Notes under the pieces: generated by a model
The model's database searches: none
Seen by the model: only the letters and a program-made list of their open reading frames with translations
Told to the model about the DNA's origin: nothing
Made by a program: the position numbers and the translations under genes
In this document: in pieces, positions 1 to 39,706 of the stretch
How positions within the stretch are numbered: the first letter of the stretch is position 1
Layout: each line of letters starts with the position of its first letter
Assembly: GCA_040830765.1 (NCBI GenBank)
Contig: JBFOMH010000034.1
Span: forward strand, 1-39,706
Length of the DNA stretch: 39,706 bases
Reading direction: 5' to 3'
Source: Puniceicoccaceae bacterium
GTDB taxonomy: Bacteria; Verrucomicrobiota; Verrucomicrobiia; Opitutales; Oceanipulchritudinaceae

Positions 1-273
1 GTCAGCATACAGCTCGCAGCTGATCCCCTCGATGCCGGTTTTCCAGACACCATCGCCTGCTTCGGTCCACTCGGTCAGCTGCTGCCCGCCGTAAAGGTTC
101 ACCCTGGCTCCCTCGGTGGCGCGGATTGTCAGGCTGTGCTTGCCGGTTATCCGGATGGGTTGCTGGAGGAAGTAATCCCCTCCCTGCAATTCGAGAATAG
201 CTCCATCGACGGCTGCTTCCAGTTGCTGGTGGAGGGTGTCGGGGCCGACGGAAATGACAGGGGTGAGGCTCAT
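1..273 (-). CDS. Partial CDS (runs off the left edge), N-terminus of a right-handed parallel beta-helix protein (GH141/GH110-like start)
   Basis: Absent from the ORF track; translated by hand from the ATG at 273: MSLTPVISVGPDTLHQQLEAAVDGAILELQGGDYFLQQPIRITGKHSLTIRATEGARVNLYGGQQLTEWTEAGDGVWKTGIEGISCELYAD, open to base 1. The 'L.GG.Y.L..PI......LTI.A..G..V.L.GG..L..W......VW' pattern is typical of beta-helix carbohydrate enzymes. No signal peptide. Confidence 0.65.
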   Translation of the reverse strand, partial: MSLTPVISVGPDTLHQQLEAAVDGAILELQGGDYFLQQPIRITGKHSLTIRATEGARVNLYGGQQLTEWTEAGDGVWKTGIEGISCELYAD

Positions 274-375
274 GACTTGGGTCTTGGATTGAGAGGCAGT
301 TTTAGTCGTTGTGGGGAGGTATTTGGGATTAAGGCCCTTTTGAGCAACCGATTTCAATAGGCATCAAATGATTAA

Positions 376-391
376 ATTCGGGGAGCCGTAT
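376..391. promoter_or_regulatory. Degenerate copy of the ATTCG-N6-CGAAT operator
   Basis: ATTCG-GGGAGC-CGTAT (1 mismatch) in the divergent gap between the beta-helix gene and GH94. Confidence 0.45.
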
Positions 392-528
392 GGATCTTGG
401 TTGTGCCATCAGGTTGTTCCTTGAACTGCTGATTATCCGCGATTCTTCTAGCTAGGATAATCTGTTTCCAGAGCGGGAGTACAGCCGAATATACAGCCCG
501 CCCAAGGCAACATGAACCGCTAGTTACG

Positions 529-2916
529 ATGAACCTTTATTCCTTCGATGACCCCCGGCGGGCGATTCACATCCACACACCGACCCCTCCGCAGCCGTGG
601 ATCAACTACTTGTCCAATGGCCGTGTGCACGCCTTTGTCTCGCAGGCCGGCGGTGGCCTCTTCTGGCACAAGAGCGCGGTCTCGGGGAGGATCACCCGCT
701 ACCGGATGCATCACTTGCCGTTGGATACCCCCGGCTTTTATGTCTACATCCGGATGCCGGATGGTTCGGTCTGGTCCCCGTCCTTCCGGCCGGCTGAAGC
801 GGAATTGGACGGATTCTCTTGCACCCATCAGCCGGGGGTCACTACATTCAACGCTGAGAAATCGGGAATCCAGGCAAAGCTGGAGATGTTCATCTGCCCG
901 GACCATGACATCATGGTGTGGAACCTTTCTCTTGATTCGGACCTCCCCGAGGCCATCGATGTTGATGTTTTCGCCTACATGGAGTTCAGCCTGCAGGACT
1001 GGAAGTGTGAAGAGAACTTCGGCTACTATCGCACCCACCAGGTCATCACCAGATTTGACGAGGAGGAGCAGGCCCTCCTGATGATCCGGCGCCTCAACCA
1101 TCCCCCATTGGTCTATATGGCTTCGAACGTATCCTTGGAGAGCTGGGACGGCGAACGGGAGGCCTTTCTGGGTCATTATCGGACCGAGTTCAACCCGGCT
1201 GCGGTGGAAAAAGGGCGCTGCTCGGGCAAGGAATTGCCAACGGGGCATCCCTGTGGCGCCCTGCACCCCCGCCTCAGTCTTAAGCCGGGCGAGAGTGCTA
1301 ATGTCTCCTTTTTCGCGGGGGTGGCTGAAATCCTCGACAAGGATTTTGAAAAGGCGAAGGCAACCATGCGGCAGTCGCTTTCCTCCCTCAGAAAAACTGG
1401 AGGCGTTCAGGAACAAAAGCAGAAACTGAACGAATGGTGGGAGAGGCATTTCGATGCCTTCCAATGCTCCATTCCCCATGAATCGGCCCAGCGTCAGATC
1501 AATACCTGGAGCGCGGTCAACACGGTTCACACAGGCCGCTACTCGCGCGCGGTCAGCAGGCTGGCTCCGGGATCCCGCGGGGTCGGATTCCGCGATACCT
1601 GCCAAGACATGCTGTCCATCGCCTACCGGCAGCCGGACTGGGCGGCGGAGGTCTTCTCGTTCCTGCTCAGCCAGCAATTCAGGGACGGGCACACGGTCCA
1701 CTTCTGTTATCCGGATGATCCGGAAGGACCTTACCTCAGTACCCGTAGTGACAATCACTTGTGGCTGCCACTGCTGGCCTATGCCATCGTGGCTGAGACG
1801 GGGGATGTCAGCCTGCTCGACCGCAAGGTGGCCTGGTATGATGACAGCACGGAAGCCACGGTCTGGGAGCACCTGCTGGCGTCCATCTGTTTTGCCATGG
1901 ACAACCGGGGCTCGCACGGCCTGCCCTTGCTCTTTGGCAGTGATTGGAATGACAGCATTGCCGAGATGTACCATACCAAGGAGGGGAGGGCCGAGTCGAT
2001 CTTCGCCGCCCAGCAGGCCGTTGTGGCGATTAACCGGATGATTCCACTGGCAGAAGCGCTTGGTGATAACGAGAGCCTTAACTGGCTGGAAGAAAGCCAC
2101 CGTACCCTTACCGCCGCCATCCTTGAGTCTGCCTGGGATGGGGAGTGGTGGCGAAGGGGCTACGATGACAACGGGCATCCCATGGGCAGCTCGGCAAGCG
2201 AGGTCGGCAAGTTGTTTCTCAATACACAAAGCTGGGCCGTGCTTTCGGGGATCGGCACGCTCGAGCAGCGGCAAATAGGCATGGATGCGGTGGAGGAAAA
2301 CCTCCTCACCGATGTCGGCTTGAAGGCGTGCCACCCGGGATTCATCCCCTGGCCGGAAGATCCGGATTCCCATTGTGGCAGCTCCCGCGGTACCAACGAG
2401 AACGGGGCCATCTTCTGCCATGCCAACACCTGGGCTATCATTGCCGAGGCCCTTCTCGGCAACGCGGACCGGGCATGGAAGTACTTTACCCAGTTGATAC
2501 CCGCCGAGGTCGCCAAGACAGTTGGTATCGAGCGCTATGCCGCCGAGCCCTACGCCTGGGTGAGCCAGATCATCGGGCCGGAAAATGACCGTTACGGATG
2601 GGCCAACGTCGAGCACGTGACGGGTACCGCCACCTGGATGGATGTGGCCGCGACACAGTACCTTCTCGGCGTCCGGGCGGAGCTGGATGGGCTTCGGATC
2701 GACCCCTGTGTGCCGGCTGACTTCAAGAAGTTCAGTATCACCCGGAGCTTCCGGGACTGCACGGTTGTGATCGATATCGAGCATCGCTCAGGACAGGGCA
2801 GGGGAGTCCAGTCGCTGACGCTGGACGGCAAGCCAGTCTCCCTTGAGAAAGGCCCGGTCATTCCGGCGTCCTTGCTCGCCGGCAAGGCGCGCGTGCAGGT
2901 CCAGGTTTTGATGTAA
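529..2916 (+). CDS. GH94 glycoside phosphorylase (chitobiose/cellobiose phosphorylase-like)
   Basis: 795 aa with PxPWINYL N-terminus, GxGFRDTxQD, catalytic DWND and ENGAIFCHANTW motifs characteristic of GH94. No signal peptide. Confidence 0.92.
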   Translation: MNLYSFDDPRRAIHIHTPTPPQPWINYLSNGRVHAFVSQAGGGLFWHKSAVSGRITRYRMHHLPLDTPGFYVYIRMPDGSVWSPSFRPAEAELDGFSCTHQPGVTTFNAEKSGIQAKLEMFICPDHDIMVWNLSLDSDLPEAIDVDVFAYMEFSLQDWKCEENFGYYRTHQVITRFDEEEQALLMIRRLNHPPLVYMASNVSLESWDGEREAFLGHYRTEFNPAAVEKGRCSGKELPTGHPCGALHPRLSLKPGESANVSFFAGVAEILDKDFEKAKATMRQSLSSLRKTGGVQEQKQKLNEWWERHFDAFQCSIPHESAQRQINTWSAVNTVHTGRYSRAVSRLAPGSRGVGFRDTCQDMLSIAYRQPDWAAEVFSFLLSQQFRDGHTVHFCYPDDPEGPYLSTRSDNHLWLPLLAYAIVAETGDVSLLDRKVAWYDDSTEATVWEHLLASICFAMDNRGSHGLPLLFGSDWNDSIAEMYHTKEGRAESIFAAQQAVVAINRMIPLAEALGDNESLNWLEESHRTLTAAILESAWDGEWWRRGYDDNGHPMGSSASEVGKLFLNTQSWAVLSGIGTLEQRQIGMDAVEENLLTDVGLKACHPGFIPWPEDPDSHCGSSRGTNENGAIFCHANTWAIIAEALLGNADRAWKYFTQLIPAEVAKTVGIERYAAEPYAWVSQIIGPENDRYGWANVEHVTGTATWMDVAATQYLLGVRAELDGLRIDPCVPADFKKFSITRSFRDCTVVIDIEHRSGQGRGVQSLTLDGKPVSLEKGPVIPASLLAGKARVQVQVLM

Positions 2917-2935
2917 GCTGTTCTACTTGCTTTCG

Positions 2936-2951
2936 ATTCACGCTCCCGAAT
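2936..2951. promoter_or_regulatory. Degenerate copy of the ATTCG-N6-CGAAT operator
   Basis: ATTCA-CGCTCC-CGAAT (1 mismatch), starting 79 bp before the start at 3015. Confidence 0.45.
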
Positions 2952-3014
2952 TAAAAGGTGCCAGACCCCGGTTTCCAGGGTTGTCCTGCTTGAACCGTCG
3001 CCAAGACTGCGGTA

Positions 3015-6000
3015 ATGCCTAATACCCCAAACTTGGTCTTATTCCTGGTCACGATTCTGGTGACCACGGCGGATGCCTCGGTGCTCTTGGATGCCCACGA
3101 TTTTGAAGATCCCTTTGTCAGCTTGCCTGCCGGGAGCATTGGAACCGGCAAGCTCCCGGAAGGCTGGCTGGAAGCAACAACCGGTGATGCGACGGAGGTT
3201 GTATATGGAGAGTTGACAGTGGCTCCCAACGCCGGTGCCCAGTCGCTTCTCGCTGAGGTATCGTCTGTTGCGGGGGGCGCGGCCCGTCTTGTCAGCCCAT
3301 CGTTCACTGTCAGTGGATATGACGTAGTCCGGCTGGAATTGGCACTGCGCAGTCCCACCTCCAGCTTCGTCGACATTAAGTTGGTGGACGCCGCAGACCC
3401 GACGATTATCCTCTGGTCAAAGTCCTTTCAGACGTATCCCGAATGGAGGGAATCCGCTTCCTTGATCGCCGTTACCGGGCCGATGGATGATGTGAGCCTC
3501 GTTCTTGAGATACCCGTGACAGGCCGGGTCGAGACGGATGACTGGAAGATGGAAGGCCTGATGTACGAAGAGCTAGAGCAGGAGAGGGCTTTTGAGGACA
3601 ACCTCCTTCCAAGCAGCGTGTTCCCGCTGGGCGTGGTTGCTCCCTACATTCAGGGAGGCAACTACCGCCCGGACAGCGCCATTGTCAGCGATCCCACAGA
3701 GCCGGGTCCGTCGGGCCTTCCCTCGCTCAAAATGACCAGTTTCCCCACCGAATGGCTTGCCCGGACCGTCCGGCTGACGGCCCCTTTTCAAGGACGACCG
3801 CTGCAGGAGCACACATTCAGCGTGTGGGTTAAAGGATCTCCAGATGCCAGAGGCCAAAGGGTCATCCTGGAACTGGGCTACCACGGCGATTACCTGATCG
3901 TTCCCTTTCGGATCACGAGTGACTGGCAGCGCTACAGCATAACACAAGAACTCCCCTTCAGCTCGACTGGCGTGCACCTGGCCCGGGTCAAGTCGGACTC
4001 GTTGTACCCCGTGTGGGTGGATGGACTGCGTGTCGTGGAATCCTCAACCGATACGGACTACCGGCCCAGCGGGCCACTTGAAGTGAACCTGAAGCCAACC
4101 GCCGAATTTGACCTTTTCTTCAAGGGAGAGCCCCTGGAAGTTGAGTTTGCGCTTGTCGGCGACAGGGCAACAGCCCACGAGATGGAAGTGTGTTTGAAGT
4201 TGCCCGATCGCAGCCTTTATTTGCTGGATTCGGTTCCCGTCGAGAATTCGCCCGGTGAAGTCTTGAAAGTGAATTGGATCGCCCCGGAAAGCGATTATGA
4301 CCAGCTCGGGACATTCCTTCTCCAGATGCGGGTGCTGGATGAATTGGGAATTCCGCTGTCGAACTGGTCAGAAACACTTGTTCACCGCATACAAAGACCG
4401 CATTACGAAAACGAATTCGCGACGGACTCGCCGTTCGGCCTGCACATATTCGCGACGGATCGGGAAGCACGCCGGGCCAAGAAACTCGGCTTCAACTGGG
4501 TCCGTTCACACTATCACTTTTCCTGGTCGTGGATTCAGCCTCAAGAAGGGGGCCCTTTCAATTGGGCCAACACAGACACGTGGACGGCTGCCATGAAAGA
4601 CGCGAAACTGCAGCTCCTTGCCTTCTTCGGCTCGGCGCCTTTGTGGGCATCTGAGGCCAGCGATGGATGGAGCGGCGGCAACACCCCCTGGTACCGGTTT
4701 ACCGCCCCGCCCCGGAACGAGACAGCAACCCTGGATGCTTTTGAGGATTACGTCTTCCAAATCCTTAACCGGTACGGGGATGACATCGATGCCCTGGAGA
4801 TCTGGAACGAGCCTTTCCTGCCAGCCTTTTTCCCGGTGGACGTGGTAAACGGCGTTCCCGTCCGTGGCCCGGCGGAGCTTCTCAACAAGATGGCCCAACG
4901 GGTCCGTGACGTGGCGGACAGGATTGGCTACACCAAGCCGATCGCATGGCAAGTGGGCGGGAACTACGGTGCAGATGAACTCGCTTTCGATATGGAGAAC
5001 ATCGCGCTTGGGACCCACGAGCTGGCGGACATGTACACGATGCACCGTTATTACCCTGTGGAAATTGGCCTGCCCGGGGATCTCGTCGAGAATGATTTCA
5101 ACCTGATCCGTCAGAACTATCCGCAAGCGACCCAGACAAAGCCGCTCTGGCTCAGCGAGGGAAGCTCCATGACCAGTGAAACCTTCAATCTGTTCGAATA
5201 CCTCCCGCCCTGGAAACCGGCGAGTTCCATTGAGCAGCAGAACCGGAAATTCATCCTTTATCATCTGGGCTACCTAGCGGCCGGCTATGAAAAGCTCTTC
5301 CCCTATGCCTTCTTTGAGCAGGATGGATGGAAGGCGAACTATAACTTCATGCATCTGGATGGGCGCCTCTCGCACATTGCCTCCGTGTTTTCCAACCTGA
5401 GCTACCAGTTGGAAGGGCGGGACTTTATCCAGCATTCCTATCCGGAATACGGGGCGACGGCTTGGGAATTCGCCGCACGCGAGGAAAACGGGTCATCCCT
5501 TGCCGTGGTCATGAACCCGGCCAAACGAACGATCCTGATGGAAAAACCGGCCGGGATGGAGATTCTGGATGTTTATGGGAATCCTTTATCCATCCCCTCC
5601 TTTCTCGATTCCGCGTTTTTCTACTTGCAGGCTGATGACTTGACCAACGCCTGGCCCTTGCTGGCCGACAAGCTGGTCCAGTCGGACTCCCGGAGCCCCT
5701 TTGTCGGTTTCCCGGACGAAGGGGATTCATGGCGTCAAACCTACATGGGCCGGTTGAACGATTACTGGTGGCCCTTCCTGATCCACGAGGATATGGGTAC
5801 CCTTTACACCATTCCCACCACGCGTACCCGGGCCCGAACGTTTTACCTGTACGATTATCAACTGGAGAGCTGGATCTATACAGGGGCCGAAATTTACCCA
5901 TGGGTCTATCACCTCGGTCTCAAGGCCTGGTATTACCAGATTCCCGTTTCCACTCTATCCCAACGCTGGCTGTGGCTCATACTGGACGGGCAAGGCAGTT

Positions 6001-6023
6001 GGGTGACCACAGATGACATTTAG
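3015..6023 (+). CDS. Secreted modular clan GH-A glycoside hydrolase (GH39-like TIM barrel) with N-terminal CBM-like beta-sandwiches and a Trp-rich C-terminal tail
   Basis: 1002 aa. Signal peptide-like start (ADA-S). CBM4/9-like segments (HTFSVWVKG...ITSDWQRYS). Barrel motifs FGLH, LGFNWVR, acid/base EIWNEP, TMHRY and nucleophile LWLSE. Last ~110 aa are Trp/Tyr-rich. Confidence 0.78.
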   Translation: MPNTPNLVLFLVTILVTTADASVLLDAHDFEDPFVSLPAGSIGTGKLPEGWLEATTGDATEVVYGELTVAPNAGAQSLLAEVSSVAGGAARLVSPSFTVSGYDVVRLELALRSPTSSFVDIKLVDAADPTIILWSKSFQTYPEWRESASLIAVTGPMDDVSLVLEIPVTGRVETDDWKMEGLMYEELEQERAFEDNLLPSSVFPLGVVAPYIQGGNYRPDSAIVSDPTEPGPSGLPSLKMTSFPTEWLARTVRLTAPFQGRPLQEHTFSVWVKGSPDARGQRVILELGYHGDYLIVPFRITSDWQRYSITQELPFSSTGVHLARVKSDSLYPVWVDGLRVVESSTDTDYRPSGPLEVNLKPTAEFDLFFKGEPLEVEFALVGDRATAHEMEVCLKLPDRSLYLLDSVPVENSPGEVLKVNWIAPESDYDQLGTFLLQMRVLDELGIPLSNWSETLVHRIQRPHYENEFATDSPFGLHIFATDREARRAKKLGFNWVRSHYHFSWSWIQPQEGGPFNWANTDTWTAAMKDAKLQLLAFFGSAPLWASEASDGWSGGNTPWYRFTAPPRNETATLDAFEDYVFQILNRYGDDIDALEIWNEPFLPAFFPVDVVNGVPVRGPAELLNKMAQRVRDVADRIGYTKPIAWQVGGNYGADELAFDMENIALGTHELADMYTMHRYYPVEIGLPGDLVENDFNLIRQNYPQATQTKPLWLSEGSSMTSETFNLFEYLPPWKPASSIEQQNRKFILYHLGYLAAGYEKLFPYAFFEQDGWKANYNFMHLDGRLSHIASVFSNLSYQLEGRDFIQHSYPEYGATAWEFAAREENGSSLAVVMNPAKRTILMEKPAGMEILDVYGNPLSIPSFLDSAFFYLQADDLTNAWPLLADKLVQSDSRSPFVGFPDEGDSWRQTYMGRLNDYWWPFLIHEDMGTLYTIPTTRTRARTFYLYDYQLESWIYTGAEIYPWVYHLGLKAWYYQIPVSTLSQRWLWLILDGQGSWVTTDDI

Positions 6024-6036
6024 AATTACCAAAGTT

Positions 6037-9033
6037 ATGAGACTATCCCAAATATTCCTTATTGCCTGCGTACTGTTGCCATCCGGGGCACAGGCCCTTG
6101 TTGAGCTGTATTCCCAGGACTTCGAAGACGCCTTCGTCGATCTTCCACCAAGCAGCATTGGCACGGGCAAGCTTCCCGCCGGTTGGGTGGATGCCACTGC
6201 CGCCACAACAGAGGTGGACTATGGAGAGTTGACGGTGGCTCCCAACGGGGGACTCCAGTCCCTTCTTATCGACGTATCATCGGTTGCGGGGGGGGCGGCG
6301 AGGCTTTCCAGTCCATCCTTCAGTGTAAGCGGGCATGAAGTTGTCCGGTTGAATTTGGCCTTGCGCAGTCCTGCGTCCGGTTTTGTCAACATTCTGCTGG
6401 TGGACAGTGCAGACCCATCGGTGGTTTACTGGTCCAAGTCCATCCAGATGAGCCCGGAGTGGAGGATGTTCTCATCCCTGATCGCGGTCACCGGGCCAAT
6501 GGATGCGGTGAGTTTCATCCTTGAGACGCCTGCAATGGGTCGGGTTGAGACGGATGACTGGACGATCGAGGGCCTGATGTTTGAGGAACTTGAACAAGAG
6601 CGATCCTTCGATGAAAACCTGCTTCCCGGAAGCGTCTTTCCGTTAGGGGTGGTGGCTCCCTACAATGCCGGGGGAAATTACCGGCCCGACGATGCCGTTG
6701 CCAGCGATCCAGCCGAGCCGGGACCCTCGGGGCTTCCGTCGCTGCGGATGACCAGTTTTCCGACAGAATTCTTTAGCCGGACCGTGCGTTTAACGGTGCC
6801 TTTCCAGGGGCGTCCCCTGCGGGAACATACCTTCAGTGTGTGGCTTAAGGGCTCTCCGGGTGCGTCGAATCAAACGGTGACGCTTGAGCTCGGCTACGAC
6901 GGTGATTTCCAGAGGGTGCCCGTCCAACTCTCTCGTGACTGGCAGCGCTACAGCGTCACGTACACACTTCCCTTCAGTACGACGGGGGTGCATCTGGCCC
7001 GGCTCAAGTCGAGCTCGGAATTTCCCTTCTGGGTGGATGGGCTGCGGGTTGTTGAGTCGGCCACGGATACGGACTACCTGCCCGGCGGGCCAATTGAGGT
7101 TTCGCTGAGGCCAACCGCCGAATACGACGTCTGTTTCAAGGGGGAGCCCCTGGAAGCCGAGATGGCGCTGGTCGGGGAGCGGGAGACTGCCTATGAAGTG
7201 GAGGTACGGGTGAAACTGCCCGAGGGGGGCCTTTACCTGCAGGATTTTGTTCCCCTGGAGGATTCACTCGAGGCAGTCCTGAAAAGATTCTGGACTGCTC
7301 CGGAAAGCGGTTTTGACCGCCTTGGTACCTATGTCGTCCAGATGCGGGTGCTGGATGAGCTGGGCATCCCCTTGTCGAAGTGGGCCGAAACCCTCGTCCA
7401 CCGTGTACAACGGCCACATTTTGAGAATGATTTCGCGCCGGACTCACCCTTCGGCCTGCACATATTCGCGACGGAGCGGGAGGCCAAGAGGGCCAAGAAA
7501 CTCGGCTTTAACTGGGTCCGCACAAGCTATCAGCTCGCCTGGTCCTGGCTCCAGCCGGAAGAGGGAGGGGCATTTAACTGGACCGACCTGGATGAGCGCA
7601 TGACTGCCCTCAAGGATGCGAAACTGCAGCTCCTGGTTTATCTCGCGGCGGCCCCCATGTGGGCATCCGAGGCCAGCTTTGATTGGGTCGGCGGCAATTC
7701 CTTCTGGTACCGGTTTACGGCACCTCCCCGCAATGAGACCGCCACCCTTGATGCCTTTGAAGAGTACGCCTTTGGCATCCTTGACCGCTACGGGGATGCC
7801 ATCGATGCTCTGGAGCTCTGGAACGAGCCCTTCCTGCCGGCCTTTTTCCCGGTGAACGTGGTTGACGGCGTTCCCATCCGCGCCCCGGCGGAGCTCTATA
7901 ACAAGATGGCCCAGCGGGTCCGCAGCGCGGCGGACAGGGCGGGCTACACCAAACCCATCGCCTGGAACGTGGGGGGGAACTACGGCGGGGATGAGCTCGC
8001 TTTCGACAATGAGAATATCAATCTCGGGACGGCCGACCTGGTTGATCTCTATACCATGCACCGGTACTCCTCGGTGGATATTGGTCTGCCCGGTGATATC
8101 ATAGAGGATGACATTGCATTGGTTCGCGACACCTATCCGCAAGCAACCACAGAGCGACCGGTCTGGCTCAGCGAAGGGAGTTCCATGACCAACGACACCT
8201 TTAACCTCTATGAATTCAGTCCGCCGCGGATCCCGGCGAGTGCTGTTGCGCAGCAGAGCAGGAAATTCATCCTGTACCATCTGGGTTATCTCGCGGCCGG
8301 TTATGAACGGCTCTTTCCGTATGCCTTCTTCGAACAGGATGAATGGACGGCGAATTTCAATTTACTGCATCTGGACGGGCGGCTATCTCACCTGGCCTCG
8401 GTGTTTTCCAACCTCAGCTACCAACTGGAGGGGCGGGACTTCATCCAGCATGCCTATCCGGAATACGGAGCGACGGCATGGGAATTTGCCGCGCGTGAGG
8501 ATAACGGCTTATCACTTGCCGTGGTCTTGAACCCGGCCAAACGAACGATCCTGATGGAGAAGCCCGCTGGAATCGAGATGCTCGATTTCTACGGAAACCC
8601 GCTCGCCGTGCCCGCCATCCTTGACTCCCGGTTTTCCTACCTGCTGGCGGATGACCTTGCCGCCTCCTGGCCATTGCTGGAAAACGTGCTCGTGCAATCC
8701 GACATCCGGAGCCCCTTCAGCTTTTTCCCTGACCAGGGCAACTCCTGGCGCCAGACCTACATGGGGCGGTTGAACGATTATTGGTGGCCTTTCCTGATGC
8801 ATGAGGAAATGGGCGCGCTTTATGCCGTTCCTGCGTCTGCCTCCCGGACATTCTACTTGTACGATTATCAATTGGGGAGCTGGACCTATTCGGGAGCCGG
8901 TATTTATCCCTGGTTTTATCACCTAGGGCTCCAAGCCTGGTGTTACCAGGTTTCTGGTTCAGCCGATGCTCAACGCTGGTTGTGGGTGCTTGATGGTGAG
9001 CAAGGGCGCTGGGTCAGGGTGGACGAACTCTGA
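6037..9033 (+). CDS. Tandem paralog of 3015..6023: secreted GH39-like modular hydrolase with Trp-rich tail
   Basis: Collinear with the upstream gene, with ELWNEP and VWLSE intact. Start placed at ATG 6037 (MRLSQIFLIACVLLPSGAQA, signal peptide) instead of 6013, which overlaps the previous gene. Confidence 0.78.
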   Translation: MRLSQIFLIACVLLPSGAQALVELYSQDFEDAFVDLPPSSIGTGKLPAGWVDATAATTEVDYGELTVAPNGGLQSLLIDVSSVAGGAARLSSPSFSVSGHEVVRLNLALRSPASGFVNILLVDSADPSVVYWSKSIQMSPEWRMFSSLIAVTGPMDAVSFILETPAMGRVETDDWTIEGLMFEELEQERSFDENLLPGSVFPLGVVAPYNAGGNYRPDDAVASDPAEPGPSGLPSLRMTSFPTEFFSRTVRLTVPFQGRPLREHTFSVWLKGSPGASNQTVTLELGYDGDFQRVPVQLSRDWQRYSVTYTLPFSTTGVHLARLKSSSEFPFWVDGLRVVESATDTDYLPGGPIEVSLRPTAEYDVCFKGEPLEAEMALVGERETAYEVEVRVKLPEGGLYLQDFVPLEDSLEAVLKRFWTAPESGFDRLGTYVVQMRVLDELGIPLSKWAETLVHRVQRPHFENDFAPDSPFGLHIFATEREAKRAKKLGFNWVRTSYQLAWSWLQPEEGGAFNWTDLDERMTALKDAKLQLLVYLAAAPMWASEASFDWVGGNSFWYRFTAPPRNETATLDAFEEYAFGILDRYGDAIDALELWNEPFLPAFFPVNVVDGVPIRAPAELYNKMAQRVRSAADRAGYTKPIAWNVGGNYGGDELAFDNENINLGTADLVDLYTMHRYSSVDIGLPGDIIEDDIALVRDTYPQATTERPVWLSEGSSMTNDTFNLYEFSPPRIPASAVAQQSRKFILYHLGYLAAGYERLFPYAFFEQDEWTANFNLLHLDGRLSHLASVFSNLSYQLEGRDFIQHAYPEYGATAWEFAAREDNGLSLAVVLNPAKRTILMEKPAGIEMLDFYGNPLAVPAILDSRFSYLLADDLAASWPLLENVLVQSDIRSPFSFFPDQGNSWRQTYMGRLNDYWWPFLMHEEMGALYAVPASASRTFYLYDYQLGSWTYSGAGIYPWFYHLGLQAWCYQVSGSADAQRWLWVLDGEQGRWVRVDEL

Positions 9034-9039
9034 TTGTCC

Positions 9040-11670
9040 TCAGGCCTCATGGGGATATTCGACTTGCACCTCTTCAGAATTTGATTCCCCGGGAAACCGG
9101 ACCTGGAATGTTTTCACCTTAATCCCGTCGACATACTTCCCGCCGGCCGGGCTCACGGAAATTTTTCGATTGGATTGGTCCCACCTGATCAGGGTCTCCC
9201 GGTATTCACCGTCTTCATACTGGTAACCGTCCCCGTGGTCTTCATACAGGATGAAGGACGCATCGGTTCCCGGGTAAACCCGCAATTCCAGATGCTCGCC
9301 GGTATAGGCCTTGGTATGGCTCAGTTTGTTTGGTTCGATAGGAAGAATGCTGCCGGCACGGACAAAGAGGGGGATATTTTTAAGCGGGCAGGGAGCCGTT
9401 ATGGCTTGTCCGCCCGGATAAAAATTCTCCGTCCAGAAATCATACCAGCCGGTTCCCCCTGGCAGGTACACCTGACGTTCCGTTACGCCCTGCTCAAGGA
9501 CCGGGCAAACGAGGAGGCTTGCGCCCAGCAGGAAACTGTCATGTACCTGGTGGGCTTCCTCGTCCTGTGGGAATTCCAGCAGCAGGGGGCGCATGAACGG
9601 GAGTCCCGTTTTATGGTTCTCCCATGCCAGGCTGTAGAAGTAGGGGAGAAGCTGATAATGAAAATCAATCCATTCGTGCAGGATTTGCTCCGAGGATTCC
9701 CCAAAGCGCCAAATCTCCTTTGGCAAGTTGGTCCCGTGGTTTCGCATTATCGGATTGAAACAGGCAAACTGGAACCAGCGGATGAAAAGTTCCCGGTACT
9801 CTTCCGTCTCCGGATCATCTCCGAAGAACCCGCCGATATCCGAGTTCCAGTAGGGAATCCCGCTCAAGCCCATGTTCAGGGCCATGGGAACCTGTTCTTG
9901 GAGGGCCTCCCAATTGCCTTCGGTATCTCCTGACCAGATGGCGGTGGCATAGCGTTGCTGGCCGGCAAACCCGGAACGGGGCAGGAGGCAAACCCGGCGG
10001 TCCTTACTCACCTTTCGTTGTGCCTCGTAGTAACCCCGGCAAAGGTAGAAGGAAAAGGCGTTGAGAACCGAGGCCGTATCCCCGGTGTAGTTTGGCGTTA
10101 ATCCCTCCAGCAGGGACTCGGGCGTCAGTGGATGGACGATTTTAGGCTCAGTGGTATCGAGCCAGAAGATATCGACTCCCGATTCAAAGAACACTTCCCG
10201 GGTATGCTCCCAGTAAGCCTGCACGGCTTCGGGATTGTAGGGATCTATCCAAAGCCCTCCATCACGTTCCGCCTTGGGGAGGAGATATCCCCTGGAGAAA
10301 AACGCATCATACAGCGGGGCACCCGGTGCGATCTGGGCATAGTTGGAAAGCATCAGGTTGCAGTGGAGGCGTTCATGGAGGTCCGCGAAAATCCGGGGGT
10401 GATCCGGATAGCGGTCTGGATCAAACCAGGGCTCACCCCAGGTATGGGGCTCCCAGTAGCGCCAGTCCTGGACAACAATGTCGATGGGGATATCCCGTTT
10501 GCGGTGTTCCTCGACAACGCCAACCAGCTCCTCGCTGTTCTGGTAACGCTCCCGTGACTGCCAGTAACCGAACACATATCGGGGCATCAGGGGAGCGGGC
10601 CCAGTGAGCCGGTTGTAAGTCGAAAGGATTTCATTTGGCTCACCCGCGATCACATAGTAATCGGCTGTAGGGGCATGTTGGGACCAAAAGGAAAACTGGT
10701 CCGGTTCCACCGGTTCCTGCCATTGCAGGTAGGCATAGGCCCCCAACCAGCTTGTCCCCTGGGAGGCTTCCAGCTTGATAGGGTACTGCTTTCCGGATTC
10801 AAGAATCAAATCCGCCTGATGACGTTTGTGTGAACCGCGCGAATCGATTACACAATCCTCTCCAACCCAGAGCCTGCCACCGGCAGGCAAGTCGAGATAA
10901 AGCGTGTGCAAGCCTGTGGTCAGGGGGCTCAGGTATCCTGTCCAGCGGATATAAAAGGCATCTTCTAATGATTCATGATGCTTGTGCCATCCCTCCACCA
11001 TGGCCCACCACTTTTTCCTGATCTGTGGCTCCTTCGCCCTTGATTTCAAGTCGGTCATTTCCGCGTCGCGAAAATACTCTCCGATAACGCCATTTCCACT
11101 TCCGTCAGCCGCATGCAGGCATTCTGTTGGAATCGGGCGAATGGGGTTGCCGAGCGCGCTGTGGCTGGCGTTGTCCCACAGGATTCCATAGCCCGCACTG
11201 CTGTAAAGGAAAGGCACGACGATGGTCGTGTTTTCCTGTAGTAGGTCGACACTCTTTCCCCGGAAATTCCAGCCAACGCCCATTTGATGGCCCAGGCCAT
11301 GAAGGCTCTCATCGGGGTCCTGGAAGACAAATCTTTGGCGACGGGAAACTAGGGCATGCCCGAAAAGTTCTTCTTCCCGTGTTTCCCGGGCTCCCGTTTC
11401 CGGCTCCATGAGAAACGTCTTGCCGGTGCCATCCTTAAACCGGAGCCGACCGGAGGGTTTTTCAATTTCCACAGTAAGGTCACCGGTGGAAAACCGGACC
11501 GATTCCCCTGTTTCCGAGGTTTCCACCGCGCCGGGATAATGAGGAAGTTCCGGCACCGTCAAGGTTGATGGAAGTTCCTTCCCCTCGCCTTGGTTGACGC
11601 GCACGCCATTTGAGGAAAAGAAGGTCAGGTTGATGACGCCGTCGTCGACTTTAACTGTGTGGGGATTCAT
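9040..11670 (-). CDS. GH31 alpha-glycosidase (alpha-xylosidase-like) with an inserted PA14 domain
   Basis: 876 aa. GYWQSRERY, IPIDIVVQDWRYW, nucleophile FWLDTTEP, acid/base WSGD, YWNSDIGGF and MRNHG motifs. PA14-like insert (GVIGEYF...FYIRWTGYLSP..TG.HTL...GGRLWV). No signal peptide. Confidence 0.92.
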   Translation of the reverse strand: MNPHTVKVDDGVINLTFFSSNGVRVNQGEGKELPSTLTVPELPHYPGAVETSETGESVRFSTGDLTVEIEKPSGRLRFKDGTGKTFLMEPETGARETREEELFGHALVSRRQRFVFQDPDESLHGLGHQMGVGWNFRGKSVDLLQENTTIVVPFLYSSAGYGILWDNASHSALGNPIRPIPTECLHAADGSGNGVIGEYFRDAEMTDLKSRAKEPQIRKKWWAMVEGWHKHHESLEDAFYIRWTGYLSPLTTGLHTLYLDLPAGGRLWVGEDCVIDSRGSHKRHQADLILESGKQYPIKLEASQGTSWLGAYAYLQWQEPVEPDQFSFWSQHAPTADYYVIAGEPNEILSTYNRLTGPAPLMPRYVFGYWQSRERYQNSEELVGVVEEHRKRDIPIDIVVQDWRYWEPHTWGEPWFDPDRYPDHPRIFADLHERLHCNLMLSNYAQIAPGAPLYDAFFSRGYLLPKAERDGGLWIDPYNPEAVQAYWEHTREVFFESGVDIFWLDTTEPKIVHPLTPESLLEGLTPNYTGDTASVLNAFSFYLCRGYYEAQRKVSKDRRVCLLPRSGFAGQQRYATAIWSGDTEGNWEALQEQVPMALNMGLSGIPYWNSDIGGFFGDDPETEEYRELFIRWFQFACFNPIMRNHGTNLPKEIWRFGESSEQILHEWIDFHYQLLPYFYSLAWENHKTGLPFMRPLLLEFPQDEEAHQVHDSFLLGASLLVCPVLEQGVTERQVYLPGGTGWYDFWTENFYPGGQAITAPCPLKNIPLFVRAGSILPIEPNKLSHTKAYTGEHLELRVYPGTDASFILYEDHGDGYQYEDGEYRETLIRWDQSNRKISVSPAGGKYVDGIKVKTFQVRFPGESNSEEVQVEYPHEA

Positions 11671-11720
11671 GTTCCTTGGCTGATTCTGTTATTCAATTGA
11701 CCGTCTTACAGGTCCTCAAC

Positions 11721-11750
11721 GTAAAAGCGCGGGCTTTCACCCGCGCTTTA
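11721..11750 (-). terminator. Intrinsic terminator hairpin, possibly bidirectional
   Basis: AAAGCGCGGG-ctttca-CCCGCGCTTT stem-loop (11724-11749); reads ...CCCGCGCTTTTA on the minus strand, downstream of the 11796..12740 gene. Confidence 0.7.
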
Positions 11751-11795
11751 CTTGTGTTACCCTTGTTAACCTTGCTACCCTAAAATTCTGTATGC

Positions 11796-12740
11796 TTATG
11801 GGGCGGGGACGAATACCCAGCCACTGTCATTTCCAATGTAGATGTAGCTGTTCAGGCTTACCACCCAGATCCATGGATCGAGGGTGACATTCACCCAACC
11901 CAGCCACGGGGTGGTATCGGCCCAACCGTCCACATCGACGGGATAACCGTACCAATCGGTCTCTTCACTGGGCAAGAGCGCCACGGCCGTGCCCTTGTAC
12001 CCGATGTTCCCGCCGGCATTCATGAGTATCAGATAGTCACCGGGCGCAGTAGCAGTGGCGGTGATCTGTGCACAGGCGAACAGGCGCTCATCCCCGAAGA
12101 AACCTTCCGCACCGCCGCTGGTTATGGCCATGAATTTGTCGTCCACGATGGCACCATCGGCCGTATAGTGGGTAACCATCAGGGTGTGGCTGTCCTGGAA
12201 GGAAAAATCCCAGCTGGAGTATTTATAACCATCGTTGAACCAGTGGTAGACCGTAACTTCCTGATCACTTGCCAGGTCAATCCGGGTGATCAGGGTGGAT
12301 AGCTGGTCTCCAGGCAGCCAACCGGAATGCGAGACCCCCCAGTAATCCGATCCAAACGGGAATGGACTGCCATCGGTCCACTCAAAGACAGGATGCCAGC
12401 GATCCGGATCCGGCCACTGGTTGGATCCATAGGCTCCTCCGCCGGGATCTTCCGCATTTGTTCCCACGATGAATTGGCCCCCGGCTTTCTGGGCCAGAAT
12501 ACCGATGGTCCCATCGTTACGGGGAATCATGTAATCGACGTACGGTGGCTCCGATACCCGGATGCTCTTTTCGCTGTCAATGGTATCGTTGAAGTCCGGT
12601 GCGGGGCCTACTGCTTCCTGATAGCCAAATGGGAGGGGCTCTCCATCCTGGATCTTTGTCACTTCCAATGTGAGCGCCTGCAAGGACACGCAGGTAGCAG
12701 CAATTCCACAGGTAAGTAAGGGGCGTTTTCTTATTTTCAT
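11796..12740 (-). CDS. Secreted protein of unknown family (paralog 1 of 4) with a short Trp-rich C-terminal tail
   Basis: Start placed at ATG 12740 (MKIRKRPLLTCGIAATCVSLQA-LTLEV, signal peptide) by alignment to the paralogs. Contains AYGSNQWPDPDRWHPVFEWTDG; tail begins WYGYPVDVDGWADTTPWLGWVNV. Confidence 0.85.
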   Translation of the reverse strand: MKIRKRPLLTCGIAATCVSLQALTLEVTKIQDGEPLPFGYQEAVGPAPDFNDTIDSEKSIRVSEPPYVDYMIPRNDGTIGILAQKAGGQFIVGTNAEDPGGGAYGSNQWPDPDRWHPVFEWTDGSPFPFGSDYWGVSHSGWLPGDQLSTLITRIDLASDQEVTVYHWFNDGYKYSSWDFSFQDSHTLMVTHYTADGAIVDDKFMAITSGGAEGFFGDERLFACAQITATATAPGDYLILMNAGGNIGYKGTAVALLPSEETDWYGYPVDVDGWADTTPWLGWVNVTLDPWIWVVSLNSYIYIGNDSGWVFVPAP

Positions 12741-12861
12741 AGGATAGACACAAGTAATCAGACTGAATCGATTCGGTTCAACAAGGGTTCGGTATAATTT
12801 TCTCTTTATGGGCAAAAGCATATTCATGTGAAATGCCTTTCGCGGTTTTGTTCCCCGATTA

Positions 12862-12877
12862 ATTCGCCCCTGCGAAA
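12862..12877. promoter_or_regulatory. Palindromic operator ATTCG-N6-CGAA (probable IclR site)
   Basis: ATTCG-CCCCTG-CGAAA in the divergent gap between paralog 1 and the IclR gene. Confidence 0.7.
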
Positions 12878-12959
12878 CGCCGGGAAGAGGGCATAAAAAA
12901 GCACTTCATTTACATTTGAGAGTGCCCTCTACCGCGCTTGAATTGTGCCCATTTGCGGA

Positions 12960-12987
12960 TTTACAAACAACCAGTCAGCCCTATTAT
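12960..12987 (+). promoter_or_regulatory. Candidate sigma70-type promoter for the IclR gene
   Basis: TTTACA (12960-12965), 16 bp spacer, TATTAT (12982-12987), about 50 bp upstream of ATG 13039. Confidence 0.35.
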
Positions 12988-13038
12988 TTTGGTGAATTTT
13001 GAAGGATTCCCTTGGATTCCCTCAAATTGGAGAAAGAA

Positions 13039-13800
13039 ATGGCCAGAACACGCAAACCTGAGAGTAATCACTTCAACATGGGCATCCGGATTCTCGAATG
13101 CCTGGTCAATTGGCCGACATCGCGAGGCGTGACGCAGCTGGCTGAAGAACTGGATTTAGCGCCTTCATCCACCCATGACTTGCTCAAGGTGCTCTGCGAG
13201 CTGGGCTTCGCGATTCATGATCCCACGACACGCAGATATGCCCCCAGTCCGAGGATTTTTGAATTCATCCATCACTTCAGTACCCAATTCGGGATTACAC
13301 CTAAGGTCCAGGAATTGATACACAAGCGCTCAACTGAACTTCAATTATCCATTTTCCTCGGTACCGCCTGGCAGAATGAGTCCTATGTTGTCTGTACCAG
13401 CGGTCCGCTGGCAGGGGGTTCGTCACTTGGTTCACATGGCCCCATTGTCCACACGGCGATTGGGAAAGCACTCATCGCCACCTACATGAAGGATGATTGG
13501 GAAACCTACGCCACCTATTATGAGGAACTCGAATATTCTGATTCAGACCCAGACAAGGCAAGGGAGGCCTTTCTGAAAGAGTTGGAACGGATTTCAGAAT
13601 CCGGTGTCGCTTGGAACCTTTTCCACACCGATTCGGATGTCTTTTCCGTTGCTGCACCATTGAGCACCCGGGGAACGAACCGGAAGTACGCCGTCGCGCT
13701 GGTCTTTACCAAGGCAATGTATCATATCCTCGACCGATCGAAGATGGAGGAAACGGTCAAGGAGATAGCCACCGAAGTGGAGGACGCGATTTCTTTCTGA
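13039..13800 (+). CDS. IclR family transcriptional regulator
   Basis: N-terminal wHTH (GIRILECL...GVTQLAEELDLAPSSTHDLLKVLCELGF...RRY) and C-terminal effector domain (HTAIGKAL, ELERISESGVA, SVAAPL). ATG 13039 is preceded by GGAGAAAGAA. Confidence 0.9.
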   Translation: MARTRKPESNHFNMGIRILECLVNWPTSRGVTQLAEELDLAPSSTHDLLKVLCELGFAIHDPTTRRYAPSPRIFEFIHHFSTQFGITPKVQELIHKRSTELQLSIFLGTAWQNESYVVCTSGPLAGGSSLGSHGPIVHTAIGKALIATYMKDDWETYATYYEELEYSDSDPDKAREAFLKELERISESGVAWNLFHTDSDVFSVAAPLSTRGTNRKYAVALVFTKAMYHILDRSKMEETVKEIATEVEDAISF

Positions 13801-13812
13801 AGCTCGTTGTCT

Positions 13813-15123
13813 TCAGGAAAGAATGCCCCCGGAATCGAGCAGGACCTTCCTCACATCGGAATAGGGCACGTCCCTGATCGCTGTTCTATTGGTGGAAGCC
13901 AAGGCTGCCGTTACGCCAGCCGCTTCCCCGATGGCCATGGCTGAAGGCGATACCCGGAAAGAGCTCATTGCTTCCTGGGTAGCGGAGATACTCCGTCCGG
14001 CGACGATGAGGTTGTCCGGTCCTTCCGATGGGATAAGGCAGCGCAGCGGAATGTCATAGTGCGTGCCCCGCTCCAACTCCACCAACTGTGTCGTGGAGGA
14101 CTCCGGAGAGTGCACGTCCAGGGCGTAGCAGCACTGGGCGATGACATCCTCGAATTGACGGCATGACAGCACATCTTCACCGGTCAGAGTATACAGTCCC
14201 TTGATTTGCCGTGATTCCCTGACCCCTATTTGCCGGGCCCGTTCGATGATTTCGACCTTTTCAAATCCTGGCAGGTACTTCCTGAAGAACCGGATTCCTT
14301 CCTCAATCTGCTGCCCGCCAATTTTCTCCGCTTTCTTTAGTTGTTCCGGGTCGGTGGGATCTTCCACGAACACCCGGCCAAAATTGACCGTGGCGTTAAG
14401 TGGTTCACCGGGAATATTCATGATGGAAGCAACATGGTCCCTTGGAATGGTCAGGTCCCCGGTTGCCTGGGCCGCGGCCACTTCCTGATGGGCACCGCTT
14501 AAACAGATGAAAGGTTGATTGATCTGCGTATCATCGCTAATTGCCGATGGCATTTTTTTTCGCAACAGGTCAATGTCGATGGGACCCAGTTTATAACAGA
14601 AGGTCAACGGCATCACTGCCCGGTCTTTTTGCCTCCCGAAGGTGTAGGGAACGCCGGCGGCATTGGCAACAATGGCATCTCCGGTGGAATCGACCAACGT
14701 GTTGTAGATTAATTTTTGCCCATCCCGAAGAAGAAGAAAGTGGTTCCCTTCGATATTCGTTTCCACTCCCCCGAACTGGGATCGGTAGAAGATATCCACC
14801 CCGGCACGTATCACCATTTCCTCAAGGAGGGTAGCGAATACGTCAGGGTTGTAGGGTTCCATAGCATATTCGAACCCCCGCGTGGCGAAGATGGCCTTGC
14901 GCTCAATCAACTGATTCCTGATGTCTGCAAATATGCCCCCGATGATCAGGCGGTATCCATCCAGGTGCGCAGGACAAAAATTATTCACCAGGGCGGCAGT
15001 TCCCATTCCACCCAATACGTCATGCCGCTCAATCAATGCCACCTTGTCCGTCAATCTGGCCGCCGCTATGGCGGCACCAATTCCCGCAGGTCCTCCCCCG
15101 GCAACTACGACATCATATGCCAT
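13813..15123 (-). CDS. FAD-dependent oxidoreductase (FAD_oxidored-type)
   Basis: YDVVVAGGGPAGIGAA dinucleotide fold, LGGMGT, DSTGDA, GVRESRQIKG, YDIPLRCLIP and NLIVAGRSISA motifs. Start at ATG 15123 with a GGAGG RBS upstream. Confidence 0.9.
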   Translation of the reverse strand: MAYDVVVAGGGPAGIGAAIAAARLTDKVALIERHDVLGGMGTAALVNNFCPAHLDGYRLIIGGIFADIRNQLIERKAIFATRGFEYAMEPYNPDVFATLLEEMVIRAGVDIFYRSQFGGVETNIEGNHFLLLRDGQKLIYNTLVDSTGDAIVANAAGVPYTFGRQKDRAVMPLTFCYKLGPIDIDLLRKKMPSAISDDTQINQPFICLSGAHQEVAAAQATGDLTIPRDHVASIMNIPGEPLNATVNFGRVFVEDPTDPEQLKKAEKIGGQQIEEGIRFFRKYLPGFEKVEIIERARQIGVRESRQIKGLYTLTGEDVLSCRQFEDVIAQCCYALDVHSPESSTTQLVELERGTHYDIPLRCLIPSEGPDNLIVAGRSISATQEAMSSFRVSPSAMAIGEAAGVTAALASTNRTAIRDVPYSDVRKVLLDSGGILS

Positions 15124-15217
15124 GGAATTATTGATCCTCCCAGTGCGTTTCACTGGTTAATGGGTGCACGCCAAAAGTTTTCCTTCAATGACAATGGCAT
15201 TGGCCCAAGGGATTTGC

Positions 15218-15233
15218 ATTCGCAAGGACGAAT
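15218..15233. promoter_or_regulatory. Palindromic operator ATTCG-N6-CGAAT
   Basis: ATTCG-CAAGGA-CGAAT, immediately followed by an extra half-site ATTCGTCACTG (15235-15245). Confidence 0.7.
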
Positions 15234-15279
15234 AATTCGTCACTGTAATCTAATTGCCCTTCTGGTCACAGAGGCAGTC

Positions 15280-15295
15280 ATTCGCCACTGCGAAA
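15280..15295. promoter_or_regulatory. Palindromic operator ATTCG-N6-CGAA
   Basis: ATTCG-CCACTG-CGAAA, the second site in the oxidoreductase/PEP-CTERM divergent gap. Confidence 0.7.
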
Positions 15296-15437
15296 GGGAA
15301 TCAGATTCTGTAGCCTTAAAGTGTGTACAAGGCAGGTCGCATGTTCCTATCCCTTGAAGCGTGCTCGGCACTACTCGTCGAATGCGTCTTGGCTATACCG
15401 CCTCTAAATTGAACCAAACAAGGAAATGCGAAGTAAT

Positions 15438-16289
15438 ATGAAAAAATATATTGTTCTACTCCTCGCCTCAGGCTTTGCGCTTACCGCATCAGCTCAGGTA
15501 GCCACTGTCTATGAAGGCTTTGACTATGCCATCGGCAGCGGCATATTGGGCCAGGGGCCCGCTGGTGCCGCCGGTACCTGGACTGGCAACGACACCAACG
15601 TTTTGGCTGGCAGCCTCAACTACACCGCCACCGCTGCTGCGCTTCCCGCTTCCGGTGGTCACATCAGCATTGATTTCATCCGCCCGAAGCTCGACATCGT
15701 AGCTGGCTCGGCTATTCGTGACACCGACGGCGACTCGACCGTATGGGTCAGCTGGCTCGCCCAGTACACGTACCTCGACGGTTACTACAGTGCCGTGGAA
15801 ATTAGCGCCAGCGATAGCTCTTCCGGTGCTGACACCTCCATCAATGCCCGTACCTTGAATATTGGAAAAACAGGAGGTGACCCAATTGACACCTTCGACC
15901 CATACTTCAATGTTATGGTGAACAACACCAGGGGTGGTAGCACCTTCGACCTCGACGGCCCCGACGGCGGCTTCTCCGACACGGGTGTCAACTTCTATGT
16001 TGTGAAGATGAACTTCGTTAACGGTGGGGATGACTCAGCTCTCATCTGGGTTAACCCAACTGTTGCTGAGTTGACTGGTGAAACAGGTGCTACCGTTGTC
16101 ACTACAGGAAGCCTGAATGGTTTCGACCACGTCTTCGTCGCCGACTTCAGCGGCAACGGTGATCTTGCCTTCGACGAACTCCGCGTTGGTCCGTCCCTCG
16201 GCAGCGTTGCGGTTCCCGAGCCGTCCACCTACGCGCTCATCCTTGGTTTCCTCGGACTCGGCTTCGCCCTCTGGCGCCGCCGCAAGTAA
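15438..16289 (+). CDS. PEP-CTERM sorting-domain protein with a beta-rich passenger of unknown function
   Basis: Signal peptide MKKYIVLLLASGFALTASA (alternative start 15426). C-terminus VPEPSTYALILGFLGLGFALWRRRK has the PEP motif, TM helix and basic tail. Confidence 0.9.
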   Translation: MKKYIVLLLASGFALTASAQVATVYEGFDYAIGSGILGQGPAGAAGTWTGNDTNVLAGSLNYTATAAALPASGGHISIDFIRPKLDIVAGSAIRDTDGDSTVWVSWLAQYTYLDGYYSAVEISASDSSSGADTSINARTLNIGKTGGDPIDTFDPYFNVMVNNTRGGSTFDLDGPDGGFSDTGVNFYVVKMNFVNGGDDSALIWVNPTVAELTGETGATVVTTGSLNGFDHVFVADFSGNGDLAFDELRVGPSLGSVAVPEPSTYALILGFLGLGFALWRRRK

Positions 16290-16315
16290 GTCCCTGTCTT
16301 ATCGCTGTCTTTCAC

Positions 16316-16352
16316 AGCCTCACCCCTTCGCCGGGGTGGGGCTTTTCTTTTT
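16316..16352 (+). terminator. Intrinsic terminator
   Basis: AGCCTCACCCC-ttcgcc-GGGGTGGGGCT followed by TTTCTTTTT. Confidence 0.85.
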
Positions 16353-16368
16353 CCACCCGATTCTGCCC

Positions 16369-16388
16369 GGATTCGCCATCACGAATCC
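16369..16388. promoter_or_regulatory. Palindromic operator, strongest copy
   Basis: GGATTCG-CCATCA-CGAATCC, a perfect 7 bp inverted repeat upstream of 16525. Confidence 0.75.
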
Positions 16389-16524
16389 AGATAGTCGCTA
16401 CACCATCTATTCGATTGGAATCCGGCACCAGCAATCTCAACCTCATGGTTAAGTTAGTGGGCAATTTAAGTTCACCTTCCTAGCTCCAAGTCAAGCCGTG
16501 CAAAAACTCCAACCTCTTGCATAG

Positions 16525-17370
16525 ATGAAGAATGTCGTTCCTTTCTTAACCATTTCCTTGGCGCTTGCTAGTACCCTTTCCGGCCTGACGATTGATGTTC
16601 AAAAGATCCTCGATGGGCAGCCCCTCCCGTTCGGCTATCAGGAGACAAACGGACCCTCGCCGGACTTCAGTTCCACCATCACCCCATCGGAGGTTCTCAA
16701 TTTGTCCGCGGGGACTTTTGTCGATTACTTGATTCCCCGCAATGATGGGACCATCGGCATCCACACACAAAAGGCGGGCGGATCGTTCATCACCAGCAAC
16801 AATGCCGACGATCCCGGTGGGACAGCCTACGGGTCCAACCAGTGGCCGGACCCTGACCGCTGGCATCCGGTCTTCGAGTGGACAGACGGCGCCGCACCCA
16901 ATGCCAGCGGCAGCGACTACTGGGGCGTGTCCCACTCCGGTTGGGGTTCCAGCGATGTTTCCCAACTTGATATCCGGATTGATCTCGCCACGATGGAGGA
17001 AGTAACCGTCTACCACTGGTTCAACGATGGCTGGCTCTATGAGGGAAGGCGGGGCCCCAACCATGACACGCTCACCGGACATACCCTTACTGTGACTCAT
17101 TTCAATGCAGTCGATGCGGTGATTGGCACGGAGAGTGTTTTGCTGACCCAGGGTGGTGCGGAAAGTTACTTCGGTGACCACCGGATATTTGCCACGGCAA
17201 CGATCACCGCGACAGCAACAGCCCCCGGTGACTATCTCATCTTGTCCAATGTGGGCGCGAATATCGGCTACAAGGGAACCGCTGTTTCGGTTGTTCCGGA
17301 ACCAGCCGCTTTAGCCCTGATGGCCGGGATGCTCTGCCTGGCCGTTGTCTTATGGCAACGGAGGGCGTAA
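16525..17370 (+). CDS. Secreted protein of unknown family (paralog 2 of 4) ending in PEP-CTERM
   Basis: Signal peptide and the same core as 11796, 17573 and 18547, but the C-terminus is VPEPAALALMAGMLCLAVVLWQRRA. Confidence 0.88.
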   Translation: MKNVVPFLTISLALASTLSGLTIDVQKILDGQPLPFGYQETNGPSPDFSSTITPSEVLNLSAGTFVDYLIPRNDGTIGIHTQKAGGSFITSNNADDPGGTAYGSNQWPDPDRWHPVFEWTDGAAPNASGSDYWGVSHSGWGSSDVSQLDIRIDLATMEEVTVYHWFNDGWLYEGRRGPNHDTLTGHTLTVTHFNAVDAVIGTESVLLTQGGAESYFGDHRIFATATITATATAPGDYLILSNVGANIGYKGTAVSVVPEPAALALMAGMLCLAVVLWQRRA

Positions 17371-17397
17371 TTTTCAGGATTAAGGGTTAAACAAGGC

Positions 17398-17428
17398 GCC
17401 TCACCCTCTCGGGGGTGAGGCATTTTCT
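17398..17428 (+). terminator. Intrinsic terminator resembling the 16316 hairpin
   Basis: GCCTCACCC-tctcgg-GGGTGAGGC followed by ATTTTCT. Confidence 0.75.
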
Positions 17429-17442
17429 CTGGAACCTCGCGA

Positions 17443-17458
17443 ATTCGCCAATACGAAT
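17443..17458. promoter_or_regulatory. Palindromic operator ATTCG-N6-CGAAT
   Basis: ATTCG-CCAATA-CGAAT followed by CCAGAT, as at 16371. Confidence 0.75.
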
Positions 17459-17572
17459 CCAGATGGCGGAGAGAGTTAAATTGGATTTGAGTGAAAAGTC
17501 CCGCCTCCTCACGTTCAAGATTACTTAGGTTACATGCATCAACAAGCAAACTCTTGAACCCCTCATCAACAA

Positions 17573-18514
17573 ATGAAAAATCTCCTATCTATTGCCGCAC
17601 TATTCTCAGCGTTCGCCTGCTCGCTTTCAGCCCTGACCCTGGAATTGCAAAAGATCCAGAACGGTGAACCGCTTCCCTTCGGGTATCAAAACACCAATGA
17701 AGGCGCACCGGATTTTGCCCCTGTTGAGTATGATACGTCCTTGATAGTCCGCGTCTCCGAGCCCCCCTATGTCGACTACATGATTCCCCGCAACGACGGG
17801 ACCATCGGTATTCTGGCCCAGAAGTCCGGGGGAGAGTACATAGTCGGGTCCAACGCCGACGATCCGGGTGGGACGGCTTACGGGTCCAACCAGTGGCCGG
17901 ATCCGGACCGTTGGCATCCCGTCTTTGAATGGACCGATGGTACACCGTTCCCCTTTGGTTCGGATTACTGGGGGGTCTCCCATTCCGGGTGGAGCCGAAG
18001 CGATGAATCCAACCTCATCACCCGCATTGAGCTCGCCTCGACGGAGGAACTGACCATCTACCACTGGTTCAATGATGGTTGGGCCTATCAGGGCCCACGT
18101 GGTTCCAACCATGACACCCTCACTGGACACACCTTGACGGTCACCCAGTACACATCAGCTGGCGCTGAGGTCGCTTCCGAGAGTGTTTTGATTATGCAGG
18201 GCGGAGCCGAGGATTTCTTTGGTGATCACCGGATGTTCGCCACCTCGATCATCAAGGCCACGGCAACAGCCCCCGGTGACTTTCTCATCATTTCCAACTT
18301 TGGCGCGAATATCGGCTACAAGGGCACAGCCGTGGCCATCCTGGAAAGCGAAACCCCTGACTGGTACGGATACCCCGTGGATCCGGAAGGCTGGGCCGAT
18401 ACAACCCCATGGCTGGGTTGGGTCAATGTCACCTTTGATCCATATATCTGGGTGGTCAATTTGGGCAAATACATCTACATCGGGGATGATTCCGGCTGGG
18501 TGTATGTTCCCTGA
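17573..18514 (+). CDS. Secreted protein of unknown family (paralog 3 of 4) with a short Trp-rich tail
   Basis: 313 aa. Signal peptide ending SLSA-LTL, conserved core, tail TPDWYGYPVDPEGWADTTPWLGWVNVTFDPYIWVVNLGKYIYIGDDSGWVYVP. Confidence 0.88.
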   Translation: MKNLLSIAALFSAFACSLSALTLELQKIQNGEPLPFGYQNTNEGAPDFAPVEYDTSLIVRVSEPPYVDYMIPRNDGTIGILAQKSGGEYIVGSNADDPGGTAYGSNQWPDPDRWHPVFEWTDGTPFPFGSDYWGVSHSGWSRSDESNLITRIELASTEELTIYHWFNDGWAYQGPRGSNHDTLTGHTLTVTQYTSAGAEVASESVLIMQGGAEDFFGDHRMFATSIIKATATAPGDFLIISNFGANIGYKGTAVAILESETPDWYGYPVDPEGWADTTPWLGWVNVTFDPYIWVVNLGKYIYIGDDSGWVYVP

Positions 18515-18546
18515 TTCTTCGGATTGATTCATCAATCCCAAATGTA

Positions 18547-19494
18547 ATGATGAAGAGAATACTATCCGCTACGGCATGTTTAATAGCGTTTGCCGGCTCC
18601 CTATCAGCCCTTACCGTGGAAGTGCAGAAGATCCAGAATGGGCAGCCGCTACCTTTTGGTTACCAATTGACCAATGAAGGTGCGCCCGATTTTGATCCTG
18701 TCGAGTATGACACGTCCCTGATTTTATACGTTTCGGACCCTCCCTATGTCGACTACATGCTTCCCCGCAACGACGGGACTATTGGAATTCTTGCCAATAA
18801 GGTCGGGGGACAATTCATCGTCGAAACAAATGCTGAAGATCCGGGCGGGACCGCCTATGGGTCCAACCAATGGCCGGATCCGGATCGCTGGCATCCCGTC
18901 TTTGAATGGACGGACGGCACCCCGTTTCCCTTTGGCTCAGGCTACTGGGGTGTCTCCCACTCAGGTTGGGCATCCGATGATGAATCCCATCTGGTTACTC
19001 GGGTTAATCTCGCCTCCTTCGAAGAAGTGACGATCTACCACTGGTTCAACGATGGCTGGGCCTATCAGGGCCCGCGTGGCTCAAATCACATCTCCTTGAC
19101 GGGGATGAATTATACCATCACGCAGTATGCTGCAGATGGATCGGAGATCGCCTCGGAACTCTTTATCATTGAGCAGGGCGGCGCGGAGGACTTCTTCGGT
19201 GATCACCGGATGTTCGCCACCGGAATCATCAAGGCGACAGCAACAGCTCCGGGAGACTACCTCATCATCGAGAATCTTGGCGGCAGTGTCGGTTTCAAGG
19301 GGATGGCGGTGGCTATTCTTGAGAGCGAGACCCCCGATTGGCATGGCTACTCTGTGGATCCGGAAGGTTGGGCCGACACAACCCCATGGCTGGGTTGGGT
19401 GAATGTCACCTTTGACCCATGGATATGGGTGGTTAATTTGGGCAGCTACAATTATATCGGGGATAATTCCGGGTGGGTGTACGTTCCGAAGTGA
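18547..19494 (+). CDS. Secreted protein of unknown family (paralog 4 of 4) with a short Trp-rich tail
   Basis: 315 aa tandem near-copy of 17573..18514, starting 32 bp after it. Confidence 0.88.
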   Translation: MMKRILSATACLIAFAGSLSALTVEVQKIQNGQPLPFGYQLTNEGAPDFDPVEYDTSLILYVSDPPYVDYMLPRNDGTIGILANKVGGQFIVETNAEDPGGTAYGSNQWPDPDRWHPVFEWTDGTPFPFGSGYWGVSHSGWASDDESHLVTRVNLASFEEVTIYHWFNDGWAYQGPRGSNHISLTGMNYTITQYAADGSEIASELFIIEQGGAEDFFGDHRMFATGIIKATATAPGDYLIIENLGGSVGFKGMAVAILESETPDWHGYSVDPEGWADTTPWLGWVNVTFDPWIWVVNLGSYNYIGDNSGWVYVPK

Positions 19495-19622
19495 TCGCCT
19501 TTCCAGTATTCATAGAATGCCGTAAAATCATACCTTTGCACGGATTAATCGCCTGACTATCCACTGGGCCGCTTTTGCTGACAGGTGTTGAGTTGGAACC
19601 TTGAACTTTTGCAGCTGTCCTG

Positions 19623-19638
19623 ATTCGCCACAGCGAAG
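19623..19638. promoter_or_regulatory. Palindromic operator ATTCG-N6-CGAA
   Basis: ATTCG-CCACAG-CGAAG, starting 85 bp upstream of the TonB-receptor start. Confidence 0.7.
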
Positions 19639-19707
19639 AAAAGTGTTTCCTCCTGCCATTCTTCGATTTTCAATTATCAGGGAAAAGCGAATCCTGTTAA
19701 CTTAATC

Positions 19708-22011
19708 ATGAGCACGCTATTTACCTCCGCCCCAAGTTTATACGGTGTCCTAAAGCGAACAGCGCTTTTCCTTTGCGCATTTACCATGTCTTCCGCCGTC
19801 CACACGGTTGTTGCCCAGGATGACGATGCGGGAAACGAACCGGTCTTTGAGTTGTCACCGTTCGAGGTTGTAACTGATGAGCAGTATGGTTACCGGGCCA
19901 ATACCAGCGTTTCCGGTACAAGAACCGCCACCGCGGTGCGTCAATTGCCCTTCACCCTGCAGATCGTGACCGATGAACTGATTGACGACATGAATGTTCC
20001 CGATCTGGAGGACGTCCTCCTGTTTACGGCGGGTGTCCAGGAGAACAGGGAAAACGTGGGCAACTACGGCAGCTTCAACGTGCGGGGAATCCGGCAGCTC
20101 TACACCCTGCGCAACGGGTTCCGTCATTATGGTCCCAATGATGCCAGTACTCTTTCCCGCGTTGAAGTGGTCAAGGGACCGGCCGGACTTCTCTACGGGC
20201 AGGTCTTTCCGGGGGGCGTTGTCAATGCCGTGACCAAGAAGCCACTACAATTCAGCCAGCAAGTCCTGGAGGTACAGGCGGGCAGCTATGGGACTTACCG
20301 GGCCGTGGTGGACTCTACCGGACCATTGAACAAAAGCAAGAGCTTGAGTTACCGCTTGATCGGAACCTACGGGGAGATCGGCAGCTTTGTGGAGTTTTAT
20401 GAGAGGCGGGTCAAGAGCATCGTCCCGATGATCACCTTTGCCCCCACCAAGTGGCTCAAGTTGACCCTGGAGCTTGAGCACTATGAGAACCTTGAAGATG
20501 CCCCGCCCCCCGGCATGCTCGCCATCAATACGGATGAGCTGGCCGCGGCGATCGAGAATCCGGACGATCCATACGGGTTGGTTGATAACCCCAAAGCCGC
20601 CAACGCCAGTATCGCCAAGCCGGATACCTTCAATGGCATTGCCACCTGGCTGCCGCGAAGCTTCAATATCAACGGACCCGGAACCTACAGTGATTACACC
20701 AAGGAGAGCGCCACGCTGTACACGGACATCCGGTTCTCTGACAGCATCAGTTTCCGCTCGGCCCTGAATTACCTCGATTCCGAGAATGACCGCTACGGCA
20801 GCTTCGTTTCCGACACCTTGCGCACCGGGATCGACTTTGTCAGCCGGGCCAATTACGGCATCAACACGAACGTAGTCTTCACCAGTCAGAATGACTTTTT
20901 CTTCACTTTCGATACAGGACCCATTGCGCACAAACTTCTGGCGGGCGGTGAGTATTACAGGGATAAATTCACCAATTACAAGGATTCGGAAGTCAGGCGC
21001 TTTGCCCGCTTGCCGAGTCCCTACGATTTCATCACGCGCGGATGGGCATCCTACTTTCAGTATCTTGTCCCCATCCGTGACTTTGAGCGGAGCCCGCGTC
21101 CCGAGGAGCTGACTGGATTGGAATTCAACATAGGGGAGGAAACCACTGGACATGCCTATTACTTCGTCGACCAGCTGACCTTTTTCAATGAGAGGGCTCA
21201 CGTGGTCGCTGGCACCCGTTACGAATCCTATGAAACAAACTTCGGTGCGGATAGTGGGAAAAATTCCAACTGGACCTACCAGGGAGGGGCCATGTTCGAC
21301 CTTGTGGATTGGATTTCCATCTTTGCCAGCTACAGCGAAAGTTTCTACCGTAACGGGTTTCTCAAGGATAACTTCATTGATCCGGACCTGCGGGAGACAA
21401 TGGGCCCGCCGCAATTGGGTGACGGGATTGATATCGGCTTCAAGTGGGAAACCGCAGGAGGCCGCCTGGCCGGCACGATGTCCTATTTTGATCTGGCACA
21501 AACAAACATTCCTCTGGATGTCGTCATTGACGACGAAAATGTCCAGGTGCTGGCAGGGGAGCGTACCTCCACCGGTTTTGAATTTGATCTCCATTACGCA
21601 CCGGTTCCCCATTGGCAGGTGATATTCAACTACACTTACCTCGATGCCATCGATGTGGATTCAGGATCGGAAATGCCCAATGTTCCCACCCACCAAGCCA
21701 ACCTCTGGACGCGTTACGAATTTCTCGAGGGAAGGTTCGAGGGGGTGTTTCTCGGCGGTGGTGCGCGCTACCTCGGCGACCGCCCGGCGGGCAATGAAAC
21801 CAACCTTTTCAACCGGCCGAACTACGTCTTTGATGCCAAGGCCTACACCCATATCGATGTGTTCATGGGGAAGGAATTTGAGTTCAGCAACCACACCCTT
21901 CAGCTCCAGTTCAATATCACCAACCTGACAGACGAAAAGTACATCCGGGGCGGGCAACTGCTACCCAGCGAACCCCGGCGTTACCTGCTCTCCCTTAAGT
22001 CCACCTGGTAG
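19708..22011 (+). CDS. TonB-dependent outer membrane receptor
   Basis: 767 aa. Signal peptide, VFELSPFEV/GYRA..SVSGTRT start, plug motifs FNVRG and RVEVVKGPAGLLYG...GGVVNAVTKKP, C-terminal NITNLTDEKY and a terminal aromatic residue (LKSTW). Confidence 0.93.
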   Translation: MSTLFTSAPSLYGVLKRTALFLCAFTMSSAVHTVVAQDDDAGNEPVFELSPFEVVTDEQYGYRANTSVSGTRTATAVRQLPFTLQIVTDELIDDMNVPDLEDVLLFTAGVQENRENVGNYGSFNVRGIRQLYTLRNGFRHYGPNDASTLSRVEVVKGPAGLLYGQVFPGGVVNAVTKKPLQFSQQVLEVQAGSYGTYRAVVDSTGPLNKSKSLSYRLIGTYGEIGSFVEFYERRVKSIVPMITFAPTKWLKLTLELEHYENLEDAPPPGMLAINTDELAAAIENPDDPYGLVDNPKAANASIAKPDTFNGIATWLPRSFNINGPGTYSDYTKESATLYTDIRFSDSISFRSALNYLDSENDRYGSFVSDTLRTGIDFVSRANYGINTNVVFTSQNDFFFTFDTGPIAHKLLAGGEYYRDKFTNYKDSEVRRFARLPSPYDFITRGWASYFQYLVPIRDFERSPRPEELTGLEFNIGEETTGHAYYFVDQLTFFNERAHVVAGTRYESYETNFGADSGKNSNWTYQGGAMFDLVDWISIFASYSESFYRNGFLKDNFIDPDLRETMGPPQLGDGIDIGFKWETAGGRLAGTMSYFDLAQTNIPLDVVIDDENVQVLAGERTSTGFEFDLHYAPVPHWQVIFNYTYLDAIDVDSGSEMPNVPTHQANLWTRYEFLEGRFEGVFLGGGARYLGDRPAGNETNLFNRPNYVFDAKAYTHIDVFMGKEFEFSNHTLQLQFNITNLTDEKYIRGGQLLPSEPRRYLLSLKSTW

Positions 22012-22025
22012 GCACAAGAGGATCT

Positions 22026-23762
22026 TCAGTCGAGGATTTCCGAAGAACGGGGCAGGATTTCCCGGAGCTTTCCCTGTGCGAGGCCGGCCTCTTCCGGCTT
22101 GTCGAGGTTGTCACACAGTTCCATCCAGAAGTGGAGAAAGCCGCTATCGTGCGGATATGCGTGAACCTGCTCCCTGAGGAACTGATAGGCTTCCTCTTCC
22201 TTTTCAAAGCTGGCCAGAAAGCGGGCAAACTTCAGCCGTATTCGGTTATCTCCCGGTCTTACCCGGAGCGCATCGAGGTACGTCCGGGTTATGGATTCCT
22301 TGGTATCAGCACGGGAGATCATCTCATGCAACTGGGTTCTCAGGGCATCCATCCAGGCAGTCATCCGACCGTAACCTGTCAAGTTGGTGAACGGGGGTCG
22401 TTCGAAGCGGCGCTTCATATTCTCAAGGATTTTCCAGACTTCAAATGGCGTATATCCCAACGCCTGCGCAGCCGTATGCCACTGAAGGCTATCAAGTTGC
22501 CCTGTGTCGATCTCAAAGGACTCCTGCAGCGCCTCCGCGAAGGCCCGTGCAATTAGAAAATTGGCCCGAAATGAAAAGTGGACGTGTTCCAGGAAATGGG
22601 GAAACCCCAAGGCACCTGATGGGTGGTCCTGTTCAAGTGCTTTAATGGAATCCACGGGAATCCAATGTCCCTTCGGGTCGTGCCACAGCTCTTCAATGAT
22701 TGCCTGCAGCCGGGAATCCGCCCGGAACCGGAGTTGGTCCAGATCCCTAGCAAGTGACAAGAATTTTTCAGCGACATCCCTTCGCCCGTTTTCCCAGAGA
22801 ATCCGCCCGGCGATCCAGTTGGCATAAGCCGATTCCGGATTCGCTTCTGCCACGGCGATCCAGGCTTCAGCGGGCCAGGTTGAGGTCCCGGACTCGAGAT
22901 AGCTGCGAATGGCCACACGGAGCTCCGAAGGAGTGTCATCCATGGGACCACTGAAGGGTGGTTGGTCCAGAAGGTTCACCGGCACATTGGAGAGGATAAC
23001 GGGAATCCCCATGCGAGCACACATGTCGTGGATATCGAGCAGATTGTCCTCATACTGTGAATACATGGATTCCAGTTCCGGGGCGTCCCGGGAGAACTGC
23101 TGCTGCAGGAACGCTTCCATGCCAGTCCACGATTCGCTGCCCTCCTTTTTTCCAATGGACTCCCGTAGACCCTGCGCCAGCTGCCCGATTTTAGTCTTCT
23201 TGAGCCCGACCTGGATATCCCGCATCTGCAGTGAGGGGACGGGAGCATTCAAGACCGTCGCCGGCCCGTAGGGCCCAATGACCTCGTTGTTTCCAACCAG
23301 GACCAATACGGCATCGGGTTCGTAACGGGCCAGCTGGTTGACAACCTCCCGGGCAACATGGGAATTGCAGGCAGTATAGGCCAGGTTGACAACGTTCCAC
23401 GCATGCTGGGGGGCGGCCTGGCCAAGGATCCATTCAAGATTGCGGGCTATGGAAAAGTCCGGGTCCGGATCGCCCATGACGGCGGAGCCTCCGACAATGA
23501 ACAGGCGTTTTTCGCGGGCGCCTTTTTTCATTGGGAATGCATCAGGCGCGGGCATCCGCTTCATGGAATCGGGGAAGTACAGGCGGGTGAAATCAGGATT
23601 ACTTGTCCAGTGAGGTTCGCCCCCGATTGAGGTCCTGACCAGCGGTCGTGTGTCGTAACCATACCCGGCCAGCCTCAAGCCACCCTCGAGCAGCAGCAGA
23701 AATACCGGTACCGGGAGAATGGCGACGATGCTGATGAAGAGTATCCGCTTGCCGGTTTGCAT
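22026..23762 (-). CDS. Membrane-anchored SGNH-hydrolase-like protein with TPR-like helical repeats
   Basis: N-terminal TM segment (LLLLEGGLRLAGYG), SGNH-like blocks VGGSAVMG, VVNLA, VGNNE and FLEHVHF, and TPR-like segments (AEANPESAYANWIAGRIL; ALRVRPGDNRIRLKFARFL). Start placed at ATG 23762. Confidence 0.7.
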   Translation of the reverse strand: MQTGKRILFISIVAILPVPVFLLLLEGGLRLAGYGYDTRPLVRTSIGGEPHWTSNPDFTRLYFPDSMKRMPAPDAFPMKKGAREKRLFIVGGSAVMGDPDPDFSIARNLEWILGQAAPQHAWNVVNLAYTACNSHVAREVVNQLARYEPDAVLVLVGNNEVIGPYGPATVLNAPVPSLQMRDIQVGLKKTKIGQLAQGLRESIGKKEGSESWTGMEAFLQQQFSRDAPELESMYSQYEDNLLDIHDMCARMGIPVILSNVPVNLLDQPPFSGPMDDTPSELRVAIRSYLESGTSTWPAEAWIAVAEANPESAYANWIAGRILWENGRRDVAEKFLSLARDLDQLRFRADSRLQAIIEELWHDPKGHWIPVDSIKALEQDHPSGALGFPHFLEHVHFSFRANFLIARAFAEALQESFEIDTGQLDSLQWHTAAQALGYTPFEVWKILENMKRRFERPPFTNLTGYGRMTAWMDALRTQLHEMISRADTKESITRTYLDALRVRPGDNRIRLKFARFLASFEKEEEAYQFLREQVHAYPHDSGFLHFWMELCDNLDKPEEAGLAQGKLREILPRSSEILD

Positions 23763-23848
23763 TGGTGTCAGGTAACCAGCCCCGGAAAACCCCTTCAAGC
23801 CCGATCTCGGTGGCGGTCCGGTTTTCGGCCCGCGGTTGCATCCGCTTC

Positions 23849-24961
23849 CTAGAGCGAATGGCAGAGCTTTTTTCGGAGGTCGATATAGTAGCGCAGGTTA
23901 TCAATCGGGATCTGATGGGTTAATCCGCCCCCCACATTGACCACAAAACCGGGAACCTCCTTGCCCACCAGTAGGCAATGCTCCACTTCCCGGGTGATCT
24001 TATCCTTCGGTCCTTCAGCGATGGTCGCGTTGTTGATATTGCCAACGAGGATCTTGTCCGGATGCCGGTTGGCGAGTGTTTCCAGATCGACGAGGTATTC
24101 GAAATTCAGCCCGTCTGCTCCAGCCGCGATTATGTCATCCACGAATTTGGAACAATTCCCATCCGAGGTAAAAATGATCGGGATCCCTTTCTCCTTCAGT
24201 GGGGCAAATATATCCGGATAGAACGGGAATACATGCTTGTGGTACCAGTCGGGATGGAAAATCGGGCCGGCTGTCATTGTCAGGTCATCGTGCAGGATAA
24301 GCCCTTCCAGCCCTTCCACCCGGGACCATGCGGTTGTTATGCGGCGGGAAACTTCCGCAAACCGTTCCATCAGACAGTGAAAGTCCTCTTGCTCCATGCC
24401 GGCCTCACAAAGCAGTTCGAATCCAAAGATAGCCAGCGGCCAGTGGAAGCAGGTTGTGTAGTGGTGGGGAATGGGATAGGTCACCTCGCTGGTCGAATCC
24501 AGCATTTGCTGGTACTCTGCCTGGAATTCTTCCACATATTCATCCACTGTTTTTGGGAAGTACTTCAGGGGATCGAACTCCAATGCCTCGTCGATGTCTT
24601 TGGGAAGGGGAATATGGAGGAAGTGGCGCCCATCATCCTGTGCCGTGACATGAAAGATGCCCCACTGGACAACGGGATGGCCTTCCCGGCTCGTCTTGAC
24701 CGACTGGCCGTCGCTCCAGTCGTGGGTCTCATCCTTCTCGGGAACCGGTAGCCCCACACCCCAATTCAGATCGACATCGAGCAGCTCACCCAGCTGGAGG
24801 TAGGTCTCGTTCATGCGGTCCGTTTCAAGGAGCGGATCCGTACCCGTTAAGGCCTTCACCGCTTCCCGCGACAGGCCGCGATAATGCTCCATTACAGGGA
24901 TCTTCTCTCCCGCTTTCCGTCCCCGGTTCCGGAGGAACTCGATTCCGTATGCTTTCGACAT
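23849..24961 (-). CDS. Uroporphyrinogen decarboxylase (UroD/MtaA/CmuA) superfamily protein
   Basis: LILHDDL...GPIFHPDWY..HVFP.Y, FTSDGN, AGADGLNFE, ILVGNI and GFVVNVGGGL...IPIDNL motifs. Start placed at ATG 24961 (MSKAYG); the longer track ORF overlaps the AraC gene. Confidence 0.82.
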   Translation of the reverse strand: MSKAYGIEFLRNRGRKAGEKIPVMEHYRGLSREAVKALTGTDPLLETDRMNETYLQLGELLDVDLNWGVGLPVPEKDETHDWSDGQSVKTSREGHPVVQWGIFHVTAQDDGRHFLHIPLPKDIDEALEFDPLKYFPKTVDEYVEEFQAEYQQMLDSTSEVTYPIPHHYTTCFHWPLAIFGFELLCEAGMEQEDFHCLMERFAEVSRRITTAWSRVEGLEGLILHDDLTMTAGPIFHPDWYHKHVFPFYPDIFAPLKEKGIPIIFTSDGNCSKFVDDIIAAGADGLNFEYLVDLETLANRHPDKILVGNINNATIAEGPKDKITREVEHCLLVGKEVPGFVVNVGGGLTHQIPIDNLRYYIDLRKKLCHSL

Positions 24962-25043
24962 AATCCGCAAGCATTGCCTCGCCCCTATATGAATAGCGAG
25001 CCTCTGCTTGTATCCGCGCCTGACAAAATTGTGTCTGATTCCG

Positions 25044-25895
25044 TTACTGGCCCCGGTTCCGGATGCGGTTCCTGAAAGCTGCCGGCGGCTCATTGATAAC
25101 GGCCTTGAAGACACGGCTGAGGTGATGCCGGTTGGCAAAGCAAAGGTCATCCGCGATGGCCTCGATGGTGTCATCGGTGTAGGCGAGGCGCCGTGCGGCT
25201 TCATGGATGCGGGCCTTGCGGATGAAGTCGCTCGGGCTTTGCTTCAGGTGCTTGCGGAAGAGGTGGGAAAGGTGTTCCGGGCTGTATCCGACCTTTCGGG
25301 CCAGCTCCTTCACGGAGAGAGGTTCGTGAAGGTGTTCATTGATAATGTGAAAAGCGTTCTGGAACTGGGGCGGAATCGGGGAGACCGCGGATAACTTCAG
25401 GCCGCTGAAGAGCAAATGGAGAAGGGCTTTCACGAGATGGATGCCCGGATTGGGAAAGGAGGAACGGGCTAGGAGCTTCCACAGCTTCTCGGCCAGCTCC
25501 CGGCTGGCGGAGTCCCCGGTATTGACAACCGGCCGCTTGAAGCCTTCGAGCCAGGGAGGCTGGATACTGAAATGAATCCACAGGTGCTCGACCGAACCAC
25601 TGGAGGCGCAATGGAAATTGTATTCAGCGGGAATGAGCAGGAAGCCGTTCTCTGGAACCCGGTAGGTCCTGCGGTCATTCTTGATGAACATGTCCCCGTG
25701 CCGGGCATAATAGAGGCGGCAGAACGGACTGAATACGTGATCGTAGGCCCAGGGGATACCATCCTGCAGGGCGCCAGCACTCAAGGGAATAGCCCGGATG
25801 TCTAGTCCCGGACCCGTGGTCTCTTCAAAATTTATGCCATCTCCGGTAAAGGCAGACAAGTAATCGGCTGGGTTATGGAGAGGGAATTCAGACAT
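25044..25895 (-). CDS. AraC family transcriptional regulator
   Basis: Cupin-like N-terminal domain (RLYYARHG...EHLWIHF) and double HTH (LSVKELARKVGYSPEHLSHLFRK...RIHEAARRL...IEAIADDLCFANRHHLSRVFK...PPAAFR). Start placed at ATG 25895. Confidence 0.9.
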   Translation of the reverse strand: MSEFPLHNPADYLSAFTGDGINFEETTGPGLDIRAIPLSAGALQDGIPWAYDHVFSPFCRLYYARHGDMFIKNDRRTYRVPENGFLLIPAEYNFHCASSGSVEHLWIHFSIQPPWLEGFKRPVVNTGDSASRELAEKLWKLLARSSFPNPGIHLVKALLHLLFSGLKLSAVSPIPPQFQNAFHIINEHLHEPLSVKELARKVGYSPEHLSHLFRKHLKQSPSDFIRKARIHEAARRLAYTDDTIEAIADDLCFANRHHLSRVFKAVINEPPAAFRNRIRNRGQ

Positions 25896-25973
25896 GCGTT
25901 CGATATGGATTATTTGAATAATTATCTTAGATTGAGATACAGACAAGAATAACTTGATGCGGTATTTTGTGGT

Positions 25974-27437
25974 ATGTCTGCACAAATCGACTCTCTCTCC
26001 GAGGCGGGCGGAATTGACCTCCAGGTCACTACCGAAACGCGCAAAATTCCTGAAATCGTCAACCGCCTGAATGACTGGCAGTACCTTGAGCGGAGTATCC
26101 ACCGGATCCTCGCCGGATGGGGACGACACCAGTGTTCATGGGATGACAAGGTCGCCCTGCACCGCCATGTGTGGGATCAGGCCGAAGTGGTGCGGCGCCT
26201 CCGGGAGCGTATTGGTGAGTTTCCCGGGGGCAAACCGGATGCACCGGTATCTCCGGAGTTGATGAAGGTGAGCAACGCGGTCCTCTTTGCCCCGTCATTC
26301 GAGGACGCGCTGGATGGGGTCTATCATCTTCTCCTTCAGGCCCTGATTCGTGCATACGTTGCTTATGTCCAGAATGCCCATCCCGTGCATGATGCACCCA
26401 CCATATCCCTGTTGCATGAAATCAATACCATCAAGGAGCAGCATTTCTTCTGGTACCGTGAATACAGGCGGAAGAATCCCCACACGACGGAGAGCAGCTA
26501 CAAGCAAGCCATCCTCGAGGCCATCGAGAGCGCGGGGGGATTCCAGCAGGCGATCCCTTTCAAGGGAAAGGACGGCGCAAGGCCGTGCGGGGTGGACAGT
26601 GATTTCCGGACACCCAAGTACAGCGGCCGTCCGGCAAACTGGAGATGCGAGCACGACATCACGCCGTTTATCCGGGTGAACTTCGAGACCGACATGGAGA
26701 CCCGGCGATTGTATTGGGCGATGGGCTACATGCGGGAGATGAACCTGCCGGATGATCAATTGAACTGGCTATTCTGGGGCCACTACATGCCGTGGGACTG
26801 GCATCATGATATTTCCCGTCATCTCTGGGATGAGTCCCGCCACGGTCATTCCGGCTATTCCCGTCTGAAGGACTGGGGGCTGGACCTTGAGGATGTTGGC
26901 TTCACGCCTTACAACAATGAGGCCATCATCGATGCCTACGTTGAGAACAATCGGGAGGATGGTAAGCCTGATACGCTGGTCAGCCAACCCGATCTGGATT
27001 TCACCTTGATGGACGAGCCCATGAGCCCGAAGGACCTTTATGAGGCGGTGTTCTTCATCGGCATGGTCGCGGAGAATGGTCACTTCATCGTCAAGAATGA
27101 AGGCTATGAGGATTTCCGCGACGCGGAGGACCTGGAGTCCGCGGAAATGATGCTCTTTGACATCATTGATGAGACAACCCATGTCCAATACGCGCACCGT
27201 TGGCTTCCCGAGCTGGCCAGGCATGCGGGAATTTCCAACGAGGGGTATCGCGAGCGGGCCTCCCGTGTCCGCAAGGAACTGGAAGCCGATGAGCAGAAGC
27301 TTGCCGAGGAGGACAAGGCGCTCCTGGTTCCCGGAAATCCGGCCTACGAGCACTATCTTTCCCTGCTTGAGCGCATCCGTGAGGTTGCTCCGTTAAAGGG
27401 GGATATGTCCCGGATGCGGTCCGCTAAGCCGATGTAG
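25974..27437 (+). CDS. Ferritin-like (DUF455-like) di-iron protein with two four-helix-bundle domains
   Basis: C-terminal half carries an E...ExxH...E...ExxH ligand set (MRE; WDESRH; VAENG; IDETTH). N-terminal half looks like a degenerate copy (YLERS; HVWDQAE). Confidence 0.7.
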   Translation: MSAQIDSLSEAGGIDLQVTTETRKIPEIVNRLNDWQYLERSIHRILAGWGRHQCSWDDKVALHRHVWDQAEVVRRLRERIGEFPGGKPDAPVSPELMKVSNAVLFAPSFEDALDGVYHLLLQALIRAYVAYVQNAHPVHDAPTISLLHEINTIKEQHFFWYREYRRKNPHTTESSYKQAILEAIESAGGFQQAIPFKGKDGARPCGVDSDFRTPKYSGRPANWRCEHDITPFIRVNFETDMETRRLYWAMGYMREMNLPDDQLNWLFWGHYMPWDWHHDISRHLWDESRHGHSGYSRLKDWGLDLEDVGFTPYNNEAIIDAYVENNREDGKPDTLVSQPDLDFTLMDEPMSPKDLYEAVFFIGMVAENGHFIVKNEGYEDFRDAEDLESAEMMLFDIIDETTHVQYAHRWLPELARHAGISNEGYRERASRVRKELEADEQKLAEEDKALLVPGNPAYEHYLSLLERIREVAPLKGDMSRMRSAKPM

Positions 27438-27451
27438 GGCAGGGGAAGGCC

Positions 27452-28300
27452 ATGTCGGAAGCGGATTCTTCACATAGCCTCGTCCTGACCGGGAATCTCT
27501 GGTCCCTGGGCGGATATCCTGGTCCGGTGAACGAATGGACCGAGGAAGACAAGATCCGGTTCTTTGCCGGGGAGGGATTTGATGCGGTCACCATGGGGGG
27601 ACGTCCCGGATTGGGCAAATGGCTGAAGGAGGAATTTGACCTTCGCCTGTGCGGGTTTTTCCAGGCCGATACCTTGCAGGATATCGAGTCCGCCTACCTC
27701 GGGGAAGTGGAGGCTGGAGCGGAGACCATCAACAGCTTCCTCGGAACCCCCGCAGCCACCCTTGATGAAGCGGTGCGCCTGTTTGCTGAAGTGGACCGCC
27801 TGGAGCGCCTTCATGGTGTTCCCATCCATGTCGAGACCCACCGGGCGACCATGCTGGAAGTCCCGGAGTTTGCTTTGCAACTCTACCAAGCCAGCCATGC
27901 CAATACCGGCCTGTGGCCGAGATTGTGCCATGACGACAGCCATATTTCCGTGGTAAAGCACTTCTCGCTCAGCCAGCTGACGGAATTTCTCGAGTTACAC
28001 CGGAACCCCGGACTTCTCAAGCGCTCGCAGCAGATGCATTTGAGGCCGTTCAACGGGCATCATGCGCAGGTCCCCGTCCTCGACCCGGCCGGCGGGGAGA
28101 CCCGGGAATTTCTCGAGTGGATGGTGTATGCGCGGTCCGTTGTCCGGGCCTGGCAAGAGGCCCATGAGGGGGCCGCGGATTTATGGATTGTGCCCGAATT
28201 GGGACCGGTTTCCGATGGATACGCACTCAGTACCGGCCCGGATATGCTTTCCGAATTGAAGCACTGCGTCGCCCGGATAAGGGAATTATTCCGCCGCTAA
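27452..28300 (+). CDS. Sugar-phosphate isomerase/epimerase (xylose isomerase-like TIM barrel)
   Basis: AGEGFDAV, IHVETHR, LCHDDSH, MHLR...HHAQV and IVPELGP metal-site motifs; starts 14 bp after the ferritin-like gene. Confidence 0.75.
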   Translation: MSEADSSHSLVLTGNLWSLGGYPGPVNEWTEEDKIRFFAGEGFDAVTMGGRPGLGKWLKEEFDLRLCGFFQADTLQDIESAYLGEVEAGAETINSFLGTPAATLDEAVRLFAEVDRLERLHGVPIHVETHRATMLEVPEFALQLYQASHANTGLWPRLCHDDSHISVVKHFSLSQLTEFLELHRNPGLLKRSQQMHLRPFNGHHAQVPVLDPAGGETREFLEWMVYARSVVRAWQEAHEGAADLWIVPELGPVSDGYALSTGPDMLSELKHCVARIRELFRR

Positions 28301-28330
28301 GGGTAAGTTATTGGGTACGTTTTTCGGGAA

Positions 28331-28346
28331 ATTCGATATCCCGAAT
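28331..28346. promoter_or_regulatory. Palindromic operator ATTCG-N6-CGAAT
   Basis: ATTCG-ATATCC-CGAAT, starting 84 bp upstream of ATG 28415. Confidence 0.7.
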
Positions 28347-28414
28347 GTATCTTGATACCGAGGAGGGAACTTTCCTTTCCTTCCGGTTACGACATACCAA
28401 GACTGCACCCACCT

Positions 28415-31400
28415 ATGAATAAGTCCCTACTTCTTTACCTATCTGTTTTCACTTGCGTCGCTAGTTCGGCGCTGTTTGCGGCAGACCCCATTCTCGAGTA
28501 CACCTTCAACACGCCCACATTTACCTATGCAGAAGGTGCGAATGCCGGTTCCGGAGCCCTCTCCACTGGTCAGTCAGGAATGAAGATCGGTTTTCGGAAC
28601 GCCTTGGGGGGAGGCCCACCCCGCGGGCAGGGACAAACTTGGTTCCTCAGTAATGGCAGTTTCTATACCGTCGATATGGGTGGTGTTTCCGGTCTGTCCA
28701 ACGATTATGCCTTTCAGAACGATGCTCAAGACGACAACATGGGCGGGATGGTTAATTCCACCAATGCTCAGGGCGCGGCCATTGCTGAGGCGGTGGAGCC
28801 CCTGCTGTCTGGATTGGATGCGATCACGGTAACGGGATGGATCTATGTCCGAGGGACCGTGCCCTTGCAGAGTTACGCCCGCATTGTTTCGTGTATGGGG
28901 GGCGGCGGTGGCTTTGAATTGCGTCATGTGTTTGATACCCCCGGAACGCTGGAGCTTCGCCTCAACGATGGAACAGCGATTGCTCCGCAAAACCGCTTCA
29001 CGGAGACCCAGAAGTGGGTATTTTTCGCTGTCTCCTATGACAGCCTGGCCAGTGGACAGGAAGTCCGGTTCTACATCGGGGACACGGTTAGTACCGTGGA
29101 GGCGATCGTTGGTGCTGTTGCCATGGCGCAGGGACAGCTTAAGGGTGGTCTGGCCTTCACGCTCGGTAATTCCGCCGGGGGCGGCAACCGCGTTTTGCCT
29201 GCCAACTTCGACAACATCCGCGTATACGGGGAAGCCCTTTCGCTGGCAGAACTGGAGGCCGTCCGTGCCGATGACCTGCTGGAACCCATCGTCTTGCCGT
29301 TGCCCCCGACCGGACTTTCCGCCACAGTGCAAAGCTCGACGGAAGTCTACCTCGAGTGGAATGATAACAGCACGAACGAGGAATTCTTCAACCTCATCCG
29401 CACCGAGAATGGCGTCCCCACGGTCATCGAGTTGCCCGCGGACACCGTTTCCTATATGGACACCAACCTCACTCCCGAAAAGGAATACACCTACACGGTT
29501 CAGTCGGGGATTACAGCGGGCAGCTTGCCTTCGGTTGGTTCTGCCACGGTCACGACTCCTCAGATTGTTACCTCACTCAATAAAATCGTGGATCTCCGGA
29601 TCGCTGAAAAGTCCGCCACCGGAGTCACCCTGATCTGGACGGATCCCAATGCGGGGGAAGCCGGATACATCGTTGAGAAATTCAACGACGGTAATCAGAC
29701 ATGGGAATTTTGGGATGTCTTTGAGGCCAATACCGTGGAAGTTACCTTCAATGAACTGGTCAATGCGGACCTGCAACGGTTCAGGGTATTCGCCTATAAC
29801 GGAGATATTGAAGCGGATCCCGCCGTTATTGTCTTCCAGTTGCGCAACCGCGAATTCGCCCTTGGCGTTACCGAGGAAGTCGTGATCGATGAGAGCCTGG
29901 TCACGCAAACCGTCCATGTCGATCCCGTCAACGGGGACGACGCGAATGATGGGAGCACATTGGCGCTGGCCAAGAAAACCATCACCAGTGCCATCCTCGC
30001 GGCCGCTGCCAACCAGAGCAAGGGCGAGGGCACCAAGATCCTTCTCCAGCCCGGAATTTATCAGGAGGGAAGTCCGTATAACGATCTCTTTACCCAGCCG
30101 ATGATCGGCATGGGCCCCAACGCCTACCCCAACCCAATCCGGGGCAAACCCTCGATGCCGATTATCTTTGAGGGCGCCGGATGGGACGGGGATTGGGTGA
30201 ATGACGATGTCATTATCCAGGGCTCAAACCGCTACACCAACTGGACCCACCTTGGCGACAATGTCTATGAGCACGAGTGGACCATCGACTGGGGTGTCAA
30301 TGCGACCTATCCTTTTGCGGGATCCCCCATTGCCACCCGTTCCTACCACGGTGTGAATGTCCGTCCCACCGGCGATCGCTATTGGCAGATGTACTACCAC
30401 ATGGATGGTCCGGACGATCCCGCCATCCAGTATGTCGAACCTCACGAAGGTTACTTCTGGGTCGATGAGGAGGCCGACTATATCCGGGTCAAGGCGCCGG
30501 CCGGCACCGACCTGACGGATTCCACCCTGGAAGTGAATGTCAATGAACGTCACCGTCTCTTCCAGTTCTTTCAGGCCTCAGGCTCCGTCAGCAGCCAGAA
30601 AGATACGCCGATGATTTTCCGTAACATCGTCTTCCGGCATGGTTACCGCGGGCCCCTGTTGCAGAACACCGGCCGCGTGATCATTGAGGACTGCAGTTTC
30701 GAGAACACGAAGTACTTTGGTTTCACCTACAACAGTTCCTATCCGGGACTGATTGTCCGGCGCTGTGAATTCATCCGCAATGGCCACTCCGGTGGAGGCG
30801 CCGACTGCTACTGGAAGGAAGGTCCGGCCAATTACCTGTTTGAAGACAACTTCTTCTTCGAAAACGGACGCCAGGCAACGGTGCTGAAATTCCGTGGTCA
30901 CCTCGAGTCGCAGATTAAGTTGGCCTTTGTGGACGGAATGACCTTCCGCGACTTCCACATGGTAAATGGTCATGGCGTCGGGCTTTGGCTCGATACCGGA
31001 CTGGTCAATTTCGAGGCCTATAACGGGATTATCGAGGGCACTTCCTCCGCCGCCGTCTTCGTTGAAAACCACAACCGAAACAACATTGAGAACCTCGGCG
31101 ACCAGATCACCGTTTATTTGCGCGACCTCTGGATCCGCGACGGGGTCTTTGACCCCACTTGGAACAGTTGGAATACCAAGGGGGTTCAAACCGCCGAAAG
31201 TGAAAACTGGATTGCTGACAACCTCTGGATCGAGGAGCAGGAGAGGCCCTACAATTTCGCCTACAACAATCGTGGGGATATCTACCAGAACATTATCAAG
31301 AACACCGTAGCCATCCAGGAGACGACAAAACCGTTCTACTACGGTGATCCGGAGACCTGGCAGCAGGCTTTCGACACCCTGACTCCGGAATTCGGAGGGA

Positions 31401-33469
31401 ACCGCTATTACGGTGGTATGGACAATGGATTCCTCAACCGGTTAACAACGGCGGTGTCCTTTGAAGATTGGGTAGATGCTGCTAATAGCAACCCGGCACG
31501 CAATGTCAGTGGTATTGAAGAGGACAGCCTGCGCTTCCCCGATCCGGCCAGTGCCCGACCGACGCTTGGGATCTACCCGACCAGTCGTGAGATGAGCGAG
31601 GGCGACAGCCGGGACAAGGGACTTCTGCTGACCCGCCTTGGGGCACCCGTTGATGCCCCCCTGACGGTTGACCTTGTCTACTCGACCGGTGGTGGAAGCA
31701 CGGATGCCAGCGACTTTGTCTCCCTGCCCAGCCAGGTGACCATTCCCGCTGACTCCATCAGCGTTTACATACCGCTCTCCATTGTCGAGGACGGGCAACC
31801 GGAAGGACTGGAGCTGTTTGAGGTGCAGGTTATTGAGCAGGGCAACTTCGAGGTGCTGGCCGAACCGGCCCGGATTAGTGTGATCGATGCGGACACGAGT
31901 GACTTGCCGATCTTCAGGGTGCTGCCCATCGGGGACCGTATCTTTGAGAATGTTGACGCACCCTGCAATGTACGGATTCTGCGCGAGGGCATTCTCACGG
32001 GTAGCGTAACGCTTGATTTCGTGGAAGCCGGTGGTGCTCAGATGGGCGTCGACTACACCGTATCGCCAGCCTCCCTCACGTTTGGTCCAGAGGACTACGA
32101 GCAAATTGTTGAGATCCGTCCCATCAGTGACGACCAGGTTGAGGGTGTTGAATATGTACAGCTGCAGTTGACCCAGAGCAGCGGCGAGGATGTCGTCATA
32201 GCTGCTCCCAGCTCCCTCAATATTCCGATCAACGACAATGATGGCGCAGTCGCTGAGAGCGTTGCGGTCAGTTTTGCGCAGGCGCTGGACGATTCGCTTG
32301 AAGCCAGCTTCCAAATCAGCAATCCCGGCGATTCAAGCATTGTCTATTCGCTTGAGTGGCAAAAATTCACGGTGAATGCGCTGGGCAGTGAATCGCCGGA
32401 CGGTCCGGCCGCTGATGGCTATTTTGACATATCAGCAACCGGCACCAAGTCGGGTTGGTCCTGGTTCTTCCCAAATGATGACGGCTTCAGCCAGCCGATT
32501 GAATTGCCTTGGTCCTTCAACTGGTACGGGGATGATTACACGACCATCCACGCCAGCAGCAACGGGCTGATTGTCTTTGGCAATCCCTCCAACAAGTTTG
32601 CCCGCTATGCCACGCCGGTTCTGCTACCGCTCAATACAAACGACACGGTGGCTAATTCCCTCGCCGTGGCATGGGCCAACATGAAACTGGACAGCTCCTC
32701 CGGGCTCTACAGCGAGCAGGTTGGTGACACGTTCATCATACAATGGGACAACTTCCTCATCAATGGTGAACGGACCACCTTCCAAGTGCAATTTGAGGAA
32801 GGGAATACGCTCACTGCGTATTACCAGGTTTGGCCGCAAGGGCAGGACATCATGGTGGGCTATCAGGACAGCACGAAGGAGCTGGGAGGTTCAATCATTC
32901 CGCTGCAATCCCTTCCCGGCACACCCTATGCCCTCCGTTTCGACGCGGTTGTTCCGTTCCTGAACTCGGATACCACCAGTGTCCAGTTGGCCCAGGGAGA
33001 GTCGGCAACGGTGGACTTCCTTGTCACCTCGAAGGGCCTTTCGCTGGGCGAGAACACTGGCATCCTGTCCATCACTTCGGATTCAGGACCCGACTCTGAC
33101 CAGCGGTTGCCTGTCGTCGTCGACTACTCCCAAAATCCGGCGATACGCGACTTTGGTGAAGCAGTGACAGATCTCCAGGAAGGCTGGGCCCTGGTGACGG
33201 ACCTGGGCTGGATCTATACCGCCGATTGGCCCTATGTCTATCACTCCGATCTGGGCTGGCTATACAAGCTGGAGGGCCCGGGCCAGCACTACTGGCTCGC
33301 TCTTGAGTGGGATTCCGGATGGATGTACATGCCGCCTTCCTGGTATCCGTACGCTTACTTTTATGGTAATGGTTTCCTGACTAATAAATGGGGTTACCTG
33401 GTTACCTCCGTCGACACCATCTGGGTGTATGTCGTCGGAGAAGACTGGATTACGCTGCCGCGCGGCTGA
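28415..33469 (+). CDS. Large secreted modular protein: LamG-like, 2x Fn3, right-handed beta-helix, 2x Calx-beta-like, NIDO-like, Trp-rich tail
   Basis: 1684 aa from ATG 28415 (signal peptide MNKSLL...ALFA). LamG-like: ITVTGWI..., WVFFAVSYD, FDNIRVYGEALS..E. Fn3: PTGLSAT...LEWNDNSTNEE.F. Beta-helix: HVDPVNGDDANDG...KTI..A, ILLQPGIY, IEDCSFEN. Calx-beta-like: VTIPA...I.EDG.PEG.E.F. NIDO-like: DDGFSQPIELPWSFNWYG..Y.....SSNGLI.F. Confidence 0.8.
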   Translation: MNKSLLLYLSVFTCVASSALFAADPILEYTFNTPTFTYAEGANAGSGALSTGQSGMKIGFRNALGGGPPRGQGQTWFLSNGSFYTVDMGGVSGLSNDYAFQNDAQDDNMGGMVNSTNAQGAAIAEAVEPLLSGLDAITVTGWIYVRGTVPLQSYARIVSCMGGGGGFELRHVFDTPGTLELRLNDGTAIAPQNRFTETQKWVFFAVSYDSLASGQEVRFYIGDTVSTVEAIVGAVAMAQGQLKGGLAFTLGNSAGGGNRVLPANFDNIRVYGEALSLAELEAVRADDLLEPIVLPLPPTGLSATVQSSTEVYLEWNDNSTNEEFFNLIRTENGVPTVIELPADTVSYMDTNLTPEKEYTYTVQSGITAGSLPSVGSATVTTPQIVTSLNKIVDLRIAEKSATGVTLIWTDPNAGEAGYIVEKFNDGNQTWEFWDVFEANTVEVTFNELVNADLQRFRVFAYNGDIEADPAVIVFQLRNREFALGVTEEVVIDESLVTQTVHVDPVNGDDANDGSTLALAKKTITSAILAAAANQSKGEGTKILLQPGIYQEGSPYNDLFTQPMIGMGPNAYPNPIRGKPSMPIIFEGAGWDGDWVNDDVIIQGSNRYTNWTHLGDNVYEHEWTIDWGVNATYPFAGSPIATRSYHGVNVRPTGDRYWQMYYHMDGPDDPAIQYVEPHEGYFWVDEEADYIRVKAPAGTDLTDSTLEVNVNERHRLFQFFQASGSVSSQKDTPMIFRNIVFRHGYRGPLLQNTGRVIIEDCSFENTKYFGFTYNSSYPGLIVRRCEFIRNGHSGGGADCYWKEGPANYLFEDNFFFENGRQATVLKFRGHLESQIKLAFVDGMTFRDFHMVNGHGVGLWLDTGLVNFEAYNGIIEGTSSAAVFVENHNRNNIENLGDQITVYLRDLWIRDGVFDPTWNSWNTKGVQTAESENWIADNLWIEEQERPYNFAYNNRGDIYQNIIKNTVAIQETTKPFYYGDPETWQQAFDTLTPEFGGNRYYGGMDNGFLNRLTTAVSFEDWVDAANSNPARNVSGIEEDSLRFPDPASARPTLGIYPTSREMSEGDSRDKGLLLTRLGAPVDAPLTVDLVYSTGGGSTDASDFVSLPSQVTIPADSISVYIPLSIVEDGQPEGLELFEVQVIEQGNFEVLAEPARISVIDADTSDLPIFRVLPIGDRIFENVDAPCNVRILREGILTGSVTLDFVEAGGAQMGVDYTVSPASLTFGPEDYEQIVEIRPISDDQVEGVEYVQLQLTQSSGEDVVIAAPSSLNIPINDNDGAVAESVAVSFAQALDDSLEASFQISNPGDSSIVYSLEWQKFTVNALGSESPDGPAADGYFDISATGTKSGWSWFFPNDDGFSQPIELPWSFNWYGDDYTTIHASSNGLIVFGNPSNKFARYATPVLLPLNTNDTVANSLAVAWANMKLDSSSGLYSEQVGDTFIIQWDNFLINGERTTFQVQFEEGNTLTAYYQVWPQGQDIMVGYQDSTKELGGSIIPLQSLPGTPYALRFDAVVPFLNSDTTSVQLAQGESATVDFLVTSKGLSLGENTGILSITSDSGPDSDQRLPVVVDYSQNPAIRDFGEAVTDLQEGWALVTDLGWIYTADWPYVYHSDLGWLYKLEGPGQHYWLALEWDSGWMYMPPSWYPYAYFYGNGFLTNKWGYLVTSVDTIWVYVVGEDWITLPRG

Positions 33470-33522
33470 TCCTGGGATCGGGTGAATCAACAGGAACAGA
33501 AAAGTCTTCAGACTTTGGCCAT

Positions 33523-33555
33523 AAAAGAGCCCGTGTAACTCACACGGGCTCTTTT
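33523..33555. terminator. Bidirectional intrinsic terminator
   Basis: AAAAGAGCCCGTGT-aactc-ACACGGGCTCTTTT, a perfect 14 bp stem. Confidence 0.88.
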
Positions 33556-33647
33556 GTATCGGTTACCCTAACCCTTTTGAAAAAGTCCTGCTACCTTTTC
33601 AAATTTTGCTTAGTCTGTTACCTTGTTAAGGTGGGCTTTAAACTCAC

Positions 33648-34434
33648 ATGATCAGTGATGCCGTCTGGGGCTCCTGGCTGCCAAGTGAATCCCCGTTGTG
33701 AGGTGCATCTCGAGCGACGCTTTGAGGATCTCTATGCAGTGCAATTCATGAGTCGCGGATAACTGTATTTCAGTCGCGGCTCGGTGAACGGAGAACACCA
33801 AACCGGACCGCTTTTCTTCTGGACCGAACGGAACTCACTTTACCGTTATGGACCGGGGAAAACAGGCTGGTGGGATCATCACTGGGTCCACTTTCAGGGA
33901 GTACTGGGCGACCGCTTTTACTGGCCGTTGCTTGAAAAGTTGGCGCCGAGCGGCTGCATCCGTGTCATGAATGGACATGATGTGGGCCGTGCTTTCCGGA
34001 AATTGATTGATCTTATCATGGATCCATTCATCCCATGGGACTAGCCGATACATCAGATGCATAACGTGCTACATCTTTTCGAGATAGGGAGAAGTGGAAT
34101 AGAAGACGTGCTGCCACCACCGCTTTTTGAAGCCAAGAACGAGTTGGAAAAGGACCTGACTGCGGGATGCCCACTAGAGAAATTGGCCCGGAGACACGGA
34201 TTCAATTATCCAACCTTCCGGAGGTGGTTCCGGGACGCTTTTGGCTGTGCGCCTGGCCAATTCCTACGGGCACGCAGACTTGAAGCGGCGACCCGCCTGC
34301 TCATTCAATCCAGAGATACAATCCAGATGATCGGAGAGCGGGTCGGCTACGATAATCCGTCGATATCCATGAGGAACTTCAAGCAGTACAACGGGATCCC
34401 TCCGAGAGAGTACCGGGATAAATCGATCCGGTAA
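33648..34434 (+). pseudogene. AraC family regulator pseudogene
   Basis: Track ORFs 33784..34044 and 34057..34434 share one frame. That frame reads RCEVHLERRFEDLYAVQFMSRG*LYFS...WDHHWVHFQG...WD*PIHQ... into an intact AraC HTH, with in-frame TAA (33760) and TAG (34042). The nearest ATG (33648) is in another frame, implying a 5' frameshift as well. Confidence 0.8.
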
Positions 34435-34520
34435 GGGTCTGGGTAGTTGCATCACCGGTCATCAAAATGCATGTGTAACGGGATTTGCAACGAGTTCCCT
34501 TGAGCTTGGGGTTATTCCGC

Positions 34521-36458
34521 CTAGGGCTTCTTGGGAACAATACCGCTGTAATTTCCTGATGCCGTATCTTTACGCAATTCGGTGGAATCCCAGGCAAGGT
34601 CGGCCTCTGGAGCGACATTTCGCTCGCTCTCAAATTGGTTTTCTAATTCGTCCATCCTGACCCGGACCCGTTGCACATAATTCTTCTCGTCCCTGTGAAA
34701 GGCAGCATTTTCCTGTGCAGTGCTTTCATCATGCCGTGCGAATTTCCGGGCCACGCGAGAAGCTTGGTGACCGCGATAGCCTAAGCTGCGAAGGGCCTCC
34801 TCAGCCAGGTTGATCGCACTGCCAGCATGCTGGTGTATAACCGAAGCGACTCCCGCATTGATCAGTTCATATTGATGGTTACGGGAAAGCGCTCGGACGA
34901 GAACCTGCAGATTGGGAAAGTGCTTATCGACGGTCTCCAACAGTTCGGTGATCTGCTCCTCCCCGTCTATGGCGATTATCAGAAGCTTGGCCTTGGCCGC
35001 CCCGGCGGATTCCAATAAGTCATGCCGCGCCACATCACCGTAGAAGGTCTTGATCCCGATTTTGCGGAGAAATTCCACATGGTCCGGGTCGGAGTCGATG
35101 ACTGTGACCGGAATTTTCTGGGCTATCAACATGCGGGCAATGAAGTTACCGAACCGCCCGATCCCAGCAAGGATGACTGGAGCATCCTCCTCCATGGCAT
35201 CCGCTTCCTTTTCGCCGGTTTCCCTTGTGCCAAAGCGCACCCGCAGAAACTTTTCCTCGAACAGCATGATCAGGGGTGTCAGGGCCATCGTCAGGGCAAC
35301 ACTGGCAATTAATATCTGGACCAGTTCAACCCCAAGTACACCGGCGCCAAGGGAGAATCCGAGGAGGACAAAGGCGAACTCGCTTCCTTGCGCCAAGGAA
35401 AGTGAAAAGAGAAATCGCTGGTCGAGGATGAGCTTGGCCATGGTGCCGAGGGCAAAGAGGATCGCCGCTTTGACAACAATCAAGCCCACGACGATGGCAG
35501 AAATCAATCCGGGTTGACTGGCAATAAGGGAGAAGTCGATGGAGGCTCCCACAGAAATGAAGAATACTCCCAGCAGTAGACCTTTGAAGGGTTCTATGTC
35601 CGATTCAAGCTCATGCCGGTACTCGCTGTCGGCCAGAACGACCCCCGCCATAAAAGTTCCCAGGGCGGCGGAAACACCCAGACTGGTCATCAGCAAGGCA
35701 ATGCCAATGACAATAACCAGGGCCAAAGCCACAAAGGCTTCCCGGACTCCGGTCTTGGCGACTGCCCTGAGTACCGGACGCAACAGATAGCGGCCCATGA
35801 GAATAATCGCAATGACCGCTAGGATGACCAGGACTGTGTTGACCCACGCAGGCTGGTGCGAAAGCCACTCCTGTATGACATTGCCACCGCCATGACCACC
35901 GCCATGATCATTCCCGTCGACTGAGGAGGTGACTTGGATCGTGGCCAAGAGGGGCAAGAAAGCGAGCATTGGTATGACCGCGATATCCTGAAAGAGCAAG
36001 ACCGAGAAGGCGCTGCGGCCACCAGAGCTTTGGGCCTGGCCCTTTTCCTGAAGAGACTGGAGTACAATCGCCGTCGAAGACAAGGCAAGGGACATACCCA
36101 CGGCCAGAGCCATTTGCCAGCCCAGTCCGGCAATCATTCCAATCGCTGAAATTATCGCAGTGGTCATGATTACCTGACTACCTCCAAGACCAAGTATGGG
36201 CACCCGCATGCGCCAGAGTAAGGCAGGTTGCAATTCCAGACCGATAAGAAACAACATCATTACCACACCAAATTCCGCAAAGTGCATGACATCCTGTCCT
36301 TCAGAGCCCACAAAACCCAGTCCAAAAGGCCCTATGACAATCCCCGCTACAAGATAGCCAAGTACTGAGCTGAGGCCCAGCCTCTTGAATATCGAGACAC
36401 TGACTACAGCGGCAATTAAGTAGACAAAGGCGGCTAGAAATAATGATTCATTTGACAT
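34521..36458 (-). CDS. kefC: KefB/KefC-like CPA2 K+/H+ antiporter with a C-terminal KTN (TrkA-N) domain
   Basis: 645 aa multi-TM protein with LGLSSVLGYL.AG, AEFGVVMMLFLIGLEL, LLFQDIAVIP and SEYRHELESDIEPFKGLLLG; KTN domain with GIGRFG and FYGD. kefB versus kefC cannot be resolved by eye. Confidence 0.9.
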   Translation of the reverse strand: MSNESLFLAAFVYLIAAVVSVSIFKRLGLSSVLGYLVAGIVIGPFGLGFVGSEGQDVMHFAEFGVVMMLFLIGLELQPALLWRMRVPILGLGGSQVIMTTAIISAIGMIAGLGWQMALAVGMSLALSSTAIVLQSLQEKGQAQSSGGRSAFSVLLFQDIAVIPMLAFLPLLATIQVTSSVDGNDHGGGHGGGNVIQEWLSHQPAWVNTVLVILAVIAIILMGRYLLRPVLRAVAKTGVREAFVALALVIVIGIALLMTSLGVSAALGTFMAGVVLADSEYRHELESDIEPFKGLLLGVFFISVGASIDFSLIASQPGLISAIVVGLIVVKAAILFALGTMAKLILDQRFLFSLSLAQGSEFAFVLLGFSLGAGVLGVELVQILIASVALTMALTPLIMLFEEKFLRVRFGTRETGEKEADAMEEDAPVILAGIGRFGNFIARMLIAQKIPVTVIDSDPDHVEFLRKIGIKTFYGDVARHDLLESAGAAKAKLLIIAIDGEEQITELLETVDKHFPNLQVLVRALSRNHQYELINAGVASVIHQHAGSAINLAEEALRSLGYRGHQASRVARKFARHDESTAQENAAFHRDEKNYVQRVRVRMDELENQFESERNVAPEADLAWDSTELRKDTASGNYSGIVPKKP

Positions 36459-36461
36459 TGC

Positions 36462-36986
36462 TTAATCCTCCCTCAACCAGGTTGCGTATGCGTTAATGGC
36501 CTGCTCCAGTTCTTCGCTTTTCAAGTGGAGAGCTTCGTGTATGAAAAACGGCTCACCAACGCGCATGCCGCATAATTCTAGGGTACAGGTGAGTGGGCGC
36601 AGCAGTTCCTCCATTGTATAGCGGTTATGACCGGTCCTGGAGTAGGATTTCTCCGATCCCCCGGTTGTCACAGCAATTCGCACCCTCTTGTCGATAAGCG
36701 CCTTCCCGGTCCCCCCATATGCCCAGCCATATTGGAGGACAATATCGAACCATTCCTTCAACAGTGCAGGGCTCGAATACCAGTACATGGGAAATTGGAA
36801 CACGACCGATGGATGTGCTTCCATCAGGGCCTGCTCCAGTTTTGCGTCCACGCACATATCCGGATAGCGCTCGTAAAGGTCATTGACCGTGACGCCCTCA
36901 AGGGATCTTGCCTTTTGCAGGAGTTTCCGGTTTACCCGCGACTTTTCCAGCGCGGGATGAACAAATTGTAGTAAGGTGGATGCCAT
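36462..36986 (-). CDS. KefF/KefG-like flavodoxin-fold NAD(P)H oxidoreductase
   Basis: HP..EKSRVN, DLYERYPD, VFQFPMYWYSSPALLKEW.D.VL..GWAYG and TTGG motifs; ends 3 bp before the kefC-like start. Confidence 0.88.
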   Translation of the reverse strand: MASTLLQFVHPALEKSRVNRKLLQKARSLEGVTVNDLYERYPDMCVDAKLEQALMEAHPSVVFQFPMYWYSSPALLKEWFDIVLQYGWAYGGTGKALIDKRVRIAVTTGGSEKSYSRTGHNRYTMEELLRPLTCTLELCGMRVGEPFFIHEALHLKSEELEQAINAYATWLRED

Positions 36987-37077
36987 TTGCAAATTTGATA
37001 TTAACGATTATGCCCTACCAGCGAGAGTATTTAACAGGTCGGGTGTCCTCTGTTAAAGATCTCATCAAGTGCGGACT

Positions 37078-37674
37078 TCAATTGGCCAATGGAAAATGTT
37101 TCGCCAGATGTTCCCGGAAGCGGCTGAAATAGCCTTCAACATCGGGATTCTTCATGACATCGTAACAGGCAAAGGTCTCCATCGGTTCCATCCCGAAGAA
37201 GCGGAAGTTCAAGTGCGCCGGCAAGAAAAGGTCGTCCGGTGAGCGGCCAGCAAAAAAGGATTGTCCGGGATCATTGAAGGCTTCGGCGGGAGCATTGAAG
37301 GTCAGGGAAAGCATGTACCGCTTCCCCTTGAGACTGCCTCCCTGGCCATACTGGATGGAAGGATCCTTGCGGGTGCGTCCGTCGCCATTGCACAACCGGC
37401 CATCCATTCCGTAGGAGTATACTTCGTCCATGTACTTCTTGAACGACCAGGGCACACCCATCCAGTTCACGGGTGTCTGCAAAAGGATACAGTCCGCCCA
37501 CCTGTGCTTCTCGATTTCCGCATCGATGGCGTAGTCGTCTTCCATGGTCGTCAGTTGCACCGCGTAACCCGTCTCCTCAAGATGGGTCCGGGCCATGTCG
37601 ACCAGCGTTCCGTTCAGTTTGCCCTCCGAGAAGGGATACTTCTGGTGGGCGTTGATGATGAAGATGTTTTTCAT
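37078..37674 (-). CDS. mdaB: MdaB-like NAD(P)H:quinone reductase (flavodoxin-2 fold)
   Basis: [47 protein letters not shown]....[15 protein letters not shown] and DVMKNPDVE motifs. Start at ATG 37674. Confidence 0.88.
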
Positions 37675-37694
37675 GCTCTGTCGTTCGTTGGAAA

Positions 37695-38240
37695 TTAAGC
37701 GTAGGTGCCCCGGATGGGGTAGTTGTTTTCCCGGATCCATTCCACCGTTTCGACCAGCTCCTCAAGGTCGGAGCGGTTGAACGGTGTGTTCGAAATGTCG
37801 ATCAGGTGCAGCCGGTTCTCCTCGTTCAGGGCGAACATCGCCGGTTCCGCAAAGGGTCGGTCGGTTTCCTGCTCCGACCGGGGATGCGAAATGTACAGCC
37901 CCAGTTCCTCCATCTGTCCGATGTCCAGGCTGTGGCCAACCGGGAAACTCACCCCGGTCTCCTGCACCATTGCCCCGGCCCGCTCCTCCGGATCCCCCGA
38001 CACTGCCACGATCTCTGCTCCCGCTTCCCGGAAGCGCTCCCGTAGCTTTTCCAGTTTGCCCAGGTAGCGCTTGCATAACGGGCAGTGCAGGCCCCGGTAA
38101 ACGAAAATGAGCTGCCACGGCGCCCCTTCCAAACGCTCCCCAAGGGTGAGGCTGCCCCCTCCCCAACGGGGTAATTCGTATGCCGGGAGTTCACTCCCCG
38201 CATGGAGTTTTCTTGATGTCCTGATGGTTGCGTTCTTCAT
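37695..38240 (-). CDS. AhpC/TSA peroxiredoxin-like (redoxin) protein
   Basis: [15 protein letters not shown]xxC motif, IVAVSGD and [21 protein letters not shown]. Confidence 0.85.
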
Positions 38241-38245
38241 AAATA

Positions 38246-38261
38246 TATCTACTAGTAGGTA
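38246..38261. promoter_or_regulatory. TetR-type operator palindrome (site 1)
   Basis: TATCTAC-TA-GTAGGTA, 5 bp upstream of the redoxin start codon. Confidence 0.75.
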
Positions 38262-38278
38262 GTTTAAGGTGAAAAAAA

Positions 38279-38845
38279 TCAGCCGAGGAGGCGCAGGTAC
38301 TCGTTGGCCGAGGTCCTGAAGTGCTCCGGGTCATCGAGTGCCCGGGCGATGACCTGCGCCCCGAGGAGGAAGTCATGGAAGGCGCGGGCCGCAAGGGTCG
38401 TGTCGAGGGTCCTGGGGAAAGTCCGGTCACTGACGCCCTGAATGAAAATCCCCTCAATGATGGCAACGGAGCTATTGATGGTGGCTTTCAGCCGTTCCCG
38501 GATGGTTTCGCTGAGGGTGGTCGACTCCACGCTGAGCATGCCGACAGTGCAGATTTTGCCTTCCATGAGTGAATTCTCAAAGATTTGCGCGATTGCCCGA
38601 AGCTTGTCCATCACCGGATCCTCCGAACAGGCCACCGTGCGGTAGTGCTGCCCGTAGTCATTGCCGCAGCGCTGCAGTAGGGCCTCCACCAGGTCATCCT
38701 TCTTCGGGAAATGGTAATGGATGCTGGCTTTGCGAATCCCCACCGCCAGGCTGAGGTCATTGTAGCTCATAGCATTGACCCCGACCGTTTGTATCAGGTC
38801 CTGGGCACTGTCCAGTAAGGCGGTCTTTCTGTCCCCGGTGATCAT
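38279..38845 (-). CDS. TetR/AcrR family regulator (NemR-like)
   Basis: [46 protein letters not shown]; Cys in GKICTVG. Confidence 0.92.
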
Positions 38846-38868
38846 GGTGTTCTAATTAATTACGATGA

Positions 38869-38899
38869 AGTATATCTACCTATAGGTAGGTAACGTCAA
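38869..38899 (-). promoter_or_regulatory. TetR gene promoter with embedded operator (site 2)
   Basis: Minus strand TTGACG (38899-38894), 19 bp spacer, TATACT (38874-38869). The spacer is filled by TATCTAC-CTATAG-GTAGGTA (38873-38892). Confidence 0.7.
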
Positions 38900-38986
38900 G
38901 CAATTATACCGTGATTGAAAGAATTTCTGTGGTTGAACCTGAACGTTTGAGCCAGTTGAATGTTTGCGGTCCGTTCCGCCATGATT

Positions 38987-39304
38987 TTACTTGCTGTACC
39001 AGTCCGGCCAACGGGATGTCACGGTCTGCCAGATTTCTTCTGTTGTTGCGTAGCCAAGCGGATGAATCGGCGATAGCGGGAACTCGAGTGACCGGACATT
39101 GTCCCCGATGGCTTTGATGATGGCCTCGGACTCCCCGTGATGGCGGGCTGTATCGAGAAAATTAACACATTCGTTCCAGCAGTAGTGCATGGCGTCGATG
39201 GCCTCCGTCTCATCAAAGGCGCCAAAGACGCCTTTCAGTCCGAAGGCCCCGAAACCCAGCCGGGAGACCTTGGTTTTCGTATGGTAGAAGTTGCTGTATT
39301 GCAT
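38987..39304 (-). pseudogene. Truncated aldo/keto reductase
   Basis: The first ~63 aa are a typical AKR start (VSRLGFGAF, NFLDTAR.HGESEAII), with His where the catalytic Tyr normally lies. The ORF ends at 105 aa versus ~300 for a full AKR. Confidence 0.75.
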
Positions 39305-39314
39305 GGCGGCCCGA

Positions 39315-39706
39315 TTAAAACTCGTCGTAGGCGATCTGCTGCGGAGCGACGCCGAGCTCTGTGAGCATCCTGGTGCAGGCCTTGATCATCATGGGTGGTC
39401 CGCAGAGGTAAAACTCAACCGACTGGATGTTGGGATGCGCATCAAGGTAGTTATCGAGCACGACCTCGTGGATGAAGCCTTTGTACCCATCCCAGTTGTC
39501 TTCCTCCAGCGGCTCCGAGAGGGCGAGGTTGAACGAGAAATTCGGGTGGTCCGCGGCCATCTGCTCGAAGTAGTCCTGGTAGTAGATTTCCTGCCTGGAG
39601 CGGGCCCCGTACCAGTAGCTGACCTTTCGGGGAGTATTTTCGTTCTCGAAGAGGTGGGCCAGATGGGCGCGCATGGGAGCCATCCCGGCTCCACCGCCGA
39701 TGTAAA
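39315..39706 (-). CDS. nqrF: Partial (3' end) NqrF-like NADH-binding reductase subunit
   Basis: IGGGAGMAPMRAHL, SYWYGARS, LALSEPLEEDNWDGYKGFIHEV and EFYLCGPPMM motifs. The gene starts beyond the right edge of the window. Confidence 0.82.
   Translation of the reverse strand, partial: YIGGGAGMAPMRAHLAHLFENENTPRKVSYWYGARSRQEIYYQDYFEQMAADHPNFSFNLALSEPLEEDNWDGYKGFIHEVVLDNYLDAHPNIQSVEFYLCGPPMMIKACTRMLTELGVAPQQIAYDEF

Follow-up and report, generated by a model that had tools for sequence, protein, structure and literature searches.

SLH, CWB2 and CW_binding_1 are non-covalent cell-wall anchoring domains, and we know of no fusion of any of them to enzymes of the biosynthetic side. In the PEP-CTERM/exosortase system (TIGR02595, PF07589, PF09721), the terminal element bears a PEP motif, a membrane helix and a basic tail and serves as a membrane anchor. 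The CTD of the Bacteroidota T9SS (PMC4804311) is shared as a terminal domain by dozens of Sec-exported proteins, whose cargo types resemble those reported below. In this work, we describe two related aromatic-rich modules, short (S) and long (L), on exported proteins of a Puniceicoccaceae bacterium, which in role most likely work like the SLH/CWB anchors. Just as SLH, CWB2 and CW_binding_1, the module is a small mobile domain found N- or C-terminally on unrelated exported proteins without other anchors, and it putatively binds an envelope glycopolymer, as suggested by its enzyme fusions. It differs from them in that there is no sequence match, its hosts are diderm, and LicD was not found.

The window, i.e., the whole stretch of 39,706 nucleotides that was analysed (contig C34), belongs to a genome of 3.99 Mb that is 97% complete. 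The preliminary description had placed Trp/Tyr-rich tails on six secreted proteins with three unrelated cargos. All six tails were recovered at the positions given there (Table 1). Each runs to the stop codon, and all six proteins begin with a signal-like segment. The GH94 (529-2916) and GH31 (9040-11670) proteins indeed lack the module, and the six carriers are the sole window ORFs matched by the two tail profiles. The cargos are unrelated as claimed, comprising a GH42-like/CBM4-like pair (weak Pfam matches), an unannotated domain of ~250 aa present in three proteins, and a protein composed of fn3, beta-helix and Calx-beta domains.

Table 1. Module carriers, modules and neighbouring features of the window.
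Feature	Coordinates	Strand	Evidence
1002-aa exported protein, weak GH42-like match, L carrier	3015..6023	+	ORF, Pfam
L module, ~100 aa, C-terminal	5715..6014	+	own-genome HMM E 4e-21
1006-aa paralogue, L carrier	6013..9033	+	GH42-like E 3.5e-5, CBM_4_9-like E 7e-4, both weak
L module, ten predicted strands / five hairpins	8731..9024	+	HMM; AlphaFold2 pLDDT 93
Exported protein, unannotated ~250-aa cargo family, S carrier; start likely ~12740	11796..12827	-	
S module, ~52 aa	11802..11957	-	HMM E 1e-15
Exported protein with PEP-CTERM end	15426..16289	+	PF07589 E 3.2e-6, TIGR02595 above cut-off
Sister of S carriers with PEP-CTERM-like tail in place of S	16525..17370	+	PF07589 E 0.0015, just under cut-off
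313-aa exported protein, ~250-aa cargo family, S carrier	17573..18514	+	ORF, cargo comparison
S module	18359..18511	+	HMM E 6e-16
315-aa exported protein, ~250-aa cargo family, S carrier	18547..19494	+	ORF, cargo comparison
S module, predicted all-beta	19336..19491	+	HMM; AlphaFold2 pLDDT 87
TonB-dependent receptor after the S/PEP-CTERM cluster; context, not a demonstrated partner	19708..22011	+	library match
~1700-aa exported protein (fn3, beta-helix, Calx-beta), L carrier; start likely ~28415	28352..33469	+	
L module, divergent	33170..33460	+	HMM E 5e-16, profile seeded from the other two long tails only

The clearest evidence within the window, overlooked in the preliminary description, is provided by the PEP-CTERM sister gene at 16525-17370. 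Over 254-258 aa, its product shares 59-64% identity with the three S carriers, and directly after the common cargo, exactly where S starts in the sisters, it changes to a PEP-CTERM-like tail. PF07589/TIGR02595 match this protein and its neighbour (15426-16289) and give no match on any of the six tails.

The profiles iterated in the genome separated into two non-overlapping classes, S with 61 copies in 55 proteins and L with 34 proteins, while the reversed genome ORFs gave 0 matches at E<=1e-4 for either profile. The 89 proteins counted (~90 in the genome) represent a floor, because a relaxed search adds a few more divergent copies. A signal-like N-terminus was found by a loose rule in 80 of the 89 carriers vs. 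792 of 1801 background ORFs; a lipobox is present in two carriers and a later membrane helix in one. The module ends within 15 residues of the C-terminus in 74 of the 89 proteins and 16-45 residues from it in seven, and it lies at the mature N-terminus in six and internally in two. Hence the claim that it invariably lies at the very C-terminus, and on proteins with a signal peptide, is correct for the window and fails in the genome; in other genomes, moreover, L is also carried by signal-less and polytopic membrane proteins.

Tail swapping is not limited to the window. Other S/PEP-CTERM swaps were detected at 57% identity (C12) and 28% identity (C19/C23), and S/L swaps on one cargo occur in several families. 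For one and the same cargo, the tail was S, L, PEP-CTERM or a third unnamed type, or was missing altogether; two tail kinds together were seen in 0 of 89 carriers. The module resembles PEP-CTERM in taking the same slot on the same cargo, and it coexists in this genome with three exosortase genes; it differs in being a folded beta domain that lacks the PEP motif, membrane helix and basic tail and is not confined to the C-terminus. No cognate protease was found for it. Taken together, these results allow us to conclude that the module is a mobile domain which replaces PEP-CTERM on sister proteins and is usable at either mature end.

The 89 carriers form 60 cargo clusters. Many carriers here resemble glycan-active enzymes, which, along with the richness of the module in aromatic residues, would suit a CBM-like domain binding an external polysaccharide as a substrate. 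We nevertheless consider this reading highly improbable: the clusters also include proteases, nucleases, cyclophilins, cytochromes and adhesins, other genomes provide cytoplasmic carriers (see below), and the module swaps with PEP-CTERM.

The preliminary description regarded the short and long tails as sharing one unit. Their profiles are indeed significantly similar (probability 93%, E 2.6e-7 over 24 columns, the best of 100 column shuffles reaching 8.5%; 94% and E 9e-8 with deeper alignments), the related core comprising 24-30 columns, while individual S and L tails hardly recognise each other (pairwise E 0.001 to 6). The motif written for this unit turned out to be too narrow, with a full match in one of the six tails and a core match in four, and its count of two units per long tail too low, since at least four copies were detected in L. 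Among hairpins 2, 3 and 4 of L, the mutual matches reach 84-92%, whereas those with hairpin 5 range from 4 to 79%; for the S unit against the four L hairpins 2-5, the values are 68-96%. Of the ten pairs compared in all, nine exceed all 10 shuffles. It follows from these cross-matches that the repeat unit is an aromatic hairpin of ~20 residues. The AlphaFold2 models are confident, all-beta for S (pLDDT 87) and with ten strands in five hairpins for L (pLDDT 93), so both the models and the repeat-unit comparison bear out the proposal of a modular beta-hairpin repeat on exported proteins. A prediction of the two-copy L complex gave a score of 0.00 and is uninformative on self-association.

Aromatic residues constitute 22-27% of the module. 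In L, ~20 columns are at least 80% aromatic, which likely exceeds what a core of a 95-residue domain would bury, and a His in the second hairpin is 93% conserved. In this genome the module is acidic, with a median net charge of -6.

The preliminary description knew no name for the tail, and in agreement with this, neither S nor L could be named from Pfam, NCBIfam, PHROGs or PDB sequences, and neither matched an annotated CBM or curated family. In the ESM Atlas, the modules fall into unnamed clusters, mostly from Verrucomicrobiota. Neither the module nor its sulfotransferase fusion was found described in the literature covered, which excluded subscription journals and bioRxiv supplements. The suggested likeness to choline-binding repeats persists as a pattern, i.e., tandem aromatic hairpins of ~20 residues, but not as a relationship: there is no Pfam match, neither 30 L nor 43 S members matched the CW_binding_1 profile at E<=1, the LytB module (7pl5) reached E 0.2 only, and LicD (PF04991) was found in none of five genomes, four of them L-positive (the control was positive in one of 14). 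Among the fold-search rows listed, there was no beta-solenoid.

Foldseek searches with both models against the PDB and viral structures gave no match at E<=0.001. The best Z in a VIA fold search over 48,161 chains was 3.3 for S and 4.0 for L, which is the background level and implies neither a new nor a different fold. The OCRE domain of RBM5/RBM10 is a peptide-binding domain, eukaryotic and intracellular. For S it ranked first (Z 3.3, rmsd 3.1, 50 aligned), and for L it shared the first rank with two other rows (Z 4.0, rmsd 3.1, 52 aligned), both non-significant; the likeness lies in a Tyr-rich twisted antiparallel sheet, whereas the sequences are unlike and the Z values do not rise above background.

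Such an OCRE-like aromatic sheet could serve as a protein dock on a surface scaffold, an S-layer or a transporter. The OCRE rows would fit this reading, as would the occurrence of S genes within 10 kb of a TonB receptor (9 of 55 vs. 136 of 2058 for the background, 13 receptors detected). The enrichment of S genes is modest, however, and not above that of the PEP-CTERM genes (4 of 24). Furthermore, a Z of 4 is at the background level, no common neighbour was found across lineages, and the cytoplasmic sulfotransferases described below would not meet a surface scaffold. We therefore regard a protein dock as unlikely.

The two forms differ in range. S is strong in all seven genomes of the same family and nearly missing elsewhere (14 of 151 genomes of the order, five of those being weak cross-matches). 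L was found in 49 of the 151 genomes of the Opitutales order, distributed family by family, in four of 201 genomes of a phylum sample, in eight of 96 Syntrophobacterales-order genomes with 2-16 copies each, and in three of 121 genomes of a second class, that of genome G336. A motif scan of all species genomes gave at least 120 matches, and the profile confirmed all 80 titled ones; among these 80 listed, 12 belong to Syntrophobacteraceae/Deltaproteobacteria and two to Victivallales. The distribution of L is clade-like and patchy. In a library of 1.84 billion sequences, the L family comprises 5,234 clusters at 50% identity, and among its best 150 representatives the module is C-terminal in 126, N-terminal in 16, at both ends in four and internal in four. 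The L cargo in other genomes is of a surface type (cadherin/Ig, BspA LRR, ice-binding, S8 protease, CAP, FG-GAP), and no single conserved carrier was found in the low-copy genomes. The module tree was computed by a quick method and left 86 of its 146 branches open, so it served for local grouping only.

The evidence on what the module may recognise comes mainly from its enzyme fusions in other genomes. PAPS-dependent enzymes act in the cytoplasm. In three lineages, enzymes of the sulfotransferase fold that lack a signal carry L, as does a ten-helix GT-C glycosyltransferase. The conserved fusion Stf0-Ig-L accounts for 11 of the 24 matches to Stf0 (PF09037) among the 151 genomes of the order and occurs in eight genomes of four families, that is, in eight of the 49 L-positive genomes and in eight of the 29 (hand count) with at least 10 copies. 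It is also present in two of the three L-positive genomes of the class of G336; beside the 11 matches of the order, the fusion was recorded for G336, G439, L160, P0279 and P0312. Stf0 itself was found in 14 of the 151 genomes, 13 of them L-positive vs. 49 of 151 overall, a co-occurrence whose Fisher p of 1.4e-6 is overstated because related genomes are not independent.

The Stf0 domain of the fusions matches PF09037 at E 1e-26 to 1e-36, above the cut-off, and its nearest solved relative is Stf0 itself (PDB 1tex, E 6e-13). A PAPS-loop motif is present in 12 of the 13 fusions checked, with a Met 5-24 residues upstream, one fusion bearing an extra N-terminal domain. Between Stf0 and L lies an NBR1-like Ig domain with a weak match (E 0.002-0.05); one query with this domain found no match in five L-rich genomes, including that of the window, a search that had no positive control. 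The conserved signal-less L carrier shares its Stf0-family domain with mycobacterial Stf0 and with LpsS of Sinorhizobium, a Stf0-family enzyme that sulfates LPS (PMC12445080); it differs from both in the added Ig domain and L module, and this fused form is missing from the present genome. The only Stf0 of this genome (C5:175529) lacks the module, and so does the Sulfotransfer_2 homologue of the genome. Along with the presence of the fusion in eight of 49 L-positive genomes, this means that the fusion is not an obligatory part of the system. Two genomes encode a Stf0 domain that lacks the L fusion and is instead linked to an ABC ATPase.

A separate sulfotransferase-like, signal-less L fusion occurs in three of the eight Syntrophobacterales-order genomes that contain L, and six L-negative ones encode close homologues without the fusion; the enzyme has a P-loop-like motif and no Pfam match of its own, and it is named a sulfotransferase from distant homologues only. 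The third fusion is a Sulfotransfer_2-type protein with L in one Verrucomicrobium (L231). The GT-C fusion (PMT_2 E 1.6e-11, ten hydrophobic segments) adjoins a polysaccharide cluster. Since the three sulfotransferase types show no significant mutual likeness and the modules of the Syntrophobacterales sulfotransferase and the GT-C enzyme have their nearest counterparts (53-61%) among local exported modules, we infer separate recruitments. Two fusions lie in glycan-export clusters, one with Wzm/Wzt-like genes (G131) and the other by an ABC exporter (L163); most fusion genes are isolated among housekeeping genes. One more candidate, a sulfotransferase-like protein with FG-GAP (P0169), was dropped, as the repeats were N-terminal and formed a separate gene in relatives.

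When 267 carriers were surveyed for a hydrophobic N-terminal stretch, 79 lacked it. Judged by eye, the complete recognisable ones among them number four, all of the sulfotransferase fold, and the remainder resembled cut fragments of extracellular proteins. In the few relatives examined, no enzyme lacking a signal was found to carry S.

These carriers bear directly on the proposal of a tag for export or sorting at the outer membrane, comparable to the T9SS CTD and read by some translocon. The proposal draws on the C-terminal position in 74 of the 89 proteins, on cargo that must be outside, on mostly one tail per protein, and on tens of copies in separate lineages. L carriers of the sulfotransferase and GT-C type cannot travel the Sec-then-outer-membrane route, and this conserved fusion to signal-less PAPS-type enzymes and a ten-helix membrane protein is therefore evidence against such a tag. 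The module is also not strictly C-terminal, with mature N-terminal (six of 89 here, 20 of the 150 best representatives), doubled and internal copies, and sister proteins exist without such a tail. The T9SS CTD models gave no match among the six carriers or 36 L members. The T9SS domain is an Ig-like sandwich; our models show a run of hairpins, and no CTD was among the listed fold matches, which does not exclude one. SprA (PF14349) was found in none of five genomes, with no control genome positive, and no cognate transporter was found. The secretion-tag reading of the preliminary description is thus disfavoured, and we hold it to be unlikely. By the features compared, the module does not belong with the T9SS CTDs, PEP-CTERM, the choline-binding repeats or the annotated CBMs.

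The search for a partner gave no candidate. No conserved neighbour was found over 80 loci, where the clusters that recurred consisted of housekeeping genes in synteny between related genomes, and none was seen in the part of the output viewed for 20 Syntrophobacteraceae regions. BtaA is present in one of five genomes. The secretin was rejected as a partner because it occurs in all five genomes, the L-negative one included. Other candidates not retained were the exosortase (111 of 151 genomes of the order), a HAD-cluster gene (14 of 151 genomes, 11 of them L-positive), and Sulfotransfer_2 (46 of 151) and Sulfotransfer_3 (84 of 151), which are both frequent in families without L. At 60 Sulfotransfer_2/_3 loci examined within 1.5 kb on either side, where long ORFs may be cut, no L module was found. 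Thus, none of the candidate partners and biosynthetic genes examined follows the distribution of the module.

What kind of ligand would suit both surface proteins and inner-membrane enzymes? As exported adhesins and enzymes of the inner membrane carry the same module, the ligand would most simply be a glycolipid. The best explanation, to which we give about an even chance, is that the module docks its carrier non-covalently on a sugar-bearing envelope lipid, i.e., the LPS core or a lipid-linked glycan; a non-covalent surface anchor had also been considered in the preliminary description. The cargo would cross the inner membrane by Sec and then take a general route (with secretins present) to the surface, where the module would hold it by binding the glycolipid. 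The latter may be synthesised on the cytoplasmic face, undergo modification both there and in the periplasm, and then be displayed outside, and the sulfotransferases and the GT-C enzyme would use the module to reach the same glycolipid during its assembly at the inner membrane. One ligand on both envelope faces would thereby explain all carriers.

Several observations speak against glycolipid docking. An acidic module suits anionic LPS poorly unless cations bridge the two. The fusion evidence concerns L only and comes five-sixths from other genomes. None of the biosynthetic genes examined tracks L, most fusion genes are isolated, and the Stf0 of this genome is unfused. In addition, OCRE, the non-significant top or tied-top fold row, is a domain that binds peptides.

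The absence of a biosynthetic partner would be expected if the module were a general membrane-interface tether, whose exposed Trp/Tyr face enters the lipid head-group layer with no need for a particular glycan. The high aromatic content and the substitution for the membrane anchor PEP-CTERM on sister proteins are in line with a tether as well, and it accounts equally for cytoplasmic and exported carriers. On the other hand, a tether should be found on more kinds of enzymes, whereas the four recognisable complete signal-less carriers are all sulfotransferase-fold; the GT-C carrier is already membrane-bound, and the clade-like, patchy distribution does not favour a general device. We consider the tether doubtful.

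Docking on a glycolipid can be extended to a broader proposal, tentative and on balance improbable, of an undescribed surface-display system of diderm bacteria. In this system, an aromatic module of a new fold would dock dozens of exported enzymes and adhesins on a lineage-specific envelope glycolipid, module-bearing sulfotransferases would write a sulfate mark from the cytoplasmic side, and the system would have moved between Verrucomicrobiota and Desulfobacterota, re-recruiting a sulfotransferase. If this is true, the cell could tune its own docking sites.

The module defines a large unannotated family with a confident predicted fold that has no solved match, accounting for ~90 proteins of one genome, and it can be used at once to mark surface proteins for annotation. 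The sulfotransferase and GT-C fusions provide a concrete handle on the ligand and make the question of the anchor testable. Opitutales are major degraders of algal polysaccharides, and the finding bears on how they retain surface enzymes when the lipoprotein and T9SS routes used by Bacteroidota are lacking.

In the genome of the window (G000), at least 14 exported proteins end in a third C-terminal module with the pattern S-x-D/N-L-x-x-W ... F-F-R-L, the latter residues standing at the very end. The same cargo was found with either this module or the short (S) or long (L) Trp/Tyr-rich module, indicating that the modules interchange, and among the G000 carriers compared none combined the third module with S or L on one protein.

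The S and L modules themselves vary. In seven S carriers of G000, the module is followed by an additional half copy of 35-45 residues, and seven proteins of G217, a genome outside the order Opitutales, bear an L module shortened to about 70 residues. Two orphaned or stand-alone modules of G000 without a signal peptide are possibly gene remnants.

The L module also occurs in a conserved architecture without a signal peptide, where it follows a Stf0 sulfotransferase (PF09037) and an Ig domain. The corresponding genes, at most three per genome, are single insertions amid housekeeping genes. Additional L carriers, small or of membrane type and likewise lacking an obvious signal peptide, are present in the genomes G115 and G148. 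In two genomes, Stf0 is joined to an ABC ATPase in one protein, whose gene ends what is likely a polysaccharide export operon.

A 487-aa protein encoded in the window weakly matches DUF455 (ferritin-like; E 4.6e-5), and its gene adjoins those for an AraC-like regulator and a uroporphyrinogen-decarboxylase-like protein, both named by eye.

Four paralogues in the window share an exported domain of about 250 aa with a near-invariant stretch; this domain is unannotated, with no match in Pfam and no clear match in Atlas. Alongside the GH31 and GH94 genes, their cluster holds genes for a TonB receptor and an IclR-like regulator, and it resembles a glycan utilisation locus.

Coordinates of the features (C, contigs of G000; numbered L and P, loci and proteins of other genomes)
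Feature	Source	Location
Third-module carriers (examples)	G000	C5:337224-340901; C26:52701-55373; C17:152862-155954
S carriers with extra half copy	G000	C5:57059; C5:69737; C5:75067; C5:180440; C7:79339; C36:16126; C4:124042
Orphaned or stand-alone L and S modules	G000	C21:23917-24339; C5:68295-68507
Shortened L module	G217	L146; L149; L152
Stf0-Ig-L proteins		L300-L318; L365; L414; L160:10131-11867; P0279; P0312
Small/membrane-type L carriers		L322:16309-17451; L322:13114-13857; L324:16724-17191
ABC ATPase-Stf0 fusion		L312:289-2253; L313:301-2247
DUF455-like gene	window	25974-27437
~250-aa-domain paralogues	window	11796-12827; within 16525-19494

Follow-up and report, generated by a model that had tools for sequence, protein, structure and literature searches.

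A Trp-rich protein module that shares its place with PEP-CTERM behind a predicted jelly-roll core in Opitutales

Genes and features of the locus

The window, by which we mean the whole stretch of DNA analysed (39,706 nucleotides of a Puniceicoccaceae contig), contains four paralogous genes, A to D, that encode a signal peptide, a shared core of 235 aa and one of two kinds of C-terminal end. The first-pass annotation had described these four open reading frames, and all of them are present. Beyond its coordinates, the window holds three further carriers of the Trp-rich tail (hereafter the W-module), in its long form, at 3015, 6013 and 28352. The features are as follows.

3015–6023, (+): 1002-aa secreted protein; long W-module at 5664–6020
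6013–9033, (+): 1006-aa paralogue of the 1002-aa protein, with weak GH42 and CBM4_9 matches; long W-module at 8680–9030
11796–12740, (-): paralogue A, 314 aa from the ATG at 12740; core at 11979–12674, after the signal peptide; Trp-rich short W-module at about 11802–11975
15426–16289, (+): gene E, a PEP-CTERM protein whose passenger is unlike the core
16316–16343, (+): terminator-like hairpin after gene E
16368–16392: copy of a 25-nt repeat, after the hairpin of E
16525–17370, (+): paralogue B, 281 aa; signal peptide, core at 16585–17289, PEP-CTERM at 17293–17367
17398–17421: similar hairpin after gene B
17440–17464: copy of the 25-nt repeat, after the hairpin of B
17573–18514, (+): paralogue C, 313 aa; signal peptide, core (predicted jelly-roll) at 17633–18337, short W-module (predicted all-beta) at 18341–18511
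18547–19494, (+): paralogue D, 315 aa; signal peptide, core at 18610–19314, short W-module at 19318–19491
19708–22011, (+): TonB-dependent receptor, immediately downstream of D
28352–33469, (+): 1705-aa fn3/beta-helix/Calx-beta protein; long W-module at 33116–33463

For A, a longer ORF start is also present, at 12827. The paralogues are 56–80% identical in pairwise comparison, and where two of them share a residue the codons differ in about half of the cases (71–82 of 139–176 per pair), in agreement with the synonymous divergence claimed earlier and arguing for selection on the protein. The five sequence blocks reported as invariant, and the G(Y/F)KG(T/M)AV end of the core, are indeed identical in 4/4 paralogues. 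Among outside homologues (n=22), PRNDGTIGI occurs in 2, the 22-residue block in 1, PLPFGYQ in 4, YWGVSHSGW in 5 and YHWFNDG in 12, with the shorter HWFNDG in 21. The conserved segments of the core include H164-W165-F-N-D-G-W170-x-Y172 and D218-x-R220-x-F222. The rarity of the long blocks rules them out as family-wide functional motifs and makes them a sign of recent paralogy or duplication. No lipobox was found in A to D by regular expression, the N-terminus of B being read by eye. The promoter and terminator scan that lists the hairpins is at chance level overall. Contigs from four runs (two recorded as RNA, two guessed to be RNA) match stretches of the locus, in most cases at ≥99% identity; because intergenic DNA and neighbouring genes are covered too, they indicate neither transcription nor an operon.

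The core domain and its alternative ends

As the first-pass annotation had it, B ends in a PEP-CTERM and A, C and D in a Trp-rich tail, of 57 aa, devoid of a TM helix (KD19 at most 0.95). The C-terminus of B consists of VPEP, a hydrophobic helix (KD19 1.91) and RR, which together with the N-terminal signal peptide gives the PEP-CTERM layout of PEP motif, TM helix, basic cluster and signal peptide. This end scores 18.9 bits against PF07589, below the cut-off of 20.7, TIGR02595 is not among the matches listed for it, and a PEP-CTERM HMM trained on the genome recognises it at E 8.8e-10; it is a PEP-CTERM, then, but a slightly degenerate one rather than the canonical one described before. The genome encodes 23 PEP-CTERM proteins and three exosortases (PF09721 matches above cut-off). 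Distant homologues of the passenger of gene E, elsewhere in the genome, bear the W-module (26% identity, E 9e-7).

The core lies outside named families, as had been claimed: it matched no Pfam or NCBIfam model, no existing choice-of-anchor model and, by sequence, no CBM model or solved structure, and a profile search of PDB sequences gave nothing significant. Structure prediction points to a CBM-like, galactose-binding-like jelly-roll resembling CBM61, CBM22, CBM16 and the Fbs/PP2 lectins, from which it differs by an identity of at most about 13%, large insertions and the lack of a single best family. The jelly-roll matches are consistent (rmsd 3.0–4 Å over 120–150 residues), but their Z scores of 7–8 equal the background level of the search, and they also include Eph, MAM and TNF domains, which do not bind glycans. 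Of the two activities proposed for the core, the predicted fold favours ligand binding over catalysis. Two large proteins contain the core as three tandem copies.

At least four alternative ends follow the core: PEP-CTERM, the short and the long W-module, and a third tail, the 'F' module, present in 21 proteins of the genome. When the C-termini of core homologues are tabulated, the PEP end is found in 1/27, and judging from these sequences the PEP-tailed core is a single recent derivative. In the core tree, monophyly of the long-tailed cores is rejected (p-AU 1.5e-5) and at least six tail changes are required. Choice-of-anchor domains (e.g., choice-of-anchor A, IPR026588/PF20597) are defined by several alternative anchors; the core resembles them if, as we suppose, W and F act as anchors, and departs from them in that the anchor it mostly bears has no name and is not LPXTG, PEP-CTERM or a T9SS CTD. 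The notion of two anchoring routes thus holds insofar as the tails interchange, but there are at least four ends and the pattern is already known as choice-of-anchor; interchangeable anchors are a known concept, and it is the W-module itself that is unnamed.

The W-module across the genome

The W-module is carried by 96 proteins of the genome, about 3% of its genes, 55 with the short form (57 aa in A, C and D) and 41 with the long form (~115 aa); by hhalign, short and long forms are homologues (96% and 92%). It is C-terminal in 87/96 carriers, N-terminal in six and internal in three, tandem copies are frequent, and among outside representatives it is C-terminal in 136/149. Within Opitutales, families f8, f72 and f79 are mixed for the module, genome G080 is an outlier, and W-negative members occur in Opitutaceae. 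Signal-peptide-like starts, called by a crude heuristic, were found in 51/60 and 33/41 proteins of the W-module sets, compared with 664/2210 background ORFs, which include shadow ORFs. Passengers comprise CAZymes, LRR and RCC1 proteins, a nuclease, a multiheme c-type cytochrome and enzymes of unrelated specificity; going by their sequences, these are extracellular types.

The module is acidic (median net charge -5), contains about 17% Trp+Tyr, has a median KD19 of 0.62 (maximum 1.26) and does not conserve its last residue. Lacking a PEP motif, a TM helix and a basic cluster, it does not have the tripartite layout of a C-terminal sorting signal. Modelled alone, the short tail is a folded all-beta domain (pLDDT 84). 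No copy matched Pfam or NCBIfam, and PDB sequence searches with the short and long profiles gave nothing significant. Foldseek returned no match for the tail alone at E≤0.001, the best Z being 3.0 (PipX, OCRE and others tied), which is no proof of a new fold; matches in the ESM Atlas are to unnamed clusters (0.76–0.82) and serve as leads only. In the literature searched (main texts, with most subscription journals outside its coverage) we found no description of the module.

The W-module excludes the other tails. W and either PEP or F never occur on one protein in the genome (0/96), nor do W and PEP among outside representatives (0/149), although more than one tail type is found within 15 of the 21 passenger families. 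When each family's seed is left out, 15/15 LRR_5, EndoI, RCC1, LTD, FGE and repeat paralogues have a W or F tail, compared with 1/43 sulfatases; 42/44 sulfatases are tail-less. A second W/PEP pair of paralogues, adjacent and 57% identical, lies at C12:62534/63620. The genes at C2:82881/81500 are likewise adjacent but non-homologous, and were rejected as a further pair. That the tail is a localisation module, as first proposed, gains from its behaviour as a separate, mobile, PEP-exclusive module that is swapped in the second pair, and these patterns in sequence are best read as pointing to a role in localisation.

A possible surface tether, its rivals and the TonB receptors

We propose, with our confidence evenly divided for and against, that the W-module folds on its own into an acidic, aromatic beta-sheet domain and serves as a non-covalent tether for exported proteins at the Opitutales surface. 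It would thereby take the part that PEP-CTERM plays covalently and that falls to SLH, choline-binding or T9SS C-terminal domains in other phyla. Proteins would be exported by Sec through a type I signal peptide (a heuristic call), would cross the outer membrane probably via a secretin system, and would be held by binding of the W-module to a cell-made surface polymer or lipid, leaving the passenger to work outside the cell. Tails would be exchanged by recombination directly past the last strand of the core; the gene tree shows repeated swaps. Like PEP-CTERM (TIGR02595, PF07589; exosortase, PF09721), the W-module is a suffix on many unrelated exported proteins per genome and fills the same slot behind the same core; unlike it, the W-module is acidic and folded, without the PEP motif, TM helix and basic cluster, and also occurs N-terminally, internally or in tandem. 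The nine copies at N-terminal or internal positions speak for a tether that stays uncleaved rather than for a sortase-type signal. Such position-flexible, repeatable modules recall choline-binding repeats (PF01473), SLH domains and dockerins. Choline-binding repeats are aromatic beta-hairpins; the only W-module match to them is 7pl5, at a non-significant E of 1.1, with none among the structural matches, and the SLH and dockerin models in Pfam and NCBIfam gave none.

The module could instead be a secretion signal for a dedicated outer-membrane translocon, resembling a T9SS CTD or a T2SS tag and possibly cleaved, which we consider unlikely. In Bacteroidota, the T9SS CTD (PF18962/TIGR04183) is a folded beta domain ending dozens of CAZymes, LRR proteins and nucleases, and the W-module is likewise a folded beta domain on similar cargo. 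Its mostly C-terminal placement, its presence across families as mostly all or many members and its exclusion of other tails fit such a signal, but N-terminal, internal and tandem copies and the variable last residue do not, and the module has no Por_Secre_tail match; the Ig-like CTD fold is not among its listed fold matches, the best of which has the Z of 3.0 given above. Partner searches gave no candidate either. A search for SprA (T9SS) found no match, though its control also gave none, and secretins, present in 5/5 genomes tested, are uninformative because one of these is W-negative. An O-antigen-ligase/TPR gene lies beside W genes in one genome (G080) but was not found in two others (G000, G302) and is also present in a W-negative genome, which rules it out as a dedicated partner; other genes of unknown type in the G080 cluster had no homologue in the source genome. 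Phosphocholine as the ligand is not supported, LicD occurring in only 1/5 W-positive genomes and not being found in the source genome.

Two further readings seem to us improbable to a like degree. A CBM-like domain aiming enzymes at an external polymer, such as an algal or host glycan, would suit the aromatic content, the placement at both protein ends, the tandem copies and the many CAZyme passengers, but not passengers such as the multiheme cytochrome, nuclease, LRR and RCC1 proteins and enzymes of unrelated specificity; moreover, the module stands in for PEP-CTERM, never alongside it, and no CBM turned up among its fold matches. A domain that resembles dockerins or self-associates, bringing cargo together on a vesicle, a coat or a scaffold protein, would account for a small folded domain in so many genes, with dockerin-like diversity of cargo and tandem copies, yet the W-rich regions listed contain no scaffold candidate and the alignment has no visible duplicated calcium loop. 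Retention in the periplasm, at peptidoglycan or the inner face of the outer membrane, is very unlikely: the evidence for the surface is all indirect and one passenger is a c-type cytochrome, but endo-acting and adhesin-like passengers bear W while sulfatases nearly all lack a tail.

For the non-covalent tether, the passenger at this locus would be the CBM-like jelly-roll, most likely capturing glycan for the adjoining TonB-dependent receptor in a SusD/E/F-like role within a polysaccharide-utilisation locus. In the genome, 10/31 TonB receptors have a neighbouring W gene (9 on the same strand), compared with 22/311 large secreted proteins (7%; p 1.4e-4), and W genes become rarer away from the receptor (11/61 at distance 1, 1/58 at distance 3); only 11/96 W genes adjoin a receptor. 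In relatives, 7/9 receptor homologues adjoin a tailed gene, in four cases a core gene (nine loci from three related genomes, 1.5-kb flanks), and homologues of the 1705-aa protein sit near core genes. Receptor neighbourhoods include glycosidases, sulfatases and LacI/IclR regulators. By analogy, this suggests that W genes beside receptors may have SusD/E/F-like roles. As with SusD and SusE/F in Bacteroidota, small exported binding-type proteins are encoded beside a TonB receptor; A to D are not lipoproteins, have no homology to these proteins (Pfam) and carry PEP-CTERM or W-module ends instead. Complex prediction for receptor residues 63–767 with residues 21–313 of protein C scored 0.03, favouring neither binding nor its absence.

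Opitutales specialise in breaking down complex glycans of marine and host origin, and the display of enzymes and binding proteins on their surface is not addressed in the literature searched. We tentatively raise the possibility of an undescribed, Opitutales-wide display system with a dedicated receptor, translocon or polymer, serving as many as about 100 proteins in each cell, in which W- and PEP-tailed jelly-rolls near TonB receptors are counterparts of SusD/E/F. The W-module would be a marker with which to predict surface proteomes across 12 or more families of Opitutales, would let hundreds of 'hypothetical' proteins be sorted and would open a direct path to the missing machinery through phylogenetic profiling. 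Cultured relatives, such as Oceanipulchritudo coccoides, exist. The natural PEP/W paralogue pairs at one locus offer a built-in controlled comparison of both routes.

Exchange of C-termini after a shared core

The genome under study (G000) is 3.99 Mb and 97% complete, and the window is the whole of its contig C34. The genes at issue are the following.

11796..12740, minus strand: A, signal peptide, core and Trp-rich tail (W-module)
15426..16289, plus strand: E, PEP-CTERM gene with another passenger
16525..17370: B, signal peptide, core and PEP-CTERM
17573..18514: C, organised as A
18547..19494: D, organised as A
19708..22011, plus strand: TonB-dependent receptor, directly after D
Also in the locus: GH94, GH31-PA14 and an IclR regulator

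The first-pass annotation had reported four paralogues with invariant sequence blocks and synonymously diverged codons. All four genes are present, are 56–80% identical and share every named block without change; roughly half of their synonymous codons differ. The long blocks are conserved within a recent clade but not beyond it: among 22 outside full-length core homologues (fragment P0027 excluded), the 22-residue block occurs in 1, PRNDGTIGI in 2 and HWFNDG in 21. A, C and D end in 57 Trp-rich residues with no TM helix, as described. B does carry a PEP-CTERM (genome HMM E 8.8e-10), slightly degenerate rather than canonical: Pfam scores it at 18.9 bits, below its cut-off of 20.7. Neither Pfam nor NCBIfam assigned a name to the core or the tail of A–D.

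The core profile retrieved 27 proteins, including the four from the window, plus one longer protein. When the C-termini of the 27 are tabulated, PEP-CTERM is found in B only, one or two short W-modules in 20 and a long W-module (~115 aa) in six. B is nested among W-tailed paralogues on the core tree; the tree requires at least six tail changes, and monophyly of the long-tailed proteins is rejected (p-AU 1.5e-5). Two further neighbouring paralogues, C12:62534 with W and C12:63620 with PEP-CTERM, are 57% identical as far as the junction.

A third, unnamed C-terminal module, F (~70 aa), was found on 21 proteins by HMM, with one further added by eye in later counts. No protein combines any two of W, PEP-CTERM (23 proteins) and F, so that the three are mutually exclusive, and tail types are mixed in 15 of 21 multi-member passenger families. 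With seeds left out, LRR, EndoI, RCC1, LTD, FGE and repeat paralogues carry W or F in 15/15 cases against 1/43 sulfatases, a contrast that is only indicative because W proteins served as seeds for these families. Catalytic families are mixed in their carriage of W or F (GH16 4/6, PL1 3/5, GH88 2/4, GH95 1/3). F ends in an aromatic-aromatic-Arg strand and sits on exported proteins (e.g. C5:104444-105667 and C26:52701-55367; handles L078 and P0177), P0177 having no Pfam or NCBIfam match. Around a TonB receptor at G000:C5:104444-115049 lie endonuclease I in F- and W-tailed versions, two PEP-CTERM genes and another W gene; the same contig holds an ORF of 15,024 aa (C5:130168-175242).

E and B are followed by similar terminator hairpins and a 25-nt repeat (window 16316-16392 and 17398-17464) whose core occurs only three times in the genome; this may be a duplicated 3' end of E or a regulator site. 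A strong hairpin follows most of the 23 PEP-CTERM genes, with a median of –28 kcal/mol where random genes have –20 and W genes between –21 and –22, which suggests that they are stand-alone transcripts.

A widespread W-module

Iterated HMMs detected 74 short copies on 60 proteins of G000 and the long form on 41, making 96 proteins in total; by hhalign, at 95.9% and 91.8%, the two are homologous. The tail observation is real and its extent greater than first reported; three long-form genes lie in the window itself, outside the coordinates of the first-pass annotation (3015, 6013 and 28352). Two of these (3015-6023 and 6013-9033) are tandem ~1000-aa paralogues, one with weak GH42 and CBM4_9 matches, and possibly represent an unclassified glycosidase family. 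Two nearly unannotated ORFs of 487 and 282 aa (25974-28300; one weak DUF455 match) lie upstream of the third, a 1705-aa W-tailed protein.

A Pfam scan of 55 W-module proteins, nearly all short-form, identified as passengers GH16, GH95, GH10, GH88, PL1, chondroitinase- and heparinase-like lyases, sulfatase and endonuclease I, as well as CBMs, LRR_5, RCC1, CAP, cadherin and a multiheme cytochrome, with no family covering the tail. Separate searches with 26 long and 58 short tails gave no meaningful match. L014 (G000:C17:118049-119677), the multiheme cytochrome of c type, bears a short W-module and is a candidate surface cytochrome. A crude signal-peptide test was passed by 51/60 short-form and 33/41 long-form proteins, compared with 664/2210 background ORFs. 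The module is acidic, with ~17% Trp+Tyr, and the short tail alone is predicted to form a small beta-sheet domain (pLDDT 84), for which a structure search returned no clear match.

In searches that scored a limited number of candidates per genome, the short form was found in 34/37 genomes of the family and the long form in 36/37, in 49/151 genomes of the order, spread over 12 families, and in two genomes outside the order. The short form was not found in 295 other genomes searched in the phylum; at 50% identity it makes up 1063 clusters. In G080, a Verrucomicrobium outside the order, seven near-identical long modules (L108-L110; contigs C45 and C20) have apparently expanded recently. Between them lie GT2/GT4, methyltransferase and O-antigen-ligase/TPR genes, and this context hints at a surface-glycan link.

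Receptor neighbourhood and the core

In G000, by gene order from greedy ORF calls, a W gene immediately adjoins 10/31 TonB receptors, nine of them on the same strand, versus 22/311 large secreted controls (Fisher p 1.4e-4); a smaller receptor list gives 7/21. W frequency declines from 11/61 at a distance of 1 to 5/58 at 2 and 1/58 at 3. In relatives, represented by three genomes only, a tailed gene adjoins 7/9 homologues of the window receptor and a core gene 4/9, often with LacI regulators and sulfatases in the locus. Because of this adjacency in G000 and its relatives, our leading inference is that the core plays a SusD/E/F-like part. The W-module is not itself receptor-specific, since only 11/96 W genes adjoin a receptor.

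The core is present in 4/37 genomes of the family, and its named homologues come from Oceanipulchritudo sp. and Verrucomicrobia, which suggests that G000 belongs to Opitutales and resembles Oceanipulchritudinaceae. Four distant relatives (L070, L071, L074 and L082; E 1e-13 to 1e-21), which also end in W-modules, indicate a family broader than the 27 close matches. Its AlphaFold2 model is all-beta (pLDDT 85), and the closest structures, with Foldseek in agreement, are galactose-binding-like jelly-rolls: a tailspike domain (Z 8.1), Fbs2 (7.9), PP2 lectin (7.7), a porphyran CBM (7.7) and CBM61 (7.4). The fold class is likely on the model, but it says nothing firm on function, as Z 7–8 is background in a search that also returns Eph, MAM and TNF domains. 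Two large proteins hold three tandem cores each and end in F; such tandems suit a predicted binding module, perhaps for glycans, better than an enzyme. Our verdict is that the core is a new predicted jelly-roll passenger of the choice-of-anchor type, a concept described in bioRxiv 10.1101/2023.03.06.531300 and PMC11878542. PEP-CTERM is defined in PMC1569441, and PMC3237569 deals with families that have alternative sorting signals.

What the W-module may do

Known systems to set beside these proteins are T9SS cargo, SLH and dockerin for the W-module and Sus proteins for the core. At roughly even chances, the module would be a non-covalent surface tether, its passengers crossing the outer membrane and being held there through a ligand. 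That it is instead a secretion signal for a dedicated translocon seems unlikely: the module is N-terminal in six proteins and internal in three, it is non-terminal in 10/149 outside representatives and its last residue varies, all of which argue against a cleaved terminal signal. No partner was found among LicD, secretins, or the O-antigen-ligase-like and other genes of the G080 cluster. Binding of an external substrate and a dockerin-like or self-assembling role are each improbable, to the same degree, and periplasmic retention very much so.

No description of the W-module was found in the openly accessible literature searched; PMC13274419 gave no match for "PEP-CTERM", "C-terminal" or "anchor", and bioRxiv 10.64898/2026.01.08.698421 none for "PEP-CTERM", "TonB" or "domain". 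Returning to the tether, the W-module is an unnamed domain family that probably attaches proteins to the cell surface, a kind of role already known.
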